Source: Rhodanobacter sp. (GTDB lineage Bacteria; Pseudomonadota; Gammaproteobacteria; Xanthomonadales; Rhodanobacteraceae). From it: 64,000 nucleotides of DNA. The stretch lies in NCBI GenBank assembly GCA_004322005.1, contig SCRF01000109.1, forward strand, positions 632 through 64,631. Reading direction: 5' to 3'. Shown piece by piece: positions 1-64,000 of this stretch. The position numbers and the translations under genes are program-made. How positions within the stretch are numbered: position 1 is the first letter of the stretch; each line of letters opens with the position of its first letter. The notes under the pieces were generated by a model. It saw nothing but the letters and a program-made list of their open reading frames with translations, searched no databases and was not told the DNA's origin.

Positions 1-398
1 TCGGGCAGGCCGCTGGTCAGCCACCAGTGCTTGGTCTTTTCGTCGTAGTGCCAGGTCTGGTGGTCGACGATCGTGCGCTCGGACTGGGTATGGATGTTGA
101 CCAGACTGATGCGCGCCGTCTGCTGCACGTCGAGATCGTCCAGCGGCACCGGGCCGCTGCCGTTGTCGTATTCGGTCACCCGCACCTGCTTGTAGCGTGC
201 CAGATCCAGATCGCTCAGCGGATGCGCGGCGCGGATTTTCGGGTCGATGAAAAGTGCCGCACTCTGGAAATCGCCCCAGCGCAACGTGCTGCCGTAGGCG
301 GTGAGCGTGGCGGTCAGGGTATCGCTGCGGTTCTGGGTGGCACAGCCGGCCAGCAGCAGCGCGGACAACATGGCAAGAATGCCCAGGATGCGTCGCAT
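1..398 (-). CDS. lipoprotein, C-terminus cut by the window edge
   Basis: ATG at 398-396. N-terminus MRRILGILAMLSALLLAGC is a signal peptide with an LAGC lipobox. The frame stays open to position 1; it is absent from the ORF track because no stop lies in the window. Confidence 0.55.
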   Translation of the reverse strand, partial: MRRILGILAMLSALLLAGCATQNRSDTLTATLTAYGSTLRWGDFQSAALFIDPKIRAAHPLSDLDLARYKQVRVTEYDNGSGPVPLDDLDVQQTARISLVNIHTQSERTIVDHQTWHYDEKTKHWWLTSGLP

Positions 399-462
399 GG
401 TTCGTCTCCCGATGAATGGCCCGGCCATTCTGCCGCAAGCGGCGGCTGGAGTCTTTGCCGAC

Positions 463-933
463 TCAATGGCGCCGCTTGGCGACGTAGCGTGCGCCGAGCG
501 TGGCGGCCGGCTGGCCATGGCTGCCGGGTACTACGCAGGCAACCTCGATGCGCGCCCTGCCACGCAGGCTCAAGGTACGAAAGAAGGTCTCCCAGCTGGC
601 ATCCGCGGCCAGCCGCGATTCGCTGTGAAAATCCTGCCACAATGGCGCCAGATAGCGCACCGTGGATTCGGCCACGAAGACATCGCAGGATTCGCCACGT
701 CGGCGCAGCGCCAGTTCCACCAGGCCCCAGCCACTCAAGGTCATCAGGCTGAGCAGGCTGCCGCCGAAGGCACAGCCCTTGTCGTTGACGTTCGGTGCCA
801 GCGGCGCCAGCAGGCTGAAGGTATCGGCGTCGCAGCTGCCCAGTTGCAGATCCATGGCATGGGCCAGCGGAATTTCGTCACGGATGAACTGGACCAGCTC
901 TTGTGCCTGGGTGAGTCGGTCGGTGATGGTCAC
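463..933 (-). CDS. YiiD C-terminal-domain-like (hotdog fold) putative thioesterase
   Basis: 156 aa ORF with normal composition. Resembles the thioesterase-like YiiD_C family (..GCAFGGSLLSLMTLSGWGLV..). Confidence 0.55.
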   Translation of the reverse strand: MTITDRLTQAQELVQFIRDEIPLAHAMDLQLGSCDADTFSLLAPLAPNVNDKGCAFGGSLLSLMTLSGWGLVELALRRRGESCDVFVAESTVRYLAPLWQDFHSESRLAADASWETFFRTLSLRGRARIEVACVVPGSHGQPAATLGARYVAKRRH

Positions 934-1027
934 GTTGATCGGGGATCCGTGGGCAGGGTAAGACCCGTAAGTGTAAAGCTCCCGCTACAATGAGGCCAAG
1001 GCAGCCAGTGGACGCGGGGGGACACAG

Positions 1028-1819
1028 GTGCAGCGGGGGTCTTCAATCAACAGCGTGGATTTGCAGGGGCGGGTCGTGGTGATCACCCGTCCGGCCGGCA
1101 CCGCGGCAGGCCTGGCACGACAGGTGCGCAAGGCCGGCGGTGTGCCGCTTCTGTTGCCGGGGCTGGCCGTGCACGGTCCGGCCGACGAGACGTCGGCGCG
1201 GGCCGGTTTGCAGGCGGCGCTGGCGGACGACGTGCTGATCTTCAGCAGCCCGGCGGCGGTGCGTTTTGCCGCTGCCCTGGTGCCGCTGCGTACCCGTGCC
1301 GCGGTGATGGCGGTGGGGCAGGGCACGGCGCGGGCGCTGCGCCTGCATGGCATCGAATCGCCGTTGGTGCCGTCGCGGCAGGACAGCGAAGGCATGCTCG
1401 AGCATCCGGTGCTGCAGGAACTGCATGACCGCCGCGTGGCCCTGATCGGTGCGCCTGGAGGGCGCGGCCTGTTGCGCGAAGCGATCGTCGTGCGTGGCGC
1501 GCGGTTGCGGGAGGTGCACGTCTACCGGCGCGCGGCACCGCGGCTGGATCGTCGCCACATCGAGGCAGTGCTGCAATTGCCGCTCACCTCGCTGGTGCTG
1601 TTGTCCAGTGCCGAAGCACTGCACAACCTGGGTCGGCTGCTGCCGCCACCGGCCCTGGCCCGGCTGTGCGCCGCGACGGCGGTGGTCAGCAGCGAGCGAC
1701 TGGTGGTGGCTGCGGGCGCGGCCGGCTTTTGCCGCATCAAACTGGCCGTTTCGGCACTGCCGGCCGATCTGCTGGCAGCCTGTGGCCGTGCTGCGAATCC
1801 CGGTCTGCGCGGGACCTGA
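1028..1819 (+). CDS. hemD: uroporphyrinogen-III synthase
   Basis: HemD-like N-terminus (GRVVVITRPAG) and length. Followed by hemX and hemY. GTG start at 1028; an alternative GTG lies at 1055. Confidence 0.8.
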   Translation: MQRGSSINSVDLQGRVVVITRPAGTAAGLARQVRKAGGVPLLLPGLAVHGPADETSARAGLQAALADDVLIFSSPAAVRFAAALVPLRTRAAVMAVGQGTARALRLHGIESPLVPSRQDSEGMLEHPVLQELHDRRVALIGAPGGRGLLREAIVVRGARLREVHVYRRAAPRLDRRHIEAVLQLPLTSLVLLSSAEALHNLGRLLPPPALARLCAATAVVSSERLVVAAGAAGFCRIKLAVSALPADLLAACGRAANPGLRGT

Positions 1820-1875
1820 TCTTCTTCACGCCGCCTTGCTACGAACCGCGGCGCACGGGCTGCTAGCATGCGCAC

Positions 1876-3015
1876 ATGAGCAACCCAGACCAACCGAACG
1901 AGCCCGTCGCGTCCGAGGACGCCCGTCCCGATCCAGCCCGCGCGCCGCGCGCCGTGTCCGCGCGCCGCGAGCGGCGCGCGTTTGGCGGCGGTAGCCTGGC
2001 GCTGGCGTTGTTGCTGTCGCTGCTGGCCGTGGGCGTTTCCGGCTACGTCGGCTGGCGTCAATGGCAACAGATGCGGGGCAGCGCCGCGGACAGCCGGGAT
2101 CTGACCGCGCTGCAGCAACGGGTGGGCGCACTGGAGGCCACCCTGGCCAGCGTGAGCGGCCAGAGCGCCAGCCTGGATCAGCGCCTGAGCGATGCGGCCC
2201 AGGTGAACCGGTCGCTGCGCGAGGAACTGCTCGGCCAGGACGAGCGTACGCGCAATCTCGAGGACGCGGTGGCGAAGCTGGCCGAGAAGAGCCTGTCCGG
2301 TCACGATGCGATGCTGCTGGACGAAACCGAATCGCTGCTGCGCATGGCGAACGAGCGCTACACGCTGTTCCATGATGCGCAGGGTGCGGCAGCAGCCTAC
2401 GCACTGGCCGACCAAGCCCTGGCCGCGGTCAACGATGGTGCATTCTCCGGCTTGCGCCAGAGCATCGACGCCGAACGCGAGGCGTTGGCCAGGAGCCAGC
2501 CGGCCAGTCGGGCCAGTGCCTTGCAGCAGCTGACCGAGTTGCGCAGCGAGTTGGCGACGTTGCCGCTGAAACCGCTGGACCATCCGGGCTCCACCCAGCC
2601 GCAAGGCGTGTGGGCGCGCATTCTCCATGCGCTGGCCGGGGTGGTCCGTGTGCAGCGCGAGCATGGCGCGCCGCTGACCGTCGCCGACGCGCGCCTTGCC
2701 CGCGAACTGACCCAGCTCGATCTGGCGCAGGCGCAGGCCGCGCTGCTGGCGTACGACAGTGGCGCCTATGCGGCGGCACTGCAGCGCGCGGAGAAGAGCC
2801 TGTCGACCCGCTTCGACGACAACGCGCCGGCCGTGCAGCAAGCACGCGTCACGCTGCAGCAGCTGGCTGCCGTGTTGCCGTCGACCGCACCGGTGCGGCT
2901 TGGTGCCGCGCTCGACGAACTGCGCAATCTGCGTGCCGTGCATGCGCTGAAGCAGGGTGTCGATGGCGCCGCACCGGCGGCTGCCGCCACGGCGGCGGGC
3001 AGGGCCAGGCCATGA
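1876..3015 (+). CDS. hemX: HemX-family membrane protein (putative uroporphyrinogen-III C-methyltransferase)
   Basis: Charged N-terminus, one TM segment (LALALLLSLLAVGVSGYVGW), then a long coiled-coil-like region. Sits between hemD and hemY. Its stop overlaps the hemY start (ATGA at 3012-3015). Confidence 0.7.
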   Translation: MSNPDQPNEPVASEDARPDPARAPRAVSARRERRAFGGGSLALALLLSLLAVGVSGYVGWRQWQQMRGSAADSRDLTALQQRVGALEATLASVSGQSASLDQRLSDAAQVNRSLREELLGQDERTRNLEDAVAKLAEKSLSGHDAMLLDETESLLRMANERYTLFHDAQGAAAAYALADQALAAVNDGAFSGLRQSIDAEREALARSQPASRASALQQLTELRSELATLPLKPLDHPGSTQPQGVWARILHALAGVVRVQREHGAPLTVADARLARELTQLDLAQAQAALLAYDSGAYAAALQRAEKSLSTRFDDNAPAVQQARVTLQQLAAVLPSTAPVRLGAALDELRNLRAVHALKQGVDGAAPAAAATAAGRARP

Positions 3016-4268
3016 AGTTGTGGCGCGGGATCCTGGTGCTGGTGAGCGTCGCGATGCTGGCCGCATTCGGCTGGCATTGGGTGGCGGAAGATCCCGGCTA
3101 TGTGCTGCTGCGGCTGCGCGGCTGGCGGGTGGAGACCACGGTGGTGGCCGCGGTGCTGCTGCTGCTGCTGGCGTGGATCGTGCTGGCCGTGCTGTGGCGC
3201 TTTCTGCGCTGGCCGTTCGGCGCGTTTTCACGACGGCATCGGCGGATCAGCCAGCAGCGCATGAGCGATGGCCTGATCGCCTTGATCGAAGGCCGCCACG
3301 GCGATGCCGAGCGCGATCTCAACGGCGCCGCCCGGCTGGACAGCCTGCGTGGCCCGGCCTTGCTGGCGGCGGCCGAGGCGGCGTCACGCCGCGGCGAGCA
3401 TGTCCGGGCGCTGGAGGCGCTTGACCAGGCATCGCAAGCTGCCCCGCAGGCAGCCCGCGTATTGCGTGCGCGCATGCTTCGCGGCGATGGCAAGCCGGCT
3501 GACGCCTTGGCATTGCTGGTACCGGAAGCCGACAAGGGCACCCTGACTCCCGGCGGCTGGCGCGAGCTGGCGCTGGCGGCACTGGCCAGCGGCGATCCCC
3601 GGCGAGCCCGCGAGGCACTCGAACCGCTGAGGAAAAGCGCCGTGCTGGGCACGCGAGGCTATGCCGCACTCGAAGTGCAGGTGCTTACCGCGAACCTCAA
3701 TGCGGCAACCGACGGTGCCACGCTCAATGCGCTGTGGTCGCAATTGCCGAAGGCGCAGCGGCGGGTGCCGGCGATCATCGATGCGTATGCCAGGCGCGCG
3801 GCCGGCTTCGGCCTGGTACTGCCGGCGATGGACGAACTGGAATCCGCGCTGCGGCGCGAGTGGTCGCCGTTGCTGATCGAGACCTACGGTGCGCTGGGTC
3901 GCGACGATCTTGAGGCCCGCCTGCGCCGCGCCGAAGGCTGGCTCGATGCGCACCCCAACGACGCCATCCTGTTGCTCACGCTCGGCCGCATGTGCGTGCG
4001 ACTCAAGTTGTGGGGCCAGGCGCAACGTTCGCTCGAGCGTTCGCTGGCGCTGGCTCCCGCGGCGGCCGCGTGGGAAGCCCTGGGCGACACCTTCGCGGGC
4101 CGGGGCGAGACCGCGTTGGCGCTGCTGTGTTATCGCAACGCGCTGGCGTTCGGTCGCGGCGAGGCGATCGTTCCGCTGCCGCCGGGCAACCCTGCGGGCC
4201 AGCCAGATACCCGTCCCGTCGCCATCGAGGAGCGCAACCAGCACGGGGTGCCGAGGTTGCGGGAATGA
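3012..4268 (+). CDS. hemY: HemY-family heme biosynthesis protein (two N-terminal TM segments plus TPR-like repeats)
   Basis: MKLWRGILVLVSVAMLAAFGWHWVAEDPGYVLL.. aligns with the E. coli HemY N-terminus. The upstream extension to 2610 in the ORF track overlaps hemX and was rejected. Confidence 0.75.
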   Translation: MKLWRGILVLVSVAMLAAFGWHWVAEDPGYVLLRLRGWRVETTVVAAVLLLLLAWIVLAVLWRFLRWPFGAFSRRHRRISQQRMSDGLIALIEGRHGDAERDLNGAARLDSLRGPALLAAAEAASRRGEHVRALEALDQASQAAPQAARVLRARMLRGDGKPADALALLVPEADKGTLTPGGWRELALAALASGDPRRAREALEPLRKSAVLGTRGYAALEVQVLTANLNAATDGATLNALWSQLPKAQRRVPAIIDAYARRAAGFGLVLPAMDELESALRREWSPLLIETYGALGRDDLEARLRRAEGWLDAHPNDAILLLTLGRMCVRLKLWGQAQRSLERSLALAPAAAAWEALGDTFAGRGETALALLCYRNALAFGRGEAIVPLPPGNPAGQPDTRPVAIEERNQHGVPRLRE

Positions 4269-4286
4269 AAGTGCCGGCCGGCCGAC

Positions 4287-4613
4287 TCAGGCTACCGAGA
4301 TCGCCAGCGCGATGAAGGCCGCATTGAGTGCAGTGAGCGTCAGCGCGATCAGGAATATCGCATCGGCGACGCGCTCAAGCCGGTGATTGCGTCGGATGCT
4401 GCGGGTGCGCAGCGCCCAGTATGAGAGCAGGCACGACAGCAGGTACAGCATCGCATCCCCCGCCAGCAGGTCATCCACGAACAGATCCGCCTTGCGCAGC
4501 ACGATCACCACCCGGATGATCCCGATCACCGTCAGGCACACACCGACCATCGCCGCCGATGCGGTGAAAATGTGCACGCAGATGTCATTGTCGAGCGGCT
4601 GGGTTTGATTCAT
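4287..4613 (-). CDS. small hypothetical membrane protein (3-4 TM segments)
   Basis: 108 aa counted from the internal ATG at 4613. Strongly hydrophobic segments. No family recognised. Confidence 0.4.
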   Translation of the reverse strand: MNQTQPLDNDICVHIFTASAAMVGVCLTVIGIIRVVIVLRKADLFVDDLLAGDAMLYLLSCLLSYWALRTRSIRRNHRLERVADAIFLIALTLTALNAAFIALAISVA

Positions 4614-4915
4614 GGGCAGGCGGGTTGTCGAGGCAGCGGGCGTCAAGGTCTCCGACCGCATGAGCGGTCGCAGATTGCGCTTGTCACGGTCCGGTGTTCA
4701 GCTGGCATTCGCATTGCGCAGGAGGCATGGGTCGGGCATCGCCGCGCGCCCGTTCGAAGCGGGCGCATTCGACGGCTTTCGGTCAATGCCGATGCCATGC
4801 CCGAGACACGCAGACCGTCCGCCTGCACCCCGGGCGATCGCCAGCCACTCAATCGGGGTTCACCAGCCACCCGGCAAACTGGGCGATCAGGGACATCCGT
4901 CGAATAAACTCCGGC

Positions 4916-7900
4916 ATGCAAAAGAAACCGATTTTCTTCGACCCCACCGGTCGACGGGCCAGCCACATTTCGCGGCTCGGGCTGCTGGCGGGCGTCGTCA
5001 GCACGTTGTTCGTGGTGGCGTTCGCGGCCAGCCTGCTGATCGGGCCGAGCATGGCCGGATTGAAGCTGGGCGGCCGCGGCAAGGGTCTGCATTCGGTGGC
5101 GGCGGTGCCGGCGCTGCTGAAACCGGCGGCGCGGCTGGCGGCGGAAGTGCTGGCCAGACAGAAACTGCTGCACGCCCATCGCGTACGCAAGCCGCACAAC
5201 AACCCGTCGAGGCTGCGGCCGCCCGCGCTGGCCAAGCCGGCCGGCCGGGCCCTGGCGATCGGCTTCTACGTCAACTGGGACGACGGCAGCTACGCCTCGC
5301 TGAAGCGCGCGCTGCCCACGCTGGATTGGGTCATCCCCACCTGGATGAGCCTGAGCGGGCCGCAGATGGCGCTGAAAACCAGCGTCGACGCCAAGGCGTT
5401 CGACCTGATCCGCCGGGTCAAGCCGTCGACGCCGATCCTGCCGCTGTTGCAGAATGCGGTGGACAGTGTCTGGGACGGCCCGGGCCTTGCGCGTCTGCTG
5501 GCGGATCCGGCCATGCGGCAGGCGCGCATCGCGCAGATCGTCGCTTTCCTCGCGGCCAACAAGTTCCAGGGCCTGACGGTCGACTTCGAGGATGTGCCCG
5601 GGAGCGCGCAGAAGAACCTGCAGGCGTTCCTGTCGGAGCTGTCCGACGCATTCGCGCCGCACGGCTGGGCGATCGTGCTGTCGGTACCGTTCGACGACGC
5701 GACCTGGGACTATGCCGCCTACGCCAATATCGTCGATTTCGAGCTGTTGATGGCCTACGACGAACACTGGGCCGGCAAGGACCCGGGCAGCATCGCCGGC
5801 GAAACCTGGTTCGAGGACACGCTCGACAAGCGCATGAAGGTGCTCGATCCGGACCAGACCATCATCGCGATCGGCAGCTACGGCTACGACTGGTCGCGCG
5901 GGCAGAACGCCGAGGCGCTCACCTTCCAGGACGCCATGGATCGCGCGGCGGACGCGCAGGCCGGCATCAGCTTCGACGCGGACACGCAGAACCCGCACTT
6001 CTCCTACAGCGAGGACGACGGCACCGTGCATCAGGTCTGGTTTCTCGACGGGGTGACCGCGTACAACCAGATCCACGCCGCCGATACCTATAAACCTTAC
6101 GGCTATGCCGTGTGGCGGCTGGGTTCGGAGGATCCGTCGATCTGGCCGCTGCTGGGGCGCGACTACGACGCCGCGGCGCCGGCACAGCTGGGGCAGATCG
6201 GCCAAGGTGAGGACATCGACATCGAGGGCGAGGGCGAGGTGCTGCAGATCGCTTCGCAGCCGGCGCCCGGCTCGCGCACCTTCGAGGTCGAGAAGGGCAC
6301 TGGCGACATCGACGACGAGAGCTACACCAGCCTGCCCACGTCCTACGTGATCCAGCGCGTGGGCACGCTGCCGCACAAGATCGCGCTGACCTTCGACGAT
6401 GGCCCGGATCCGCAGTGGACGCCGCAGATCCTCGATATCCTCAAGGCGAAGCACGTGCCGGCCACGTTCTTCATCATCGGCGAGAATGCCGAGTCGTCGC
6501 CGCGACTGGTGCAACGCATGGTCGACGAGGGCCACGACGTCGGCAACCACACCTTCACCCACCCCAATCTCGGCGACACCTCGCCGGGCATCACGGCGCT
6601 GGAACTCAATGCCACCCAGCGCCTGTTCGAGGCGTTGACCGGGCGCTCGATGCGGTTGTTTCGTGCGCCGTACTTCGGCGATGCCGAACCGACTACCGCC
6701 GACGAACTGGTGCCGATCCAGCTGGCGCAGAAGATGGGCTACATCGCGGTGGGGCTGCACATCGACCCGGACGACTGGCAGCGCCCGCCGGCGGACCTGA
6801 TCGTCAGCCGGGTGCTGACCCAGGCGACTGCCACCGGTTCCGCCCGGCACGGCCAGGTGGTGCTGCTGCACGATGGCGGCGGCGATCGCGCCAACACGGT
6901 GGAAGCCCTGCCGCGCATCATCGACGGCCTGCGCGCGCAGGGCTACCAGTTCGTCACCGTGTCCACGCTGGCCGGACTGACCCGCGACCAGGGCATGCCG
7001 CCGTTGCCGCCGGGTTCGCTGTCGCGACTGGCCGACCGCTCGGTATTCCTGACCCTGGGCTGGTTCGGGCATCTGCTGCGGTCGCTGTTCCTCGCCGCAA
7101 TCTGGCTTGGCATTGCACGGCTGCTGTTGCTGGGTGGGCTGGGCCTGCTCAACTGGCTGCGCGACCGGCGGCGCACGCCGCCATCGATCGGCGACGACCC
7201 GGCGCTGGTGTCGGTGCTGATCCCGGCCTACAACGAGGAGAAGGTGATCGTGGGCTCGATCCGGCGGATTCTGGCGAGCCGCTATCCGAAGCTGGAGATC
7301 ATCGTTGTCGACGATGGATCCGTCGACGCCACCTCGGCGGTGGTCAGCGCACATTATGCGAACGAGCCGCGCGTGCGCCTGCTGACCGTCCCCAACGGCG
7401 GCAAGGCCCATGCGGTCAATACCGCGCTGCGCGAAGCGCGCGGCACGGTGATCGTGGCGCTGGACGCCGATACCCAGTTCGAGCCCGATACCATCCCGTG
7501 TCTGGTGCGCTGGTTCGCCGACCCGCGGGTCGGTGCGGTCGCCGGCAATGCCAAGGTCGGCAACCGGATCAACCTGATCACCTGGTGGCAGGCGCTGGAA
7601 TACATCACCGCGCAAAACCTGGAACGCCGGGCACTGGCGGCACTCGGCGCGATCACCGTGGTGCCGGGCGCCGTCGGCGCGTGGCGCCGCGAGGCGCTGG
7701 AACGGCTCGGCGGCTTCCCGGGCGAAACCCTGGCCGAGGACCAGGATCTGACCATCGCGATCCAGAAGGCCGGTTACAAGACGCTGTTCGACAGCGAAGC
7801 GATCGCCTGGACCGAGGCGCCGGACAGCATGCGTGGGCTCGCTCGTCAGCGCTTCCGCTGGGCCTACGGCACCCTGCAATGCCTGTGGAAACACCGCGAT

Positions 7901-8077
7901 GCCACCTTCCGTCCGCGCTATGGTGCGCTCGGCATGGTGGCGCTGCCACAGGTATGGCTGTTCCAGATCGTCTTCTCGGTGGTGTCGCCGCTGGTTGATC
8001 GCTGCTGGTCTGGCAGATCATCTCCACCGGCCTCGATTACCTGCAGCATCGCGGCCAGTTCGATCCCGACAACCTGA
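4916..8077 (+). CDS. fused TM anchor / GH18-like domain / NodB polysaccharide deacetylase / family-2 processive glycosyltransferase; C-terminus disrupted by an apparent frameshift near 8000
   Basis: Start MQKKPIFFDPTGRR followed by a TM segment. GLTVDFEDV is GH18-like. IALTFDDGPD..GNHTFTHP are NodB motifs. VLIPAYNEE..VVDDGS..ALDADT..QRFRWAYG are processive GT2 motifs. After about 7998 the reading frame no longer looks like the family. Confidence 0.8.
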   Translation: MQKKPIFFDPTGRRASHISRLGLLAGVVSTLFVVAFAASLLIGPSMAGLKLGGRGKGLHSVAAVPALLKPAARLAAEVLARQKLLHAHRVRKPHNNPSRLRPPALAKPAGRALAIGFYVNWDDGSYASLKRALPTLDWVIPTWMSLSGPQMALKTSVDAKAFDLIRRVKPSTPILPLLQNAVDSVWDGPGLARLLADPAMRQARIAQIVAFLAANKFQGLTVDFEDVPGSAQKNLQAFLSELSDAFAPHGWAIVLSVPFDDATWDYAAYANIVDFELLMAYDEHWAGKDPGSIAGETWFEDTLDKRMKVLDPDQTIIAIGSYGYDWSRGQNAEALTFQDAMDRAADAQAGISFDADTQNPHFSYSEDDGTVHQVWFLDGVTAYNQIHAADTYKPYGYAVWRLGSEDPSIWPLLGRDYDAAAPAQLGQIGQGEDIDIEGEGEVLQIASQPAPGSRTFEVEKGTGDIDDESYTSLPTSYVIQRVGTLPHKIALTFDDGPDPQWTPQILDILKAKHVPATFFIIGENAESSPRLVQRMVDEGHDVGNHTFTHPNLGDTSPGITALELNATQRLFEALTGRSMRLFRAPYFGDAEPTTADELVPIQLAQKMGYIAVGLHIDPDDWQRPPADLIVSRVLTQATATGSARHGQVVLLHDGGGDRANTVEALPRIIDGLRAQGYQFVTVSTLAGLTRDQGMPPLPPGSLSRLADRSVFLTLGWFGHLLRSLFLAAIWLGIARLLLLGGLGLLNWLRDRRRTPPSIGDDPALVSVLIPAYNEEKVIVGSIRRILASRYPKLEIIVVDDGSVDATSAVVSAHYANEPRVRLLTVPNGGKAHAVNTALREARGTVIVALDADTQFEPDTIPCLVRWFADPRVGAVAGNAKVGNRINLITWWQALEYITAQNLERRALAALGAITVVPGAVGAWRREALERLGGFPGETLAEDQDLTIAIQKAGYKTLFDSEAIAWTEAPDSMRGLARQRFRWAYGTLQCLWKHRDATFRPRYGALGMVALPQVWLFQIVFSVVSPLVDRCWSGRSSPPASITCSIAASSIPTT

Positions 8078-8100
8078 TCCGGGTCGCGATCTTCTACGCC

Positions 8101-8328
8101 GTGTTCATGGCGGTGGACCTGGCTGCCGCCGTGCTCGCCTTCGCGATGGAAAAGAAGGAGCAGTGGAGCCTGCTGTGGTGGCTGGTGCTGCAGCGCTTCG
8201 GCTACCGCCAGCTGATGTACTACGTGGTGGTGCGATCGGTGTCGACGGCGCTGCGCGGCCCCGCGGTCGGCTGGGGTCGGCAGGAGCGCAAGGCCACGGT
8301 GAACGCGGCGGAGGAAGCGCCGCGCTAG
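8101..8328 (+). CDS. C-terminal fragment of the preceding GT2 synthase, in a different frame (not an independent gene)
   Basis: The frame opening at 7999 reads SLLVWQIISTGLDYLQHRGQFDPDNLIRVAIFYAVFMAVDL..LQRFGYRQLMYYVVVRSV..GWGRQERKA. This is the expected last TM helices and tail of PgaC/IcaA-like synthases. Confidence 0.7.
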   Translation: MFMAVDLAAAVLAFAMEKKEQWSLLWWLVLQRFGYRQLMYYVVVRSVSTALRGPAVGWGRQERKATVNAAEEAPR

Positions 8329-8344
8329 GCGCCTGTCGGACCGG

Positions 8345-10708
8345 CTATAGCGGCGTCAGATGGGCATACGCGGCCACCAGCCACTTGCTGCCGGCACCTT
8401 CGAAATTCACCTGCAGGCGCATGTGCGCGCCGCTGCCTTCGGCACTGATCACCACGCCTTCGCCGAAGCTGGGGTGGCTGACCCGCTGGCCGAGTTTCAC
8501 CGGCAGGTCTTCCGCCAGCGAGGTGGATGCGCCATGGCGCGCCGCACCGCTGTAGAGCGGGCGGCTGACCTGCACGCGCGGGCGCACTTCGTCGATCAGT
8601 TCGCCCGGCATCTCGCCGAGAAAGCGCGACGGTCGCGCCAGCATCTCGGTACCGTGCATGCGGCGCGATTCGGCGTGGGTGACGATGAGTCTTTCGCGCG
8701 CGCGGGTGATGCCGACGTAGGCCAGCCGGCGCTCCTCTTCCAGCCGGCCTTCGTCGTCGACCGAACGCTGACTGGGAAACAGGCCCTCTTCCATGCCGAC
8801 CAGGAACACCACCGGAAATTCCAGCCCCTTGGCCGAATGCAGCGTCATCAGCTGCACGCAGTCGTCCCACGTCTCGCCCTGGTGCTCGCCGGCTTCCAGT
8901 GCCGCGTGCGACAGGAACGCCGACAGTTCGTTCAAACCCGTCTCGATGTCGTCAGGGGTCAGTTCGAAGCGGCTGGCGACGTTGATCAGTTCGTCCAGGT
9001 TTTCCACTCGCGATTCGGCGTTGCCGCGGCTGTCCTTCTCGTAGAAATCGCGCAGGCCGGTATGGGTGATCGTGTGGTCGATCTGTTCGGCGAGGGTGAG
9101 GCTCTGGGGACCGGGGACCAGGGACCGGGGACCGGCAGTGGGCAAGGCGTCGATGAGCTCGCGGGGTGTGGCTTCGCTGGAAGCGGCTTCTTCGGACGGT
9201 GCGATGGCCTCCGGGTCATCCGGTCCCCGGTCCCCGGTCCCCGGTCCCGCGAACGCACGCGCCAACTCCTCGATCAAGGCCAGAAACGCCTTCACCGTAT
9301 TCTTCGCGCGCCCGGCCAGTTCGCCGCCGGCCAGTTCGGTCAAGGCGGCTTCCCACATCGAGGTGTTCTGGCCGCGTGCGCGACGGCGCAGCACGTCCAG
9401 CGTGCGCTCGCCGATACCTCGCGCGGGTGTATTGACAGCCCGTTCGAATGCCGCATCATCATGCCGGTTCGCGGTAAGGCGAAGGTAGGCCAGGGCGTCC
9501 TTGACCTCGGCGCGATCGAAGAACCGCTGGCCGCCGTAGACGCGGTACTTGATGTTGCGCTGGGTCAGCTGTTCCTCGAAGTTGCGCGACTGTGCGTTGG
9601 AGCGGTACAGGATCGCGCAGTCTTTCGCGCTGCCCGGAGGTGAATCGTCGTGGCCGGCGATGAACTCGCGGATGCGCTCGATCACGAAGCGCGCCTCGTC
9701 CTGTTCGTTGTAGGCCGCGTACAGCGCGATGCGTTCGCCTTCGCCGCCGGCGGTCCACAGCTGCTTGCCCAGGCGCCCGCCGTTGTGCGCGATCACGCTG
9801 TTGGCGGCCTTGAGGATGGTCGCGGTGGAGCGGTAGTTCTGTTCCAGCTTGATCGTGCGGGCACCGGGGAAGTCGCGCAGGAACTGCTGCATGTTCTCGA
9901 CCTTGGCGCCGCGCCAGCCGTAGATCGACTGGTCGTCGTCGCCGACGGCGAACACTTGACCGGGACCGGTCCCCGGTCCCGGTCCCGCTCCAGCCCCAGA
10001 CAACACCCGGATCCACGCATACTGCAGCGTGTTGGTGTCCTGGAACTCGTCGATCAGCAGATGCCGCCAGCGCTGCTGGTAGTGCTCCAGCAGCGCCGGG
10101 TTCTTCAGCCACAACTCGTGCGCGCGCAGCAGCAGTTCGGCGAAGTCGACCAGCCCGGCGCGACGGCAGGCATCCTCGTAGGCCTGGTAGATCTGCACGA
10201 AGGTGCGGGTGACCGGATGGTCGCGGTGCTCGATGCTGCCCGGGCGTTTGCCCTCGTCCTTCCACTGGTTGATCTGCCAGCCGGCCTGGCGCGGCGGAAA
10301 CTTCGCCTCGTCCAGGCCCAGTCCGGCGACGACGCGCTTGACCAGCCGCAGCTGATCGTCGGCGTCGAGGATCTGGAAGGTCTCCGGCAACCCCGCCTCG
10401 CGCCAGTGCCGGCGCAGCAGGCGGTGGGCGATGCCGTGGAAGGTGCCGACGGTGAGCCCCTGGGTGCCGCCCGGAATCAGCGCGTCCAGCCGCGCGCGCA
10501 TCTCGCCGGCCGCCTTGTTGGTGAAGGTGACGGCGAGAATCGCCCATGGCGGTACGCGTTCAGCCTGGGTCAGCCAGCCGATCCGGTGGGTCAGGACGCG
10601 GGTCTTGCCGGAACCGGCGCCGGCCAGGATCAGGTAATGGCCGGGCGGGGCGCAGACCGCTTCACGCTGCGCGTCGTTGAGCGGGTCGATCAGGTGCGAG
10701 ACATCCAT
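8345..10708 (-). CDS. uvrD: DNA helicase II (UvrD)
   Basis: LNDAQREAV..AGAGSGKTRVL (Walker A), LIDEFQDTN, VGDDDQSIYGWRGA, and the C-terminus KWLVAAYAHL are collinear with E. coli UvrD. Two repeat-derived inserts interrupt the alignment. Confidence 0.95.
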   Translation of the reverse strand: MDVSHLIDPLNDAQREAVCAPPGHYLILAGAGSGKTRVLTHRIGWLTQAERVPPWAILAVTFTNKAAGEMRARLDALIPGGTQGLTVGTFHGIAHRLLRRHWREAGLPETFQILDADDQLRLVKRVVAGLGLDEAKFPPRQAGWQINQWKDEGKRPGSIEHRDHPVTRTFVQIYQAYEDACRRAGLVDFAELLLRAHELWLKNPALLEHYQQRWRHLLIDEFQDTNTLQYAWIRVLSGAGAGPGPGTGPGQVFAVGDDDQSIYGWRGAKVENMQQFLRDFPGARTIKLEQNYRSTATILKAANSVIAHNGGRLGKQLWTAGGEGERIALYAAYNEQDEARFVIERIREFIAGHDDSPPGSAKDCAILYRSNAQSRNFEEQLTQRNIKYRVYGGQRFFDRAEVKDALAYLRLTANRHDDAAFERAVNTPARGIGERTLDVLRRRARGQNTSMWEAALTELAGGELAGRAKNTVKAFLALIEELARAFAGPGTGDRGPDDPEAIAPSEEAASSEATPRELIDALPTAGPRSLVPGPQSLTLAEQIDHTITHTGLRDFYEKDSRGNAESRVENLDELINVASRFELTPDDIETGLNELSAFLSHAALEAGEHQGETWDDCVQLMTLHSAKGLEFPVVFLVGMEEGLFPSQRSVDDEGRLEEERRLAYVGITRARERLIVTHAESRRMHGTEMLARPSRFLGEMPGELIDEVRPRVQVSRPLYSGAARHGASTSLAEDLPVKLGQRVSHPSFGEGVVISAEGSGAHMRLQVNFEGAGSKWLVAAYAHLTPL
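9106..9248. repeat. GGGACCGG-type inverted repeat (29-30 bp arms, ~84 bp centre) inside uvrD, in frame
   Basis: Left arm 9106-9135 is ggggaccggggaccagggaccggggaccgg. Right arm 9220-9248 is its reverse complement with one mismatch. Confidence 0.85.
9958..9988. repeat. short GGGACCGGTCCC-type palindromic repeat inside uvrD, in frame
   Basis: gaccgggaccggtccccggtcccggtcccgc encodes AGPGPGTGPG, where E. coli UvrD has only about 4 residues (LAGDTGKV). Confidence 0.75.
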
Positions 10709-10780
10709 CGTGCCGATTGTACCGGGCTGCCCGATGAAAACCGCCGCGAATGCGGCGGCTTTCGGGCGTATCGACGACGC

Positions 10781-10999
10781 TCAATTTTTCTTGATGAAGC
10801 CGCCAACCGCCAGCAGGCCGCCCACCACGATGCCGGCGATGCCCAACCATCGCGGTATGTCCTTGTTCTGGGTGGCGGTGAGTTTGGCCGTACCGACCTG
10901 CAGCACGGTGTCGGTGTCCTGGTAGCTGGCATGGCCGGCGACGATCCAGATGCCGGCGACCAGCAGGATGATGCCGGCGATGATCAGTGCTGCGCGCAT
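10781..10999 (-). CDS. small two-TM membrane protein (DUF3185-like)
   Basis: ATG at 10999 preceded by GAGGAGAGG. 72 aa: MRAALIIAGIILLVAGIWIV...GIAGIVVGGLLAVGGFIKKN. Confidence 0.5.
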   Translation of the reverse strand: MRAALIIAGIILLVAGIWIVAGHASYQDTDTVLQVGTAKLTATQNKDIPRWLGIAGIVVGGLLAVGGFIKKN

Positions 11000-11169
11000 G
11001 AATGCCTCTCCTCGATGGATAGGTCGAGTATGCCGCGAGGTCATGTGCATAGAAAGTGCAGGTAAGAGCCACCCTGTGGGCGAAAACATGCTGCGATGCG
11101 GCCCGTGATCGCGCACAAGGTGCGCTCACAGCTCTGCGCCATGACGATCCGGGCAGAAGCCGATCCCCC

Positions 11170-11208
11170 AAAAAAAGACCCCGAAGGCCAGGGGGAGCCT
11201 TCGGGGTC
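11170..11208 (-). terminator. rho-independent terminator
   Basis: An 11-bp GC-rich stem (gaccccgaagg / ccttcggggtc) is followed on the minus strand by TTTTTTT. Confidence 0.75.
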
Positions 11209-11295
11209 GGTGGAGGCGAAACCCAGGGGAGAGGTTCGCGTCCGGTTGGCGGCCCAGGGAGGTGAGCCGGCCGCGGATGCCATTGCGTGCATCCG
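11170..11295 (-). ncRNA. candidate sX13-like small RNA (three stem-loops with C-rich loops plus terminator); 5' end approximate
   Basis: Minus-strand hairpins lie at 11249-11274 (loop ..CACCUCCCUG), 11216-11239 (loop CUCUCCCCUGGG) and 11177-11208 (loop CUCCCCCUGG), followed by U7. There is no credible ORF. Position is about 130-250 nt downstream of the polA stop. Confidence 0.5.
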
Positions 11296-11422
11296 ATAAC
11301 TTTGAACGGCGAATGCGGCGAAAGTTGCACAGGCTGCAGGGCAAATTTATCGCCGGTTCATATCATGAAACATTAACCTGCAAGTGGTTGTTGTGCTTGC
11401 AGGCCCGATTGCGGTAACGGCC

Positions 11423-14194
11423 TCAATGCGCCTCGTCCCAGTTCGCACCCACGCCCACATCGACCAGCAATGGCACCGCCAGTTCCGCCGCGCCTGACAT
11501 TCGTTCGATGACCGCGGCACGCACGCTGTCGACCGCGTCGACGCGCACCTCGAACACCAGCTCGTCGTGTACCTGCATCAGCATGTGCACGTCGTTGCGC
11601 CCGTTGATCCAGGCGGCCATGGCGATCATCGCGCGCTTGATGATGTCGGCCGCGGTGCCCTGCATCGGTGCATTCACCGCTGCGCGTTCGGCGCCCTGGC
11701 GCAGGCTCTGGTTGCGCGAGGCGAGGTTTTCCAGATACAGCCGCCGGCCGAACAGGGTCTCGACGTAGCCGTCGCGGTGCGCCTGCTCGCGCGTGGCGTC
11801 CATGTAGGCGCGCACGCCGGGGTAGCGCGCGAAGTAGCGCGCCATGTAATCGCCGGCCTCGCCGCGGTCGACGCCGAGCTGGCGGGCCAGTCCGAACGCG
11901 CTCATGCCGTACATCAGGCCGAAGTTGATCGCCTTGGCGGCACGGCGCTGATTGGTGGTGATTTCGTCCGGCGGCACACCGAACACTTCCGCCGCGGTGG
12001 CGCGATGCACGTCGCCGCCTTCGTGGAACGCGCGCAGCAGGCCCTCGTCGCCGGACAGGTGCGCCATGATGCGCAGCTCGATCTGCGAGTAGTCCGCCGC
12101 CAGCACCTGCCAGCCCGGCGGCGCGATGAAGGCCTGGCGGATGCGCCGGCCCTCCTCGGTACGCACCGGGATGTTCTGCAGGTTCGGGTCGGACGAGGAC
12201 AGCCGCCCGGTCGCCACCGCGCCCTGGTGATAGCTGGTGTGCACGCGGCCGGTGCGCGGGTTGACGATGCCGGCCAGCTTGTCGGTGTAGGTGGAACGCA
12301 GCTTGGCCAGGCCGCGATAGTCCAGGATCAGCCGCGGCAGCTCGTGTGTGTCGGCGATCGCTTCCAGGGCCTCCTCGTTGGTGGAGGGCTGGCCGGTCGG
12401 GGTTTTCAGCTTTGCCTTGAGGCCGAGTTCGTCGAACAGGATCGCCTGCAACTGCTTGGGCGAGTCCAGATTGAACTCGCGCCCTGCCGAGCCGAATGCC
12501 AGCTGCTGCAGTTCCAGCATCCGCTTGCCCAGTTGCTGGCTCTGCCGGCGCAGTTCGTCGCCGTCGATCAGCACGCCGTGCCGTTCCATCGCGGCCAGCA
12601 CCGGAACCAGCGGAATCTCGATCTCTTCGTAGACGCTGCGCAGCTTCGGCGCGCCCCGCAGCAAGGGCCACAGCGCGTGATGCAGGCGCAGGGTGACGTC
12701 GGCATCCTCGGCGGCATAGCGGCAGGCGGTATCCAGATCCACCTGCGAGAACGAAATCTGTTTCGCGCCCTTGCCGGTGACCTGCTCGTATTTGACCGTC
12801 TCGTAGCCGAGGTATTTGCGTGCCAGCGAATCCATGTCGTGGCGCGTGGCGGTGGCGTTCCACACGTAGGATTCGAGCATGCTGTCGTGGCGAAGCCCCT
12901 GCACGGCGATGCCGTAATGGCTGAGCACGTTGATGTCGTACTTGGCATGCTGGCCGAGCTTGGCTTTGGTGGTGTCCTCGAACAGCGGCTTGAGTGCGGC
13001 CAGCACGCTGTCGCGGTCGAGCTGCTCAGGCGCGCCGGGATAATCGTGGCCCAGCGGAATGTAGCAGGCCCGGCCCAGTTCCACCGCGAAGCTGATGCCG
13101 ACGATGTCCGCACGCATCGCGTCGATGCTGGTGGTTTCAGTGTCGAACGCGATCAGTTCGGCGCCGCGCAGTTTTTCCAGCCACGCATCGAAACGGGCCG
13201 GGGTAGTGACCAGTTCGTATTCGCCCGGCCCCCGTAGGAGCGCACCCTGTGCGCGAAGCTCTTGGGGCGATACTTCGGAGCTTTCGCTGGAGCTCTCGCC
13301 AGAGCTTTCGCCAGAGCTTTCGCGCACAGGGTGCGCTCCTACGGGGGCGGCGGGACCATCGAGCTCTTTCAGCGCCGCCTTGAACTCGTAACGGGTGTAC
13401 AGCTCGCGCAGCCGTGCGGTGTCTGCCTCGCGCCGGGCCAGGTCGGTGGGGCCGAATTCCAGCGGCACATCGGTCTTGATCGTCACCAGCTCGCGCGACA
13501 GCGGCAGCAGCGGCAGCGTGGCGCGCAGGCTCTCGCCGATCTTGCCGCCGATCCGGTCGGCGTTCGCGATCACGCCGTCCAGTGTGGTGTATTCGGTCAG
13601 CCATTTGGCGGCGGTTTTCGGGCCGCACTTGGGCACCCCAGGCACGTTGTCGATGGTATCGCCGGTAAGCGCGAGAAAATCGACGATCTGCTGCGGCCGC
13701 ACGCCGAATTTTTCCATCACCCCGGCGCTGTCGGTGATGGTGTTGCTCATGGTGTTGATGAGGGTCACGTGCGACCCCACCAGCTGCGCCATATCCTTGT
13801 CGCCGGTGGAGATCAGTACCTCGATGCCGAGTGCCTGCGCCTGCACGGCGAGCGTGCCGATCACGTCGTCGGCCTCGACCCCCGGCACGCGCAGGATCGG
13901 AAAACCGAGCGCGCCCACGATCGCCAGCATCGGTTCGACCTGCGCGCGCAGGTCGTCCGGCATCGGCGGCCGGTTCGCCTTGTACTGCTCGTACAAGACG
14001 TCGCGGAAGGTCGGGCCGGGAGCATCGCTGACGAAGGCGAGATAATCCGGGTTGGCCTTCAACGTCGCGCGCAGCATGTTGACCACGCCGAACAGCGCGC
14101 CGGTCGGTTCGCCGTGGGCATTGCTCAGCGGCGGCAGCGCATGGAAGGCGCGATACAGATAGGAAGAGCCGTCGATCAGTATGAGTTTGGCCAT
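11423..14194 (-). CDS. polA: DNA polymerase I
   Basis: The 5' nuclease (LILIDGSSYLYRAFHA), the 3'-5' exonuclease (IAFDTETTS) and the polymerase motifs (DYSQIELRIMAH, QVHDELVFE) are all present. An alternative ATG lies at 14209. Confidence 0.95.
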   Translation of the reverse strand: MAKLILIDGSSYLYRAFHALPPLSNAHGEPTGALFGVVNMLRATLKANPDYLAFVSDAPGPTFRDVLYEQYKANRPPMPDDLRAQVEPMLAIVGALGFPILRVPGVEADDVIGTLAVQAQALGIEVLISTGDKDMAQLVGSHVTLINTMSNTITDSAGVMEKFGVRPQQIVDFLALTGDTIDNVPGVPKCGPKTAAKWLTEYTTLDGVIANADRIGGKIGESLRATLPLLPLSRELVTIKTDVPLEFGPTDLARREADTARLRELYTRYEFKAALKELDGPAAPVGAHPVRESSGESSGESSSESSEVSPQELRAQGALLRGPGEYELVTTPARFDAWLEKLRGAELIAFDTETTSIDAMRADIVGISFAVELGRACYIPLGHDYPGAPEQLDRDSVLAALKPLFEDTTKAKLGQHAKYDINVLSHYGIAVQGLRHDSMLESYVWNATATRHDMDSLARKYLGYETVKYEQVTGKGAKQISFSQVDLDTACRYAAEDADVTLRLHHALWPLLRGAPKLRSVYEEIEIPLVPVLAAMERHGVLIDGDELRRQSQQLGKRMLELQQLAFGSAGREFNLDSPKQLQAILFDELGLKAKLKTPTGQPSTNEEALEAIADTHELPRLILDYRGLAKLRSTYTDKLAGIVNPRTGRVHTSYHQGAVATGRLSSSDPNLQNIPVRTEEGRRIRQAFIAPPGWQVLAADYSQIELRIMAHLSGDEGLLRAFHEGGDVHRATAAEVFGVPPDEITTNQRRAAKAINFGLMYGMSAFGLARQLGVDRGEAGDYMARYFARYPGVRAYMDATREQAHRDGYVETLFGRRLYLENLASRNQSLRQGAERAAVNAPMQGTAADIIKRAMIAMAAWINGRNDVHMLMQVHDELVFEVRVDAVDSVRAAVIERMSGAAELAVPLLVDVGVGANWDEAH
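13229..13347. repeat. GTAG-type REP inverted dimer with an internal 4 x 12 bp tandem array, inside polA, in frame
   Basis: Arms are cccccgtaggagcgcaccctgtgcgcgaa (13229-13257) and ttcgcgcacagggtgcgctcctacggggg (13319-13347). The 12-mers gagctttcgctg/gagctctcgcca/gagctttcgcca/gagctttcgcgc span 13278-13325. Confidence 0.9.
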
Positions 14195-14287
14195 GCGCCA
14201 TTCTCGCATGCACGCGCGAATCGGCGCGCTTCACGAACGCTCGGCGGGCGCACTGCTATGCTTTGCTTCCCGATCGAGGTTGCCGCC

Positions 14288-14794
14288 ATGAAAATCGCTG
14301 CCTTGCTGGTTGCCGCCAGCGTTCTGCTCGCTTCCAGCGCCTTTGCGCAGTCGTCGGCGTCAAGCACGAACGTGCCGCCACCACCGGGCATCAACGATCC
14401 GGGCGTGAAGGCGGTGTCGTCCACTACGAAATCGGCCGTCGAGCGCGAGCAGACCGGCACGCCGAAGTCCAGCCAGGCGCCGCTGACCCTGCCGCCCATG
14501 AAGAGCGGCGACAGCCGGCTCGGCCGCCATGCGTCGCCGCCGGACGTCCGGGTGCGCCAGGAAGGTGACATCAATGTGCAGGAATACCGGCGCAATGGCC
14601 AAGTCTACATGGTGGTGGTGACGCCCAAGAACGGCATCCAGCAGATCTACACGGTCGATCCGCAGGGCCGCCTGGTCGATGAACACGGCCAGAAACCGGT
14701 GGGGCCGGTCATGTACAAGGTACTGGAATGGGGCAAGAGCAGGCCGCCCGCGAAGGCTGCCGCTGCAGACACACAGAGTACCGACGGGCATTGA
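14288..14794 (+). CDS. DUF2782-like secreted protein
   Basis: Signal peptide MKIAALLVAASVLLASSAFA, then the conserved core ..VQEYRRNGQVYMVVVTPKNG..YTVD. Divergent from polA, as is typical for this family. Confidence 0.6.
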   Translation: MKIAALLVAASVLLASSAFAQSSASSTNVPPPPGINDPGVKAVSSTTKSAVEREQTGTPKSSQAPLTLPPMKSGDSRLGRHASPPDVRVRQEGDINVQEYRRNGQVYMVVVTPKNGIQQIYTVDPQGRLVDEHGQKPVGPVMYKVLEWGKSRPPAKAAAADTQSTDGH

Positions 14795-14871
14795 TGCCGC
14801 TCTTGGCATTTCGTCCTCGATGCATGCCGGGTTGCCGGCATCAGGGGCGCCCCCGGGGAAGAGGATGAACG

Positions 14872-15303
14872 ATGCACCTGCGTGAAAGCTGGCTGCTGTT
14901 CGCGCTGGGCTCGGCGCTGTTTGCGGCGTTGACCGCTTTGTTCGGCAAGCTTGGTGTGGTTGGCATCAATTCCAACCTCGCCACCTTCATCCGCACCATC
15001 GTGATCCTGCTGGTCACCGCCGGCATCCTCAGCCTGCGCCGGGAGTGGGTCAGGCCGACCGGATTGCCGCTGCACAGCTGGCTGTTCCTGGTGCTGTCGG
15101 GTATCGCCACCGGGCTGTCGTGGCTTTGCTATTACCGTGCGCTGCAGCTTGGTCCGGTCAGCAAGGTGGCGCCGATCGACAAGCTCAGCGTGGCCCTGGC
15201 GATCGTGCTGGGGTTGGTGTTTCTCGGCGAGCGACCAAGCTGGCCGCTGCTGATCGGTGGCGTGCTGATCGTGTCCGGGGCGATGGTGATTGCGCTGTTT
15301 TGA
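14872..15303 (+). CDS. EamA-domain (DMT superfamily) small membrane transporter
   Basis: 143 aa with 4-5 TM segments and an EamA-like pattern (..APIDKLSVALAIVLGLVFLGE..). Confidence 0.65.
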   Translation: MHLRESWLLFALGSALFAALTALFGKLGVVGINSNLATFIRTIVILLVTAGILSLRREWVRPTGLPLHSWLFLVLSGIATGLSWLCYYRALQLGPVSKVAPIDKLSVALAIVLGLVFLGERPSWPLLIGGVLIVSGAMVIALF

Positions 15304-15319
15304 ACGGTCCGACAGGCTG

Positions 15320-15544
15320 CTAGAGCGGATCGTCCAGCTCAGGGTAATGGCGGAAGATGCCGTTCTCGTTGAACGCCAGCCGCCGCGGAGAGTCGAGATA
15401 AGCCGCGATGCGCGGCCGTTCCGCGACCCGTTTGGCCAGGGCCCGCAGCCGTGGGAGGTCGCGCCCGAGGCGCCGCATCGTGCGGGGGAACGCGTAGTCC
15501 AGTCCGGCCATCAGCTGGAATAGCGAAAGGTCGACATAGGAGTG
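15320..15544 (-). pseudogene. remnant of a glutathione S-transferase (C-terminal domain only)
   Basis: ..[47 protein letters not shown] looks like a GST C-terminal domain. The thioredoxin-like N-domain is missing. The ORF track's first 15 codons (to 15589) are REP sequence. Confidence 0.45.
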
Positions 15545-15553
15545 TTCGCGCGT

Positions 15554-15624
15554 GTAGGAGCGCACCTTGTGCGCGATGCTCTTCGTCACGTGACGAAAAG
15601 CTCGCGCACAGGGTGCGCTCCTAC
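15554..15624. repeat. GTAG-type REP inverted dimer
   Basis: gtaggagcgcaccttgtgcgcgatgctcttcgtcacgtgacgaaaagctcgcgcacagggtgcgctcctac. Confidence 0.85.
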
Positions 15625-15632
15625 CGGCGGGG

Positions 15633-17222
15633 TCAGTGCCGGAAGTGCCGGACCCCGGTGAACACCATCGCCATGTCGTGTTCGTCGGCGGCGGCGATGA
15701 CCTCGGCGTCGCGCATCGAGCCGCCGGGCTGGATCACCGCCCGGATGCCGGCGGCGGCAGCGGCATCGATGCCGTCGCGGAACGGGAAGAACGCATCGCT
15801 GGCCATCGCGCTCCCCGGCACCGTCAGACCGGCCTCGTCGGCTTTCAGCCCGGCGATCTTCGCACTGACGACGCGGCTCATCTGGCCGGCACCGACGCCG
15901 ATCGTGCGGCCGTCCTTCGCGTAGACGATCGCGTTGGACTTCACGTATTTCGCGACCTGCCAGGCAAACAGCAGGTCATCGAGTTCCTGCGCCGTGGGTG
16001 CGCGTCTGCTCGCGACTTTCAGTTCGTCGCGGCCCACCATGCGCCGGTCGGCGCTCTGGATCAGCAGGCCGGAGCCGACCCGCTTGAGGTCGTGCGTGTT
16101 GTGGCCGTCGCCCGGCGGAATCTCAAGCACGCGCACGTTGGCTTTCGCGGCGGCGGCTTCGACCGCGCCCGCTTCGACCTTCGGCGCGATCAGCACCTCG
16201 ACGAACTGGCGCTTGAGGATCGTCTTCGCGGTTTCGGCGTCGAGTGGGCGGTTGAACGCCACGATGCCACCGAACGCGGAAGTCGGGTCGGTCGCATAGG
16301 CCAGCTCGTAGGCCGCCAGCGGATCGGCCGCCACGGCGACGCCGCAGGGGTTGGCGTGCTTGACGATGACGCAGGCCGGCGCCTCGAACTGGCGCACGCA
16401 CTCCCAGGCCGCGTCGGCATCGGCGATGTTGTTGTACGACAGCTCCTTGCCCTGCAACTGGCGGAACGTGGCCAGCGTGCCGGGCGCCGGATGCAGGTCG
16501 CGATAGAACGCGGCCTGCTGATGCGGGTTTTCGCCGTAGCGCAGATCCATCAACTTCACGAAGTGCTGGTTGCTCTGCGCCGGGAAGGCGGCGTGGCCGG
16601 CGATCGCGGCCTGCGTGTCATCGAGTTCGAGTGCGGAAAGGTAATCGCTGATCGCACCGTCGTAGTCGGCCACGCGGTTGAACGCGGCCACCGACAGCTT
16701 GAAACGGGTGGCGCGGGTCAGCCCGCCGCGCGTCTCGATCTCGCTCAACGCGTCGGCATACTGGTCGGGCGAGGTGAGTACGCCGACGTCGTTCCAGTTC
16801 TTTGCCGCGGAACGCAGCATCGCCGGGCCGCCGATGTCGATGTTCTCGATCGCCTGCTCGAGGGTGCAGCCCGGCTTCGCCACGGTGGCCTCGAACGGGT
16901 ACAGGTTGAGCACCAGCAGGTCGATCGGCGCGATGCCCAGTTCGGCCATCACCGCGTCGTCGGTGCCGCGGCGACCGAGCAGTCCGCCATGCACGTTCGG
17001 GTGCAACGTCTTCACGCGGCCGTCCATGATTTCCGGGAAACCGGTGACGTCGCTGACTTCCGTCACCGCCACGCCGGCCTCGCGCAGCGCCTTCGCACTG
17101 CCACCGGTGGACAGCAGCTCCACGCCGCAGGCCGCCAGTCGCCGGCCCAGCTCGATCAGGCCGGACTTGTCGGAAACGCTGAGCAGGGCCCGGCGGACCG
17201 GGACGAGAGTGGATGGGGACAT
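15633..17222 (-). CDS. purH: bifunctional AICAR transformylase / IMP cyclohydrolase
   Basis: [31 protein letters not shown] and the C-terminus FTGVRHFRH are typical PurH. Confidence 0.95.
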
Positions 17223-17322
17223 GCGCGGTTTCCAGAAGGGGAAAGCCGCTTATTATAGCCGCCCGATCTGCAGGCCGTTCCCGCACCGGGCGGATGCCTG
17301 GCGAATGGCCCGGATCGGCAGC

Positions 17323-17625
17323 CTACAACAGGCCGTGCGCGGCCAGCTTCTTGCGCAAGGTGGCGCGATTGATGCCGAGTGCGCAAGCGGCGCGGCTCTG
17401 GTTGCCGTCATGAAACGCCAGCACTTCGCGCAGCAGCGGCCGCTCGACTTCACGCAGCACCAGGGCATGCAGGCCTTCGCTGCATTCGGTATCGCCAATG
17501 TCGGCAAGATAACGACGCACGCTGTGCGTGACGCATTCGCTCAAGGCACTCTGGGGGGCAGTGTGCTGCGACGAGGTCTGTTTTGCGGCCTCGATGGCAG
17601 GCAATCTTGCGGCGTTCACGGACAT
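17323..17625 (-). CDS. fis: Fis-family DNA-binding protein
   Basis: 100 aa with a C-terminal HTH (GNQSRAACALGINRATLRKKL). Lies upstream of purH. Confidence 0.8.
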   Translation of the reverse strand: MSVNAARLPAIEAAKQTSSQHTAPQSALSECVTHSVRRYLADIGDTECSEGLHALVLREVERPLLREVLAFHDGNQSRAACALGINRATLRKKLAAHGLL

Positions 17626-17771
17626 TTCCCCTCACAGACGAGGCAGCGGCTGCATTGGCCGCGGTATATGATTGTGACTGTTGACGCGAATAGCGGCGCG
17701 GACCGGATACCGGGTGGCAACCGGCGCGACAGGGGCCTGAGTCTACCCGCGTATGCCGACAATTTTAAGTC

Positions 17772-18626
17772 CTATTCGAAATTGATTTCGAAAGCCACCG
17801 CCTTGTCGCCGGGGTCCTGCACCTCGAACAGCAGTACGGTACTGGCTCCCGGGGCCATGCCGCGCTGCAAAATCTCGTCGTCGTCGAGGTATTCGCGCGG
17901 GCGCAGCCGGCGCATCGCCACGCGCTGGCCCCGGGCGTTGGACAAGATGATGGTCACGATCGGGTACGGTTGCGCGAACGCGGCTTGATTGCGCACGCTG
18001 GCGCTGATCATCAAGGCACCGGGCACGCTGGGGTGCGCCTGCACGTTGCTTGCGAGCAGACGCAATTGTTGCGGGGCGGCGACCAGCGGAAGTTCGCAGC
18101 GTAGCAGTTTGCAACTGTTGCGCAGCCAGCCGCCCACGGCGGGATTGCGGATCAGCGTGTCGCGGTCGATCCATGCCAGCTGCGTCCCGAGCAACAGTGA
18201 GAGCACGATGCATGCGGTGATCCAGGGCCAGCGACGCTCACCGGGCTCGCGCGGGTGTCGTTGGCGCCGGCGTCGATGCGCTCGTGCGGGCGCGCGTGCC
18301 TGCTGCTCGCGAACGAAGCGCGGTGCGAACTCCATCTGCGCGAAGTCCACCGAAGATTCCGTTGCTGCCGTCACCGCGTCGTCGCCGGCGACCGCCGGTG
18401 GGTCGGGCCGCGGCCGGTAGACCGCCAGTTCCAGTGACGGCGGCTGATCCGACGCCACCCGCGGAGGCAGCAATCGAAACGGTTCCGCCGGCAGTTGCCC
18501 GGCCAGACTTGCCATCGCATCGAACTCGAGGCCGCAATAACCGCAGGCGACATGGCCGCGCGCCTGCGCCAGGACATCCACATCCAGCGAAAAGACGGTC
18601 AGGCAGTCGGGACATTGGGTGTACAT
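17772..18626 (-). CDS. zinc-ribbon (MJ0042-type) plus DUF3426-like membrane protein
   Basis: MYTQCPDC..CGYCG zinc ribbon, one TM segment, and a C-terminal beta-rich domain. Start taken at the internal ATG 18626. Confidence 0.6.
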   Translation of the reverse strand: MYTQCPDCLTVFSLDVDVLAQARGHVACGYCGLEFDAMASLAGQLPAEPFRLLPPRVASDQPPSLELAVYRPRPDPPAVAGDDAVTAATESSVDFAQMEFAPRFVREQQARAPARAHRRRRQRHPREPGERRWPWITACIVLSLLLGTQLAWIDRDTLIRNPAVGGWLRNSCKLLRCELPLVAAPQQLRLLASNVQAHPSVPGALMISASVRNQAAFAQPYPIVTIILSNARGQRVAMRRLRPREYLDDDEILQRGMAPGASTVLLFEVQDPGDKAVAFEINFE

Positions 18627-18719
18627 GCGGGCCGTGTGCGAGCGAAGTGGTGCAAGCCTAGCAGCCTGTCGGACCATTGTTCGGCCGGTCCGCGCGTCCG
18701 TCCGTGTCGGTCAATGGCA

Positions 18720-19733
18720 TCAGCGACGCCGACCGCTGATCCGCACCCAGTCCTCGCGGCGATCCACGCGCAGCTCGTCAAACCATTCCGCGTAATGCTG
18801 CAGCAGTTCATCCTGCTGGCCGGCGAGGATGCCGGAGATCGCGAACGGTGCGCGTGGCTTGGCGGCGGCAGCGAACGTCGGCGCCAGCTCGAGCAACGGG
18901 CCGGCGAGGATGTTCGCGAGAAACACGTCGGCAGGCGACGTGCATGGATGCACTAGTGTCGCGGGCGCAGGATGCGCAGGAGCGACCGACGTGCATGGAT
19001 GCACTAGTGTCGCGGGCGCAGGATGCGCAGGAGCGACTTGCCCGCAAAAATCCTGCGGGAGATACAGCGCCAGCCGTTCGGCGACGCCATTGCGTTGGGC
19101 GTTGTCGGCCGAGGCAGTCAGTGCCTGCGGATCGTTGTCGATGCCCACGGCACTGGCCGCACCGAGCTTCAGCGCGGCGATCGCCAGAATGCCCGAGCCG
19201 CAGCCGTAGTCGATCACACTCTTGCCGGCCAGCTCGAGCCCGTCGAGCCATTCCAGGCACAGCGCGGTGGTCGGATGCGTGCCGCTGCCGAAGGCCAGGC
19301 CCGGGTCGAGCCGGACCACCACCGGCGCGTCATCGCCGTTCTCGCTGTGCGTGGGCGGCTCGATGTTCCACGGATAGATCCACAGGCGCCGGCCAAACGG
19401 CATCGGCCGGTACTGGTCCATCCACACCCGTTCCCAGTTCTGGTCGGCCACTTCGCGAAACTGCAGCTGATCGGGTTCGAGCCATGGCAGCAGTTCACCG
19501 AGTGTTTCGCTGAGACCGCGGCGATCGACGTGTTCGTCGAACAGTGCCTGCAGGGTGATCGTCGGCCACAGCGGCAATTCGCCCACGCCGGGCTCGAAGA
19601 TCGCCTGTTCGTCCGGCGTCTGCGCATCGGCGTCCTGCAGGGTGATCGACAGCGCGCCCAGATCGTTCAGCGCGTCTTCGACAGCGGGTTGCTGAGTGGC
19701 GCGGACAGTGAGGGAAAGTTCAAGCCATGGCAT
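18720..19733 (-). CDS. prmA: ribosomal protein L11 methyltransferase
   Basis: MPWLELSL.., DPGLAFGSGTHPTT, DYGCGSGILAIAA and ANILAGPL are collinear with E. coli PrmA except for a 34-aa duplicated insert. Confidence 0.9.
   Translation of the reverse strand: MPWLELSLTVRATQQPAVEDALNDLGALSITLQDADAQTPDEQAIFEPGVGELPLWPTITLQALFDEHVDRRGLSETLGELLPWLEPDQLQFREVADQNWERVWMDQYRPMPFGRRLWIYPWNIEPPTHSENGDDAPVVVRLDPGLAFGSGTHPTTALCLEWLDGLELAGKSVIDYGCGSGILAIAALKLGAASAVGIDNDPQALTASADNAQRNGVAERLALYLPQDFCGQVAPAHPAPATLVHPCTSVAPAHPAPATLVHPCTSPADVFLANILAGPLLELAPTFAAAAKPRAPFAISGILAGQQDELLQHYAEWFDELRVDRREDWVRISGRRR
18937..19038. repeat. perfect-but-one 2 x 51 bp tandem duplication inside prmA, in frame
   Basis: The unit gacgtgcatggatgcactagtgtcgcgggcgcaggatgcgcaggagcgacc occurs at 18937-18987 and again at 18988-19038 (last base differs). 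It encodes VAPAHPAPATLVHPCTS twice. Confidence 0.9.
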
Positions 19734-19752
19734 GGTCGAGTTCGTTCGGTGG

Positions 19753-19831
19753 GTAGGAGCGCACCCTGTGCGCGAAAAGCTCTGATCGAAACGTCCGTAA
19801 AGAGCTTTTCGCGCACAGGGTGCGCTCCTAC
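19753..19831. repeat. GTAG-type REP inverted dimer (prmA-accC intergenic)
   Basis: gtaggagcgcaccctgtgcgcgaaaagctct...agagcttttcgcgcacagggtgcgctcctac. Confidence 0.9.
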
Positions 19832-19839
19832 GGGGGTGA

Positions 19840-21207
19840 TCAGTTGCCGGTCGGGTGTGGCTCTTTGTTTTCCGCCATCCGTTTCTCCAGATAGTGGATG
19901 TTCTGGCCGCCGTGCTGGAAGCCGGCGTCGGCCATGATCCGCTGCTGCAGCGGGATGTTGCATTTCACCCCTTCGATCACCGTCTCGGCCAGTGCCATGC
20001 GCATGCGCGCGATCGCGGTCTCGCGGTCGGGGCCGTGCACGATCAGCTTGCCGATCATCGAATCGTAGTTCGGCGGGATGCGGTAGCCGTCGTACAGGTG
20101 GGTGTCGACGCGCACGCCGGGGCCGCCGGGCGCCTCGAAGCGCTTCACCGTGCCGGGGCTGGGCATGAACGTCTCGGGATCCTCGGCGTTGATGCGGCAC
20201 TCGATCGCGTGGCCGTGGATGACGATGTCCTGCTGCCGGATCGACAGTTTCTCGCCGCCGGCGATCAGCAACTGCTCGCGCACCAGGTCGATGCCGGTGA
20301 TCAGTTCGGTCACCGGATGTTCGACCTGGATGCGGGTGTTCATCTCGATGAAATAGAACTGGCCGTTCTCGAACAGGAACTCGAACGTGCCGGCGCCGCG
20401 GTAGCCGATGCGCAGGCAGGCGTCGACGCAGACCTTGCCGATCTGCTCGCGCTGCCCGGGCGTGATGCCGGGCGCGGGCGCCTCCTCAACCACCTTCTGG
20501 TGGCGACGCTGCATCGAGCAGTCGCGCTCGCACAGATGGATCGCGTTGCCCTGGCCGTCGGCCAGTACCTGGATCTCCACGTGACGGGGGTTCTCCAGGA
20601 ATTTCTCCATGTAGACCTGCTCGTTGCCGAACGCGGCCTTGGCTTCGGCCTTGGTCATGCTGACGGCGTTGCCCAGATGGGCCTCGGTGCGCACCACGCG
20701 CATGCCGCGGCCGCCGCCGCCGCCGGCCGCCTTGATGATCACCGGGTAACCGATCTCGCGCGCGATGCGCAGGTTCTCGTCCACGTCTTCGCCGAGCGGG
20801 CCGCCGGAACCGGGGACGCACGGCACGCCGGCCGCCTTCATCGCGCGGATCGCCTCGACCTTGTCGCCCATCAGGCGAATCACCTCGGCGGTCGGGCCGA
20901 TGAACACGAATCCGGACTGCTCTACCTGCTCGGCAAAGTCGGCGCGCTCCGACAGAAAGCCATAGCCGGGATGGATCGCGCCGGCGTCGGTGATCTCGGC
21001 TGCGGCGATAATGCGCGGGATATTGAGATAACTGTCAACCGAGGGGCCGGGGCCGATGCACACCGACTCGTCGGCCAGACCGACGTGTTTCAGATTGCGG
21101 TCCACGGTGGAATGCACCGCCACGGTCTTGATGCCCAGACTGTGGCAGGCGCGCAGTATGCGCAGGGCGATTTCGCCGCGGTTGGCGATGACGACTTTTT
21201 CTAGCAT
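19840..21207 (-). CDS. accC: acetyl-CoA carboxylase biotin carboxylase subunit
   Basis: [17 protein letters not shown].., ATP-grasp motifs, [14 protein letters not shown]. Confidence 0.95.
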
Positions 21208-21223
21208 GGGGAAAACTCCGGAG

Positions 21224-21314
21224 GCCGGGACCGGGGACCGGGAACCAGGGACCGGAAGAGCAAAAGCGGCGCGGCTCTTGGCTTTTCCTGGTCCCTGGTT
21301 CCCGGTTCCCGGCC
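21224..21314. repeat. GGGACCGG-type imperfect inverted repeat filling the accB-accC spacer
   Basis: The arm gccgggaccggggaccgggaaccagggaccgg pairs with cctggtccctggttcccggttcccggcc. A central mini-hairpin aagagc..gctctt is present. The element begins 5 nt from the accC Shine-Dalgarno. Confidence 0.8.
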
Positions 21315-21324
21315 CCGCCCAAAA

Positions 21325-21777
21325 TCAGGCAATCACAAACATCGGCTCGTCGAATTCCACCGGCTGGCCGTTCTTGACCAGAATGGCCTGCACGGTGCCG
21401 GCCACGTCGGCTTCGATCTGGTTGAACATCTTCATCGCCTCGATGATGCCCAGCGTCTCGCCGGCCTGGACCTGCTGGCCGACCTTGACGAAGGCCGGCG
21501 TGCCCGGGCTGGCCGATTCGTAGAACGTACCGACCATCGGGGCCTTCACCACGTGCCCGGCAGGCAACGCATCGGCCGTCGGGGTTTCGACGACGGCAGC
21601 GGCCGGTGCCGGTGCGACAGCGATCGGAGCGGCGGCGGGAGCGGCGGCAGCCGCCGGCGCGGTATTCCTGGGGACGCGCGACAGACGCACCACTTCCTCG
21701 CCCTCCTTGATCTCCAGTTCGGCGAGGTTGGATTCTTCCAGCAGATCGATCAGCTTCTTGATTTTGCGCAAATCCAT
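21325..21777 (-). CDS. accB: acetyl-CoA carboxylase biotin carboxyl carrier protein
   Basis: [17 protein letters not shown].., an Ala/Pro linker, and the biotinylation motif [11 protein letters not shown]. Confidence 0.92.
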
Positions 21778-21859
21778 CGGATCAGCCTTTTGTCAGTCAT
21801 GCCACCGCTGGTGGCCGGATGTGGGTAATAGGGGTCGGGCAGGCCTGCCGGGCGTGTGC

Positions 21860-22312
21860 CTACGGCGCCGCCGATGCCTGCAGTCGGCGCAACGCCGCTT
21901 CCAGTGCCAGGCGATAACTGTCGGCGCCGAAACCGCCGATCACGCCGATCGCGATATCGGACAGGTACGAATGGTGGCGGAACGGCTCGCGCGCATGCAC
22001 GTTGGACAAATGCACTTCGATGAACGGGATCGCCACGGCGGCCAGCGCGTCGCGCAGGGCGATGCTGGTATGGGTGAATGCGCCCGCATTGCACAGGATC
22101 AGCGCAGTGCGGTCATCGCGCCCCTGCTGGATGCGGCCGACCAGTTCGTGTTCGGCGTTGGACTGGAAGCAGACCAGTTCGTGTCCGGCCGCGTGGGCCA
22201 GTTCGGCCAGTTGCTGGTTGATGTCGGCCAGCGTTTCGCGGCCATAGATCGCCGGTTCGCGCGTACCCAGCAAATTGAGATTGGGCCCATGCAGGACCAG
22301 GATCTTCGCCAC
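21860..22312 (-). CDS. aroQ: type II 3-dehydroquinate dehydratase
   Basis: [20 protein letters not shown] and SNAEHELV are AroQ signatures. GTG start at 22312 gives 150 aa; the upstream ATG at 22387 was rejected. Confidence 0.85.
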
Positions 22313-22476
22313 GAAACCCCCAGCTTGCGTCCGGACATCCGGGCATCGACGCAGTTTGCACGTAGTCGGGAATGTTGTCCAGTTCACTGCAGATCGGCGA
22401 TGTTTGGCGGAGAAGCCTGGGGGTTTCCGTGCGTAGGCGTATGTCGACCCGATGCCTGGCAGCCTGTTGGACCGTT

Positions 22477-22612
22477 GGTCGGCCGGGCTGCGAACCCGTC
22501 TATGCGATCCCTATTTCCGCCGCTTCTTGGCTGGAACCACCATGGGCCAAGAAGCGGCGAGTTCTGTCCTCGCACAGCCGAATTCTCGCCTCGACCACCA
22601 AAGCCCGGCAGG
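22477..22612. repeat. ~140 bp dispersed element, copy A (second copy at 39683-39822)
   Basis: Shares ggtcggccgggctgcgaa..tct.tgcg.tcc..tat..cg.cgcttcttgg at one end and ctgt.c..gcaca.ccgaattctcgcctcgaccaccaaa..cc.g.caggc at the other. The centre is the hairpin cgccgcttcttggc/gccaagaagcggcg. Confidence 0.75.
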
Positions 22613-22615
22613 CGG

Positions 22616-23155
22616 CTAGGGCTGCTCGGCGGGTGTTGTCAGCCAGGCCTCCAGTTGCGCGGCAGGCACGGCGCCGACGTGGGTTGCCTGCACGCGTCCA
22701 TCGGCGTCGAGCAGCACACTGTAAGGTAATACGCCTTGCGTATCGCCGAGTTGCCGCGAGCTGTCCGGTGCGCCGAGCTGGCCCAGCCAGACCGGGTAAT
22801 TAAGCCGATGCGTCGCCAGAAATGCACGCACGCGGCCGGGTTCGTCCATCGCAATGCCGACGATGACCACGCCGTGGTCGCCGAACTTCGCCTGGGCCCG
22901 GGTCAGTGCCGGCATTTCGTCCAGGCACGGGCCGCACCAGCTGGCCCAGAAATTCAGCAGTACACGACGGCCGCGATAGTCGCTCAGTCGGTGCTGCCTG
23001 CCGTCAAGATCAGGCAGGCTCAGTGGTGGTGCCGGTTGACCGGCCAGGCTCGAGTCCGCGGTTGCCGACAGCGGGCCGCGGTGTGCGGCATAGCCGCCGA
23101 TCGCACCAGCCAGTACCGCCAGGAGGAGGATCAACCAGTTGCTGCGGCTCATCAT
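22616..23155 (-). CDS. TlpA-family thiol:disulfide oxidoreductase (membrane-anchored thioredoxin-like)
   Basis: N-terminal TM anchor and NFWASWCGPC active site. The start overlaps the dsbD stop (ATGA at 23152-23155). Confidence 0.8.
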   Translation of the reverse strand: MMSRSNWLILLLAVLAGAIGGYAAHRGPLSATADSSLAGQPAPPLSLPDLDGRQHRLSDYRGRRVLLNFWASWCGPCLDEMPALTRAQAKFGDHGVVIVGIAMDEPGRVRAFLATHRLNYPVWLGQLGAPDSSRQLGDTQGVLPYSVLLDADGRVQATHVGAVPAAQLEAWLTTPAEQP

Positions 23156-25356
23156 CGGCGCGCCGCTTCCGTCAGTGCCTGCTGCACCCGCGAGTAGGTC
23201 AGTACGGTGGACAGCTGCTTGCCGGGCCCGCCGTTTCGGGGAAACACCACGTACAGCGGCACGCCGGGCGAGTGGTATCGCTGCAGGAATGCGCCGATGG
23301 TCGGGTCGACATCGGTCCAGTCGCCCTTCATGTAGATCGCGCCGGTACGCTGGAGCAGATCGCGGAATGCCTGCGTGTCCAGCACGGTGTGCTCGTTCGC
23401 CTTGCAGGTGACGCACCAGTCGGCGGTCATGTCGACGAATACCGGCGTGCTCGCGGCACGCAGTGCGGCGAGTTTCTGCGGGCTGTACGCGACCACGCCG
23501 TCCCGGGTCACGGCGACGGCAGAGGGCCGTGGCACCTGGGCGAGCAGATACATCGGCACCAGGGTGACCAGTGCCAGCAGCACGACCAGCGCGCGGCTCA
23601 AGGAGCCATGCGAACGGCTGCGTTCGAACCACCACAGCGTCATCGCCAGCAGCACCATCGCCACCAGCACCAGACCCACCGCATCGGCGCCACGCTGGTT
23701 GGCCAGCACCCACACCAGCCACGCCGCGGTCAGATACATCGGGAAGGCCAGTACCTGCTTCAGCGTTTCCATCCAGCGCCCGGGCCGCGGCAACAACCGC
23801 GCCAGTGCAGGCACGAAACCGATCAGCAGGAACGGCAGCGACAGGCCGAGGCCCAGCATCAGAAACACCAGCAGCGCGGACAGCATCGGCGCGGCGAACG
23901 CGTACGCCAGCGCGCTGCCCATGAACGGCGCGGTACAGGGGCTGGCCACCACCACCGCCAACACGCCGGTGAAGAAATCCCCAGCCGGGCCGGAGCGAGC
24001 TGCCAGCCCGGCGCCGGCATTGCCCAGGCCGGCGCCGAACTGCACCACCCCCGACATCGACAGCCCCACCGCCAGCATCACCAGCGCCAGCACGCCGACC
24101 AGCAGCGGTTGCTGCAGTTGCGTACCCCAGCCCAGTGCGTGGCCTGTCGCGCGCAAGGCAAGGATGCCCATGCCCAGCATCGCGAAACTGCCGAGCACGC
24201 CAGCGGTGTAGAACAGGGCGTGGCGGCGCGCCCTGGCATGGCTTTCGCCGCTTTCCAGCACGCTTACCGCCTTGATCGACAGGACCGGCAGCACGCAGGG
24301 CATCAGGTTCAGTACCAGACCGCCGCCCAGTGCCAGCAGCAGCGCCGCGATCAGGCCGATCGGCAGCGCGCCGGGGGTACTGTCGAGCGGCAGCCGCTGA
24401 GGCGTCGCCGTGCCGGAGGCTGCGATATCGCTGCCGAGGTCGATGTTGATCGTGCGGGTCATCAGCGGATAGCACAGGCCGCCTTGCTGACAGCCCTGAA
24501 AGCTGGCCTGCAGCAGCAACTGGTGCCTTCCGGCCAGGTCGCCTTCGACCGCCACCGGCAAATCGACCTGATCGAAATACACGATGACATCGCCGTAATG
24601 CCCGTCGTGGTGCGCCGTGCCCGCCGGCCACGCGGGCTTCAGGCTGAGGCCGGCGGCATCTTCGAGCTTCAGCGTGGTGCGGTCGCGATACAGGTAATAG
24701 CCCGCGGGCATCGTCCAGCGCAGCAGCAGCTGATGCGGCGAGCTGGCCAGCGCCTCCAGACGAAACGCCTGTTCCGGCGGCAGGGCGGCACCATCGGCGG
24801 CGCTGGCGGGTTGGCTGCCCAGGGCTTTCAGGGCGGAGCCCAGCGAACCACCTGATTGCGCGAGCGGCGCTGCCCCTGCGGAATTCGCAGCCGTACCGGC
24901 AGGCAGCGGCAGATCCAGCTGTTCGGTATGCGGCGGGTAGCAGATCTTCGGGTCCACTTCGTGGCAGCCCTGGTACTGCACGCTCACTTTCAGCCGGGTG
25001 GTACCGGCAGCCAGCGTGTACGGCACGCTGGCATCGACGGCGTGGTGATAGGTCTCCACGTCGCCGAGATAGGGGTCATGGTGCTTCTTGCCGTCGGGCA
25101 GTTGCGCCGCACCCAGCGTCACGCCATCGCCGGCCGTGAACTTCATGCGGCCGCGGTAGAGGTAATAGTCCGGCGCGATCGTCCAGTGCAGTTTCAATAC
25201 GCCCGGGGTGGCGGCATCGGCACTGAGCCGGTACGCCTCGGTGACGGGCAGCAGGTTGTCGGCGTTCTGCGCGAAAACCGGCAGCGCGCACGACAGCAGG
25301 CTCAGCCAGACCAGCAAGCGGGCGGCCGGTGGGCCGGCAAACAGCGATCGCATCAT
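23152..25356 (-). CDS. dsbD: thiol:disulfide interchange protein DsbD with duplicated N-terminal (alpha) domain
   Basis: Signal peptide; two paralogous nDsbD domains (..YQGCHEVDPKICYPP and ..FQGCQQGGLCYP); a TM core with LMPCVLPVL and SPCTAPF; a C-terminal thioredoxin domain ADWCVTCK. Confidence 0.9.
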   Translation of the reverse strand: MMRSLFAGPPAARLLVWLSLLSCALPVFAQNADNLLPVTEAYRLSADAATPGVLKLHWTIAPDYYLYRGRMKFTAGDGVTLGAAQLPDGKKHHDPYLGDVETYHHAVDASVPYTLAAGTTRLKVSVQYQGCHEVDPKICYPPHTEQLDLPLPAGTAANSAGAAPLAQSGGSLGSALKALGSQPASAADGAALPPEQAFRLEALASSPHQLLLRWTMPAGYYLYRDRTTLKLEDAAGLSLKPAWPAGTAHHDGHYGDVIVYFDQVDLPVAVEGDLAGRHQLLLQASFQGCQQGGLCYPLMTRTINIDLGSDIAASGTATPQRLPLDSTPGALPIGLIAALLLALGGGLVLNLMPCVLPVLSIKAVSVLESGESHARARRHALFYTAGVLGSFAMLGMGILALRATGHALGWGTQLQQPLLVGVLALVMLAVGLSMSGVVQFGAGLGNAGAGLAARSGPAGDFFTGVLAVVVASPCTAPFMGSALAYAFAAPMLSALLVFLMLGLGLSLPFLLIGFVPALARLLPRPGRWMETLKQVLAFPMYLTAAWLVWVLANQRGADAVGLVLVAMVLLAMTLWWFERSRSHGSLSRALVVLLALVTLVPMYLLAQVPRPSAVAVTRDGVVAYSPQKLAALRAASTPVFVDMTADWCVTCKANEHTVLDTQAFRDLLQRTGAIYMKGDWTDVDPTIGAFLQRYHSPGVPLYVVFPRNGGPGKQLSTVLTYSRVQQALTEAARR

Positions 25357-25437
25357 GACTCCATCGATACCATGGGCCCGAACTCAGGGCGGATGAGCGG
25401 GCATTATGGCCCGACAGGCTGCCGGCCGGCGCTGCGC

Positions 25438-25761
25438 TCAGCCTGCGGTATTGGCGCGCACCCAGTCCAGATAGGCCGCGTGTCCCTGTTGTACCGGTAC
25501 CGCGATCAGTTCGGGCACATCGTAGGGATGCAGGACCAGCAGGCGGGCTTTCAGTTCCTCGAAGCATCGGACGGTGGTCTTGATCAGCAGCAGTTCCTCG
25601 CTGTCGGTGGTCACGACGCCGTGCCAGCGATAGGTGGAACTGGCGCCGGGCAGGCGGCTGACGCAGGCGGCCAGCCGTTCGTCGACCAGCGCCGCGGCAA
25701 TCGCCCCTGCGCTGGCCGCGTCGGGGCAACTGCAATAGCAAAGCAGAACGGTGTCGGACAT
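25438..25761 (-). CDS. cutA: divalent-cation tolerance protein CutA
   Basis: 107 aa; ..YRWHGVV..EELLLIKT..YDVPELIAVPV is typical CutA. Upstream of dsbD, as in E. coli. Confidence 0.85.
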   Translation of the reverse strand: MSDTVLLCYCSCPDAASAGAIAAALVDERLAACVSRLPGASSTYRWHGVVTTDSEELLLIKTTVRCFEELKARLLVLHPYDVPELIAVPVQQGHAAYLDWVRANTAG

Positions 25762-25784
25762 GTCGACAGCCTACCCCGCACCGC

Positions 25785-25985
25785 GTAGGAGCGCACCCTG
25801 TGCGCGAATACCTTTATCCGAGCGCCCCCGCCTCGCCACCCGCGTAGGAGCCCGCTCGCGGGCGATGCTCTGATAGCGTGGCCAGAAGAGCATCGCCCGC
25901 AAGCGGGCTCCTACTGGTGGTGGGTGCGAGCCGATGCCGAGCGTCGCGCCGACGTTCGCTTTATCGCCCGCAAGCGGGCTCCTGC
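25785..25985. repeat. cluster of GTAG-type REPs (solo, inverted dimer, solo)
   Basis: Solo gtaggagcgcaccctgtgcgcga at 25785-25807. Dimer gtaggagcccgctcgcgggcgatgctct..agagcatcgcccgcaagcgggctcctac at 25844-25914. Solo atcgcccgcaagcgggctcctgc at 25963-25985. Confidence 0.85.
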
Positions 25986-26017
25986 CGGCGGCGGTGGGGC
26001 CTGGATATCGGGCGGCC

Positions 26018-26046
26018 CTTGAAAGTCATCTCCAACCGCCCAATCT
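26018..26046 (+). promoter_or_regulatory. sigma32-type heat-shock promoter of groESL
   Basis: CTTGAAA-N14-CCCAATCT compared with the consensus CTTGAAA-N13-15-CCCCATNT. Confidence 0.6.
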
Positions 26047-26071
26047 GCTTGCAGTCACCGGAACGAAGCTC

Positions 26072-26099
26072 TTGCAACGGCAGGCTGTATCGCTAAAAT
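26072..26099 (+). promoter_or_regulatory. sigma70-type promoter of groESL
   Basis: TTGCAA-N16-TAAAAT. Confidence 0.55.
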
Positions 26100-26125
26100 T
26101 GGCACTCGTTTACCATGAGTGCTGA
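26099..26125 (+). promoter_or_regulatory. CIRCE operator (HrcA binding site)
   Basis: TTGGCACTC-N9-GAGTGCTGA compared with the consensus TTAGCACTC-N9-GAGTGCTAA. It abuts the -10 box. Confidence 0.75.
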
Positions 26126-26184
26126 CAAGACCGCCGATCCGGGTCTCGAAAGCCTTGTTTCCCCTCAAACAATGGGAGTCATCC

Positions 26185-26478
26185 ATGAGCACACTGCGTC
26201 CGTTGCATGATCGCGTCATCGTCAAGCGCCTGGAAGAGGAGCGCGTTTCCGCCGGCGGTATCGTCATCCCCGACAGCGCCACCGAAAAGCCTACCCGTGG
26301 CAAGGTCGTCGCCGCCGGCACCGGCCTGATCATGAGCGATGGCAAGGTGCGCCCGATGTCGCTGAAGGCCGGCGACGTGGTGCTGTTCGGCAAGTACGCC
26401 GGCCAGGAAATCAAGATCGACGGCGAAGAACTCGTGTTCCTGAAGGAAGACGACATCGTGGCCGTGATCGAAGGCTGA
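26185..26478 (+). CDS. groES: co-chaperonin GroES
   Basis: [28 protein letters not shown]; GGGAG Shine-Dalgarno. Confidence 0.95.
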
Positions 26479-26599
26479 TTGGCTGGGGCCGAGGCCCGCA
26501 GGAGCGCGTAGATCCGCGCACGCTGACCTCCTCGGTGCCATAAGCCTTCGCGCTACCGCTCGAAAAGCAAAACCCCTTTCCTAATTTCAAAATTTTTGA

Positions 26600-28264
<1,665 letters not shown>

Positions 28265-28291
28265 GTCCCGCCTCACCACGTTGCACCACGG

Positions 28292-28320
28292 AAAACCCCG
28301 CCTCGGCGGGGTTTTCTCTT
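28292..28320 (+). terminator. rho-independent terminator of groESL
   Basis: aaaaccccgcc-tc-ggcggggtttt followed by ctctt. Confidence 0.75.
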
Positions 28321-28404
28321 GAGGGGTACGGTTACGAGGCGGATGCAGACACCGGCGGTACGTCGCCGGTCGCATATGCGTCACGATCGATATGCAGTCA
28401 TGCG

Positions 28405-28442
28405 AAAAACACAGGCCCCGTGGAGGTCATCCCCGGGGCCTG
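28405..28442 (-). terminator. rho-independent terminator
   Basis: Stem caggccccg/cggggcctg followed on the minus strand by a T-run. Lies just downstream of the stop at 28465. Confidence 0.65.
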
Positions 28443-28464
28443 TTTATCACGCATGGCCGCGCGT

Positions 28465-29097
28465 TCAGTGACCCGCGTTCACGCCGCGGCCGGAGCCGGC
28501 GTTGCTGCTGCCGCGGGTGCGGGTAGTGCCCTTGGCACCGCCGTTGCTGCGGGCATTTCCGCTCGCGTTGGCGCTGCCGCTGCCGCTGGCGTTGATGCCC
28601 TTCACCGCGTCGCCCACCGAGCCGGCGGTGCGGTCAGAGGACTGGATCGCCGAGTGGGCAGCATCGCGAACCTCGCCGCCGACACCGCGACCTTCCTGGC
28701 CTGCCTTGCCGGCCAGTGCGGCGGTATCGAGGCCGGCGCCCCTGTCCGCGCTGGCGTTGGCGCCGCCGTTCGCGCCGGCAGCACTGGCGTGGGTCGATGC
28801 ATGGGCGTCAAGGCTGGCATTGGCCTGGCCGTTGCCGGTCGTGGCCGAGCGGGTCTTGTCGATGGTCCGGCGCGTTCTGTGTCGAGTCTGCTGGTCGACG
28901 CGGCTCATCGTGCTGCCGGCGCGGCTGCCGGCCTGGTCAACCGTATGCATGGCGCCGGGCAACGTGTCGCCGGCAGGCACGCCGGCGCCGATCCGGCCCG
29001 CGCCGCCGATGGCGCCGCCAAGGTGGACCTGAGCGAAAGCAGGAGCGGAGAGTGCGGCAGCCGCAGTGATGAAAGCAGCAAGCATGGTCTTGTGCAT
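28465..29097 (-). CDS. secreted low-complexity (Gly/Ala/Ser/Asn-rich) hypothetical protein
   Basis: ATG at 29097 with a GGGAGAT Shine-Dalgarno. Signal peptide MHKTMLAAFITAAAALSAPAFA. The remainder is a repetitive GANAS/GSG-type sequence. The upstream extension to 29367 was rejected. Confidence 0.45.
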   Translation of the reverse strand: MHKTMLAAFITAAAALSAPAFAQVHLGGAIGGAGRIGAGVPAGDTLPGAMHTVDQAGSRAGSTMSRVDQQTRHRTRRTIDKTRSATTGNGQANASLDAHASTHASAAGANGGANASADRGAGLDTAALAGKAGQEGRGVGGEVRDAAHSAIQSSDRTAGSVGDAVKGINASGSGSANASGNARSNGGAKGTTRTRGSSNAGSGRGVNAGH

Positions 29098-29302
29098 GGT
29101 CAGGATCTCCCGATGGGTGAAGCCGTGAACACGAATGTCTCGCGGCTGGATCGACCATAGGCAGGGACTCCCCACTGCGCCCTGAACACGTATTTCCACG
29201 CTTAAGCGGGCAGACAGCTGGCTGAACCGGAACACTCTGCCGGATGGCATGCAGGCCAAGACCGCCACTGGCGCCGCTGTCACGCAGGCCTGTTGCGCGG
29301 GT

Positions 29303-31231
29303 TCATCGATCCGCGGCGGCTGCCCGGGGCTGCGGTCTTGCCGCGGCGGCGGTGTTTTCACCTGCATCGCCGGTGGCGGTCGGTAGTTGTGCTTGCAGCC
29401 ACAGCTTGCCCAGTTTTCCGCCCAGACGCAGCTGATCGACGCTGGCCATGGCCCGGTCGAGCTTCTGTTCGTTGCCGTCTTCGGCTGGCAGTGAAGCGCC
29501 TGGCGCCGCGGTCAACGCCGCGAGTGGCGGACCGACCAGTTCGCTCAACCCGAAATAGGGCGCGTCGTGGATGCCGGCCTGCTCCAGCAACTTGCCGGGG
29601 AGCAGCCAGGCGGCCGTGTCCAGATCTACCGGCTTGCCTGGATGGTGTGGGTCGACCAGCAGCCAGACCCCGGCCTGGCTCAGCATGCCCTTGCCATCGA
29701 CAAAGCCGGTAGCCTGGTAAATGTTCGTCAGTGCCGGCAGGTGATCGCCGTAGAACAACACCAGGCTCGGCCGCTTGCGCCGGGCCAGCCAGCTGACCAG
29801 CCGCCCGAGCTCGGCGTCGGCGTGGCCGATGTGATAGAGGTAGTTCTGCAGTTCGCGCTTGGCATTGCCAGTGACCCCGGCGGGCACCGCAATGGCGTCA
29901 CGCTCGGCGACATGGCTGGGGTCGACATCGTACGGGCCGTGCGCCTCGATGCTGATCGCGAAGATGAACTGCGGCGGGCCGCTGTCCTTCAGCTGCGCCA
30001 TGATCTCGTCGGTCATCGCACTGTCGGCCATGTATTTGCCGTCGTTCGGGGCAGTGGACGGGAATGACGACCGCGACACGAAGCGGTCGAAGCCCAGTGC
30101 CTTGAAGGCGGTGGCGCGGTTCCAGAAGGCCGGGTCGTTGCCGTGCACGGCCACCGTTTCGTAGCCATGCGCGTTCAAGGCGTGCACCAGGCTCGGTACC
30201 CGCTTGCGGTTCATCTGCAGGTAGGGAAACTGCAGGTCATCGAAGTAGCGCAGCGACAGCCCGGTGAGTACCTCGAATTCGGTGCGGATGGTGCCACCGC
30301 CGAACGTCGGCACATGGAGCTTGCCGCTGATCCCGTGGGCGGCGAGCCGGCGCAGGTTCGGCGTGAAGTTGCTGTGCTCGTAACCGCGCATGCTGGTCGG
30401 GTCGAAGAACGATTCGCTTTGCACCACCACGATGTCCGGCAACTCGCTGTTCGCGGGCGGCGTCCGCATGGACTGCCGCAGCGCCGCGGCGGACTGATCG
30501 ATCAACTGCGCGGCCGCGACGGGGTCGGGCTTGTGCTTGCCGTGGCCGTACTGCAGATGAAACATCATCAGCGAACTGATCAGGCCGGAATGGCTGCTGG
30601 TGGAGGAGGCCGACCACGGTTCCAGCCAGAGCACCCTGGCGTTGTAGACGTTCGCCCAGGCAGGCATGCCGACCAGCATGCTGAGCAGTACCCCCCCCAG
30701 CATGCTGCCCGCCAGCAGCCGCTTGCCGCGGGTGCGGCGCGGAAACAACGGCGGCTCATAACGCCATATCGCGATGATCAGCGCCAACGCGGCCAGCAGC
30801 GCCAGCCAGAGCCATGGGCTGTGCGGCAGATAGCCGACCAGCAGGTGCGCGCCACCCTTGCGAAGCTGGCCGACCATGCGGAAATCGGCCGGCAGCAGTG
30901 GCGTGCCGAGGTTTTCCACCTTCAGGGTGTTGATGCCGTACAGCAGCCCCTGCAGCAGGAATGTCAGGCCGAACGACAGCAGCAGGCGGCGACTGAGCGC
31001 CAGCAGCACGCCAGCCAGCAACAGGCCTGGCCATGCATTGGCCAGCGGGAAACGCGGCTGGTCGAACAACCGCGACGGCAGCACGCCGCTGCCGCCATCG
31101 AGCAGTCCGGTCAACAGCACAAACGCCAGCGCCAGCGACAACACCAGCGCGCTCCGTGCAACCAGGGCGCGCCGGCGTGGGGGCGGGTTTGCTGAATTCG
31201 ACAACATGGCAGTCCTGTGATTCGCTGTCAT
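29303..31231 (-). CDS. LTA synthase / phosphoglycerol-transferase-like sulfatase-family membrane protein
   Basis: Multi-TM N-terminus followed by a sulfatase-type domain (DIVVVQSESFFDP..GGTIRTEFEVLTG..HGPY). Start is uncertain (31231 or 31207). Confidence 0.7.
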   Translation of the reverse strand: MTANHRTAMLSNSANPPPRRRALVARSALVLSLALAFVLLTGLLDGGSGVLPSRLFDQPRFPLANAWPGLLLAGVLLALSRRLLLSFGLTFLLQGLLYGINTLKVENLGTPLLPADFRMVGQLRKGGAHLLVGYLPHSPWLWLALLAALALIIAIWRYEPPLFPRRTRGKRLLAGSMLGGVLLSMLVGMPAWANVYNARVLWLEPWSASSTSSHSGLISSLMMFHLQYGHGKHKPDPVAAAQLIDQSAAALRQSMRTPPANSELPDIVVVQSESFFDPTSMRGYEHSNFTPNLRRLAAHGISGKLHVPTFGGGTIRTEFEVLTGLSLRYFDDLQFPYLQMNRKRVPSLVHALNAHGYETVAVHGNDPAFWNRATAFKALGFDRFVSRSSFPSTAPNDGKYMADSAMTDEIMAQLKDSGPPQFIFAISIEAHGPYDVDPSHVAERDAIAVPAGVTGNAKRELQNYLYHIGHADAELGRLVSWLARRKRPSLVLFYGDHLPALTNIYQATGFVDGKGMLSQAGVWLLVDPHHPGKPVDLDTAAWLLPGKLLEQAGIHDAPYFGLSELVGPPLAALTAAPGASLPAEDGNEQKLDRAMASVDQLRLGGKLGKLWLQAQLPTATGDAGENTAAAARPQPRAAAADR

Positions 31232-31407
31232 GGATCTGGCATTGAAATGTAATCTTCCGGACATGAACCCAGCGTTGCCCGATCCCGGGCGCAGATCGCG
31301 CCTGTCTGCAGTCGGTTCGATGCGCCGGCGCCGGGTTGCTGCACCGGTGCTGCGGAAACGACGTGCCGGTGGTCGGCAGCTTGCCCCCACTGCGGCACAA
31401 TGGCCCG

Positions 31408-34254
31408 ATGCCAGCCCATGAATCCACCGCGCTGCGTGCGCTGATCGACGACCGTTACAGCGAGCTCGCCGCCCGCTGCCGTGCTGCCGGCGTGCCACTG
31501 CACGACGATGCCGGTGTCGCCGAACGTATTCGGCGCACCTTGCTGGCCAGCGACTTCGCATTCGACGTGTGGTGTCGCCAGCCGCAGTTGCTGGCGCCGC
31601 AGGGGCTGGAGCGGTTGCGTTCGGGCACCGATGCCGGCGCCCGCATCGAGGCACTCCAGCTGCCGGCCGATGAAGCCGCCTGCATGCTGGCGTTGCGCCG
31701 CTTCCGCCATGCCGAGGCGTTGCGGCTGCTGTTTCGGGATGTCAACGGACTGGACCAGTTGCCGGAAACCCTGTCGGCCACCAGTGTCCTGTACGAGGAA
31801 CTGCTGGGCGTGGCGCTGGCCTGGTCCGAACGCGCACTGGCCGCACGCTACGGCCACAGCCGCGGTCAGGATGGCACCACACGACAGCGGATGGTGGTGC
31901 TCGGCTTCGGCAAGCTCGGTGGCAGCGAGCTGAACTTCTCCTCCGACATCGACCTGGTGCTGGCCTACCCACAAGGCGGCCAGAGCGACGGCCCGCGACC
32001 GCTCGACAACAGCGAGTACTTCGTGCGGCTGGGCCGCCAGCTGGTGCGTCTGCTGCACGAGCCGACGATGGACGGGATCTGCGCACGGGTCGACCTGCGC
32101 CTGCGCCCGTTCGGCAATGCCGGGCGGCTGGCGTTGTCGTTCACGGCGATGGAACAGTACTACCAGAGCGAGGGTCGCGACTGGGAGCGCTACGCGTGGA
32201 TCAAGGCCCGCCCGGTGGCCGGCGACCGCAACGCCGGCAGGCAATTGCAGGAACTGCTGCGACCGTTCGTCTACCGCAAGTATCTCGATTACACCGCCTT
32301 TGCCGGCCTGCGCGAGATGAAGGCGCTGATCGATGCCGAAGTCGCGCGCAAGGATCTGGCCGACAACCTCAAGCTCGGCCCCGGCGGCATTCGCGAGATC
32401 GAGTTCATCGTGCAACTGACCCAGCTGATCCGCGGGGGGCGCGAACCGAGCCTGCGGGTGCGTGGCCTGTTGCCGGCACTGGGCGCCTGCGAGGCCCGCG
32501 GGCACATCAGCTCGGTGCGCGCACGCGTGCTGCGCGAGGCTTACGCGCTGTTGCGCCGCACGGAAAACCACGTGCAGATGCTGCGCGATGCGCAGACGCA
32601 TGATGTCCCGGCCGACGCCCTGAGCCGCGAGCGCATCGCACTGAGCCTGGACTATCCGGACTGGCCAGCGCTCGATGCGGCGCTGGCCCGCCATCGCGCC
32701 ATCGTCAGCGAGGAATTTGCCGCCGTGCTGGTGCCGCAGGGCGGGCGCAGCGCGGGTGCGCCGGTCGAGGACCGGCTGCTGTGGCAACAGGCATGCGACG
32801 AGTCGCTCGATCCCGCGGTGCTGGAGGCCTGCGGTTTCGTGCCGGGTGCCGAGCTGGCCGACGCCCTGCTCAAACTGCCGCAGGACGGGCAGGTGCGGGC
32901 GATGTCGGCGCGTTCGCGCGAGCGGATGGACCGGCTGCTGCCGCAGCTGTTCGGCGCGGCCCGTGCCAGCGCCGCCCCGGTGCCGTGCATGCTGCGCCTG
33001 TGCCGGCTGGTGCAGGCGGTGGCGCGGCGCTCGTCGTACCTGGCGCTGCTGGAGGAACAGCCGGCCGCGCGCAAGCGTCTGGTGCGCCTGTTCGGCGACA
33101 GCGCGTTCCTGGCCGAGTGCGTCATCGCGCAGCCGCTGCTGCTGGACGACGTGCTCGATCCGCGCATCGATCAACTGCCGTTCAAATCGGCCGACGTCAC
33201 CGCCGAGATCGCCCGCGTGCTGGCCACCCTGGACGAGCGCGGGGCCGAAGCCGAACTGGAACGCATCAACGAGTTCAAGGCATCCACCGCGTTCCGGCTG
33301 GGGCTCGCGTTCAACGACCGCCGCGTCGGTGCGGTCGCCACCGCGCGCCGGCTTGGCGCGCTGGCCGAATCGGTGGTGGTCGCGGTGACGGCGCTGGCCG
33401 AGCGCGAACTGGTCGCCCAGCATGGCCGGCTGCCCGGTGCCGGTACCGGTTTCGCCGTACTCGGCTATGGCAGCCTGGGCGGCGAGGAGCTGGGCTTCGC
33501 TTCGGATCTGGACCTGGTGTTCGTCTACGATGGCCGCCGAGCCCAGATGGCGAGCGACGGCGCGCGTCCGCTGGAAGGTGTGCGCTGGTACCAGCGGCTC
33601 GCCCAGCGGACCATGAACTGGCTCACCGTGCTGACCCGTGCCGGGCGCTTGTACGAAGTCGACGCGCGGCTGCGCCCCGACGGTTCCAAGGGGCTGCTGG
33701 TCAGCAGCCTGGACGCTTTCGTGGCCTATCAGAAAGGCCGTGCATGGACCTGGGAACATCAGGCGTTGCTGCGCGCCCGGCCGGTCGCCGGCGACGCGGC
33801 GTTGCGGCACGAACTGGCCGAGGCGCGCCGCGCGATCCTCGCCGTGGCACGCGAACGCACCGTGGTGCTGGCCGAGGTCAGCAGCATGCGCCGGCGCTGG
33901 CGCGCCGAGCGCGACCGTTCCGACAGTCGCCGGCTCGATCTCAAGCAGGGCCAGGGCGGCCTGCTGGATATCGAATTCGCGCTGCAGGGGCTGGTGCTGG
34001 CGCATGCCGCGCGGCAACCCGGGCTGCTGGAGGTGACCGCCAATGCCACCATGATCGAGGCCTGTCGTGTCGCGGGTCTTCTCAACGGCAATCAGGCGGC
34101 CATCCTGTCGGTGGCGCATGCCGAACTGCTGCAGCGCGCGCTCACCTGCACGCTCGACCTGCGTTCACGCATCGCTCCGCGCGACACGGAGCTGGAGCAG
34201 TTGAGCGCCGACGTGCGCGAGGTCACCGATGCGCTCGGCTTCAGCTTCGGTTGA
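31408..34254 (+). CDS. glnE: bifunctional glutamine synthetase adenylyltransferase / adenylyl-removing enzyme
   Basis: Two nucleotidyltransferase halves (GKLGGSELNFSSDIDLV and GSLGGEELGFASDLDLVF), each followed by RLRPxG. Typical GlnE. Confidence 0.9.
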   Translation: MPAHESTALRALIDDRYSELAARCRAAGVPLHDDAGVAERIRRTLLASDFAFDVWCRQPQLLAPQGLERLRSGTDAGARIEALQLPADEAACMLALRRFRHAEALRLLFRDVNGLDQLPETLSATSVLYEELLGVALAWSERALAARYGHSRGQDGTTRQRMVVLGFGKLGGSELNFSSDIDLVLAYPQGGQSDGPRPLDNSEYFVRLGRQLVRLLHEPTMDGICARVDLRLRPFGNAGRLALSFTAMEQYYQSEGRDWERYAWIKARPVAGDRNAGRQLQELLRPFVYRKYLDYTAFAGLREMKALIDAEVARKDLADNLKLGPGGIREIEFIVQLTQLIRGGREPSLRVRGLLPALGACEARGHISSVRARVLREAYALLRRTENHVQMLRDAQTHDVPADALSRERIALSLDYPDWPALDAALARHRAIVSEEFAAVLVPQGGRSAGAPVEDRLLWQQACDESLDPAVLEACGFVPGAELADALLKLPQDGQVRAMSARSRERMDRLLPQLFGAARASAAPVPCMLRLCRLVQAVARRSSYLALLEEQPAARKRLVRLFGDSAFLAECVIAQPLLLDDVLDPRIDQLPFKSADVTAEIARVLATLDERGAEAELERINEFKASTAFRLGLAFNDRRVGAVATARRLGALAESVVVAVTALAERELVAQHGRLPGAGTGFAVLGYGSLGGEELGFASDLDLVFVYDGRRAQMASDGARPLEGVRWYQRLAQRTMNWLTVLTRAGRLYEVDARLRPDGSKGLLVSSLDAFVAYQKGRAWTWEHQALLRARPVAGDAALRHELAEARRAILAVARERTVVLAEVSSMRRRWRAERDRSDSRRLDLKQGQGGLLDIEFALQGLVLAHAARQPGLLEVTANATMIEACRVAGLLNGNQAAILSVAHAELLQRALTCTLDLRSRIAPRDTELEQLSADVREVTDALGFSFG

Positions 34255-34289
34255 GCGGCTGCCCGTCCGCCTCATGATGGGGTTTCGCG

Positions 34290-34359
34290 GTAGGAGCCCG
34301 CTCGCGGGCGATGCTCTGGGGTCGCGCGATCAGGGCATCGCCTGCGAGCGGGCTCCTGC
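34290..34359. repeat. GTAG-type REP inverted dimer
   Basis: gtaggagcccgctcgcgggcgatgctct..gcatcgcctgcgagcgggctcctgc. It overlaps the last ~10 codons of the 34330-35322 CDS. Confidence 0.85.
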
Positions 34360-35322
34360 ACGGGCGGCAATGCGGCGGCGCAGTTCGATGGCGATGCCGG
34401 TGGTTTCGCGCAGCGGCGGCTGGCGTGGTGCCGGCGCGGCATCGAGGTCGTGCAGCAGGCCGGCGTCGCGCAAGGTGCGGTGGAACCGCGCCAGTTTTCC
34501 CGCCAGTGGCGCGGTGACGAAGGTATGCACCGGGCAACCGACGGCGCAGGCCTCGCTGAGCATGTTGACCGAGTCGGGGCTGACGACCAGACGGTCGGCC
34601 CAGCCGAGCACGCCGGGGTAGGGGTTGCGGCCATCGTCGCGGCCAGCCCAGATCAGGCCGGGGCTGTCGGCGAGCGTTGCGCGCATGACCGCCATCACCG
34701 CGGCAGGGGTGCGGCGCGAAGCGAGGACCAGCAGACTGCCGCCTTCGACGCGCTGGCGCGCGAGCAGATGGTTGGCAAGCCGCTGCGCGTAACCGGCATC
34801 GAGCGGAATGCCCCGGCGCGGACCGCCCAGCAGCACACCGACTCGGGGCCGCGGCAGATCGGCGAGAGCAGGACAGGACTCGCGGCCGTCCGCGAGCCAG
34901 CCCTCATCGATGGGGTTGAGCGAGCCGACCGGAGTCAGCACATTGGGGCCGCTGAGCCGGTCGTGCCGTGGGGCGATCACCGTGTCCCAGCATCCCGGGT
35001 CGATGCGCGGGTCGAGGATCTGAACGGTATGGCAGCCACCACCGGACCAGCGCCGCAGCTGGCGGGTGAACAGGGCCGCCGTGCGCCCGCAGCCGATCGC
35101 CACTCGTGGCCATGGCGGTGCAAGCAATGTGCGCTGATCGGCGGGCAGGGCAAGCGTGCCGCCGAGGGTAAGCCGTGGCGCCAGCCACGACCATGGCGCA
35201 CGCGGCTCCAGGATCAGGTGACGCACCGGCAGCTGCAGTTGTCCGGCCAGCGCCAGTGCCTGACGCTGGTTGCCGGTGGCGGCATCGGTGATCACCCAGC
35301 AGGCGTCGTGCCGAATCAGCAT
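34330..35322 (-). CDS. ELM1/DUF1022-family protein (putative glycosyltransferase-like)
   Basis: [47 protein letters not shown] matches my memory of the ELM1-like family. The long upstream extension to 36156 was rejected. Confidence 0.55.
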
Positions 35323-35457
35323 GGGCACAGGCGGCGCGGCATTGTTTCGCAAATGAACACAGTATGTTCCCCAAGGCCCTGGTCCGCTGCTGCGTGCCGG
35401 CTTATACACTTGCAGTCTCAGGCGCCACTGTCGGCGTCGATGCAGCAGAGGATACCC

Positions 35458-36051
35458 ATGAGCGAGATGCTTGCCGAGGCCGCCCTCGACCAATTGTTCC
35501 GCCAGGCGCGCACGTTCAATGCCTGGTTGCCCAAAAGCGTGAGCGAGGATCAGCTCCACCAGCTGTACGAACTGGCCAAGTTCGGCCCGACCAGCGCGAA
35601 TGCCTCGCCGATGCGGGTGGTGTTCGTGAAGTCGAAGCAAGCCAAGGCGAAGCTGGCACCGTTCCTGTCCGAAGGCAACCGTGCCAAGACCATGGAGGCG
35701 CCGGTGACCGCGATCATCGCGACCGACCACGCGTTTTACGAGCACCTGCCGAGGTTGTTTCCGCATGCCGATGCCCGCAGCTGGTTCGTCGGCAACCAGC
35801 CGCTGATCGACGCCACCGCGTTTCGCAACGCAACCCTGCAGGGCGCCTACGTGCTGTTGGCGGCACGGGCAATGGGGCTGGATTGCGGACCGATGTCCGG
35901 TTTCGACCAGGCCGGGGTGGATGCGGCGTTCTTCGCCGGCACCACGGTCAAGTCCAATTTCCTGATCAATATCGGTTACGGCGATGCCAGCCGTGACCTG
36001 TTCCCGCGCAGCCCGCGCCTGTCGTTCGACGAAGCCTGCAAGATTGCCTGA
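35458..36051 (+). CDS. RutE-like nitroreductase family protein (malonic semialdehyde reductase-like)
   Basis: ..[52 protein letters not shown] is nearly collinear with E. coli RutE. Confidence 0.75.
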
Positions 36052-36100
36052 AAGCTGCCCCGAAGCATTTCCTGTCCACCGTCCCCAAGGAGGCACTCTC

Positions 36101-36709
36101 ATGCGTGCACTGAAGTATCTCGCCCTTGCCGGCCTGCTCGGCGTTGCCGGTTTCATCCAGGCCGCCCCGGTCCGGGCCGCGCCGGTTACCTACCGGCTCG
36201 ATCCCAACCACACGATGGTGCTGTTCAGCTGGAATCACTTCGGATTCTCCAATCCCACCGCCGACCTGGGTATCAGCAGCGGCACGGTGGTGTTCGACCA
36301 GCAGAACCCGGCCAAATCCAGCGTGGACGTGACCATGCCGCTGTCCCTGCTTGATACCCATGTGCCGGCACTGGACGAGCATCTGAAGAAACCGGACTTC
36401 TTCAACGCTGACAAGTACCCGGTGGTGACGTTCAAGAGCACGGCGGTGAAATCGCTGGGCGGCAACCGGTTCAAGGTCACCGGCAACCTCACCGTGCACG
36501 GCGTGACCCGGCCGGTGGTGCTGGATGCGACCCTGAACAAGGTCGGTCCGCACCCGATGACCAAGGCGTCGTCGATCGGCTTCGATGCCACGGCGAGTTT
36601 GAAGCGCTCGGATTTCGGCGTCGGTGCCTACGTGCCCGGCGTCAGCGACGAGATCAGCATTCACATCACCACGGAAGGCTCGGTGCCGAAGACCGACGCG
36701 GCCAAGTAA
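36101..36709 (+). CDS. YceI-family periplasmic protein
   Basis: AAGGAGG Shine-Dalgarno, a signal peptide, YRLDPNHTMVLFSWNHFGFS.. and FKVTGNLTVHGVTRPV are typical YceI. Confidence 0.8.
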   Translation: MRALKYLALAGLLGVAGFIQAAPVRAAPVTYRLDPNHTMVLFSWNHFGFSNPTADLGISSGTVVFDQQNPAKSSVDVTMPLSLLDTHVPALDEHLKKPDFFNADKYPVVTFKSTAVKSLGGNRFKVTGNLTVHGVTRPVVLDATLNKVGPHPMTKASSIGFDATASLKRSDFGVGAYVPGVSDEISIHITTEGSVPKTDAAK

Positions 36710-36724
36710 GGTCGACGCGGCAGC

Positions 36725-36756
36725 AAAAAACCGCGTCAGCGACGGCGCGGTTTTTT
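36725..36756. terminator. bidirectional rho-independent terminator between convergent genes
   Basis: aaaaaaccgcg..cgcggtttttt. Confidence 0.6.
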
Positions 36757-36772
36757 GTGTGCGCAGAAGCGG

Positions 36773-38038
36773 TCAGTCTGATTTCACGCCGGCGTCCTTC
36801 ATCGATTCCAGCTTGCCCAGATCGATGCTGGCAACCGCCTGTTTCAACTGCTCGATGCTGTCGACGTTGCCGTTCGCCTTCACCGTGAAACGCTTGCCCA
36901 GAATTATGCTGTATTCGCCGTATTTGGACTGCGTATTCCACTCCTCGTGGATCATGTGGCCGTCGGCGGTATAGGTCTTCTCGTAGCCGTGGTCGGTTTC
37001 CTTCTCTTCCTCTGGCGCCATCGCGGCGGCCATCGCGATGAAACCCTTCGCTCCGCCGGTATCGGTGAGTTCTAGCGTGATGTGCTGGCCGTTGTCGCCG
37101 GAGTATTCGCCCGTGGCTTCGGAAACCTGCATGCCCATCGCATTGTTGCGCTGGGCCGAGGTGCTGGTGCGCTTGAGGCCGCCCAGGCTGTCGGGCAGGA
37201 AGGCCTTGATCTGGTCGGGTGCCAGCGCCTCGACCGTGCCGTTGGCGCCCGAGATTGCGCCGACCATCTTGCCCATCGCCGCCGACTGCGCGGCGCCGTC
37301 ACCGGATTTCTGCGCAGCATCCAGTTCCTTGCTGGCCTGCTCGGCGCGCTTGCCCATGGCGGCGAGCTGGCCGAGTGCGCTGTTGCCGTCGATGGTGACG
37401 CTGCCGTCATTGGCGCCGGTGACGTGGATGCCGCTCATCGCAGCGCCGCTCAATGCGGCTGTACCGATCACTCCAACGACGACGATACCGATGATCCAGC
37501 TCAGCACGATCGCGATGATCACACTGACCGCGGTATAGCCAGCGGCCTTCTCGACCGGACACATCATGGTATGCGGCAGGCCCAGGTAGAGCAGGTAGAT
37601 GGCGTACGCGGCACCGGCAATGGCGATCAGCCAGCCCAGCCACGGCACGATCACCGCGATGCCCGCGATCCAGCTGGCGGTCCACGTATAGGCCACGGTC
37701 TTGAGGGCCTGCAGCATGTTCTTCCGGCCACCAAAAGTGGGCGCCAGCGCATTGATGATCAGAGCCATCACGTAAACCAGTACCAGCACCAGGGCGTAGT
37801 GCAGCAGCATGCCGACCAGACCCATGCCGATCGGCGTGCGCACGGTGATGCCAAAAGCACCGCTGCCAATCAGGCTGCCCTTGATGAAACCCGCAATCGC
37901 CGGCAGGGCGGCGATGATCGCGATGTAGCCGGTATACAGTCCGCTGACCGTGTCTGGTTCGGCGGCGGCGATGGGCCACTCGGCCCGTGGTGTGGTCAGG
38001 ATGTTCTTGACGCGTGCGATGATTTTTCCGGAATCCAT
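36773..38038 (-). CDS. Yip1-domain membrane protein with a ~190 aa C-terminal soluble extension
   Basis: ATG at 38038 with a GGGAGCAG Shine-Dalgarno. Five TM segments in a Yip1-like arrangement, then a non-hydrophobic C-terminal domain. The upstream extension to 38512 was rejected. Confidence 0.6.
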   Translation of the reverse strand: MDSGKIIARVKNILTTPRAEWPIAAAEPDTVSGLYTGYIAIIAALPAIAGFIKGSLIGSGAFGITVRTPIGMGLVGMLLHYALVLVLVYVMALIINALAPTFGGRKNMLQALKTVAYTWTASWIAGIAVIVPWLGWLIAIAGAAYAIYLLYLGLPHTMMCPVEKAAGYTAVSVIIAIVLSWIIGIVVVGVIGTAALSGAAMSGIHVTGANDGSVTIDGNSALGQLAAMGKRAEQASKELDAAQKSGDGAAQSAAMGKMVGAISGANGTVEALAPDQIKAFLPDSLGGLKRTSTSAQRNNAMGMQVSEATGEYSGDNGQHITLELTDTGGAKGFIAMAAAMAPEEEKETDHGYEKTYTADGHMIHEEWNTQSKYGEYSIILGKRFTVKANGNVDSIEQLKQAVASIDLGKLESMKDAGVKSD

Positions 38039-38238
38039 GGTCTGCTCCCGAATCAGTTGCGGTGGGCTCGGCGCAGGGCGCCTGGTCGATGGGTGTACCC
38101 GCTTTCGTGACAAGCTCTGCAGCAACCTGGCGGCTGAACGTGGCGGCCGATTCTTCCGCGCTTCCCCTGTTCCGTCCTCCGACAGAAGACTGCAGCCTGC
38201 TACCATTTGCGGTCTGATGTCCAGTCCGGAGTTCACTG

Positions 38239-38448
38239 ATGTCGCCACCCCTTTCCGCGACGGTGCCGCTGGTGCCGGCAAATGCCGAAAATCGTTACGA
38301 AGTGACGCGCGCCGACCTGCCGCTGTCCTGCCCGATGCCCGGCATGGAGCTGTGGAATTCGCATCCGAAGGTTTATCTGCCGATCGTCGATGACGGTGGT
38401 GAGTCAACCTGTGCCTACTGTGGCGCGCATTACATCCTGCGGGACTGA
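38239..38448 (+). CDS. small zinc-finger (zf-CHCC-like) protein
   Basis: 69 aa with C..C early (LSCPMPG) and CAYCG near the C-terminus. Resembles the NDUFS6-like bacterial zinc-finger family. Confidence 0.55.
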   Translation: MSPPLSATVPLVPANAENRYEVTRADLPLSCPMPGMELWNSHPKVYLPIVDDGGESTCAYCGAHYILRD

Positions 38449-38514
38449 GCCGGGCGACTGATCGCGGGCTCCCGTCGGACAGCTGGCGGCATTGTTTTTG
38501 CTTGCCTTTCACGA

Positions 38515-39666
38515 ATGAAAGCCTCCAGTCCAGAACTCATGTCCAGCATTGTCGTTCCCGCCAGGCTGCTGACCGTGGTCCAGTTGATCCCCGCACTGCA
38601 TTCGGGCGGTGCGGAGCGTTCGACGCTGGAGATCGCCCGTGCCCTGGTGCAGGCTGGCCATCGTTCGGTGGTGATCTCCTCGGGCGGACGGCTGGTTGAT
38701 CAGTTGCTGGCAGCCGGCAGCGAGCATGTGGCGCTCGACCTGGGACGCAAGTCGCTGCGCACGCTGGGTCGGCTCGGCACGCTGCGGCGGGTGTTGCGCG
38801 AACTCAACCCGGACATCGTGCATGCCCGTTCGCGATTGCCGGCATGGCTTGGCTGGTGGGCGCTCAAGGGGATGACGCCGCGGCCGCATTTCATCACCAC
38901 CGTGCATGGATTCAATACGCCGGGGCGCTACAGTGCGATCCTGCTGCGCGGTGAGCGGGTGATCGCGGTATCGCAGACCCTGCGCGATTACGTACTCAGC
39001 CATTACCGCTGGCTGGAGCCGGGTCGGGTGCGGGTGATTCCGCGCGGGATCGATCCGGCGGAGTTCCCCTATGGTCATCGACCGGACGATGCCTGGCAAA
39101 AGGCTTTTTTTGCCGAGTATCCGCAGTTGGTCGGCGCACCGTTGCTGACCCTGCCGGCGCGCGGCACGCGGCTGAAGGGCCACCATGATGCGATCGAGTT
39201 GCTGGCAAATCTCAAGCGCCGCGGCATCGAGGCGCGCCTGCTGCTGCTGGGTGTCGTCGAGGCGGGGCGCGAGGCCTATCTGGCGGAGTTGCGCGAACTG
39301 ATCCGCGTGCGTGGGCTGACCTCCCAGGTCGTGCTGGCGCCGCCGCGCAGCGATATCCGCGACATCTACGCGGTATCGGCGCTGGTGCTGCAGTTGTCGA
39401 ACAAGCCCGAGTCCTTCGGACGCACCGTGGTCGAGGCGTTGTCGTTGTGTCGGCCGGTGCTCGGTTACGCGCATGGCGGTGTCGGCGAGTTGCTGGCTGA
39501 ACTTTATCCCGCCGGCCGGGTGCCGCCCGGCGATCATGAGCGACTGGTGGAACGTGCCGCGGAATTGCTGCGGGTGGCGCCGTCGATCTCGCCGCTGCAG
39601 AGTTATCAGTTGACCGAGATGCAGCAAGCCACCCTGGCGCTGTACCAGGAAGTGGCCAGCGGCTAG
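38515..39666 (+). CDS. family-4 (group 1) glycosyltransferase, LPS core type
   Basis: GT-B pattern: ..LHSGGAERS.. at the N-terminus and ..PESFGRTVVEALSLCRPVLGYAHGG..E.. (EX7E region). Confidence 0.75.
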   Translation: MKASSPELMSSIVVPARLLTVVQLIPALHSGGAERSTLEIARALVQAGHRSVVISSGGRLVDQLLAAGSEHVALDLGRKSLRTLGRLGTLRRVLRELNPDIVHARSRLPAWLGWWALKGMTPRPHFITTVHGFNTPGRYSAILLRGERVIAVSQTLRDYVLSHYRWLEPGRVRVIPRGIDPAEFPYGHRPDDAWQKAFFAEYPQLVGAPLLTLPARGTRLKGHHDAIELLANLKRRGIEARLLLLGVVEAGREAYLAELRELIRVRGLTSQVVLAPPRSDIRDIYAVSALVLQLSNKPESFGRTVVEALSLCRPVLGYAHGGVGELLAELYPAGRVPPGDHERLVERAAELLRVAPSISPLQSYQLTEMQQATLALYQEVASG

Positions 39667-39682
39667 AAATTGGTCGGATTCT

Positions 39683-39822
39683 GGTCGGCCGGGCTGCGAA
39701 TCCTTCTGTGCGGTCCACTATCCGGCGCTTCTTGGTCCATAGAGGCACGATGAGCCGTCGAAGCATCGAAATCTGTCTCTGCACAACCGAATTCTCGCCT
39801 CGACCACCAAAATCCGACAGGC
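39683..39822. repeat. ~140 bp dispersed element, copy B (first copy at 22477-22612)
   Basis: See copy A. The ends are well conserved and the centre has diverged. Confidence 0.75.
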
Positions 39823-39904
39823 TCCTGGTTCGCGCTCGCCTACAATGCGTGACCGCCTTCGATCCGGGCAACGCACGGTCTCCCTCGGCATGATCTCATC
39901 CGGC

Positions 39905-41170
39905 ATGAACTCATTCGGCAGCTCGCTCAAGGCAGCCCTGCGCTCCCCGTTGCTGCCGCTCTGGCTGGTGATCGCGTTGCTGCCATTCGGGCGCAGCTCG
40001 GAGTTGGGCACCTTGCTGTGCCTGCTGGGCGTGCTGCTGTTGTTCGCACGCGAGCCGCGCGCGCTGCAGCAGCATGCGGGCGCACGCCTGTTGCTGTGGC
40101 TGCTGGCCGCCTATGTCGGGGCGGCGCTGTTGTCGGCGTTCGACGCGATCATGCCCGGCAAGAGCTGGAGCACCGTGGCCGGCTTGCTGCGCTATGCGCC
40201 GCTGGGCCTGTATGCGTGCTTTGCGATCCGTCGCGACAGCAAGCTGCAGACACTGTATGTCGCCGTCGCACTGGTGCTGGCGTTGTGGGTCGCCGATGCC
40301 TGGCTGCAGGCACTGACCGGCTGGAGCCTTGGCGGTCATGCCGAAGCCGAGCGCGTGTCCGGCATTTTCGGCGCGGGCAATCTCAAGCTGGGGCCGACGC
40401 TGGCGGTGCTGTCGCCGTTTGCGCTGTGGGCGGCACGTCGTCGCTGGGGCCTGCCGGGTCTGCTGCTCGCCTTTGTGCTGGTCCTGGGGCCGGTCCTGCT
40501 GGCCGGTTCGCGCTCGGCCTGGTTGTGCTACGGCCTGGTGGCGCTGGGATTCATCTGGCGCGAGGCGAACTCGCTACGACGCTTTGCGGGGTACTGCGCG
40601 ATCGCTGCGCTGCTGCTGGCGCTGGCCGGCGGCATCGCCTGGAAAACTTCGGCACGCTTCGATGCCCGGATGGATCGCAGTCTGCTCGTCTTGCGCGGCA
40701 CGGATCGGTCGCTGGATATCGCGCTCAGCGGCCGGCTCGATATCTGGCACGCCAGCATCGAGATGATCGCGGCGCACCCGTTCAATGGCGTCGGCGTGCG
40801 CGGCTTTCGTTACGCCTATCCGCACTATGCGCCGGCGAATGACCACTTTCTGGTCGCCGAATCGTGCGGCGTGGGCGAGGGCGCCTGTCACGCGCATCAG
40901 CTGGTACTGGAGATCCTCACCGAAACCGGCATGCTCGGCTTGCTGCTGTGGCTGGCTGCCGTCGCTCTGGCCTGGCGGGCATGGCGTCGGGTCGGTCCGG
41001 CGGCGCGCGCGCGGGCCTTCCCGGTCACGCTGGCATTGGGCGTGATGCTGTTTCCGCTGAACACCCATCTGGCCTTCTATTCGGCCTGGTGGGGGTTGCT
41101 GTTCGCCTGGTTGCTCGGATTGTGGTGCGCCGCGTTGTATGTCGAGCCGGCGCCCGGGGGCGGCGCATGA
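39905..41170 (+). CDS. O-antigen ligase (Wzy_C/WaaL-like) family membrane protein
   Basis: About 10-12 TM segments with a periplasmic loop ..GSRSAWL.. and ..H..H.. typical of WaaL-like ligases. Start is uncertain (39845/39890/39905). Confidence 0.7.
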   Translation: MNSFGSSLKAALRSPLLPLWLVIALLPFGRSSELGTLLCLLGVLLLFAREPRALQQHAGARLLLWLLAAYVGAALLSAFDAIMPGKSWSTVAGLLRYAPLGLYACFAIRRDSKLQTLYVAVALVLALWVADAWLQALTGWSLGGHAEAERVSGIFGAGNLKLGPTLAVLSPFALWAARRRWGLPGLLLAFVLVLGPVLLAGSRSAWLCYGLVALGFIWREANSLRRFAGYCAIAALLLALAGGIAWKTSARFDARMDRSLLVLRGTDRSLDIALSGRLDIWHASIEMIAAHPFNGVGVRGFRYAYPHYAPANDHFLVAESCGVGEGACHAHQLVLEILTETGMLGLLLWLAAVALAWRAWRRVGPAARARAFPVTLALGVMLFPLNTHLAFYSAWWGLLFAWLLGLWCAALYVEPAPGGGA

Positions 41171-41245
41171 GCGGGTGCTGTCGACGCCGCCCGCGTCGCC
41201 GGCCGTCAGGCACCTGAAAGTCGCCACCGCGGTGTCGTCATGGGG

Positions 41246-42358
41246 TCACCGGCGCGCCGCCGGGGCATGCGACGATGCAGGGGTGGCTTCGCCGAGGATG
41301 CGTACGAAATCGGCGGCGATGACGCTGGTGCTGAAATGCCGCTGCACGTAATCGCGGGTCGCCGCCGCCATCGGCAGGCGCTGGGCCGGGTCGCACAGCT
41401 TGAGGATCGCATCCCGCCATGCGTCGACATCGCCCGGTGGCAGCAGCAGGCCGGTCACGCCCGCTTGCAGCGTTTCCGGGACGCCGCCGACGTCGCTGCC
41501 CAGCACCGGCACGCCTGCCGCCTGTGCCTCGATCGACACCCGTCCGAACGTTTCCGGCAGGATCGAGGGAAACGCCAGCACCGACACCGCGCTGTACCAG
41601 GGATGCACGTCGTGGATCCAGCCGGCGAAATGGTGCCGCCCGGCCATCGGCTGGGCGGCAACCCGGTCGCGTAGTGACCGGGCGTCCGGCCCGTCGCCCA
41701 GCCACAGGCAATGCAGCCGGGGTTCGTGTACCATCGCCTGGTTGGCGGCGTCCAGCAGGGTGAAGATGCCCTTGCCCGCGTGGATGCGACCGAAGTAGCC
41801 CAGCACGACGGCATCCTCGCGGATGCCGAGTGTCTGCAGGATCGCGCTGCGCCGCTGCGCGTCCGGCCGGCACAGCGCCATGTTCACCGGGTTGTACAGC
41901 ACCTGCACCAATCCTGCCGGCGTGCCGCGGTCGAGATAGGCCTGGCGGGCGTAATTCGAAACCGCGAAGAACCGTTGCGCCAGGCGTGGCAGCAGATAGC
42001 CGGAAACCCGGCTCATCGGCGGCGTGCGGTGACGGAACAGCGCAACCGGCAGCCTGAGCAGCCGTCCGCACAGGATCAGTGGCCAGTATTCCTTGCCGAA
42101 GTTGCCGACCAGCCAGTCCGGCCGCGATTGTTTTACGGCGGCGAATACCGCGGCATAGCCGCGCAGGTCGAGCACATTGCGAAACTTTGCCTCGTGCAGG
42201 CGGACATTCGAGCTGGCCAGTCCCTGGGCGATCAGGCCATCCGGATAGACCACCACGCTGACGTCATGGCCGGCTTCGGCCAGAGCCTGGGCGAGGGCGA
42301 CGAAGTGGGATGCGGCACCCGTGTTCTCGGGGTTGGTGCCGACGAAGAGAAACTTCAT
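41246..42358 (-). CDS. family-4 glycosyltransferase
   Basis: MKFLFVGTNPENTGAASHF.. and ..PETFGRVSIEAQAAGVPVLGSDVGGVPE.. . The start overlaps the upstream deacetylase stop. Confidence 0.75.
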   Translation of the reverse strand: MKFLFVGTNPENTGAASHFVALAQALAEAGHDVSVVVYPDGLIAQGLASSNVRLHEAKFRNVLDLRGYAAVFAAVKQSRPDWLVGNFGKEYWPLILCGRLLRLPVALFRHRTPPMSRVSGYLLPRLAQRFFAVSNYARQAYLDRGTPAGLVQVLYNPVNMALCRPDAQRRSAILQTLGIREDAVVLGYFGRIHAGKGIFTLLDAANQAMVHEPRLHCLWLGDGPDARSLRDRVAAQPMAGRHHFAGWIHDVHPWYSAVSVLAFPSILPETFGRVSIEAQAAGVPVLGSDVGGVPETLQAGVTGLLLPPGDVDAWRDAILKLCDPAQRLPMAAATRDYVQRHFSTSVIAADFVRILGEATPASSHAPAARR

Positions 42359-43128
42359 GCCCGTCGATCCTCGTAGCGGGTGAACGCCCGCAGCGCGAAT
42401 TGCGGCAGCAGGTGGTGGCGCGCGACCTGCACCCGCGGCAGTCGCCACGGATCCATGCCCGGCATGGCGCGTCCGCGATGGGTCGTGGTGGCCGCGGCGT
42501 AGCCGGCCTTGCGGGTGACATCGACGACGCGGTCATCCATGTCGCCGTAGGGGTAGCAGAACTGGCTTACCGGGGCGCCGATGCAATCCTCCAGTGCGGC
42601 CTTGCTGCCGTGGATCTCGTCGTGCAACTGCACGTCGCTGCAGCGGGTCAGTCGGGGGTGGCTGCGCGTGTGGGCGCCGATCTCCATGCCGCCGTCGTGC
42701 CAGCGCCGCAGTTCGGCAACCGACATCAGGGGCTTGCGGACGCCAAGGCGTTCCGCGTCCCACGTGTTGTACCGGCCGATGCAGTCGCTGACCACGTAGC
42801 AGGTGGCACTGAAACCGAACTTGTGCAGCACCGGCAGTGCCGCCGCCAGGTTGTCGGCATAGCCATCGTCGAGCGTGACCACCGCGACGCGACCCTGGCG
42901 TTCGCCGCGCAGGTAGGGCATGGCGGCCGACATGGACAGCCCGGTGTAGCCGACTCGACGCAGCAGCCACATCTGGCGGGCGAATGCAGCGGGGCTGACG
43001 TACAGGCTGCGGTATACGTGCAGATCGCGCGGTGCACGCGCGATGTTGTGATACATGAAAATCGGCAGGGCGTGCCTCCCCTGCGGCTTGGCGCGTTCCA
43101 TTGCCCGACTCCGTTGTCGATGCAGCAT
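42355..43128 (-). CDS. polysaccharide deacetylase (NodB-type) family protein
   Basis: ..VTLDDGYADN..GAHTRSHPRL..FCYPYG.. NodB motifs. An alternative start lies at 43101. Confidence 0.75.
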   Translation of the reverse strand: MLHRQRSRAMERAKPQGRHALPIFMYHNIARAPRDLHVYRSLYVSPAAFARQMWLLRRVGYTGLSMSAAMPYLRGERQGRVAVVTLDDGYADNLAAALPVLHKFGFSATCYVVSDCIGRYNTWDAERLGVRKPLMSVAELRRWHDGGMEIGAHTRSHPRLTRCSDVQLHDEIHGSKAALEDCIGAPVSQFCYPYGDMDDRVVDVTRKAGYAAATTTHRGRAMPGMDPWRLPRVQVARHHLLPQFALRAFTRYEDRRA

Positions 43129-43327
43129 CAGTGATACGTTGGCTCGCGCACCGGGATCATCCCCAATCCGTACATGCAGCGGGTGCGGGAGGACGCGGCC
43201 GATGGATCCGCGGGCGGCTCGCCTGTGCGGGATCGTCGTTCGGACGCAGGTCGCCCGGCATGACCGGTTCTTGTCGCGAATGCCGCGCCATGTCAGCAGG
43301 TCAAACTTTCACCATGCTGTCGGTGGG

Positions 43328-44254
43328 TCAGTAGACTTCGGGCGCCGCTGGCGGCCGCGTCTTGAAACGCTTGTGCACCCACAGATACTGTTCGGGCGCC
43401 TCGCGCACCATCTGTTCGATGCAGGCATTGATGCGTGCGGTGTCCTTGAGCACATCCGCATCGGGGAAGTCTTTCAGCGGTGCGCCCAGATGCAATGCGT
43501 ATCCCTGACCATCCGGCAGGCGGCGATGGGCGAACGGGATGACCACCGCGCCGGACATCCGCGCCAGGTGGTGGGTTGCCGTGATGGTGGCCGCCGGCAC
43601 GCCGAAAAACGGCACGAACACGCTGTCCTTGCTGCGCATGTCCTGGTCCGGCGCGTACCACAGCGTGCCGCCGCTGCGCAGGTATTTCACGGTGCCGCGG
43701 ATGTCGTCCTTGTCGAACATGGCCTCGGCGTAATGCAGCCGTGCGCGCAGCACCGCCCATTCGAACACGGTCGAATCCATTTTCCGGTACATGCCGGCGA
43801 TGCGGACGCGTTGCGAGACCAGCCGCGCGCACAGTTCCAGATGCGAGAAGTGACCACCGACCAGCAGCACGCCCTTGCCTTGCGCGCGCGCCGCCTCGAG
43901 GTGATGCAGCCCGTCGAGGCGGATCGGGATGCGTGCGATGCTGCGATCGCTGCCCATCCAGCCCAGGGCGAATTCCACCAGCATCAGGCCGATGTCACGC
44001 AGGTTGCGCTCGACCAGACTGGCCCTGGCCGCGGCATCGAGCTCGGGAAAGCACAGCGAAATATTGGTTTCGGCAATCTGCCGCCGCGCGGAGGGAATCC
44101 GTTGCACCAGCGCGCCGAGCCGGCGTCCCAGCCACAGCAGCGCGGGATAGCGCAAATGTGCGATCAGCCAGATCACGCCCACGCCCAGCCACGCCGGCCA
44201 ATGACGCGGCGCCAGCAGTGAACGGGTGAAGGTGGGGCGAGGCATGCCGGGCAT
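43328..44254 (-). CDS. lipid A biosynthesis lauroyl/myristoyl acyltransferase (LpxL/HtrB family)
   Basis: ..GGHFSHLEL.. (the HX4E-like acyltransferase motif), ..YAPDQD.. and ..EQYLWVHKRFKTRP are typical LpxL-family features. Start at 44254 or 44245. Confidence 0.8.
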   Translation of the reverse strand: MPGMPRPTFTRSLLAPRHWPAWLGVGVIWLIAHLRYPALLWLGRRLGALVQRIPSARRQIAETNISLCFPELDAAARASLVERNLRDIGLMLVEFALGWMGSDRSIARIPIRLDGLHHLEAARAQGKGVLLVGGHFSHLELCARLVSQRVRIAGMYRKMDSTVFEWAVLRARLHYAEAMFDKDDIRGTVKYLRSGGTLWYAPDQDMRSKDSVFVPFFGVPAATITATHHLARMSGAVVIPFAHRRLPDGQGYALHLGAPLKDFPDADVLKDTARINACIEQMVREAPEQYLWVHKRFKTRPPAAPEVY

Positions 44255-44276
44255 CGCCGGTATTGTAGCGGAGGCA

Positions 44277-44296
44277 GGAACGGGGACCGGGGAAGA
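44277..44296. repeat. solo GGGACCGG-type repeat fragment
   Basis: ggaacggggaccggggaagaac. Confidence 0.5.
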
Positions 44297-44377
44297 ACGT
44301 AAACAGGCAGGCATGCCAGTCAAGCCATTTCTCACAAACCCTTCTGAAATAAACCGTGCGCGCAGCGCACACCATTG

Positions 44378-44475
44378 CCTCCTCCCCCTTGAGGGAGGAT
44401 TGAGGAGGGGAGGTCAAGTTGCCGCCACGCCCCAAGAGCGACCCCACCCCGGCCCTCCCCGGCAAGCAGGGGAGG
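44378..44475. repeat. C-tract/G-tract hairpin repeats in the lpxL-waaA divergent spacer
   Basis: cctcctcccccttgagggaggattgaggaggggagg at 44378-44413 and ccctccccggcaagcaggggagg at 44453-44475. Confidence 0.6.
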
Positions 44476-44541
44476 CAGACCGGCCGCGACCCCGTTCCCC
44501 ACTCTCGTATACTGCCGCGTCAACCTGAAAGGTTCCCACGC

Positions 44542-45807
44542 TTGCGCTATCTCTATACCCTCGCGATGTTTCTGGTGACGCCATTGATGGTGGTGCGTCT
44601 GCTCATGCGCGGGGTGCGTTTGCGCCCTCTCCATCGGCGCTGGCCCGAGCGCTTCGGTTTCTTCGCTGCACCGGGATTCACCGGCAGCCTATGGGTGCAC
44701 GCCGTATCGGTCGGCGAGGTGAACGCAGCCGAGCCGTTGATCAAGGCGTTGCGCCGCGACTACCCGAATGCACCGCTGGTGATCACGACGGTCACCGCAA
44801 CGGGTACCGCGCGGGTGCGTCAGCTATTCGGCGACAGCGTGTTCCAGGTCTACCTGCCGTACGACTTGCCATTCGCGGTGAACGGTTTCCTGCGCCGGGT
44901 ACGGCCGCGCCTGGCGCTGATCGTGGAAACCGAGATCTGGCCGAATCTTTACTTCGCCTGCTGCCGCAGCGGGATTCCGCTGATGATCGTCAATGCGCGG
45001 TTGTCCGAACGCTCGTTGCGCGGTTACCGGCCGATGCGTGGTGTGGTGCGTGCGGCCCTGCGTTGCGTGAGCATGATTGCCGCGCAGTCGCGCATCGATG
45101 TGGCGCGCTATCGGCTGCTGGGAGCCGATCCTCGGCAGATCGCGGTGACCGGCAACATGAAGTTCGACATGCCGATACCGCACGGTGCGGAGGCATCCGG
45201 CGCCGCCATGCGCGAACACTGGGGGCCGAACCGGCCGGTGTGGGTGGCGGCCAGCACGCATGAAGGCGAAGACGCAGTGGTATTGCAGGCGCATCTGCAG
45301 ATACTCAAGCAGTTGCCCGAAGCGTTGTTGCTGCTGGCCCCGCGTCATCCGGAGCGATTCCGGCTGGTCGAACATGCGGTACGCAGCCAGGGCTTCAGCG
45401 TGGCCACGTACAGCGCCGACACCATGCCGTCACCGCGGCATCAGGTGTTCGTGATCGATGCGATGGGACAGCTCATGCCGTTTTTCGCCGCCGCCGATGT
45501 GGCGTTCGTGGGCGGCAGCCTGGTGCCGATCGGCGGCCACAACGTGCTGGAGCCGGCGGCACTGTCCACCCCGGTGCTGGTGGGGCCGCACACCTTCAAT
45601 TTCGAGGAAATCACCCGCAGCCTGATCCGCCAGGGCGGTGCCGAGCGCGTGACGAGCCCCGAGCAGCTGGATCGGGACGTGTTGCAGTTGCTCAATGACC
45701 CGGGCAAACGCCAGCAGATGGGGCTGGCCGCGCAACAGCTCTTCGAGCGCGAGCGTGGCGCAGTACAGCGGATCATGCGCATGATCGACACCCTGCTCCA
45801 GGAATAG
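44542..45807 (+). CDS. waaA: 3-deoxy-D-manno-octulosonic acid (Kdo) transferase
   Basis: (L)RYLYTLAMFLVTPLMVVRLLMRG..WVHAVSVGE aligns with the E. coli WaaA N-terminus. Probable TTG start at 44542; the next ATG is at 44566. Confidence 0.85.
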   Translation: MRYLYTLAMFLVTPLMVVRLLMRGVRLRPLHRRWPERFGFFAAPGFTGSLWVHAVSVGEVNAAEPLIKALRRDYPNAPLVITTVTATGTARVRQLFGDSVFQVYLPYDLPFAVNGFLRRVRPRLALIVETEIWPNLYFACCRSGIPLMIVNARLSERSLRGYRPMRGVVRAALRCVSMIAAQSRIDVARYRLLGADPRQIAVTGNMKFDMPIPHGAEASGAAMREHWGPNRPVWVAASTHEGEDAVVLQAHLQILKQLPEALLLLAPRHPERFRLVEHAVRSQGFSVATYSADTMPSPRHQVFVIDAMGQLMPFFAAADVAFVGGSLVPIGGHNVLEPAALSTPVLVGPHTFNFEEITRSLIRQGGAERVTSPEQLDRDVLQLLNDPGKRQQMGLAAQQLFERERGAVQRIMRMIDTLLQE

Positions 45808-45831
45808 CCGGCGGCAGGAAGCAAGCCCACG

Positions 45832-45858
45832 AAAAGGCCGGCGTGCAGCCGGCCTTTT
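45832..45858. terminator. bidirectional rho-independent terminator (waaA / tolC convergent)
   Basis: aaaaggccggc-gtgca-gccggcctttt. Confidence 0.75.
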
Positions 45859-45875
45859 CCACGCGCGAGGACCAC

Positions 45876-47237
45876 TTACTGGAGCAGTGCGTTGATCGCC
45901 TCGATGTCCTTCAGGTCGGCGGTACCGGCAGCCTGCTTGAGCAGCAGCTTGTTGAGGACGAACTGGTGCCGGGTCTGCGAGTAATTGCTTTCCGACTGGG
46001 TCAGGGTCTGAATGGCCAGCAGCACTTCGGTGAAGGTCTGGGTGCCCACCTCGAAACCCGCCCGGGTGGCCTCCAGTGCTTTCTGGCCCGATTCCACCGA
46101 AGCCTTGCCGGACTGCACCTGGGAGATCCCGGCGATCACCGAACGATAGTAGTTGAGGGTGTTCTGGATCACCTGGCGACGCTGCAGTTCCATCGAGTCG
46201 GTCGCGGCATCGCGCTGATAGATCGATTGGCGCACACGCGACTGGGTGCCGCCACCCTCGAACAGCGGTACGTTCAAGGTCAGGCCCATCGTGATCGAAT
46301 GCGGTCGGTTCGGGAAGGAAAGGGGGCGCTGGAACCAGCCGGTGGTCTTGCTGTAGCTGACGCCTGCCGTGATGGTCGGCAGGTGGCCGGCGCGGGCTGC
46401 GCTGATGTTGTGCTCGGCCGTTTCCACATTGTCCTTCTGCGCCAGCAGGTTCGGGTTGGTCTGCAAGGCCTGCTTGACCCAGGCACTCGGGTCGGCCGGC
46501 ACGGGCGGTTGCATGGGCAGCTCCTCGCGCAGCTTCTTGAGATGGCCGATCGGCTTGCCGGTGATGACCTTCAGGGCCTCCTTGTCGTTTTCGAGCGTGT
46601 TTTGCGCCGTGATCGTCTGCGTCCTTGCGTTCTCGTAAAACGCCTTGGCCTGATACACGTTGGTGATCGCGGCCAGGCCGACCTTGAACTGCTGACTGGC
46701 CTGGTCGTATTGCCGCTTGAAGGCATCTTCGTTGGCCTTGGCGTAGGTCAGCTGGTCTTCATCGTTCAACACGCTGAAGTAGGCTTCGGTGACCCGGACC
46801 AACAGATTCTGCAATGCGGCCTGGTAGATCTCGTCCTCTGCATTCGCAGCCGAGTGGGCCGCCTTCAGATTGGCGAACTTGCTGAAGTCCAGCACTGTCT
46901 GACTGATCTGGCCATTGATTTGTCGCGTGCGCGTGTGACCCGTCTGGGTGGTGATCGTGATGAGCTGGCCCGGGTTGTTCGGGTCCGGGATGACGGTGGT
47001 GCCACCGCCACTGCCACCGTTGGTCTGATCCAATGAAAGGCCGGCCGAGACCTGCGGCAACAGCAGGGCCCGCGCCTGGTTCACGCCTTCGCCGGTGGCC
47101 AGTCGCGTGGCGTCGGCCTGCGACAGCACCGGATCGTTGGCGACGGCTTGACGGTAGGCGGAAAGCAGATCTTCGCCGTGGCTGGGCAGTGAAATGGCGG
47201 CCAGTGCCAGCGCCAGGGTGAGCAGCTTCAAACGCAT
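45876..47237 (-). CDS. tolC: TolC-family outer membrane channel
   Basis: Signal peptide, then EDLLSAYRQAVANDPVL.. and two internal repeats of the TolC fold. Confidence 0.85.
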   Translation of the reverse strand: MRLKLLTLALALAAISLPSHGEDLLSAYRQAVANDPVLSQADATRLATGEGVNQARALLLPQVSAGLSLDQTNGGSGGGTTVIPDPNNPGQLITITTQTGHTRTRQINGQISQTVLDFSKFANLKAAHSAANAEDEIYQAALQNLLVRVTEAYFSVLNDEDQLTYAKANEDAFKRQYDQASQQFKVGLAAITNVYQAKAFYENARTQTITAQNTLENDKEALKVITGKPIGHLKKLREELPMQPPVPADPSAWVKQALQTNPNLLAQKDNVETAEHNISAARAGHLPTITAGVSYSKTTGWFQRPLSFPNRPHSITMGLTLNVPLFEGGGTQSRVRQSIYQRDAATDSMELQRRQVIQNTLNYYRSVIAGISQVQSGKASVESGQKALEATRAGFEVGTQTFTEVLLAIQTLTQSESNYSQTRHQFVLNKLLLKQAAGTADLKDIEAINALLQ

Positions 47238-47270
47238 AGGATGTCTCGATGGGAATCGGTCGGGGCACGG

Positions 47271-47939
47271 TCAAAAAACGAAGCGTTGCGGCGGTTCGGC
47301 ATGGGTCAGATAGGGCAAGTCGGTCTCGAACAGGCTTTCTTCGCGGTAGTGACCCGACCCCTCAAGCGTCATCAGGCTGGCGTGCTGCACCGGCGACAGG
47401 CCGCGCACGACCACCATCCGGCCGCCGGGCTTGAGCCAGCTCAGCCAGCGCGGCGGGATCTCGAACACCGCGCCGGTCACCACCACGGCATCGAACAATC
47501 CATCGGGTTGCCAGGCATTGACCGCTTCGCCGGTGACCAGGCTGGTGTTGGCGATGCCGGCGTCCAGCAGGTGCCGTGTAGCCGCCGCCGTGAAATCCGC
47601 ATGGATGTCCACAGTTGTCACGTGTGCCGACAGCCCGGCCAGACAAGCGGTCAGGAACCCCGACCCGGTACCGATTTCCAGCACCTTGTCGGCTGGCTGC
47701 AATTGCAGTGCCTGCAGCACGCGGGCTTCCAGTACCGGCTTCATCATGACTTCGCCGTGGCCCAGCGGCAGACACAGATCGGCAAACGCGAGTTGTCGGT
47801 GCGCGGGCGCGACGAAGTCCTCGCGATGAACCCGACTGATGACATCCAGTACCCGGCCGTCCAGTACCTCCCATGGACGTACCTGGCTTTCCACCATGTT
47901 CAGCCGCGCCTGCTCGAAGTTCATAGCCATCTTGTTCAT
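47271..47939 (-). CDS. protein-L-isoaspartate O-methyltransferase-family protein (Pcm paralogue linked to tolC)
   Basis: VLEIGTGSGFLTACLA SAM motif with a Pcm-like layout. Start is ambiguous (47939/47930/47924). Confidence 0.7.
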   Translation of the reverse strand: MNKMAMNFEQARLNMVESQVRPWEVLDGRVLDVISRVHREDFVAPAHRQLAFADLCLPLGHGEVMMKPVLEARVLQALQLQPADKVLEIGTGSGFLTACLAGLSAHVTTVDIHADFTAAATRHLLDAGIANTSLVTGEAVNAWQPDGLFDAVVVTGAVFEIPPRWLSWLKPGGRMVVVRGLSPVQHASLMTLEGSGHYREESLFETDLPYLTHAEPPQRFVF

Positions 47940-48178
47940 GTCCCGTGTGGATCGAAAAAGGTCGGTCAAGTGCGCAAGTTTATCCCCACCCCGGCAAGCC
48001 TGCCGCTTGTGCGGCAGGTCACGAAGTGCCGGAAGTCATCGCGAGCTGTTGACGGGCGTCACCTGCACATCGAGTGCAGCTTCTTTGAGGCGCCTGCAAC
48101 GTTGATCGGGCTGTTCTGGAAAATAATTGAACCGGCACGTATACTAAACTTTGAATTTTCCTTTGTGAAGGTGCGGGC

Positions 48179-48829
48179 ATGACAATCGGCACGCCAACCA
48201 AACCCCAGGGGCCGGGTCGCCCGAAGGACATGGAGAAACGTGCGGCGATTCTGGCGGCGGCGAAGGGACTGTTCATCCGCAATGCCTTTGCCGGTACCAG
48301 CATGGATGCGATTGCGACTGATGCGGGGGTATCCAAACTCACTGTCTACAGCCACTTTGGCGACAAGGACAACCTGTTCCGCGAAGTGATCCGTGCCCGC
48401 ATCCACGATCTGTTGCCGGAGAATCTCTACGCCTACGACCCGCACGTCGATATTGGCGTGACCTTGCTCGGGATCGCGCAGGCGCACATGCGCATGGACT
48501 GCGAGGCGGACAACGTCGGCACCATTCGCGCCATCCTCAGCGACTGCCGACAGGGCAACCCCCGTTACGGCAAACTGCTGTGGGAAGAAGGGCCGGCGCG
48601 CACGCATCACCTGATGGAACGGTTGTTGCGACAGGCGGTTGACGATGGCGCGCTGGAGATTCCCGTCGTGAAGACGGCGAGCGTGCAGTTCTTCTCGTTG
48701 ATCAAGGGCGATCTGCTGCTGCGGCGGCTGTTCGCCTGCGATGAATGTCCGGTGGCCGCCGCGGTGGAGATCGAGGAAATGGCACGTACTGGAGTGGACA
48801 CATTTCTGCGCGCCTACCGGCCGCGCTGA
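48179..48829 (+). CDS. TetR/AcrR-family transcriptional regulator
   Basis: N-terminal HTH ..ILAAAKGLFIRNAFAGTSMDAIATDAGVSKLTVYSHFGDKDNLF. An AT-rich upstream region spans 48100-48178. Confidence 0.8.
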   Translation: MTIGTPTKPQGPGRPKDMEKRAAILAAAKGLFIRNAFAGTSMDAIATDAGVSKLTVYSHFGDKDNLFREVIRARIHDLLPENLYAYDPHVDIGVTLLGIAQAHMRMDCEADNVGTIRAILSDCRQGNPRYGKLLWEEGPARTHHLMERLLRQAVDDGALEIPVVKTASVQFFSLIKGDLLLRRLFACDECPVAAAVEIEEMARTGVDTFLRAYRPR

Positions 48830-48906
48830 CTGCCTGCTCGCGATCGGCCTCGATCGCAATGCGTGCCTGGTTCCTGCAGGCAGCATTGCGCTTGGTCAAG
48901 AGGAAA

Positions 48907-49443
48907 TCAGCTATTTTCCTGCTCGTAGCGCTGGACGCCAGCCAGAATCTCGGTCTTTGCGTCATCCGCGCCGACCCAGCCCTCCAGCTTCACCCACTTG
49001 CCTGTCTCCAGATCCTTGTAGTGCTCGAAGAAGTGGCCGATGCGCTCCAGCCAGTGTGACGAAACACCCTTGATGTCGGTGATGTGGGCGTATCCCGGGA
49101 AGATCTTCGGCGCCGGTATCACCAGCAGCTTCTCGTCGCTGCCGGATTCGTCGGTCATCTTCAGCATGCCGACCGGCAGGCAGCGGATCACCGAGCCGGG
49201 GATCAGCGGCAGCGGCAGGATCACCAGCGCATCCAGCGGATCGCCATCGCCGCCCAGCGTGCCGGGCACGTAGCCGTAGTTGCACGGGTAGCGCATCGGG
49301 GTGGACAGGATGCGGTCGACGAAGATCGCACCGCTGGACTTTTCCACCTCGTACTTGACCGGCTCGGCATCCTTGGGGATTTCGATGATCACGTTGATTT
49401 CGTTCGGCACATCGCTGCCGGCACAGACAAGCTGCAGACTCAT
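48907..49443 (-). CDS. ppa: inorganic pyrophosphatase (family I, soluble)
   Basis: ..NVIIEIPK..KYEVEK..DR..YPCNYGYVPGTL..DGDPLDALV.. signature. Confidence 0.9.
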   Translation of the reverse strand: MSLQLVCAGSDVPNEINVIIEIPKDAEPVKYEVEKSSGAIFVDRILSTPMRYPCNYGYVPGTLGGDGDPLDALVILPLPLIPGSVIRCLPVGMLKMTDESGSDEKLLVIPAPKIFPGYAHITDIKGVSSHWLERIGHFFEHYKDLETGKWVKLEGWVGADDAKTEILAGVQRYEQENS

Positions 49444-49562
49444 GGAAGGTCCTTGCACTGATCGGGGGTGGGCCGGCTAGGATACGCCAAATGCTGCTGC
49501 GTTGCAGCAATGGCGCGGGAATCATGGCTGCCGGCCCACCGAGACTGCGCGCAGGGCATGGC

Positions 49563-51701
49563 CTATTTCAACTGGTCCCACAGGAAGTCGTAGGCCAGCG
49601 CATGCATCAGTGCCGCCTGCCGGTTGTCCGCGCCGGCACCGTGGCCACCCTCGAGGTTCTCGTAGAACCAGACGTTCTTGTGACCCATCGCCTGCATCTT
49701 CGCTGCCATCTTGCGGGCTTGCGCCGGGCCGACACGATCGTCGCTGGTGGTGGTGTAGAACAGCACCGGCGGGTAGTGGCCGTCTTTCCTGACGTTCTGA
49801 TACGGCGAGAAGGTCTTGATGAAGTTCCAGTCCGCGGTATCCGGATTGCCGTATTCGGCGATCCACGAGGCGCCGGCGGAAAGATGGGTGTAGCGCTTCA
49901 TGTCCAGCAGCGGCACCTCGCAGGAGATCGCGCCGAACAGCTGCGGATAGGTCGTCAGCATGTTGCCCACCAGCAGGCCGCCATTACTGCCGCCTTCGGC
50001 GCCCAGGTGCTTCGGCGAAGTCACGCCACGCCTGATCAGATCCCGGGCCACCGCGGCAAAGTCCTCATAGGCCCGCGGCCGGTTCGCCTTCAGCGCTGCC
50101 TGGTGCCAGCGCGGGCCGTACTCGCCGCCGCCGCGGATATTGGCGATCACGTACACGCCGCCGCGCTGCAGCCAGGCGCGGCCGATGCTGCCGCTGTAAT
50201 GGGGCAGCAACGAGATCTCGAAACCACCGTAGCCGTACAACAGGGTGCGGTTGGAACCGTCGGGCTTGATCCCCTTCGGCGCGATCTCGAAGTAAGGCAC
50301 GCGGGTGCCGTCCTTCGAGCTGACGAAGTGCTGGCTGACCACGAAGCTGGAGGCATCGAAGAACGCCGGTTCCTGCTTGATCGTCTCGGCCGGCACGCTG
50401 CCGAGCACGCCGCGCTCCAGCGACGACGGGGTGAGGAAACCGGTCACGTCGAGCCAGTATTCGTCGCTGTGGTCGGGGTCGGTGTCGACCACGCTGGTCG
50501 TGCTCATCGCCGGCGCGCCGGTCATCGCCGCGCGCGTCCAGGTGCCGCTGGTTGCGGTACTGGCCGGCGGGGTGAGCAGCTCCAGCCGACTCTTGACGTC
50601 GTCCAGCACGTCCAGGATCACGTGATGCCGGGTCCAGCTGTAGGACGCCAGCGAGGTATGCGCATCCGGCTTGAACAACACGCTGAAGTGCCGCTGGCCG
50701 GCCATGAAGTCGTCGTATTTCGCCGCCAGCAATGCCCCGGAGGGATAGGTGGTGCCGCCGACGGTCCAGGCCGAGCGGGTCTGCACCAGCAGCCACTCGC
50801 GATGGGCATCGGCGATGGCGTCCGTCGGCACCTCGACCCGCGTGAGTTTCTCGCCGTTGCGCTGATACAGCTCGTTGTGGAAGAAGTCCTTCGCGACGGT
50901 GACGAAGTCACGCTCGAAGCCGGGCGTACGGTCATGCATGGCGCCGACAGCGAGATCGGTAGGTTCGCCGGCGTAGACTGTGGTTGCCGCGGATAGCGGC
51001 GTACCGCGCTTCCATTCCTTGACGATGCGCGGGTAGCTCGATTCGGTCATCGTGCCGGGGCCGAAGTCGGTACCGACATAGATCGTGTCGTCGTCGATCC
51101 AGCTGGCGTCGGTCTTTGCCACCGGCAAATCGAAACCACCCTTGACGAAGGATCTGTCCGGGATGTCGAACTCGCGGACGTTCACGGCATCGCCGCCGTC
51201 CGGCGACAGCGAGATCAGGCAGCGTTCGTACTTCGGCTTCAGGCACTGGACACCCATGAACACCCAGCGCTTGCCTTCGGTCTTGTTCAGCGCGTCGAGG
51301 TCGAGCAGCACATCCCACTGCGGATCGGCCTTGCGATACTCGGCCAGCGTGGTGCGGCGCCAGATGCCGCGCGGATGCGCCTTGTCGCGCCAGAAGTTGT
51401 AGAGGTAACCGCCCATCCGGCTGACCTCGGGGATGCGCGCATCGGAGTCGAGCACCGCGAGGATGCCGTCGCGGGTTTTCGTGAACTCGGCATTGTCGAG
51501 AAAGCGTTTTGCCGTCACGGCATTTTCGGCCTTGACCCAGGCCATCGGGCGGGCGCCGTGAATGTCCTCCAGCCACAGGTAGGGATCCTCGCCGGCGCGG
51601 CTGTCTGCGGGGGTATGGGCGGGTTGGCTGTCGCGGGCACTGGCGTGATCCATGCCCGCCAGTGTGAGGCCAAGCGCCAGCATCAGCCAGACCGATTTCA
51701 T
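49563..51701 (-). CDS. prolyl oligopeptidase (S9A) family serine peptidase, secreted
   Basis: Signal peptide, a beta-propeller region, the catalytic GGSNGGLL, and a C-terminal ..GGHGAG... Confidence 0.85.
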   Translation of the reverse strand: MKSVWLMLALGLTLAGMDHASARDSQPAHTPADSRAGEDPYLWLEDIHGARPMAWVKAENAVTAKRFLDNAEFTKTRDGILAVLDSDARIPEVSRMGGYLYNFWRDKAHPRGIWRRTTLAEYRKADPQWDVLLDLDALNKTEGKRWVFMGVQCLKPKYERCLISLSPDGGDAVNVREFDIPDRSFVKGGFDLPVAKTDASWIDDDTIYVGTDFGPGTMTESSYPRIVKEWKRGTPLSAATTVYAGEPTDLAVGAMHDRTPGFERDFVTVAKDFFHNELYQRNGEKLTRVEVPTDAIADAHREWLLVQTRSAWTVGGTTYPSGALLAAKYDDFMAGQRHFSVLFKPDAHTSLASYSWTRHHVILDVLDDVKSRLELLTPPASTATSGTWTRAAMTGAPAMSTTSVVDTDPDHSDEYWLDVTGFLTPSSLERGVLGSVPAETIKQEPAFFDASSFVVSQHFVSSKDGTRVPYFEIAPKGIKPDGSNRTLLYGYGGFEISLLPHYSGSIGRAWLQRGGVYVIANIRGGGEYGPRWHQAALKANRPRAYEDFAAVARDLIRRGVTSPKHLGAEGGSNGGLLVGNMLTTYPQLFGAISCEVPLLDMKRYTHLSAGASWIAEYGNPDTADWNFIKTFSPYQNVRKDGHYPPVLFYTTTSDDRVGPAQARKMAAKMQAMGHKNVWFYENLEGGHGAGADNRQAALMHALAYDFLWDQLK

Positions 51702-51788
51702 GATGTGTCCCTGTGGGCGGTGGATTGCGGTTTGAGCGTAGTCGTCCGGAGAGGTGATCGCCCGTGACTAAAGTCAGGCCTGAAAGGA

Positions 51789-51815
51789 CAAAGCCCCGCA
51801 CGATGCGGGGCTTTG
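51789..51815. terminator. hairpin terminator downstream of the H+-PPase gene
   Basis: caaagccccgca-cga-tgcggggctttg. Confidence 0.55.
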
Positions 51816-51902
51816 TTGTGGTTCGTTGCGGCGTGGGCCTTACCGCTTGGCAGAGCGGGGCTTTGTTGTAGTTCGTGGCAGCGTGGAGGCCCTCACCCCT
51901 TG

Positions 51903-51926
51903 CCCTCTCCCGCAAGCGGGAGAGGG
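51903..51926. repeat. C-tract/G-tract hairpin repeat
   Basis: ccctctcccgc-aa-gcgggagaggg (perfect 11-bp stem). Confidence 0.7.
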
Positions 51927-51984
51927 GGAGTCGGTGCCGAGCGGGAGCGCTCATCGGGAACTACGGTAACCCCACGGCTGATCG

Positions 51985-54039
<2,055 letters not shown>

Positions 54040-54200
54040 CGGAGCCTCCCATGAGTTGTCACCCTGACCCCCGGAGTTGTCGACAGACAAGCCGGAGATG
54101 ACCGTCCAGGACGGGCGGTCCCGTGGAGTATAGACAGACGTTGTGGCGCAGGCTGTTGTGCGGCGCAATGTCGCACAGGTGCGGGTCACGACCGTGCAAC

Positions 54201-54230
54201 GAAAAGGCCCTGCACGGATGCATGGCCTTT
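54201..54230 (-). terminator. hairpin terminator downstream of the RcnB-like gene
   Basis: aaaggccctgca-cgga-tgcatggccttt. Confidence 0.5.
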
Positions 54231-54268
54231 AGTCGTTTGCGATGGCGCCGGCTCAGTGCGAAAGCGGC

Positions 54269-54670
54269 TCAGTGCGTCGCGATATCCAGGATGATGCCGG
54301 TAGCGACAGCGACCAGCAGATAGTCATTGTCGTCGTCACGTACCCAGCGGTAGCCGCGCGGTGGCGGGCGCAGACGGTAGTATCTGTAGTCGCGGACCAC
54401 ATAGTCCGGACCGTCGTAGCGATGACCGCGTTCCCAATGACGATGCCCATAATGGCGCCGGCCACCGCCCCGATCGCCGTAGCCGTGATCGTGATCGCGG
54501 CTACGGTCATGGCGACCTCGGTCGTGACCATCGCCATGGCCCCGGTCATGCCCCCGGTCGTGGCCATGATGGTCCTGCTCGTCGTGGTCTCGTGGGCTGG
54601 GTGCGGCCAGCGCCAGACTGGCGCTGGCGAGCAGGCAGGTGGCGAACAAAAGGCGGTGGATGATTTTCAT
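54269..54670 (-). CDS. RcnB-like periplasmic protein with a His/Asp/Arg/Gly-rich tract
   Basis: GGAGG Shine-Dalgarno and a signal peptide. An HDRGHDRGHGDGHDRG-type tract is followed by the C-terminal ..PPPRGYRWVRDDDNDYLLVAVATGIILDI typical of RcnB/YohN. Confidence 0.55.
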   Translation of the reverse strand: MKIIHRLLFATCLLASASLALAAPSPRDHDEQDHHGHDRGHDRGHGDGHDRGRHDRSRDHDHGYGDRGGGRRHYGHRHWERGHRYDGPDYVVRDYRYYRLRPPPRGYRWVRDDDNDYLLVAVATGIILDIATH

Positions 54671-54835
54671 CAAGGTGTCCTCCGTATGGTGTGACGGCTG
54701 CAGCATTGCAGTCGTCAACCGGGCAGTTCCATCGTAAGAACCTGTGCCTGAACGCAAGGGCGCGTTCAGGCGGTTCGCTTCAGCCTCTCAGTCTCGGGCA
54801 CGGCAGCGGCTGGCGCACGTTCCTTCCTTGCGGGC

Positions 54836-56119
54836 TCAGCGCAACGAGGCGAAGTCAGCCAGTTTCCTGGCCACGGCAACATTCCTGAGCTGCACGTAGC
54901 GTGGCAGGCCATCCTTGCCGTACGGCAGCGGTGCTTCACCGCGGATCAGCGGCACCAGATAGCGGCGGGCGGCAGCGGTGATGCCGAAGCCGTCGCGGCT
55001 GATGAAGTTTCTCGGCATCTTCTTTTCGCGATTGGCGATCTTCGCCAGCGCTGCCGGTTCGATCTTCCAGCGGTATGGGGCATCGCTGCTGCGCACGATC
55101 ACCGGCATCACGGCGTTCATGCCGGCCAGCGCATAGCCGACCGCGGCCTTGCCGACCGCAAAGGCCTGTTCGGCATCTACCGCGGAGGCGGCATGACGTG
55201 CGGAACGCTGCAGGTAATCGGGCACCGCCCAGTGGTATTTGTAGCCCAGCTTTTCCTGCACGAGTGCGGCCAGCACCGGCGCCACGCCGCCGAGCTGGGC
55301 GTGCCCGAATGCATCGCGCGTACCTGCTTCGGCGAGGAACTGGCCGGCGGCGTTGCGCACGCCCTCGGAGGCGACCACGGTGCACCAGCCGACGCGTTCG
55401 ACCGTGGCTTTCACCCGGGCCAGGAATGCCGCTTGGTCGAACGGGTTCTCGGGGAACAGGATGATGTGCGGCGCCGCATCCCCGTCTTCGCCGGCGAGGC
55501 CGGCGGCAGCGGCGATCCAGCCCGCATGGCGACCCATCACTTCGAGGATGAACACCTTGGTCGAGGTTTCGGCCATCGAGGCCACATCGAGGCTCGCTTC
55601 CAGCGTGGAGATCGCGGTGTACTTGGCGACCGAACCGAAGCCGGGGCAGCAGTCGGTTACCGCCAGATCGTTGTCCACCGTCTTCGGCACGCCGATGCAG
55701 CGGATGTCGTAGCCCAGGGCCTTGCCGATCTGCGAGATCTTCAACGCCGTGTCGGCCGAATCGTTGCCGCCGTTGTAGAGAAACCAGCGGATGTTGTGCG
55801 CACGGAACACCTCGATCAGCCGTTCGTACTCGGCGCGGTTCGCCTCCAGCGACTTCAACTTGTAGCGGCAGGAGCCGAACGCGCCGCCGGGGGTATGGCG
55901 CAGCGCGGCGATCGCGGCCTTCGATTCCTTCGAGGTGTCGATGAGCTCTTCGCGCAGCGCGCCGAGGATACCGTTGCGGGCGGCGTAAACCTTTACGCCG
56001 CGGGCACGCGCGGCTTCGATCACGCCGGCGGCGGTGGCATTGATCACCGCAGTCACGCCGCCGGACTGGGCGTACAGCAGGTTGCCGGTGATGGCGGGCA
56101 GGGGGCGGGTTGGGCTCAT
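54836..56119 (-). CDS. pfp: pyrophosphate-dependent 6-phosphofructokinase (PPi-PFK) family
   Basis: ..AQSGGVTAVINA.., GGNDS, PKTVDNDL and MGRHAGW motifs. Start at the internal ATG 56119 with a GAGGA Shine-Dalgarno. PPi versus ATP specificity is inferred, not proven. Confidence 0.75.
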   Translation of the reverse strand: MSPTRPLPAITGNLLYAQSGGVTAVINATAAGVIEAARARGVKVYAARNGILGALREELIDTSKESKAAIAALRHTPGGAFGSCRYKLKSLEANRAEYERLIEVFRAHNIRWFLYNGGNDSADTALKISQIGKALGYDIRCIGVPKTVDNDLAVTDCCPGFGSVAKYTAISTLEASLDVASMAETSTKVFILEVMGRHAGWIAAAAGLAGEDGDAAPHIILFPENPFDQAAFLARVKATVERVGWCTVVASEGVRNAAGQFLAEAGTRDAFGHAQLGGVAPVLAALVQEKLGYKYHWAVPDYLQRSARHAASAVDAEQAFAVGKAAVGYALAGMNAVMPVIVRSSDAPYRWKIEPAALAKIANREKKMPRNFISRDGFGITAAARRYLVPLIRGEAPLPYGKDGLPRYVQLRNVAVARKLADFASLR

Positions 56120-56308
56120 GGGTGTCCTCGATGGCAGTGGTGGTCTAGAGATGGTCAGTGGCAAATCTTTCAGCAACAGGTAGTTGGCGGCAAGTGACGA
56201 ACGAATCTGTTTGACGGCACCCGGTGCAGACGCTAATTTGGCCACTCATTCTGGGAATCTGTCGGGCAGCTGCAGTGTGTGGCCACCCCGCCAAACATGT
56301 GGAGCATT

Positions 56309-56893
56309 ATGCGACTTGTCCTACTAGGTGCGCCCGGCTCGGGCAAAGGGACGCAGGCGGCCCGGCTCAAGACGGCACTGGGTGTGCCGCACATCTCCAC
56401 CGGCGACATGCTGCGTGCCGCCGTCGCGGCAGGTACGGCGATGGGACTGAAGGCCAAGGCGGTGATGGATGCCGGGCAACTGGTCTCCGACGACATCCTG
56501 CTCGGCATGCTGGAAGATCGTCTTGCGCAGGATGACGCCAAGGCCGGTTTCATCCTGGACGGCTATCCGCGCAACCTTGCCCAGGCCGATGCGCTCGATC
56601 ACCTGCTGGCCCGGATCGGTCAGCCACTGGATGCGGTCGTCAAGCTCAAGGTCCCCAGCGAAGTGATCGTGGGCCGCTGCGAGATCCGCTTCAAGGCGGA
56701 AGCCCGGGCCGACGACAATCCGGACACCGTGCGCAAGCGGCTGGACATCTATGCCGAACAGACGGCGCCGGTGGCGGATTTCTACGCCAGGCGGGGCAAG
56801 CTGCAGGTCGTCGACGGTGTCGGCGAGCTCGACGAGATCACGGCGCGGATCAAGCGTGCGCTGCACGCCGAATCGGCCACCGCCGGCAACTGA
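56309..56893 (+). CDS. adk: adenylate kinase (short-lid type)
   Basis: MRLVLLGAPGSGKGTQA..ISTGDMLR..ILDGYPR. Confidence 0.92.
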   Translation: MRLVLLGAPGSGKGTQAARLKTALGVPHISTGDMLRAAVAAGTAMGLKAKAVMDAGQLVSDDILLGMLEDRLAQDDAKAGFILDGYPRNLAQADALDHLLARIGQPLDAVVKLKVPSEVIVGRCEIRFKAEARADDNPDTVRKRLDIYAEQTAPVADFYARRGKLQVVDGVGELDEITARIKRALHAESATAGN

Positions 56894-56976
56894 GCGGCAC
56901 GGACCGCTGCTCCGTCTTGTAGGGCGGCATCAATGCGATGCCGCCCGGCGCCACGCTTTCACGCAACGGGTTATCC

Positions 56977-58419
56977 ATGCGCCTGCATATCCTCGGTATC
57001 TGCGGCACCTTCATGGGCGGCGTCGCCGCGCTGGCACGCGAGCTCGGGCTGAGCGTCGAGGGTTCCGACGCCAACGTCTACCCGCCGATGAGCGACCAGT
57101 TGCAGGCGCTGGGTATCGAGCTGATGCACGGTTATGCGGCGGAACATCTGCAGCCGGCGCCGGACCTGGTGGTGGTCGGCAACGCGATGACCCGCGGCAA
57201 TCCGGCGGTGGAGTACATGCTGGATCAGCGTCTGCGCTACATCTCCGGCCCGCAGTGGCTGGGCGATACCGTGCTGGCGCAGCGCGAGGTGCTGGCGGTG
57301 GCCGGCACGCACGGCAAGACCACCACCGCGAGCCTGTTGGCGCATCTGCTGGAAAGTATGGGGCTCGCGCCGGGGTTCCTGATCGGCGGGGTGCCGGGGA
57401 ATTTCGGGGTGTCGGCGCGGCTGGGTGGAGTGCGGCCGCACGGCGCTCAGAGTCCTCCTTCCGGCGCTGCGCGCCTCCTTCCCCCGCGGGCGGGGGGGGA
57501 CGCCAGGGTGTTGGCTGCGCCGTTTGTGATTGAGGCGGATGAATACGACACGGCGTTCTTCGACAAGCGCTCGAAGTTCGTGCATTACCATCCACGCATC
57601 GCGATCCTGAACAATCTCGAGTACGACCATGCCGACATCTTCCCGGATGTGGCCGCGATCCAGCGCCAGTTCCATCATCTGGTGCGCATCGTGCCGGGGA
57701 ATGGACGGCTGATCGTCAATGCCGATGATCGTCGCCTCGCCGAAGTGCTGGCGATGGGCTGCTGGACGCCGGTGGAAACCTTCGGCATCGGTGGCGGCGA
57801 TTGGCAGGCAAGCTTGATCGAGGCGGACGGCTCGGCCTTCGTCGTGCATCGTCGCGGCGAGCGGATCGGCGAGGTGCGCTGGCCGCTGCTGGGCAGGCAC
57901 AGCGTGATGAATGCGCTCGCCGCACTCGCCGCTGCGACCGCGGCGGGTGCCGATCCACGCGCGCTGCTTGGCGCATTCGCCACGTTCGAGGGCGTGAAAC
58001 GGCGGATGGAACTCGTGGGCGAGGTCAATGGCGTGCGCGTCTACGACGACTTCGCCCATCACCCCACCGCGATCGCCACGACCCTGGCCGGGCTGCGCGC
58101 CAGGGTCGGCAAGGCGCGCATCCTGGTGGCATTGGAACCACGCTCCAACTCGATGCGCCAGGGCGCGCATGCGCAGGCGCTGGCGCCCTCGCTGGCCGAT
58201 GCCGATGTCGTGTTGCTGCTGCATCGTCCGGAACTGGCGTGGGATGCCGGTCGGGTCACCGCGGCGCTGGGCGGCCGCGGCAGCACGGTACCGACGGTGG
58301 ATGCGCTGATCGATGCACTGCGCGGCCAGGTACAGCCGGGTGACCAGGTCATCTTCATGTCCAATGGCGGCTTCGAGGCTGCACCACGGCGTTTCGTGGA
58401 GAGCCTGCGGCGGCATTGA
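56977..58419 (+). CDS. mpl: UDP-N-acetylmuramate:L-alanyl-gamma-D-glutamyl-meso-DAP ligase
   Basis: MRLHILGICGTFMGG.., GTHGKTTT, IEADEYDTAFFDKRSKFVHY and NLEYDHADIF are collinear with E. coli Mpl except for one ~30 aa insert. Confidence 0.88.
   Translation: MRLHILGICGTFMGGVAALARELGLSVEGSDANVYPPMSDQLQALGIELMHGYAAEHLQPAPDLVVVGNAMTRGNPAVEYMLDQRLRYISGPQWLGDTVLAQREVLAVAGTHGKTTTASLLAHLLESMGLAPGFLIGGVPGNFGVSARLGGVRPHGAQSPPSGAARLLPPRAGGDARVLAAPFVIEADEYDTAFFDKRSKFVHYHPRIAILNNLEYDHADIFPDVAAIQRQFHHLVRIVPGNGRLIVNADDRRLAEVLAMGCWTPVETFGIGGGDWQASLIEADGSAFVVHRRGERIGEVRWPLLGRHSVMNALAALAAATAAGADPRALLGAFATFEGVKRRMELVGEVNGVRVYDDFAHHPTAIATTLAGLRARVGKARILVALEPRSNSMRQGAHAQALAPSLADADVVLLLHRPELAWDAGRVTAALGGRGSTVPTVDALIDALRGQVQPGDQVIFMSNGGFEAAPRRFVESLRRH
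57427..57522. repeat. C-tract/G-tract repeat-like insertion inside mpl, in frame
   Basis: ..cctccttccggcgctgcgcgcctccttcccccgcgggcgggggggga.. encodes GVRPHGAQSPPSGAARLLPPRAGGDARVLAAP between SARLG and FVIEADEYD. Confidence 0.6.
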
Positions 58420-58526
58420 GGCGGCAAATTCTCGTGCTGGACGCAGGAGCCGGGAGCCGCAGTGGACAGGCCACGGGAATCGTCGGGATCGTGGTTTGCG
58501 GCGATGGCAGCGGCTAAACTGAGCCG

Positions 58527-59129
58527 ATGGTTGTGCCGACTCCACTCATCGAGATGCCCTTGTTTCCGCTCTCTGCGGTGCTGTTTCCCGGTGGCCAGCT
58601 GCAGTTGCGCATTTTCGAGCCGCGCTATCTCGACCTGGTCCGCGAATGCACCCGCCAGGGTGCCGGTTTCGGTGTGTGCCTGATCCTGCAGGGGACCGAG
58701 ACGGGGGCACCGGCAGTGCCGGCCGGCATCGGCACGATGGCACGCATCAGCGACTTCGATCGCGACGACGATGGTCTGCTGGGCATTGTCGCCGAGGGCG
58801 GCTCGCGCTTCCGGGTCGAGCGCAGCCGGGCGCGATCCGATGGGCTGCTTCGCGGCGACGTGGAGGTATGGCCGGCGGAACCGGCACTGGCAGTACCGGT
58901 GGAGTTTGCCTTGCTGCAAAACATCCTGGAACGGCTGATCGAGACGATGTCGCCGCGTTGGCGGCATGCGCCACGCAGTGCCTATGACGATGCGAGCTGG
59001 CTGGGGTTTCGTCTGGCTGAGCTGTTGCCGCTGGAGCCGATCGAGCAACAGCGCATGCTGGAGTTGAACGACCCGCTGCTGCGGCTGGCGGAATTGCGCG
59101 ACATCCTGCCCCGATTTCAGAAGGGGTGA
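58527..59129 (+). CDS. LON substrate-binding (N-terminal) domain protein
   Basis: MPLFPLSAVLFPGGQLQLRIFEPRY.. is the classic LON_N start. There is no ATPase or protease part. Confidence 0.7.
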   Translation: MVVPTPLIEMPLFPLSAVLFPGGQLQLRIFEPRYLDLVRECTRQGAGFGVCLILQGTETGAPAVPAGIGTMARISDFDRDDDGLLGIVAEGGSRFRVERSRARSDGLLRGDVEVWPAEPALAVPVEFALLQNILERLIETMSPRWRHAPRSAYDDASWLGFRLAELLPLEPIEQQRMLELNDPLLRLAELRDILPRFQKG

Positions 59130-59214
59130 GTGGCCGACGGTCGATCGGCTGCGACCGACCCGACTCCAGCAGCCTGACCGGCGGGAGCGATCCGCCCGGT
59201 AGCGCCGTGCCCCC

Positions 59215-59289
59215 GTAGGAGCGCGCTTGCGCGCGATGCTCTTGTCGATGAACATCCGCGGAGAGCATCGCGCGCAAGCGCGCTCCTAC
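59215..59289. repeat. GTAG-type REP inverted dimer
   Basis: gtaggagcgcgcttgcgcgcgatgctct..agagcatcgcgcgcaagcgcgctcctac. Confidence 0.85.
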
Positions 59290-59362
59290 ACACCATCGAG
59301 ATCGCTGACCGGGCGGCCCGGTCGGCCACCGTCCGACGGACTGCTAAACTGCCGCATTCATC

Positions 59363-60196
59363 ATGGAGTCGATGCACATGGGTGATCTGTCCGGCAAAAC
59401 CTTGTTCGTCACCGGGGCCTCGCGCGGCATCGGCCTGGCGATCGCGCTGCGCGCCGCACGCGACGGCGCCAACATCGCGATCGCCGCCAAGAGCGCCGTG
59501 GCCAATCCGAAATTGCCGGGCACGATCCATACCGCCGCCGCCGCCATCGAGGCAGCCGGCGGCCGGGCGCTGGCGCTGCAGGTGGATATCCGCGAAGAAC
59601 AACAGGTGCGCGCTGCCGCCGCGCAGGCCGCCGAGCATTTCGGCGGCATCGACATCGTGGTCAACAACGCCAGTGCGATCTGGCTGGCCGGCACCGCCGA
59701 GACACCGATGAAGCGCTTCGACCTGATGCATCAGGTCAACACCCGCGGCACCTTCCTGGTGACCCAGAGCTGCCTGCCCTACCTGAAGCAGGCGGCCAAT
59801 CCGCACGTGCTGATGCTGTCGCCGCCGCCGAATCTCGATCCGAAGTGGTTCGCGCCGCACACCGCCTACACCATCGCCAAATACGGCATGAGCCTGTGCG
59901 TGCTGGGCATGAGCGCGGAGTTCGGCGCGCTGGGCATCGCGGTGAACGCACTGTGGCCGCGCACGGTGATCGCCACCGCGGCGATCGCGATGATCGACGG
60001 TGTGCAGCCGCAGCACTGCCGCACACCGGACATCGTCGCCGATGCCGCACATGCCATCCTGACGCGGTCCTCGCGGGACTTTACCGGTCATTTTGCGATC
60101 GACGAGGAGGTGCTGCGTGAGGACGGCGTGGTCGATTTCGGTCGTTATGCGGTGCAACCGGGTATGCCGTTGCTACCGGATCTGTTTCTTGGCTGA
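59363..60196 (+). CDS. short-chain dehydrogenase/reductase (SDR) family oxidoreductase
   Basis: TLFVTGASRGIG, NNAS and YTIAKYG motifs. Alternative starts lie at 59372 and 59378. Confidence 0.8.
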   Translation: MESMHMGDLSGKTLFVTGASRGIGLAIALRAARDGANIAIAAKSAVANPKLPGTIHTAAAAIEAAGGRALALQVDIREEQQVRAAAAQAAEHFGGIDIVVNNASAIWLAGTAETPMKRFDLMHQVNTRGTFLVTQSCLPYLKQAANPHVLMLSPPPNLDPKWFAPHTAYTIAKYGMSLCVLGMSAEFGALGIAVNALWPRTVIATAAIAMIDGVQPQHCRTPDIVADAAHAILTRSSRDFTGHFAIDEEVLREDGVVDFGRYAVQPGMPLLPDLFLG

Positions 60197-60348
60197 CGGT
60201 GGACAGCTCGTCTGTCTGCCATTTCGGGCGATCGGGTTGGGTATCGGGCCGTGCAATGCCATCGGCCAGGACTTACGATGCATTCCGCGCAAGCTCGCCG
60301 GCACTGCCTCGGCCCGCGACCACATCCATGCAACCGCACAGAATATCC

Positions 60349-61575
60349 ATGCCAGCACACGACACCCGTCTGATCGACCTCGGCAAGCGTTACTGGCTGC
60401 CGGTGTACAAACCGCGTGAACTGATACTCGACCACGGCAAGGGTGCGCGGGTCTGGGATACGCAAGGGCGCGATTACGTGGACTTCGGTGCCGGCATCGC
60501 GGTGAACGCGCTGGGCCATCAGGACCCCGATCTGCTTGCCGCGCTCACCGCGCAGGCGCACAAGCTGTGGCACAGCAGCAACGTGTTCTATACCGAGCCA
60601 CCGCTGCGACTGGCCGAGGAGCTGGTGCAGGCCTGCGGCTTTGCCGAGCGGGTGTTCCTGTGCAATTCCGGTGCGGAAGCGAACGAGGCGGCGATCAAGC
60701 TGGTGCGCAAGTGGGCGGCGGCGCAGGGCCGTCCGCCGGAACGGCGTGTCATCGTGACCTTCCACGGCTCGTTCCACGGCCGCACGCTGGCCACGGTCAC
60801 CGCCACCGCACAGCCGAAGTACCAGCAAGGTTACGAGCCGCTGCCGGCGGGTTTCCGCTACGTCGCGTTCAATGATCCCTCTGCGCTGGAAGCCGCCTTC
60901 GCCGCGAACGATGTTGCCGCGGTGATGCTGGAGCCGGTGCAGGGCGAAGGTGGCGTGCTGCCGGCCGCGCCCGGGTTCCTTCAGCGGATTCGCGCGTTGT
61001 GCGATGCCCACGACGCGCTGCTGGTGCTGGACGAGATCCAGTGCGGCATGGGCCGCACCGGCACGCTGTTCGCGCATGAACAGGATCAGGTGCGGCCGGA
61101 CATCGTGACGCTGGCCAAGGCGCTGGGCTGCGGGTTTCCGATCGGTGCGCTGCTGGCCGGCCCGAAGGTGGCCGAGGTGATGCAGTACGGCGCGCACGGC
61201 ACGACCTTCGGCGGCAACCCGCTGGCCGCGGCGGTGGCGCGGGTGGCGTTGCGCAAACTGGCGTCGCCATCCGTGCGGCTGAACGTGGAACACCAGGCGA
61301 ATGCGTTGCGCGCCGGCCTGGCGGAGATCAATCAGGCGTCGGGCCTGTTTGCCGAAGTGCGCGGGCGTGGCCTGATGATCGGCGCGGTGCTGGCCGATGC
61401 ATGGAAAGGCAACGCGGCGGCGATTCTCGATCATGCCGCCGGGCACGGATTGCTGCTGCTGCAGGCAGGCCCTGATGTCCTGCGTTTCTTGCCGCCGCTG
61501 ACGATCGACGACGACGAACTGGCCGAGGGTCTCGCCCGTCTGGGTGCTGCATTACGGGATTTTGTGGCAGGCTGA
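60349..61575 (+). CDS. argD: acetylornithine/succinylornithine-type class III aminotransferase
   Basis: ..CNSGAEANEAAIKL..FHGRT..LDEIQCGMGRTG..TLAKALG.. with the PLP lysine context. Paralogue assignment (ArgD versus AstC) is uncertain. The upstream extension to 60199 was rejected. Confidence 0.75.
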   Translation: MPAHDTRLIDLGKRYWLPVYKPRELILDHGKGARVWDTQGRDYVDFGAGIAVNALGHQDPDLLAALTAQAHKLWHSSNVFYTEPPLRLAEELVQACGFAERVFLCNSGAEANEAAIKLVRKWAAAQGRPPERRVIVTFHGSFHGRTLATVTATAQPKYQQGYEPLPAGFRYVAFNDPSALEAAFAANDVAAVMLEPVQGEGGVLPAAPGFLQRIRALCDAHDALLVLDEIQCGMGRTGTLFAHEQDQVRPDIVTLAKALGCGFPIGALLAGPKVAEVMQYGAHGTTFGGNPLAAAVARVALRKLASPSVRLNVEHQANALRAGLAEINQASGLFAEVRGRGLMIGAVLADAWKGNAAAILDHAAGHGLLLLQAGPDVLRFLPPLTIDDDELAEGLARLGAALRDFVAG

Positions 61576-61603
61576 CGCTTTGTCCCGCGAAGGAATTTCC
61601 CCG

Positions 61604-62026
61604 ATGAAATATCTGCACAGCATGGTGCGCGTACGCGATCTGGATGCCTCGCTGCACTTTTATGTCGACGGGCTCGGACTCGCCGAAGTGCGCCGCAGCG
61701 ACTACCCGCAGGGCCGTTTCACGCTGGTTTTCCTGGCTGCCCCGGAGAGCCCGGACGCGGAGATCGAGCTGACCCACAACTGGGGTTCGCAGGAGGACTA
61801 CGGGTCGGCGCGCAACTTCGGTCACCTCGCGTTCCGCGTCGACGACATCTACGCCAGCTGCGAACGACTGCAGAAGATCGGCGTGACCATCAACCGCCCG
61901 CCGCGCGATGGTCACATGGCCTTCGTGCGCTCACCGGACCTGATCTCGATCGAACTGTTGCAGAAGGGTGATGCATTGCCGCCGCGCGAACCCTGGGTGT
62001 CGATGCCGAACACCGGCGTCTGGTGA
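61604..62026 (+). CDS. gloA: lactoylglutathione lyase (glyoxalase I, VOC family)
   Basis: MKYLHSMVRVRDLDASLHFY..ELTHNWG..GHLAF.V.D..INRPPRDG..AFVRSPD. Confidence 0.8.
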   Translation: MKYLHSMVRVRDLDASLHFYVDGLGLAEVRRSDYPQGRFTLVFLAAPESPDAEIELTHNWGSQEDYGSARNFGHLAFRVDDIYASCERLQKIGVTINRPPRDGHMAFVRSPDLISIELLQKGDALPPREPWVSMPNTGVW

Positions 62027-62074
62027 TGGCCGGTTGCGGTCGGCAGGCATCGGCCGCCGCTCGCGGATGGCTCC

Positions 62075-63361
62075 TCAGCCGGCTTGCGCGACGCGCATGG
62101 CTTCGCGCGCGGCATCCAGTGTCAGCGCAATATCCTCTTCGCGGTGCGCCGCGGACATGAAGCCCGCCTCGAACGCGCTGGGGGCCAGGTAGACGCCGCG
62201 CTTCAGCATGGCGTGGAAGAAGCGGTTGAACAGCCCGGCGTCGCAGGCGGTTGCCCGGGCGAAGCTGGTCACATGTCCGGCGGTGAAGAACAGGCCGAAC
62301 ATGCCGCCCACCCGGTTGGTGCTGAACGGAATGCCGGCGTCATCGGCCACTGCCTGCAGGCCGTCGCACAGTCGTCGTGTGCGCGCGGCGAGTGTTTCGT
62401 GGAAGCCGGGTGCCTGGATCAGTTCCAGCATGGCCAGGCCTGCCGCCATCGCCACCGGGTTGCCGCTCAGGGTGCCAGCCTGATAGATCGGACCGGCGGG
62501 TGCGATCTGTTCCATCAGCTCACGGCGACCGCCATAGGCGCCCACCGGCATGCCGCCGCCGATGATCTTGCCGAAGGTGGTGAGGTCGGGTGTGACGCCG
62601 TAGTGCGCCTGCGCGCCGCCCAGGGCGACGCGGAAACCGGTCATCACCTCGTCGAAGATCAGGACGGTGCCGTGCCGGGTGCACAGTTCACGCAGGCCCT
62701 GCAGGTAACCGTCCACGGGCGGAATGCAATTCATGTTGCCGGCCACCGGCTCGATGATCAGGCTGGCGATTTCGGCCCCCTGTTCGGCAAACAATGCCTT
62801 GGCCGCATCAAGATCGTTGTAGGGCAGCGTGAGGGTGAGGTCGGCATTCGCCCTGGGTACGCCCGGTGAGGTCGGCACGCCGAACGTCAGCGCACCCGAG
62901 CCGGCCTTCACCAGAAAACTGTCGCCGTGGCCGTGATAGCAACCCTCGAACTTCAGGATCTTGTTGCGTCCGGTGGCGCCACGGGCGAGCCGGATCGCCG
63001 ACATGGTCGCCTCGGTGCCGGAATTGACCATGCGAACCATGTCGATGGAAGGAATCAATCGCGTGATGGTCTCGGCCATGGCCACTTCGGCCGGGCAGGG
63101 CGTGCCGAATGACAGGCCGTTCTTCACGGCGCGCTCCACTGCCTCGCGCACCGCAGGGTGGTTGTGGCCGACGATCATCGGCCCCCACGAGCCGACGTAA
63201 TCGATGTAGCGCGTTCCCTCGACATCCCACAGATACGCGCCATCGGCGCGTGCGGTGAAAAACGGTTCGCCGCCCACTGACTTGAAAGCTCTTACCGGCG
63301 AGTTGACGCCGCCCGGGATCAGGTTCCGTGCGCGCTGGAAGAGTTCGTGGTTGGTCGTCAT
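62075..63361 (-). CDS. hemL: glutamate-1-semialdehyde 2,1-aminomutase
   Basis: ..[39 protein letters not shown]. The start overlaps the thiE stop (ATGA). Confidence 0.93.
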
Positions 63362-64000
63362 GACGGTGTTCCGGAAGTCGAGGGGTACAGATCGGTGAAG
63401 CGCTGTGCAGCGCTGCGTGCGTCGGTGGCGCCAAACACGGCTGAGACCACGGCCAGATAGTCGGCACCCGCTGCAACCAGTGCGGCTCCATTGTCCGGTG
63501 TGATGCCGCCGATCGCCACCCGCGGCACGCCCAGCGAGGCGCTTTGCCTCAGCAGTTCGATCGACACGCACGGAGCCAGTGGTTTGGTCGGCGAAGGGAA
63601 GAACGCACCGAATGAAATGTAGCTGGCGCCTGCGCCGGCGGCGGCCTGCGCGCGCTGCAGCGAGCCGTGGCAGGATACCCCGATGATTGCCCGGTGCCCC
63701 AGGACCGCGCGCACGGCGCCAGGGTCATCATCATCTCTGCCCAGATGCACGCCATCCGCCGCCACCGCCTGCGCCAGGGCGATGTCATGATCGATGATCA
63801 ACGGTACCCCGTGACGGCTGCACAATTGCCGCAGTGCCGCAGCTTCTGCGTGGCGGCGTTCCGCGTCGTCGGTCAGATCCCGGTATTGCAGCAGTTGTGC
63901 GCCGCCGGCAAGAACCTGTGCCACGGCATCCAGCAGATCGGGACGTGGCCCGCCGGTAATCACGTACAGGCCGTGGCCTGCCAGTTGCGCGAACGTATTC
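63358..64000 (-). CDS. thiE: thiamine-phosphate synthase, N-terminus beyond the window edge
   Basis: ..[42 protein letters not shown]. The frame remains open to position 64000, so the GTG at 63963 in the ORF track is probably internal. Confidence 0.8.

Follow-up and report, generated by a model that had tools for sequence, protein, structure and literature searches.

The uvrD gene of the window (the whole 64-kb stretch of DNA that was analyzed) occupies positions 8345 to 10708 on the minus strand and encodes DNA helicase II in an ORF of 787 aa that carries two insertions. The ORF scored 1106 bits against NCBIfam PRK11773 (DNA helicase II; cut-off, 965), and the alignment of its product with Escherichia coli UvrD (2is1; E = 4e-255) was broken into two blocks by the larger insertion, a 143-bp palindrome that is kept in frame, with the reading frame intact through both junctions. 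Its arms (positions 9107 to 9135 and 9220 to 9248) are 29 nt each, 97% complementary and 84 nt apart, much as the initial annotation had described them (29 to 30 bp, one mismatch, a center of about 84 bp). Tandem Repeats Finder resolved both arms into heptamers (period 7, 4.1 to 4.3 copies, 91 to 100% matches, unit GGGGACC / CCGGTCC). In the mRNA the G-rich arm comes first (9220 to 9248, minus strand; four perfect copies of GGGGACC, translated as GPGTGDRGP) and the C-rich arm last (9106 to 9135, minus strand; four copies of CCGGTCC with one mismatch, translated as GPRSLVPGP). The 84-nt center between them (9136 to 9219, minus strand) is translated as DDPEAIAPSEEAASSEATPRELIDALPTA, and the insert segment reads in the protein as ..AGPGTGDRGPDDPEAIAPSEEAASSEATPRELIDALPTAGPRSLVPGPQS...

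In a sequence comparison with E. coli UvrD (2is1), the insert places 51 residues where 3 stand between E. coli residues 472 and 476, a net gain of 48 residues, in line with the in-frame translation and the roughly 48 residues in excess of a short E. coli connection that had been annotated; other short versions of this site have 2 to 11 residues. The insert had been assigned to the 2B/2A junction, but residues 472 to 476 fall inside domain 2B, for which the published limits are 378 and 550. The description of uvrD as essential likewise needs amending, since in E. coli the gene is important but not essential. The translated center, acidic and rich in Pro, Ser and Ala, probably forms a disordered loop. 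An AlphaFold2 model built on a 120-sequence UvrD alignment was set aside at a mean pLDDT of 41, which reflects too shallow an alignment, all sequences being at least 84% identical to the UvrD of the window. Folding of the 176-nt uvrD stretch that holds the insert, which the initial annotation had suggested for its proposed mRNA hairpin, gave −101 kcal/mol (z = −5.4 versus dinucleotide shuffles), in agreement with such a hairpin, and a very stable one.

Heptamer palindromes elsewhere in the window

The smaller insertion in uvrD (site 2; the position of the 143-bp palindrome is referred to as site 1) is what remains of a second heptamer palindrome that has collapsed (positions 9961 to 9991, minus strand; ..GGGACCGGGACCGGGGACCGGTCCC..), and it lengthens UvrD by 9 residues (GPGPGTGPG) in the stretch that separates helicase motifs II and III. 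Full palindromes are present at site 2 in two relatives, with GGGACTC arms in L132 and GGGAATC arms in L133, and the two uvrD inserts of L132 agree in their unit, GGGACTC, and in the first 16 nt of the loop, GAAGAGCAAAGGCCCG. The empty site 2 is itself GC-rich and partly palindromic (e.g., GCCGGCGCGACCGGC).

Matches to the motif GGGACCGGGGACC (at most 2 mismatches) numbered 16 in the window against 3.3 ± 1.9 in shuffled sequence, a count reached in 0 of 100 shuffles, and clustered at positions 9107 to 9248, 9968 to 9980 and 21227 to 21316. The window thus holds one intragenic element, one intergenic element and one remnant, and the copy number in this genome is known from these two and a half elements in 64 kb. 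The intergenic element is an ORF-less palindrome in the 117-nt accB-accC spacer (21208 to 21324, minus strand), with GGGGACC/GGGAACC arms of 31 nt (21223 to 21253 and 21290 to 21320) that are 90% complementary and a predicted fold of −85 kcal/mol (z = −7.8). A second, intergenic copy of the arm sequence had been noted at 21224 to 21314 and taken as a sign that the arms are a dispersed repeat and not specific to uvrD; the motif clusters, the accB-accC palindrome and the relatives described below all bear this out. The accB-accC spacer is 10 nt long in the element-free relatives L084, L086 and L088, and an ORF-less palindrome is present in it in L081 and L082 as well as in the window. No Rfam family was found at the uvrD or the accB-accC element (E ≤ 1), and sub-threshold microRNA-precursor matches on the accB-accC hairpin were put down to a generic GC-rich hairpin. 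The window also contains a separate family of repeats with GTAG heads, including a doublet placed in frame within polA. No RAYT gene came to light.

Site 1 in Rhodanobacter and Dyella

Site 1 was compared in 120 Rhodanobacter/Dyella UvrD proteins, all chosen as full-length hits, among which its length ranged from 2 to about 62 residues. The presence/absence polymorphism that the initial annotation had expected from an alignment of orthologues was found: most Rhodanobacter/Dyella lineages have the site filled, and neighboring genera lack an insert there. Only 2 to 11 residues are present in E. coli (3), Oleiagrimonas, Lysobacteraceae and some Rhodanobacter, and the site is empty or short in L086, L087 and L004 to L007. 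Translated arrays of other heptamers (GGGAATC, GGGGAAC and GGGACTC) form both ends of many of the inserts; examples are GTGNGERGT..VPRSPFPVP and GIGNRESGI.., beside the GPGTGDRGP..GPRSLVPGP of the window. All G-first inserts have the left junction ..TTCGCG/GGA(unit).. in common (the slash marks the junction). Comparison of filled and empty sites revealed no direct repeat at the junctions, and the target-site duplication that had been anticipated was thus not seen. Hairpin strength at site 1 varied across lineages from z = −7.7 (L084) to z = +1.1, with −6.6 for the window, and was at shuffle level in L001, L085 and L081, which indicates decay of the hairpin in several lineages. In L085, a perfect 4-unit left array remains and the right arm is absent.

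In a neighbor-joining UvrD tree from which the insert was masked, insert types were interleaved with short sites; gains and losses were not counted on this tree, which is shallow and open to blurring by recombination. The insertion is no private event of recent date: palindromes of different units, many of them decaying, fill the position in most of the genus. Repeated filling of one nucleotide position could reflect targeting, or this could be the sole place where insertions survive. The same comparison makes a repeat-induced misjoin in a metagenome-assembled contig extremely unlikely: the UvrD protein of the window has been recorded from one contig only, but the frame is intact over both insert junctions, the closest relative (L081) has the unit of the window at both site 1 and accB-accC, and the isolates Rhodanobacter sp. 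Root179, Rhodanobacter sp. Soil772 and R. umsongensis have comparable inserts at the same uvrD position.

Variability at site 1 also bears on whether the insert serves uvrD. Its retention for the stability or translation of the uvrD mRNA (through the hairpin or a G-quadruplex), or for a change in the 2B loop, would fit the strong hairpins of the window and L084, the filling of site 1 in most lineages of the genus and the position of 2B as the regulatory domain of UvrD-like helicases. We nevertheless regard such a role as quite improbable, because sequence, length and even element type are hypervariable at site 1, several congeners manage with 2 to 11 residues, the hairpin has decayed in three relatives, and the same elements occur in unrelated spacers. 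No sign of a benefit to UvrD from the insert was found. A contingency locus, in which gain or loss of one 7-nt unit would shift the frame, truncate UvrD after 2B and produce a reversible mutator state, draws on the facts that 7 is not divisible by three, that unit number varies in arrays of this class and that loss of uvrD is mutagenic in E. coli. However, a four-unit tract is short for frequent slippage, no frameshifted allele occurred among the 120 UvrD proteins (which says little, as they were selected for full length), and the mechanism is impossible for the intergenic copies, which leaves this explanation with very little probability.

PF05635 cassettes and heptamer units

At accB-accC in L083, L085, L087 (as far as the locus reaches) and about 30 metagenome contigs, a PF05635 gene lies between inverted heptamer arrays; the cassette proteins matched Pfam PF05635 with E = 6e-35 and 5e-36. 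The loop ends of the accB-accC element of the window align with the 3' end of the PF05635 cassettes found at the same site in relatives. PF05635 genes elsewhere are also bracketed by inverted short-unit arrays (GGGGTCT in L117, GGGTTAC in L118 and GGCGAAT in L122), a PF05635 gene with GGGGACC arms lies at carA-carB in L119, and further heptamer copies are present in other spacers of the relatives. The window has no PF05635 homologue in its 64 kb, and an HMM made from 32 cassette proteins detected no PF05635 remnant in six-frame translations of the uvrD inserts (best E = 2). PF05635 proteins are related to Avd, a protein found in diversity-generating retroelements (PMC10053308).

Array units were read by an autocorrelation scan, which gave GGGGACC as the consensus of the window. 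Units were alike within a locus and, within a genome, for loci 10 kb apart, but at orthologous sites they differed from one genome to another. In ORF-less and ORF-bearing elements alike, the left arm is followed by a G-R-A-A-G-C motif (12 of 15 elements), which the uvrD center lacks. The centers of different copies are otherwise unrelated to each other, and blastn-short found no other copy of the 84-nt uvrD center in the window and the relatives' loci (2.05 Mb), returning only chance matches of 12 to 18 nt. A derivation of the center from adjoining uvrD sequence (ELIDAL versus LIEEL) was dropped when the same search gave chance matches only.

These findings speak to a local origin, by which a short G-rich seed within loop-coding DNA would have expanded by polymerase slippage into a heptamer array and acquired its inverted partner by intrastrand template switching, at each locus separately. 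Several observations are as this would predict: the centers are unrelated between copies, there is no target duplication, the empty site 2 is already GC-rich and partly palindromic, the left array of L085 is perfect at four units without a right arm, and heptamer number is variable both in the Xanthomonas repeats, where it varies widely (PMC4692102), and among Coxiella strains (PMC4990558). Against it stand the PF05635 genes bracketed by the same architecture at unrelated loci, the identity of unit and 16-nt loop start at the two uvrD sites of L132, the loop-proximal motif and the agreement of units between loci of one genome that lie 10 kb from each other, which is not expected from independent expansion. 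We therefore consider a separate local origin of each element unlikely.

Relation to known repeats and nature of the uvrD element

An in-frame palindrome in a conserved protein recalls the Rickettsia palindromic elements, which Ogata et al. in 2000 reportedly described as palindromes of 100 to 150 bp, in frame in housekeeping genes and translated as tolerated surface segments. The similarity is one of behavior and not of identity: the host is unrelated, as presumably is the sequence family, and copies of the Rickettsia elements are alike throughout, whereas here only the arms, and sometimes the loop edges, are shared. The initial annotation had called the uvrD insert MITE-like, which holds in that the element is small, dispersed and ended by inverted repeats and, as with the Correia element of Neisseria, non-autonomous and cotranscribed with its neighbors; Correia element hairpins are RNase III targets. 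The comparison fails in that the uvrD family has no target-site duplication, no transposase-encoding parent IS and no conserved centers, and in relatives carries PF05635 four-helix-bundle genes instead of a transposase; no recombinase or transposase could be tied to the heptamer-palindrome family. REP/BIME elements are short palindromes in operon spacers with GTAG heads and an association with RAYT (see Nunvar et al. 2010; PMC2817692). The setting in operon spacers is similar, but a GTAG head is absent from the uvrD element, whose arms consist of tandem heptamers.

The nearest published counterparts are the S23p-type intervening sequences treated below and the GGGNATC repeats of Xanthomonas, of which there are 183 to 186 per genome, with four units preferred, 70 to 75 convergent pairs and 7 to 11% intragenic (Rehm et al. 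2015, PLoS One; PMC4692102). The uvrD element shares with them the order Xanthomonadales, G-tract-first tandem heptamers (GGG(A/G)), the number of four units and the convergent pair; in both, related genomes differ in the number and sequence of units at one locus. The Xanthomonas repeats are dispersed, mostly near stop and start codons in spacers of codirectional genes and in a minority inside genes; the 64 kb of the window hold one intergenic and one intragenic copy and a remnant, with further spacer copies in relatives. The differences are a Rhodanobacter-like host, a complete pair within a coding region and in frame, and the unit itself. The Xanthomonas consensus has positions 1 to 4 and 6 conserved (PMC4692102), and the GGGGACC / GGGACCG (GGGAACC) of the window departs from it with C in place of T at position 6. 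Since the relatives have GGGAATC, GGGGAAC and GGGACTC at site 1, however, the unit of the window is a variant in a graded series. Rehm et al. found no regulatory role for the Xanthomonas repeats, which counts further against a service to uvrD, and interpreted them as G-quadruplex formers; their study says nothing of PF05635/S23p genes (PMC4692102).

The arms with their PF05635 genes have a second counterpart in the 23S rRNA intervening sequence of Coxiella burnetii, which contains an S23p ORF and has a 28-bp stem that is cut by RNase III (Warrier 2016; PMC4990558). That stem contains three to four tandem heptamers, their number differing between strains, and Leptospira and Xanthomonas are given as further S23p hosts (PMC4990558). 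The uvrD arms likewise form a 29-bp stem with 1 mismatch from tandem heptamers (about 28 bp in Coxiella), the ORF is optional or decaying, and the accB-accC and carA-carB cassettes of the relatives have the same layout. In contrast to S23p-type intervening sequences, the elements of the window lie in uvrD and the accB-accC spacer and not in 23S rRNA, and the uvrD copy, which lacks an ORF, has to be retained in the mature mRNA and translated, unlike an intervening sequence, which RNase III removes and which is then discarded (PMC4990558). In the literature searched, no paper tied a PF05635/TIGR02436 gene to heptamer repeats outside rRNA, and a text search for GGGAATC/GGGATTC dimers or their complements found none.

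The uvrD element is a further member of the published class of G-rich heptamer repeats, which comprises the GGGNATC repeats and heptamer-bearing intervening-sequence stems, and it is most likely a tolerated passenger without a role in UvrD function. The explanation that we favor as a whole, and judge to be probable, is that the insert belongs to a dispersed family of heptamer-armed palindromes, known in Xanthomonas as GGGNATC repeats, and rides without an ORF as a passenger in a presumed surface loop of UvrD. The arms of this family are arrays, inverted relative to each other, of some four G-rich heptamers (GGGNNNN) each, and in relatives the same arms flank small PF05635 (S23p, 23S-rRNA-IVS protein) genes. 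Because translation of uvrD has to reach the conserved C-terminal half, only in-frame, stop-free versions of the insert would survive, their arms presumably translated as Gly/Pro-rich peptides such as GPGTGDRGP and GPRSLVPGP. The center would drift, shrink or disappear, and slippage of heptamers, together with copying among elements of one genome, as the two uvrD inserts of L132 suggest, may hold the arms uniform and so give them a young appearance. By analogy with S23p-type intervening sequences, the 29-bp stem in the mRNA may be open to cleavage by RNase III, and its G-rich arm could fold into a G-quadruplex; both effects would be expected to lower uvrD expression and not to serve uvrD. Spread of the family by hairpin-dependent copying linked to PF05635 cassettes is our guess.

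For uvrD itself the gain is modest: two UvrD loops, one in 2B and one separating motifs II and III, can take up from 9 to about 60 additional residues, a tolerance that helps UvrD annotation and protein engineering. Across lineages, the uvrD and accB-accC positions compared are either empty or occupied, in the latter case by a palindrome without an ORF or by a PF05635 gene with the same type of arms, and the heptamer unit follows the genome and not the locus. Rhodanobacter sp. Root179, Rhodanobacter sp. Soil772 and R. umsongensis are isolates suited to studies of mobility, RNase III processing and protein binding. The comparison joins two puzzles kept apart in the literature searched, the nature of the Xanthomonas heptamer repeats and the nature and spread of S23p intervening sequences. 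We tentatively suggest, as a possibility that we hold to be less than even, that the heptamer palindromes of Xanthomonadales and the S23p 23S rRNA intervening sequences are one family of hairpin cassettes, with ORF-less forms, including that of uvrD, as deletion derivatives and the PF05635 protein as a unit-matched accessory factor. If so, these cassettes would have spread to short GC-rich spacers and loop-coding DNA, and the matching of the PF05635 factor to the heptamer would account for units that are uniform within a genome yet vary from genome to genome at one site.

The uvrD palindrome and its place in the protein

The 143-bp element lies in a minus-strand ORF of 787 aa (8345-10708) that matched NCBIfam PRK11773 (DNA helicase II) with 1106 bits (cut-off, 965). 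Its arms, at 9107-9135 and 9220-9248, were 29 nt each, 97% complementary and 84 nt apart, in agreement with the inverted repeat claimed in the initial annotation, and each consisted of a heptamer, GGGGACC or its complement, repeated in tandem 4.1 to 4.3 times. When two mismatches or fewer were accepted, GGGACCGGGGACC matched 16 times in the window versus 3.3 ± 1.9 times in dinucleotide shuffles (0 of 100 reached 16), and the matches were grouped at 9107-9248, 9968-9980 and 21227-21316. At 44276-44295, an array of ~2.5 units (AGGAACGGGGACCGGGGAAG) had no inverted partner nearby and may be what is left of a further element. The coding strand of 9090-9265, folded as RNA, gave a stable hairpin (-101 kcal/mol, z = -5.4), as had been suspected for the mRNA.

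Window UvrD aligned with E. coli UvrD of solved structure 2is1 in two blocks (query 1-486 with residues 1-472 and 538-746 with 476-679), so that 51 residues stand in place of three in E. coli. The proposal that the segment is inserted, tolerated and translated in frame was supported; it reads GPGTGDRGP-DDPEAIAPSEEAASSEATPRELIDALPTA-GPRSLVPGPQ and contains, among 48 residues, 9 Pro, 6 Gly, 7 Ala, 9 Asp+Glu and 4 Ser. Because AlphaFold on the available UvrD alignment yielded a model that was not usable (mean pLDDT, 41), the insert is presumed to be disordered. The proposed location at the 2B/2A junction did not hold: this main insertion site (site 1) corresponds to E. coli residues 472-476, domain 2B reportedly spans residues 378-550 (Lee and Yang 2006), and we take the site to lie inside 2B, outside the junction.

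Other repeats and genes were seen elsewhere in the window. polA (11423-14209, minus strand) carries at 13221-13355 an in-frame doublet of a different, GTAG-headed palindromic repeat (GTAGGAGCGCACCCTGTGCGCGAA), in the segment that joins the 5' nuclease domain to the 3'-5' exonuclease domain. Its arms (37 nt, 92% complementary) read VGAHPVRE and RAQGALLR, its loop, with the translation SSGESSGESSSESS, consists of a tandemly repeated 12-nt sequence (13278-13323), and the doublet was present in comparison loci L081, L082 and L133 and absent in L083 to L088. This REP-like family has five intergenic copies in the window (15549-15629, 19753-19831, 25844-25914, 34292-34357 and 59215-59289; arms of 27 to 31 nt, loops of 12 to 25 nt), two of which gave sub-threshold Rfam microRNA-precursor matches. 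prmA (18720-19733, minus strand) holds a perfect 51-bp in-frame tandem duplication at 18936-19037 (VAPAHPAPATLVHPCTS twice), PrmA being 337 aa long versus 298 to 329 in relatives. Between uvrD and polA, 11172-11284 (minus strand) matched the Xanthomonadaceae sRNA sX13 (RF02232) over its full length with 40.8 bits (E = 7e-5), below the gathering score of 50. Directly downstream of uvrD, an ORF of ~1127 aa (4694-8077, plus strand) was limited, among the syntenic loci, to the window and its two closest relatives, L081 and L082, whose counterparts matched Pfam GH18, polysaccharide deacetylase and glycosyltransferase family 2; the other six loci had different genes in this region, with hemY directly after uvrD in three.

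Two insertion sites in uvrD of relatives

The best genome match was R. spathiphylli (83%), and the organism is Rhodanobacter/Dyella-like. Among 120 UvrD proteins of the Rhodanobacter/Dyella group, the segment at site 1, between ..EMAR(T/A)F and LTLAEQ.., was 2 residues (SS) at its shortest and about 62 at its longest, the kind of presence/absence variation that had been proposed as a check. The insert was absent from Oleiagrimonas, some further Rhodanobacteraceae and Lysobacteraceae genomes, Stenotrophomonas, Pseudoxanthomonas and Luteimonas. Many inserts had translated heptamer arrays at both ends: GTGNGERGT ... VPRSPFPVP (unit GGGGAAC), GIGNRESGI ... (GGGAATC) or, in the window and its closest relative, GPGTGDRGP ... 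GPRSLVPGP (GGGGACC). At the DNA level, G-first inserts all started at one nucleotide (..TTCGCG/GGA(unit).., the slash marking the junction). A second kind of palindrome, with the C-rich arm first and end peptides SPSPLRGEGRGEG ... PSPNPLPAGERAS, occupied site 1 in L084 (within 13374-15668), L002, L003, L082 and L133; its arms are small hairpins in their own right (CCCTCTCCCC-TGC-GGGGAGAGGG), the translation is SPSPLRGEGWGEG...PSPNPLPAGEGAS, and the L084 copy folded with -91 kcal/mol (z = -7.7). That so many independent assemblies carry comparable inserts leaves an assembly artefact a negligible probability.

Hairpins at site 1 were strong in the window (z = -6.6) and L084 (z = -7.7), intermediate in L082, L083 and L088, and at shuffle level in L001, L081 and L085, the last of which retained a perfect left array of four units and had lost the right arm. 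From this wide spread we conclude that site 1 has long been occupied and that the elements decay; a recent insertion private to the window was considered and rejected. That the insert is variable, absent from congeners and decayed in several lineages speaks against a role in UvrD. A regulatory or protein-level function is improbable on the same grounds of hypervariability, absence from congeners and hairpin decay, and a putative frameshift contingency switch in the mutator gene uvrD appears very improbable indeed. The element would be a passenger, kept in frame because UvrD is under selection to retain its conserved C-terminal half. Its 29-bp stem is a potential target of RNase III, and its G-rich arm may fold into a quadruplex; either would come at a cost.

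At a second site, between helicase motifs II and III (E. coli residues 239/240), window UvrD has nine extra residues, GPGPGTGPG, encoded at 9961-9991 (..GCG/GGACCGGGACCGGGGACCGGTCCCGGT..); this stretch looks like a collapsed palindrome. R. umsongensis (L132) has a full element here, (GGGACTC)x4, a loop and then CCGAGTCCCGCC, and L133 has (GGGAATC)x4, a loop and a decayed right arm; the empty site reads GCCGGCGCGACCGGCCAG in most genomes. In L132, the unit GGGACTC and a 16-nt loop start, GAAGAGCAAAGGCCCG, were common to the inserts at both uvrD sites, which is the clearest sign of elements being copied between locations.

The accB-accC spacer and PF05635 cassettes

Dispersal of the arm sequence was likewise confirmed: a second window copy of the palindrome fills the 117-nt spacer between accB and accC (21208-21324). 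In polA-centred syntenic loci of relatives, this spacer was 10 nt (GGCCGCCCGG) in L084, L086 and L088, contained the window's palindrome and loop in L081 and a GGGGAAC-armed palindrome with a loop differing from the window's in L082, and held a gene of ~126 codons between inverted GGGAATC/GGGATTC arrays in L083 (2497-2941) and L085 (2540-2983). These genes matched Pfam PF05635 (23S rRNA-intervening sequence protein, S23p) with E = 6e-35 and 5e-36, respectively. The same type of gene stood directly upstream of accC in L087, a locus that ends within the gene, its upstream arm being outside view. A metagenome scan with the L083/L085-type proteins yielded 43 loci, mostly with this accB-accC insertion, and PF05635 genes elsewhere likewise lay between tandem arrays of a short unit in inverted orientation: GGGGTCT (L117), GGGTTAC (L118, an AT-rich genome), GGCGAAT (L122) and similar arrays (L120 and L127). 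The cassette between carA and carB in L119 (1504-1952) has arms of (GGGGACC)x4, with the same unit as in the window; there, the carA frame continues into the left arm and CarA ends in ..MMRDRGPGTGDRAVGDPS. Many Xanthomonadales-like genomes (L083, L085 and L089 to L126) had the gene with GGGAATC/GGGATTC arrays exactly between accB and accC, the start codon sometimes lying within the left arm and the right arm sometimes abutting the accC ATG. No PF05635 homologue was found in the 64-kb window.

In L110, three elements occurred within 12 kb, a cassette between accB and accC and ORF-less palindromes between accC and prmA and between purH and purD. The window's accB-accC loop aligned to the 3' end of same-site cassettes, with AAGCCAAGAG in common and also GCTCTT(A/C)C, which immediately precedes the C-rich arm, and G-R-A-A-G-C followed the last left-arm unit in 12 of 15 elements, ORF-less and ORF-bearing alike. 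We read the ORF-less spacer elements as probable internal-deletion derivatives of cassettes. The uvrD element is an exception, its centre having neither the G-R-A-A-G-C motif nor a PF05635 remnant, and no relative in the 2.05 Mb of sequence compared.

In an autocorrelation census of arrays, uvrD site 1 and the accB-accC spacer had the same units in the window (GGGGACC/GGGAACC), L081 (GGGGACC) and L083 (GGGAATC/GGGAAGC), as did both uvrD sites in L132 (GGGACTC); L110, L121 and L126, with three or more arrays each, had GGGATTC/GGGGATT and, in L110, one GGGAATC array. At the orthologous accB-accC site, genomes differed in having GGGGACC, GGGGAAC, GGGAATC or GGGATTC as the unit. Units track the genome, not the locus. 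Arms may be homogenised inside each genome by conversion from a master copy; alternatively, the genome's active family may overwrite identical sites repeatedly. A purely local origin of the palindrome, by slippage and template switching, is unlikely in view of the duplicate at two uvrD sites in L132, the cassette architecture and the agreement of units within genomes. The 143-bp unit is probably an ORF-less member of a heptamer-palindrome family, situated in a permissive loop of UvrD.

Relation to known repeat classes

In-frame palindromic insertions are known from the Rickettsia palindromic elements (RPEs). The description of the uvrD element as MITE-like stands for a dispersed, inserted repeat and fails for a MITE in the strict sense. 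In Xanthomonas, GGGNATC heptamer repeats (186 and 183 in the two genomes studied) are 89 to 93% intergenic, mostly near and between co-directional ORFs, and 7 to 11% intragenic, form 70 to 75 convergent pairs capable of stem-loops and vary extensively in unit number between species; they were interpreted as G-quadruplex formers, no function was found and S23p was not mentioned (Rehm et al. 2015; PMC4692102). In Coxiella, the 23S intervening sequence contains an S23p ORF, and RNase III cleaves its terminal stem of 28 bp; its tandem heptamers (GACAGAT) number three to four, depending on the strain (Warrier et al. 2016; PMC4990558). In the literature searched, which lay outside subscription journals, we found no link of PF05635 genes to heptamer repeats outside rRNA. 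The uvrD element, with its variant unit and its intragenic, in-frame position, belongs to a known repeat class; what merits follow-up is how such elements are linked to PF05635 cassettes and how the units are distributed among genomes.

Follow-up and report, generated by a model that had tools for sequence, protein, structure and literature searches.

Palindromic repeats built in frame into conserved genes of Rhodanobacter point to recurrent use of a few protein sites

Hairpin-forming repeats that normally lie between genes are built in frame into the uvrD, polA, prmA, mpl and ELM1-like genes of Rhodanobacter (Xanthomonadales), as seen in a stretch of 64,000 nucleotides (~66% GC), hereafter called the window. 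These intragenic palindromes are real and unusually dynamic, and they represent another case of a phenomenon known in free-living bacteria. In Rhodanobacter and Dyella, the same codon positions hold different repeat families, opposite orientations or nothing, an allele series that, by sequence comparison, points to the recurrent re-use of a few sites. Any explanation must account for this re-use and not only for random insertion followed by filtering. The features concerned are listed below by their positions in the window; related loci are designated by L or P numbers.

8345-10708, minus strand: uvrD, with two (GGGGACC)n palindromes in its translated frame
9106-9249, minus strand: uvrD site 1, palindrome of two (GGGGACC)n arms, 9107-9135 and 9220-9248, separated by a loop of 84 nt
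9958-9986, minus strand: uvrD site 2, mini-palindrome GACCGGGACCGG/CCGGTCCCGGTC within a 9-aa insert (about residues 241-250)
11067-11168, no strand assigned: intergenic doublet of decayed GTAG-REP units in the polA-uvrD interval, which neither L164 nor L165 has
11423-14209, minus strand: polA, whose open reading frame runs through a GTAG-REP doublet
13229-13347, minus strand: polA GTAG-REP doublet (REPIN-like), arms 13234-13257 and 13319-13342, about residues 288-327
15554-15624, no strand assigned: intergenic GTAG-REP doublet where a deletion has truncated a GST gene
18720-19733, minus strand: prmA, carrying a tandem of two 51-bp units
18936-19037, minus strand: prmA insert, two 51-bp units (VAPAHPAPATLVHPCTS twice), 100% identical, residues 233-266
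19753-19831, no strand assigned: GTAG-REP doublet between prmA and accC, 31-nt arms, 100% complementary, with differing REP subfamilies here in L164 and L165
21223-21320, no strand assigned: heptamer-arm palindrome between accB and accC, fold -84 kcal/mol, z = -8.1
25785-25994, no strand assigned: four clustered GTAG-REP units in the cutA-groES interval
34290-34359, no strand assigned: GTAG-REP doublet 3' of glnE, intergenic left unit 34290-34318, right arm 34333-34359
56938-58419, plus strand: mpl, with a loop insert
57424-57516, plus strand: mpl loop insert, 31 residues replacing QGK (about 28 extra residues)
59215-59289, no strand assigned: intergenic GTAG-REP doublet, part of a 152-nt insertion (59162-59313) specific to the window

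The 64 kb contain at least 13 GTAG-REP units, two of them fully intragenic and one with an arm that is partly so. All 12 exact GTAG heads (GTAGGAGC/GCTCCTAC) stand at palindrome ends, and two further units carry GCAG. Next to the head lies a short imperfect palindrome within the ranges expected of such units (stem 5-13 bp, loop 2-20 nt), as in GCGCAC-CCT-GTGCGC, GCCCGC-TC-GCGGGC and GCGCGC-TT-GCGCGC. Six doublets consist of inverted units with 27-37-nt arms that are 89-100% complementary (fold z = -11.9 and -13.3), and the heads are outermost, the arrangement that characterizes REP and REPIN elements. The inverted arms typical of MITEs are also present in the window palindromes, and no clear target-site duplication was detected at the uvrD or polA junctions. 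The heptamer family occupies three separate loci in the window, one of them intergenic, and GGGACCGG occurs 15 times where 3.96 occurrences are expected, a count reached by none of 100 shuffles. Except for the mpl insert, the predicted hairpins are strong (fold z = -3.6 to -11.9 relative to shuffles). A search of the whole window against Rfam 15 at the gathering score returned no match. The earlier note on this DNA had counted at least nine intergenic sites, which is correct by units (11-13) but not quite by loci (7-8).

In polA, the REP doublet makes up nearly the whole inter-domain linker, lying between the Pfam domains 5_3_exonuc (ending at residue 264) and DNA_pol_A_exo1 (starting at residue 331). 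The arms, 24-25 nt long, match the intergenic copies at 19753 and 25785 at 100% identity, the predicted fold reaches -98.1 kcal/mol (z = -11.9), and a 12-nt tandem at 13278-13323 (SGESSGESSSESS) has lengthened the loop. The REPIN is old, being common to relatives at 91-94% nucleotide identity. It is found in both L164 and L165, which differ in the number of 12-nt units, and its arms are still perfect across 6-9% nucleotide divergence; in L165, its two ends show matched changes (GTAG to GCAG and CTAC to CTGC). The element replaces the linker with little net gain in length. The linker measures 141-192 nt, whether REP-derived or not; L169 has another GTAG subfamily there, and Dyella agri a CCCTCTCC-type dimer. 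One R. umsongensis assembly shows an apparent polA frameshift immediately past a REPIN. A further doublet, 3' of glnE, overlaps the end (34330) of the ELM1-like gene (Pfam PF06258), whose last nine codons on the minus strand (AGARSQAMP) are encoded by the right REP arm and whose stop codon (34330-34332) falls just inside the doublet, in its spacer.

Site 1 of uvrD maps by alignment between residues 472 and 476 of E. coli UvrD. Its 29-nt arms are 97% complementary and share 93.5% identity over 31 nt with the intergenic copy at 21226; the RNA is predicted to fold at -92.5 kcal/mol (z = -6.9), and the predicted peptide spans about residues 487-534 (GPGTGDRGP...GPRSLVPGP). Outgroups have only a short segment at this position. 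Across the genus, the arms are built of GGGGACC, GGGGAAC, GGGAATC or GGGACTC heptamers, which may form an apparently undescribed class with a partly conserved core, and other occupants are palindromes with CCCTCTCCCC/GGGGAGAGGG arms or a CGTC-like dimer. In L165, a CCCTCTCC-type element sits at the exact position of the heptamer element found in the window and in L164. Site 2 lies between helicase motifs II and III, at D239/T240 of the E. coli protein. None of the 14 related loci has a palindromic insert there (L116 has an unrelated 5-aa insert), and the site is empty in 107 of 120 database homologues. A 5-6-aa segment is present in 10 of the 120, including the two closest relatives, which have a 15-nt degenerate form; the window sequence is 12 nt longer around a common CGGGAC...CCGGTCAA core. 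Three lineages of the genus carry three different heptamer families at site 2, and the heptamer variant is particular to each genome and recurs at both uvrD sites. In the window, both sites carry the GGGGACC family; in R. umsongensis, both hold one and the same element, with an identical 27-nt stretch. In the AF2 model, UvrD residues 490-534 have a pLDDT below 50 and are flanked by two confident helices; because the model as a whole is of low quality (mean pLDDT 50), site 2 is placed by alignment only.

The prmA tandem adds 34 residues, each 51-bp unit comprising two small hairpins, and AF2 assigns a pLDDT below 50 to PrmA residues 233-264. Alleles of 298-299 aa contain no insert. Among relatives, L165 and P0122 have one copy, L164, L001, L003, L004 and L084 have none, and in L168 the same element runs the other way and is flanked by a 12-nt direct repeat (GCGGCCGAyGTG) that is seen in L168 only. 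One end of the unit is the inverted complement of the adjoining native GCCGACGTG. No second locus for the unit was found within the window or in the ~300 kb compared. Mpl alleles of 452 aa are also free of an insert; among 114 homologues, the site is empty in 50 and holds a type-1 element in 49, with others carrying a perfect palindrome with 19-bp arms (GGGGGTCAGAGTCACTTTT) or, in L082, (CGAATCC)4. A 27-nt stretch of the window insert is 96% identical to the L166 element, in which the CCTTCCCCC-GGA-GGGGGAAGG hairpin is intact, and the insert itself folds no better than shuffles (z = +0.84). It is a decayed relic of a 'PSSGAARHLLPxGEG' element found at the same site in many Rhodanobacter. Its former assignment to a 'C/G-tract family' has to be abandoned, as no match to it turned up elsewhere in the window or across ~300 kb of related loci. 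Both this element and the prmA unit are single-copy in ~300 kb, so that their status as repeat families derives from their palindromic structure and the genus-wide allele series.

Orthologues without inserts (uvrD site 2, PrmA, Mpl) or with only a short segment (uvrD site 1) identify these segments as insertions, which excludes, at all four sites, that they are ancestral protein sequence. The proposal that repeat-derived insertions are carried, and presumably translated, in frame, in the manner of the Rickettsia palindromic elements (RPEs), is borne out by the existence of insert-free orthologous alleles and by positions in poorly ordered loops and linkers; AF2 places the inserts within segments of pLDDT below 50 that lack secondary structure. 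The intragenic sites named in the earlier note (uvrD twice, polA, the ELM1-like gene, prmA and mpl) likewise stand, apart from the family assignment of mpl. The insert-bearing reading frames are intact and encode full sets of Pfam domains. All intragenic copies indeed preserve the frame, but this reflects survivorship rather than a property of the elements; intergenic copies have lengths scattered modulo 3, and each element has three to six of its six reading frames open.

In the reading we favor, with a probability of roughly 0.75, several palindrome families give rise to copies that persist in a few tolerant protein sites and then slip, duplicate, decay or get replaced. One family is the GTAG-headed REP doublets of the REPIN type, presumably mobilized by a RAYT whose gene lies elsewhere in the genome, and another the palindromes with tandem-heptamer arms, here (GGGGACC)n, for which no mobilizing enzyme is known; the 51-bp element of prmA and that of mpl would be older relics. 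Copies may arise genome-wide and persist where they landed in, or were copied into, tolerant sites without breaking the frame, namely the polA inter-domain linker, the UvrD loop at E. coli residues 472-476, the UvrD motif II-III loop, a loop of the PrmA methyltransferase fold, the Mpl loop and the C-terminal tail of the ELM1-like protein. They would be translated as Gly/Pro/Ser/Ala-rich, probably disordered segments. Later change would come from slippage, as in the 12-nt units of polA and the heptamers of uvrD, from tandem duplication, as with the second 51-bp unit of prmA, from decay, as in mpl, or from replacement by another family. Most likely, the inserts are near-neutral passengers rather than functional modules. 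As previously stated for this DNA, a Pfam scan of its ~60 GC3-supported open reading frames revealed no transposase or Y1 domain; a cognate RAYT (Y1/HUH transposase) was not found among them, leaving mobilization unproven. The suggestion of very active mobilization is right only in part: the polA REPIN is shared with relatives at 91-94% identity and replaces a linker, and part of the window-specific change is local slippage or duplication (the polA 12-nt units, the prmA 51-bp unit and the additional 12 nt at uvrD site 2).

It is conceivable, if tentative, that palindromes preferentially integrate into, or gene-convert onto, an existing hairpin, such that successive families overwrite a site once it has been seeded. 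Three relatives at 90-94% identity differ from one another in the REP subfamily at the intergenic accC-prmA site, and in L164 the outer parts of a window-type REP survive on either side of the resident doublet. The CCCTCTCC-type element at the uvrD heptamer position of L165, the use of one element at both uvrD sites in R. umsongensis and of one family at both in the window, and the matched end changes of the L165 polA REPIN point in the same direction. On noisy NJ trees of single genes, at least 21-32 changes of insert state are counted; however, such trees, built at 80-90% identity and possibly affected by recombination, inflate homoplasy. Moreover, empty alleles are common and several filled alleles, such as mpl of L082, contain no earlier relic, so that independent hits on empty sites would also explain the pattern. 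Rather doubtful is the broader proposition that the two uvrD sites, the polA linker, prmA and the mpl loop are long-lived landing pads overwritten by unrelated families, among them an apparently undescribed, lineage-specific tandem-heptamer class. Under such overwriting, coding sequence at these points would be exchanged at a much higher rate than elsewhere in the gene.

It is unlikely that the heptamer arrays and the prmA tandem were made in place by slippage and fold-back template switching rather than stemming from dispersed mobile elements. The 12-nt and 51-bp tandems do vary in copy number among close relatives, the (CCGCGCG)6 tract of hemX varies in length by 21 nt, uvrD site 2 exceeds that of its relatives by 12 nt around a shared core, and the prmA unit ends in an inverse complement of adjacent native sequence. 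However, the heptamer family is found at three separate window loci, including an intergenic one, each genome has its own variant at both uvrD sites, and GTAG-REP arms are identical between distant loci; slippage explains the growth of arrays, not their seeding. We consider it very unlikely that the inserts were recruited adaptively, either as linkers of tuned length or as mRNA or DNA hairpins that regulate expression or alter DNA-repair proteins, an alteration of repair proteins being in line with the mutator hypothesis of Di Nocera, De Gregorio and Rocco (2013, BMC Genomics 14:522; PMC3733652). The narrow length range of the polA linker, the persistently perfect REPIN arms and the presence of two DNA-repair genes among the decorated ones, as in that survey, would agree with such a role. 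Yet species that are otherwise similar often have empty alleles, one sequence, family or even orientation can stand in for another at a site, the mpl copy has decayed, and none of PrmA, Mpl and the ELM1-like protein is a repair protein. The window may be metagenome-assembled, but misassembly at repeats, or a coincidental resemblance of ancestral protein sequence to repeats, is effectively refuted by the same inserts in the independent assemblies L164 (ENA) and L165 (NCBI MAG), analogous inserts in isolate genomes, intact reading frames with complete domain sets, and arm identities over 24-31 nt that are far beyond chance.

The insertion and turnover of several families at tolerant sites resembles a number of known systems. 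The RPEs (Ogata et al., 2000, as summarized in PMC3733652) are reportedly palindromic repeats inserted in frame within genes for conserved proteins; orthologues lack them, and further copies reside in non-coding DNA. The elements studied here share these features. Their hosts are AT-rich obligate intracellular alphaproteobacteria and their sequence families are different, whereas Rhodanobacter is a free-living gammaproteobacterium with 66% GC; the Rhodanobacter elements thus work like RPEs but are not claimed as members of that group. Intragenic tandem repeats and slippage tracts change their copy number in frame within coding DNA, similar to the steps of 12 nt (polA), 51 bp (prmA) and 21 nt of 7-nt units (hemX, uvrD) seen here, but the slipping units in our case come from, or lie inside, dispersed palindromic elements instead of native coding sequence.

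The closest precedent is the survey by Di Nocera et al. (PMC3733652), which catalogued GTAG and CGTC REP units and head-to-head dimers inside the open reading frames of many free-living bacteria and makes the view that REP/BIME elements are extragenic by definition outdated. According to this work, intragenic REPs in known proteins typically encode 20-30 aa, REP ends can overlap the 3' ends of open reading frames and supply their stop codons, a linker or loop location was proposed, and the list includes a UvrD/REP helicase and an R. palustris DNA polymerase I with a REP dimer at residues 338-367 (PMC3733652). The polA linker dimer, the UvrD family hit, the REP-supplied stop codon and the siting in linkers and loops all recur in Rhodanobacter. 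In contrast, this genus is absent from the survey (0 mentions), non-GTAG families (heptamer-arm palindromes, prmA and mpl elements) take part here, and a genus-wide series of several families, both orientations and empty alleles at the same codons was not encountered in its text. REPIN-RAYT systems (Bertels and Rainey, 2011; PMC3116915) similarly combine two inverted REPs in one long hairpin, with many copies and within-genome subfamilies, but REPINs are described there as essentially extragenic, whereas copies reside inside genes here and no cognate RAYT was found among the window reading frames.

Collectively, our findings add a free-living, high-GC genus, represented by many genomes and metagenomes, to the few cases of selfish palindromes in essential proteins. 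If the sites indeed act as landing pads, hairpin-targeted integration would operate inside essential genes. The hypervariable in-frame segments will interfere with alignments, with phylogenies of marker genes (uvrD, polA) and with gene calling, the apparent R. umsongensis polA frameshift being one example. Naturally occurring alleles at four or five defined sites of Rhodanobacter comprise empty, nested and duplicated states, several families and both orientations, which makes it possible to test site choice, the rate of turnover and the relevance of the extra peptides or mRNA hairpins.

Genes in the window, whose GC content lies at 62-71%, were called by third-position GC content, with Pfam as a check. 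The genes with translated repeats are the following:

8345-10708, minus strand, uvrD
11423-14209, minus strand, polA
18720-19733, minus strand, prmA
end at 34330, minus strand, ELM1-like gene
56938-58419, plus strand, mpl

Also relevant are purH, accC, accB, dsbD, cutA, groES/EL, glnE and an LPS-core cluster. No record matched the UvrD protein exactly, and relatives were taken instead from genome scans, metagenome scans and protein searches. The scans provided about 20 useful related loci, the matches listed by both collection scans being mostly distant helicases; among these matches, the closest uvrD loci came from Rhodanobacter and Dyella, and the homologues from protein searches were nearly all from Rhodanobacter. 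Two close relatives, L164 (an ENA assembly; 93.8% nucleotide identity) and L165 (an NCBI MAG; 91.0%), are syntenic with the window over its left 20 kb, and the right 17 kb are covered by two other contigs (92.0% and 90.2%). A small difference in gene content, which bears no relation to the repeats, concerns an rcnB-like gene between hppA and pfk (54266-54740) that is absent in the close relative L081 and mostly gone in the related locus L167.

The window contains 12 exact GTAGGAGC heads of GTAG-headed REPs, which fall into three stem subfamilies and form inverted doublets with arms of 27-37 nt and a complementarity of 89-100%. Palindromes with (GGGGACC)n arms are found at three loci, and GGGACCGG was counted 15 times where 3.96 occurrences were expected; a count of 15 was reached in 0 of 100 shuffles. 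Among the eight strongest palindromes, two are fully intragenic (polA, uvrD), one extends over the 3' end of the ELM1-like gene, and the other five lie between genes. Rfam and tRNA scans of the window gave no match, and searching the literature revealed no paper with the heptamer strings. Further intergenic hairpins are located upstream of hppA (CCCTCTCCC-GCAAGC-GGGAGAGGG, 51895-51935), whose family fills uvrD site 1 in the relatives L002, L003 and L165, and between lpxL and waaA (CCTCCTCCCCC/GGAGGGGAGG, 44376-44418). The window also contains two intergenic copies, 83% identical, of an element about 150 nt long that is not palindromic and has no Rfam match. One copy (22476-22616) is placed between aroQ and the thioredoxin-like gene preceding dsbD, the other (39683-39826) upstream of an O-antigen ligase-like gene; the element may be a MITE-like repeat or an sRNA. 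Moreover, hemX contains a coding heptamer tract, (CCGCGCG)x6 (1938-1979), whose 21-nt difference from L165 equals three units and thus stays in frame.

The insert peptides predicted from the sequence include GPGTGDRGPDDPEAIAPSEEAASSEATPR (UvrD), ESSGESSGESSSESSEVSPQELR (PolA) and VAPAHPAPATLVHPCTS (PrmA). In uvrD, site 1 (9106-9249) encodes about 48 residues with a heptamer arm on each side and a predicted RNA hairpin of -92.5 kcal/mol (z = -6.9), and corresponds in the alignment to the three residues between positions 472 and 476 of E. coli UvrD. In the AF2 model (mean pLDDT 50), which was built from a shallow alignment and is usable around site 1 only, this segment lacks secondary structure and scores a pLDDT below 50, with a confident helix on either side. 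Across the genus, site 1 is either short (a segment of 18-30 residues) or filled by one of several elements, including palindromes with GGGGACC, GGGGAAC, GGGAATC or GGGACTC heptamers in their arms, a CCCTCTCCCC/GGGGAGAGGG element and a CGTC-like dimer. Site 2 (9958-9986) is a 9-residue insert between the equivalents of E. coli D239 and T240. Its palindromic form was found in 0 of 14 related loci, one of which (L116) has an unrelated 5-residue insert; 107 of 120 database homologues are empty at this position, ten have a segment of 5-6 residues, and two share the heptamer-arm insert with the window. The closest relatives contain a 15-nt degenerate form with the same CGGGAC...CCGGTCAA core, which makes the perfect array in the window partly a local expansion. 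As in the window, where the GGGGACC family occupies both uvrD sites, R. umsongensis (L169) has a (GGGACTC)n element at both, with an identical 27-nt stretch. This stretch (in the elements at L169 10700-10840 and 11440-11560) includes a GAAGAGCAAAG motif that also stands at the loop start of an intergenic heptamer palindrome of the window (21256-21290), which hints at a conserved core in this family.

In polA, a REP doublet (13229-13347) is read through as residues 288-327, between the Pfam domains for the 5'-3' and 3'-5' exonucleases. Its arms are 100% identical to intergenic copies over 24-25 nt, and its predicted hairpin reaches -98.1 kcal/mol (z = -11.9). Since the linker measures 186 nt in the window and 141-192 nt in relatives, the element has replaced the ancestral linker with no net insertion. 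Nor is the doublet recent: L164 and L165 share it, and their copies vary only in how many 12-nt loop units they contain, these units being derived from the inner flank of the REP itself. In L165 the two ends have changed in a matching way, GTAG>GCAG and CTAC>CTGC. The linker has been colonized independently in other lineages: that of Dyella agri contains a CCCTCTCC-type dimer and that of R. umsongensis (L169 7440-7560) a different GTAG-REP subfamily with a GCGACTTCAGTCGC stem. Five further relatives have a linker without a repeat. The R. umsongensis gene shows an apparent frameshift just past the REP, beside runs of G5 and T5, and the contig has no polA gene on record; either the sequencing erred at a homopolymer or the gene is split. 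In the ELM1-like gene, the Pfam Elm1 match stops 13 residues short of the stop codon; the final nine codons (AGARSQAMP) come from a REP arm (34333-34359), with the stop codon next to them in the doublet spacer.

The 34-residue prmA insert is absent in five related loci (L001, L003, L004, L084 and L164). Among homologues with a parsable loop, 67 are empty, 12 have a single 17-residue copy (APAHPAPAALVHPCTS), including P0122 (87% identical overall) with the unit exactly as in the window, four have two copies, six a nested 16-residue addition, and three translate the reverse complement (ADVHGCTSAASAGSAGA). The reverse orientation was confirmed in the DNA of the related locus L168, which has a 12-nt direct repeat on either side of the element. 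In the AF2 model of PrmA, residues 233-264, which coincide with the insert, form no secondary structure and stay below a pLDDT of 50. The tandem in the window thus goes back to an older palindromic insert that was duplicated recently; the window and about 300 kb of related loci revealed no other site with the unit. In mpl, the loop is empty (GQGK) in 50 of 114 homologues, mostly proteins of 452 or 457 residues, whereas 49 contain a 'PSSGAARHLLPxGEG' element (with an intact CCTTCCCCC-GGA-GGGGGAAGG hairpin in the related locus L166), nine a 'GQSxF...SDSDP' element (a perfect palindrome with 19-bp arms in L167) and two (CGAATCC)4. The window insert matches the L166 element over 27 nt at 96% identity, has lost its hairpin (fold z = +0.84) and has no other copy in the window and about 300 kb of related loci, leaving its previous assignment to a C/G-tract family unsupported.

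Turnover is also evident between genes. Two intergenic REP doublets, one at 59162-59313 and the other decayed (11067-11168), are gains of the window relative to its close relatives. The accC-prmA spacer (window 19734-19839; L164 120-230; L165 370-470) carries a different GTAG-REP subfamily in each case, and L164 has its own doublet inside outer remnants of the window-type REP, an arrangement that indicates nesting or replacement. Turnover at a fixed position is thus not peculiar to coding DNA. Beside purH, a GST gene (15320-15632) is reduced to an 89-residue C-terminal fragment, compared with 236 residues in L164, L165 and L169; it lacks about 490 nt from its 5' part, and a REP doublet (15554-15624) at the junction suggests a repeat-associated deletion. 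Insert-state Fitch counts give a rough indication only, because the underlying NJ gene trees are unreliable.

The proposal of the earlier note that repeats are translated in frame, in the manner of Rickettsia palindromic elements, is right in substance, and the finding is real, but the type of phenomenon was already known. Intragenic GTAG and CGTC REPs occur in many free-living bacteria, are enriched in replication and repair genes, have been listed for a UvrD/REP helicase and, as a dimer at residues 338-367, for R. palustris DNA polymerase I, and often lie at ORF ends, where they supply stop codons; their location in linkers and loops has been discussed as well (Di Nocera et al., 2013; PMC3733652). 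The window resembles these cases in its decorated UvrD and DNA polymerase I and in the stop codon at a REP end; that paper makes no mention of Rhodanobacter. The expected placement in loops or linkers was borne out by UvrD site 1, PrmA and PolA, and empty orthologous alleles were indeed found at uvrD site 2, prmA and mpl. Misassembly and ancestral protein sequence were both considered as sources of the inserts and rejected.

The idea that element length is inherently a multiple of 3 was discarded in view of lengths and open frames. The lengths of intergenic elements are scattered modulo 3, each element leaves 3-6 of the six frames open, and heptamer arms are stop-free in all frames. Frame preservation in intact essential genes thus reflects survivorship; GC-rich palindromes simply are cheap to translate. 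Most likely, the inserts arose passively and were then reshaped: palindromic repeats would become fixed in frame at a few tolerant, disordered protein sites and afterwards be modified by slippage, duplication, decay and replacement. It is conceivable, if rather unlikely, that the re-use of the same codon positions by different families reflects hairpin-targeted integration or gene conversion. The repeated appearance of different families at identical codon positions across the genus is worth following.

Follow-up and report, generated by a model that had tools for sequence, protein, structure and literature searches.

Background

In Xanthomonas and Pseudomonas, REPs of the GTAG class go together with RAYT transposases. 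The consensus of the RAYT-flanking REPs is GTAGGAGCGCACCyGGGCGCGAC in X. axonopodis and GTAGGAGCGCGCTCGCGCGCGA in X. campestris (Nunvar et al. 2010, PMC2817692). REP families also occur in genomes without RAYT (PMC3733652). In REPINs, the arms are generally more conserved than the spacers (Bertels & Rainey 2011, PMC3116915). In-frame REP dimers within Pol I have been described in two alphaproteobacteria by Di Nocera, De Gregorio & Rocco (2013, BMC Genomics 14:522; PMC3733652), whose supplementary table places the dimer at residues 338-367 of 1012 in RPE_4821 of Rhodopseudomonas palustris and at residues 304-325 of 942 in MICA_2230 of Micavibrio. By position, both fit the same interdomain region as the element described here. 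UvrD and other repair proteins are also listed with intragenic REPs (PMC3733652). The Rickettsia palindromic elements (Ogata et al. 2000), as they are cited in PMC3733652 and PMC3184786, are selfish elements that enter genes in frame without abolishing their function, typically at permissive sites of the protein surface.

The element under study is a GTAG-type REP doublet in polA of Rhodanobacter sp. It was analysed in a window of 64,000 nt, by which is meant the whole stretch of DNA examined.

Structure and family of the REP doublet

The doublet and its relatives in the window are as follows:

13228..13348, whole REPIN (REP doublet hairpin): perfect 30-nt arms (13228-13257 and 13319-13348) and a 61-nt spacer; encodes residues 283-323 of 923
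13234..13256, plus strand, REP unit 1: core GTAGGAGCGCACCCTGTGCGCGA; gene-strand reading ..RAQGALL..
13320..13342, minus strand (gene strand), REP unit 2: same core GTAGGAGCGCACCCTGTGCGCGA; read as VGAHPVR
15554..15624, intergenic REPIN of the polA-element family: arms 15554-15577 and 15601-15624
19753..19831, intergenic REPIN of the polA-element family: 31-nt perfect arms, 17-nt loop
25785..25808, plus strand, single intergenic REP of the polA-element family: adjoins 25844-25914

An earlier note on this DNA had described 13229-13257 and 13319-13347 as exact reverse complements, which they are, the perfect match extending one base further to 30 nt. A repeat finder gives the arms of the polA element a length of 37 nt at 92% and a separation of 61 nt. 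The arms are two inverted copies of a GTAG-type REP; both units begin GTAGG, and within the 23-nt core, a 6-bp stem (GCGCAC/GTGCGC) encloses a 3-nt loop, this internal stem being paired in 92.9% of cells across 14 distinct arm sets. The 24-mer GTAGGAGCGCACCCTGTGCGCGAA has seven matches in the window with at most 3 mismatches (13234(+), 13319(-), 15554(+), 15601(-), 19753(+), 19808(-) and 25785(+)), against 0.00 expected from 100 shuffles. These matches place the polA element, as the earlier note had proposed, in the family of the intergenic copies at 15554, 19753 and 25785. With an eighth, degenerate copy at 11109, the window holds 7 or 8 REP copies at 5 places in 64 kb, all intergenic save the polA pair. 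The inner ends GCTCT/AGAGC are common to the polA element and the intergenic doublets, and the polA spacer without its extra array units would be about 25-37 nt, like that of the intergenic copies. The segment 25844-25914 is a REPIN of a second GTAG family. Two further genes of the window, uvrD and prmA, also contain in-frame repeat insertions, and uvrD shows family turnover at one site.

The 147-nt segment 13215-13361 folds at -104 kcal/mol as RNA (z = -11.9) and at -64.6 kcal/mol as DNA (z = -11.9). In Rfam, searched at a permissive threshold, the REPINs match microRNA precursor models at scores far below gathering, and these were set aside as spurious long-hairpin matches. The window REP closely resembles the Xanthomonas RAYT-flanking consensus sequences (PMC2817692). 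Neither a scan of the 64-kb window for HUH and NPV motifs nor Pfam on 20 of its mid-sized ORFs revealed a RAYT gene, so that mobilisation by RAYT is unproven for this genome. By structure and family the polA element is a REPIN in an atypical location, as it lies inside a gene and in frame rather than extragenically.

Position in the reading frame and domains of Pol I

The host gene was identified from its ORF, translation and Pfam domains:

11423..14209, minus strand, polA (DNA polymerase I) CDS

Translation probably begins at the ATG of position 14194 (MAKLIL...), giving a protein of 923 residues; polA of relatives starts with MPKLIL or MAKLIL. Pfam identifies 5_3_exonuc_N, 5_3_exonuc, DNA_pol_A_exo1, DNA_polI_exo1 and DNA_pol_A in the product. 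In the 923-residue numbering, 5_3_exonuc covers 165-259 and DNA_pol_A_exo1 covers 326-512, and residues 283-323, encoded by the palindrome, fall between the limits 259 and 326 and so exactly within the linker that joins the 5' nuclease domain to the 3'-5' exonuclease domain, as the earlier note had it. The reading through by polA that it had described is also borne out, as the minus-strand frame passes through the element without a stop codon. The ORF is intact on either side of the insert, and the flanking domains are 93-96% identical to those of the closest relatives outside the linker. The frame is conserved in over 100 orthologues, and the insert is therefore presumably translated. An AlphaFold2 model of the polA protein, made from a 41-sequence alignment, is poor (mean pLDDT 54, pTM 0.37), and its pLDDT below 50 for linker residues 281-319 was discarded as evidence because many folded regions are equally low; disorder of the linker is proposed mainly on domain limits and composition. 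The essential status of the polymerase in this organism is an assumption.

Orthologous copies and the assembly

Linkers were compared from a full-length polA protein search; a linker-only search with 240 residues gave just fragments of up to about 420 residues, at most 67% identical among the best-scoring matches, and was set aside. The polA protein closest to that of the window is 94% identical. In close relatives, three independent assemblies (L081, L082/L083 and L084) show the element in the same place and with the same spacer as in the window, the spacer segment ...GGTATCGCCCCAAGAGC... being common to L081, L082, L084 and the window, and some 20 more distant assemblies have the element at the same codon position. 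Relative to its orthologues, the window copy has changed outer flanks (CCCCC/GGGGG) and one changed inner base, by which its perfect stem reaches 30 nt instead of 23.

Repeats do break assemblies, and several polA fragments in the database end or start inside the element (P0107, P0111, P0074). That the palindrome itself is an assembly artefact is nevertheless exceedingly improbable, since the polA reading frame is intact and all these independent assemblies, near and distant, agree on the element; the misassembly of which the earlier note had warned is thereby contradicted.

The element is present in the polA of many relatives and absent or decayed in others, a comparison that the earlier note had suggested. 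No palindrome is found in the linkers of, for example, L014, L016, L017 and P0126, while L105, L107, L120 and L137 contain decayed REP copies. The decay can be followed as a series in the linkers, running through AGAAPGREPADV.. to AGTPGTREPATDD..LIPDARPS.

The 12-nt tandem array

13278..13323, 12-nt tandem array (TRF; direct repeat family D1): 3.8 copies of the gene-strand unit AGCTCTGGCGAA

TRF reports period 12, 88% matches, score 71 and the unit GAGCTTTCGCCA. The four 12-bp repeats noticed earlier are thus present, though as imperfect copies, and their derivation from the inner arm end is supported by the composition of the gene-strand unit AGCTCTGGCGAA, which joins the start of the REPIN spacer (AGCTCT) to a copy of the arm end (GCGAA). 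The array encodes (E-S-S-G)n, read as (E)SSG-(E)SSG-(E)SSS-(E)SS. The length polymorphism predicted from the window is found in close relatives: the orthologous copies have 3 units in L082, 2 in L081 and 2 in L084, against 4 in the window. L099 has about 3 degenerate units. The units are thus arranged head to tail, have a length that is a multiple of three and differ in number between related lineages, as expected of slipped-strand repeats.

Conservation of the arms at nucleotide level

Pairwise identity across 22 loci is 0.955 in the arms against 0.740 at four-fold sites of the flanking polA, the arm value being inflated as the loci were picked by arm similarity. At four-fold sites within the arms, identity in the same set is 0.936. 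In the group with 33-nt spacers, identity is 0.555 in the spacers and 0.974 in the arms, which is the order of conservation that characterises REPINs. Free of the bias of arm selection is a test on a clade set by spacer homology alone, where variation affects 5 of 46 arm columns, compared with 42% of the four-fold columns (binomial P = 3e-6, in just 5 related sequences). Four-fold positions have a G+C of 0.515 in the arms, compared with 0.933 in polA; the low value means that rare A/T-ending codons (GTA, GGA, CCT, GCA, GGT, CTA) are kept in the arms.

These figures bear on the view that the arms encode a conserved motif of the Pol I linker and are palindromic in DNA by chance. The peptides VGAHPVR(E/D) and RAQGALL do recur in many relatives, as such a motif would. 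However, the 23-mer is also found in intergenic DNA in both orientations, the four-fold identity of 0.936 against 0.740 is of a kind that selection on a peptide cannot explain, rare codons are kept against the composition of the gene, and the linkers of many relatives are quite different. A peptide conserved without the nucleotide palindrome, which the earlier note had raised as a counter-case, was not seen in this set: proteins that keep VGAHPVR...RAQGALL also keep the palindrome, and in palindrome-free relatives the linker peptides are unrelated or visibly decayed. A motif palindromic by chance is very unlikely, and selection on the encoded peptide is likely not the cause of arm conservation.

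Several palindrome families in one linker

Among 145 distinct polA linkers of Rhodanobacteraceae and relatives, 37 contain a strong inverted repeat (score of at least 14); among 717 control polA segments, none does. The earlier note had called a hairpin in a polymerase gene unusual, a description that goes too far: about a quarter of the polA linkers of this bacterial family carry a strong palindrome, and a catalogue of 2013 already includes in-frame REP dimers of Pol I (PMC3733652). The linker is occupied by at least six palindrome families. The peptide types in 121 close polA proteins are family A (34), family B (21), family D (2) and other (64), some of the last visibly decayed. The REP family of the window's polA is found at this linker in many other Rhodanobacter and Dyella lineages. 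REP-type peptides, sought by regular expression in the linkers of 120 polA fragments from the linker-only search, mostly of other gamma- and betaproteobacteria, were matched only once, in a Rhodanobacter-type fragment beginning inside the element; by this crude test the hot spot is therefore not shown outside this bacterial family.

The linker may be a target-specific insertion hot spot, filled by repeated independent insertions or replacements, the arms being conserved merely because the copies are young. The six or more unrelated palindrome families in one linker argue for this, as do the spacer groups within family A, which are not alignable to one another, and the nearly constant left boundary of the insert in Rhodanobacter and Dyella, 3 to 5 residues beyond ...LKELD. 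Families A, B and none are also interspersed on the polA tree, a simple neighbour-joining tree on p-distances that is not robust and too weak to count independent insertions, and the turnover of families at one site in uvrD is of the same kind. Against youth of the copies, spacers within groups are homologous and yet diverged (0.555 in 8 lineages) where arms are at 0.974, a single spacer is common to the lineages of the window's clade, which have 85-89% four-fold identity, and the linker peptides form a visible decay series. Shared but diverged spacers together with near-invariant arms indicate that these copies are old and inherited. Repeated insertion or replacement with young arms is doubtful as the whole explanation, although it deserves serious consideration.

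Paired changes and a possible role of the hairpin

A T to C change in the REP head (GTAGG to GCAGG) is found in both arms of 6 loci, including the window's orthologue L084, and in one arm of 2. Two compensatory changes lie within the REPs' own stems, and the observed score is reached by 2 of 500 shuffles; the covariation counts are suggestive, with very few events and with false positives possible among related sequences. In the 22-kb flanks of L082 to L084, no further copy of the polA-element REP was found, so that the source copies which gene conversion would need are not shown for these genomes.

Such paired changes would be expected if the hairpin were functional in polA, the long stem being selected, as mRNA or single-stranded DNA, for a role at the domain boundary. 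It may cause ribosome pausing so that the 5' nuclease folds first, or be a site of RNase processing; it may also uncouple expression of the two halves or serve for docking of the REP transposase or another REP-binding protein. The very high stability of the stem as RNA points in the same direction, as do arms conserved far beyond synonymous sites and against the third-position G+C bias, the extension of the window's perfect stem by changes in its flanks and inner base, and the presence of a palindrome of some family at the linker in about a quarter of lineages. Many close relatives, on the other hand, have no palindrome or a decayed one with polA intact, indicating that the hairpin is dispensable; the families differ greatly in stems and peptides, arm conservation is a general property of REPINs that requires no role specific to polA (PMC3116915), and the covariation rests on very few events, for which the tool itself warns of false positives among related sequences. 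A functional hairpin is thus rather unlikely as the overall explanation, though arm conservation taken by itself fits a hairpin selected in polA and gene conversion or replacement equally well.

Proposed origin and maintenance

The course of events considered probable is that a REPIN was inserted in frame into the Pol I tether, after which its spacer drifted and its arms were kept by a mechanism that works either on the entire REP family or on the hairpin. A GTAG-class REPIN would have been placed, presumably by a transposase, in the unstructured tether that joins the 5' nuclease part to the 3'-5' exonuclease (Klenow-type) part, and its translation would now form the greater portion of that tether. 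The insertion would have been tolerated because the tether mainly needs length and flexibility, the peptide being otherwise neutral, and the shared spacer suggests that it predates the split of the window's lineage from its closest relatives. The spacer would then have been free to drift, and replication slippage between repeated GCGAA-AGCTC motifs may have amplified the 12-nt unit, adding Ser/Gly/Glu tetrapeptides and leaving 2 to 4 units according to lineage, with 4 in the window. The near-invariance of the 23-nt arms may be due to gene conversion or replacement from other copies, to hairpin-templated correction, or to selection tied to transposase recognition.

A bolder suggestion is that the tether is a preferred and actively maintained harbour of palindromic mobile elements, with the hairpin selected at the nucleic-acid level within coding sequence. 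The hairpin might then have a part in the expression of polA or in co-translational folding, or the locus might shelter a long-lived master copy that reseeds the REPINs of the genome, and the same logic might be the reason why neighbouring repair genes such as uvrD are colonised. This extension is improbable; were it true, a fixed polA REPIN with a built-in neutral spacer would measure directly what maintains REP sequences.

Under the probable course of in-frame insertion and spacer drift, a selfish palindromic element makes up most of a domain linker in a core enzyme of DNA repair and replication, and its lengthening by slippage of the element's own motif would be a clear small example of coding sequence derived from mobile DNA. 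The contrast between arms and spacer is in any case a natural test bed for whether REPINs are kept by selection, gene conversion or replacement. A practical consequence of the element is that metagenome assemblies and gene calls are broken within polA.

Comparison with known systems

The window element resembles the cases of Di Nocera et al. (2013) in being a REP dimer wholly inside a known ORF, in frame and without a stop, with the ORF intact, and in that relatives of the protein exist without the insert or with another sequence in its place. It differs in type and host, the published Pol I REPs being CGTC-type and from alphaproteobacteria, and that of the window GTAG-type and from a gammaproteobacterium (Rhodanobacteraceae). 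That paper contains no account of site reuse by several families, of arm conservation between orthologues or of an array arising from an arm end (PMC3733652). With REPINs the window element shares two inverted GTAG-head REPs, a short spacer, formation of one long hairpin, and arms that are more conserved than the spacer; REPINs are, however, defined and counted extragenically, whereas this copy is intragenic and, judging from its sequence, translated, and no RAYT was seen in the window. The Rickettsia palindromic elements offer an analogy only, being unrelated in sequence family and host, and RPE-1 is longer (about 105-146 bp); the GTAG head and the match to the Xanthomonas consensus place the present element outside them. 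The array is like the coding tandem repeats of slipped-strand systems in having a unit that is a multiple of three, a copy number that varies between close lineages and a low-complexity Ser/Gly/Glu product. Unlike those repeats, it was seeded by the arm end of a mobile element and is located in the linker of a housekeeping enzyme rather than in a surface or phase-variable gene. In-frame REP dimers in Pol I were already known, and what is added to the 2013 catalogue is moderately interesting: at least six palindrome families reuse one tether across one bacterial family, with inserts decaying to ordinary linker, and orthologous arms are maintained near-unchanged while the spacer in the same disordered segment drifts.

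The REPIN within polA

Two inverted copies of a GTAG-type REP lie inside the polA gene and form a hairpin doublet (REPIN). This element and the other copies of its REP (family A) in the window are as follows.

11423-14209, minus strand: polA (ORF and translation)
13228-13257 and 13319-13348: REPIN arms in polA, 30 nt each, perfectly complementary, spacer 61 nt
15554/15601: intergenic convergent doublet, family A REP
19753/19808: intergenic convergent doublet, family A REP
25785: single intergenic family A REP
11109: degenerate family A copy

Each polA arm contains the 23-nt REP unit GTAGGAGCGCACCCTGTGCGCGA; the unit carries a GTAG head and an internal 6-bp stem (GCGCAC/GTGCGC) with a 3-nt loop. 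The exact reverse-complement arms claimed in the earlier note were found, perfect over 30 nt, and so was their identity with the intergenic REPs at 15554, 19753 and 25785, the window containing seven family A matches against 0.00 expected from shuffles. For the 147-nt stretch spanning the element (13215-13361), the folding energy is -104 kcal/mol for RNA and -64.6 for DNA, with z = -11.9 against shuffles for both.

The polA frame is open through the element in translation (63 residues, not shown). Residues 283-323 of Pol I (923 residues, numbered from MAKLIL), encoded by the palindrome, make up most of the stretch between the Pfam domains 5_3_exonuc (165-259) and DNA_pol_A_exo1 (326-512), which agrees with the proposal that the element is read through in frame as the linker between the 5' nuclease and 3'-5' exonuclease domains. 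In Escherichia coli Pol I, this region is the protease-sensitive tether between the small 5'-nuclease fragment and the Klenow fragment. AlphaFold gives pLDDT <50 for residues 281-319, in a model that is poor overall and is given no weight. The first ATG of the ORF (14209) would put MREWR ahead of MAKLIL; the true start is probably 14194, since gene calls in the closest relatives begin at MPKLIL/MAKLIL.

Two further intergenic GTAG REPIN families, GTAGGAGCGCGCTTGCGCGCGAT and GTAGGAGCCCGCTCGCGGGCGAT, occur at 59215-59289, 25844-25914 with 25963-25983, and 34292-34357, and the genome therefore has several REP families. GTAGGAGCGCGCTTGCGCGCGAT is a near-copy of a published X. campestris REP. No RAYT (REP-associated transposase) gene was found within the 64-kb window by motif scan or by Pfam on 20 mid-sized ORFs.

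Just downstream of polA, 11172-11284 (minus strand) matches Rfam RF02232 (Xanthomonadaceae sRNA sX13) weakly over the full model length (40.8 bits against a gathering score of 50; E = 6.5e-5). A terminator-like hairpin and a T run come next. At the corresponding position, relatives are annotated with a 72-residue ORF that may be a miscall.

Orthologous elements and the spacer array

Scanning one genome per species yielded 80 polA loci, the best from Rhodanobacter, Dyella, Luteibacter, and other Rhodanobacteraceae and Lysobacterales, and a full-length protein search yielded 120 proteins of 85-94% identity, predominantly from Rhodanobacter. The three closest relatives, L081 (P0121), L082/L083 (P0122) and L084 (P0124), share 94, 93 and 91% whole-protein identity with the window's Pol I; outside the linker, their polA shows 93-96% identity in protein and 85-89% at four-fold sites. 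In each of the three, the doublet recurs at this codon position with the same spacer tail (...GGTATCGCCCCAAGAGC...), which rules out misassembly of the palindrome and means that the insertion is older than the divergence of these lineages. Within 22-kb flanks, L082 to L084 have no family A REP besides the polA copy. Since nothing at these loci corresponds to the window's two intergenic doublets (15554 and 19753), the polA copy is older than those.

The intergenic family A doublets have inter-arm spacers of 17-26 nt with ends GCTCT...AGAGC, and a 12-nt array lengthens the polA spacer (TRF: 13278-13323, 3.8 copies, 88% matches, score 71). The array reads GTGCGCGAA-AGCTCTGGCGAA-AGCTCTGGCGAG-AGCTCCAGCGAA-AGCTCCGAAGTA on the gene strand. 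Each unit joins the spacer start (AGCTCT) to a copy of the arm end (GCGAA), in that order, so the inner arm end is indeed the source of the repeat, as had been supposed. The array was also rightly suspected of length polymorphism: the window has four units, against two in L081, three in L082 and two in L084. L099, a metagenomic relative, has about three degenerate units.

Three partial metagenomic polA proteins (P0107, P0111 and P0074) begin or end inside the doublet, which suggests that contigs break there, as expected for a multi-copy repeat. Assembly artefacts may thus explain truncated polA gene calls in Rhodanobacter bins.

Nucleotide-level conservation of the arms

Arms were compared among 22 family A polA loci, a set picked by arm similarity.

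Mean pairwise identity among the 22 family A loci
46 arm bases: 0.955
12 four-fold-degenerate positions within arms: 0.936
Flanking polA four-fold sites: 0.740

Within the group with a homologous 33-nt spacer, arms are 0.974 and spacers 0.555 identical. G+C at four-fold positions is 93% in polA versus 51.5% in the arms, where the codons GTA, GGA, CCT, GCA, GGT and CTA are kept against strong genome bias. Selection on the peptide would not keep such codons. Because of the way the 22 loci were picked, the test was repeated on a clade delimited solely by spacer homology (the window, L081, L082, L084 and L099): 5 of 46 arm columns are variable versus 42% of four-fold columns (binomial P = 3e-6).

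GTAGG has changed to GCAGG in both arms at six loci (L090, L092, L098, L102, L113 and L084, the last orthologous to the window), and in a single arm at two (L010 and L095). The REPs' own stems show two compensatory changes, a score reached by 2 of 500 shuffles, and one arm of L090 has a compensatory C-G to T-A change within its REP stem; the score for covariation in the long stem is reached by 5 of 500. With few events and a tool of stated false-positive rate, these counts are suggestive only. Compared with its orthologues, the window has five altered outer-flank bases on the gene's 5' side, now CCCCC and complementary to the GGGGG past the other arm, and one altered inner base; with both changes, the stretch of perfect pairing grows from 23 to 30 nt, as would be expected of conversion from another copy or of hairpin-templated correction. 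The arms may be kept by direct selection on the hairpin or by gene conversion or replacement, two explanations that these data do not separate.

The linker as a palindrome hot spot

The genome scan, the metagenome scan and fetched contigs together supplied 145 distinct linker DNAs, of which 37 (25.5%) have an inverted repeat with a score of at least 14, versus none of 717 same-length controls from the same polA genes, whose top score is 12. At least six unrelated palindrome types are present.

Palindrome types in polA linkers
Family A: the window's REP
Family B: second GTAG REP, GTRGGAGCGRCTTCAGYCGCGA, translated as GSDFSRD...IATEVAPT
Family C: GGGACTC or GGGGACC heptamers in inverted arrays
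Family D: CCCCTCTCCC...GGGAGAGGGG, translated as PLGRGAGGEG...PQPLSRGERG
Family E: L026 only
Family F: CGTC-like, L027 and L031

The 121 closest proteins divide into 34 with both peptides of family A, 21 with family B, 2 with family D and 64 others, which include clear decay series such as AGAAPGREPADV...RAQGALL and AGTPGTREPATDD...LIPDARPS. On a simple neighbour-joining tree, too weak for counting events, the palindrome types are interspersed, indicating repeated gain, replacement or loss. A function specific to polA would also account for a maintained palindrome, but it is less likely, since many relatives have none or a decayed one. The element is best read as a REPIN that would have inserted in frame into a permissive Pol I tether and been passed down vertically in the window's clade, its spacer evolving neutrally and growing by slippage, and its arms being held, like other REP arms, by whatever keeps these uniform in these genomes.

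P0198 and P0227/L105 have a further insertion within the element: eight residues (SLPRTGFG or SLPRTGSG) interrupt the second REP arm (RAQ|...|GALL).

Inserts in neighbouring genes

The uvrD gene (8345-10708, minus strand), adjacent to polA, contains an in-frame inverted GGGGACC heptamer array (arms 9107-9135 and 9220-9248, 29 nt, 97% complementary), read as ..AGPGTGDRGPDDPEAIAPSEEAASSEATPRELIDALPTAGPRSLVPGPQ... The array is shorter in L082, and in L084 the site is occupied by another palindrome family (PLSP..GEGRGEG..). A second small in-frame palindrome of GGGACCG type (about 9959-10003) is read as GAGPGPGTGPG; L082 and L084 are 4 residues shorter there and lack the repeat. Inverted GGGACC(G) heptamer arrays also make up an intergenic hairpin at 21223-21320; the uvrD insert and those in the polA linkers of L006, L036 and L129 are of this type too. 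The L11 methyltransferase gene prmA (18720-19733, minus strand) has a 51-nt in-frame tandem duplication at 18927-19049 (VAPAHPAPATLVHPCTS twice); L084 carries the unit once, and in L082 it is absent. Small palindromes occur within the unit, and the sequence at its upstream edge looks like the decayed head of a GTAG REP on the other strand.

Comparison with known elements

The REPs flanking Xanthomonas RAYT genes, with consensus GTAGGAGCGCACCyGGGCGCGAC and GTAGGAGCGCGCTCGCGCGCGA (Nunvar et al. 2010, PMC2817692), share head and tail with the window's REP. REPINs were defined as inverted REP doublets that form a hairpin, with arms more conserved than spacers (Bertels and Rainey 2011, PMC3116915). 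Intragenic REPs have been reported in several species, many in replication and repair genes, and may be neutral, being located in flexible linkers (Di Nocera et al. 2013, PMC3733652). The supplementary table of that study lists Pol I dimers in R. palustris (338-367 of 1012) and Micavibrio (304-325 of 942), which, judged by position alone, fit the same interdomain region. A palindrome inside a polymerase gene, called unusual in the earlier note, is therefore of a kind already known, and is new as a GTAG type in Rhodanobacteraceae. Also new are the hot-spot reuse of the site, the nucleotide-level upkeep of orthologous arms and the array seeded by the arm end. The in-frame insertions of Rickettsia palindromic elements (Ogata et al. 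2000, as cited in PMC3733652 and PMC3184786) are the classic analogy to the polA REPIN.
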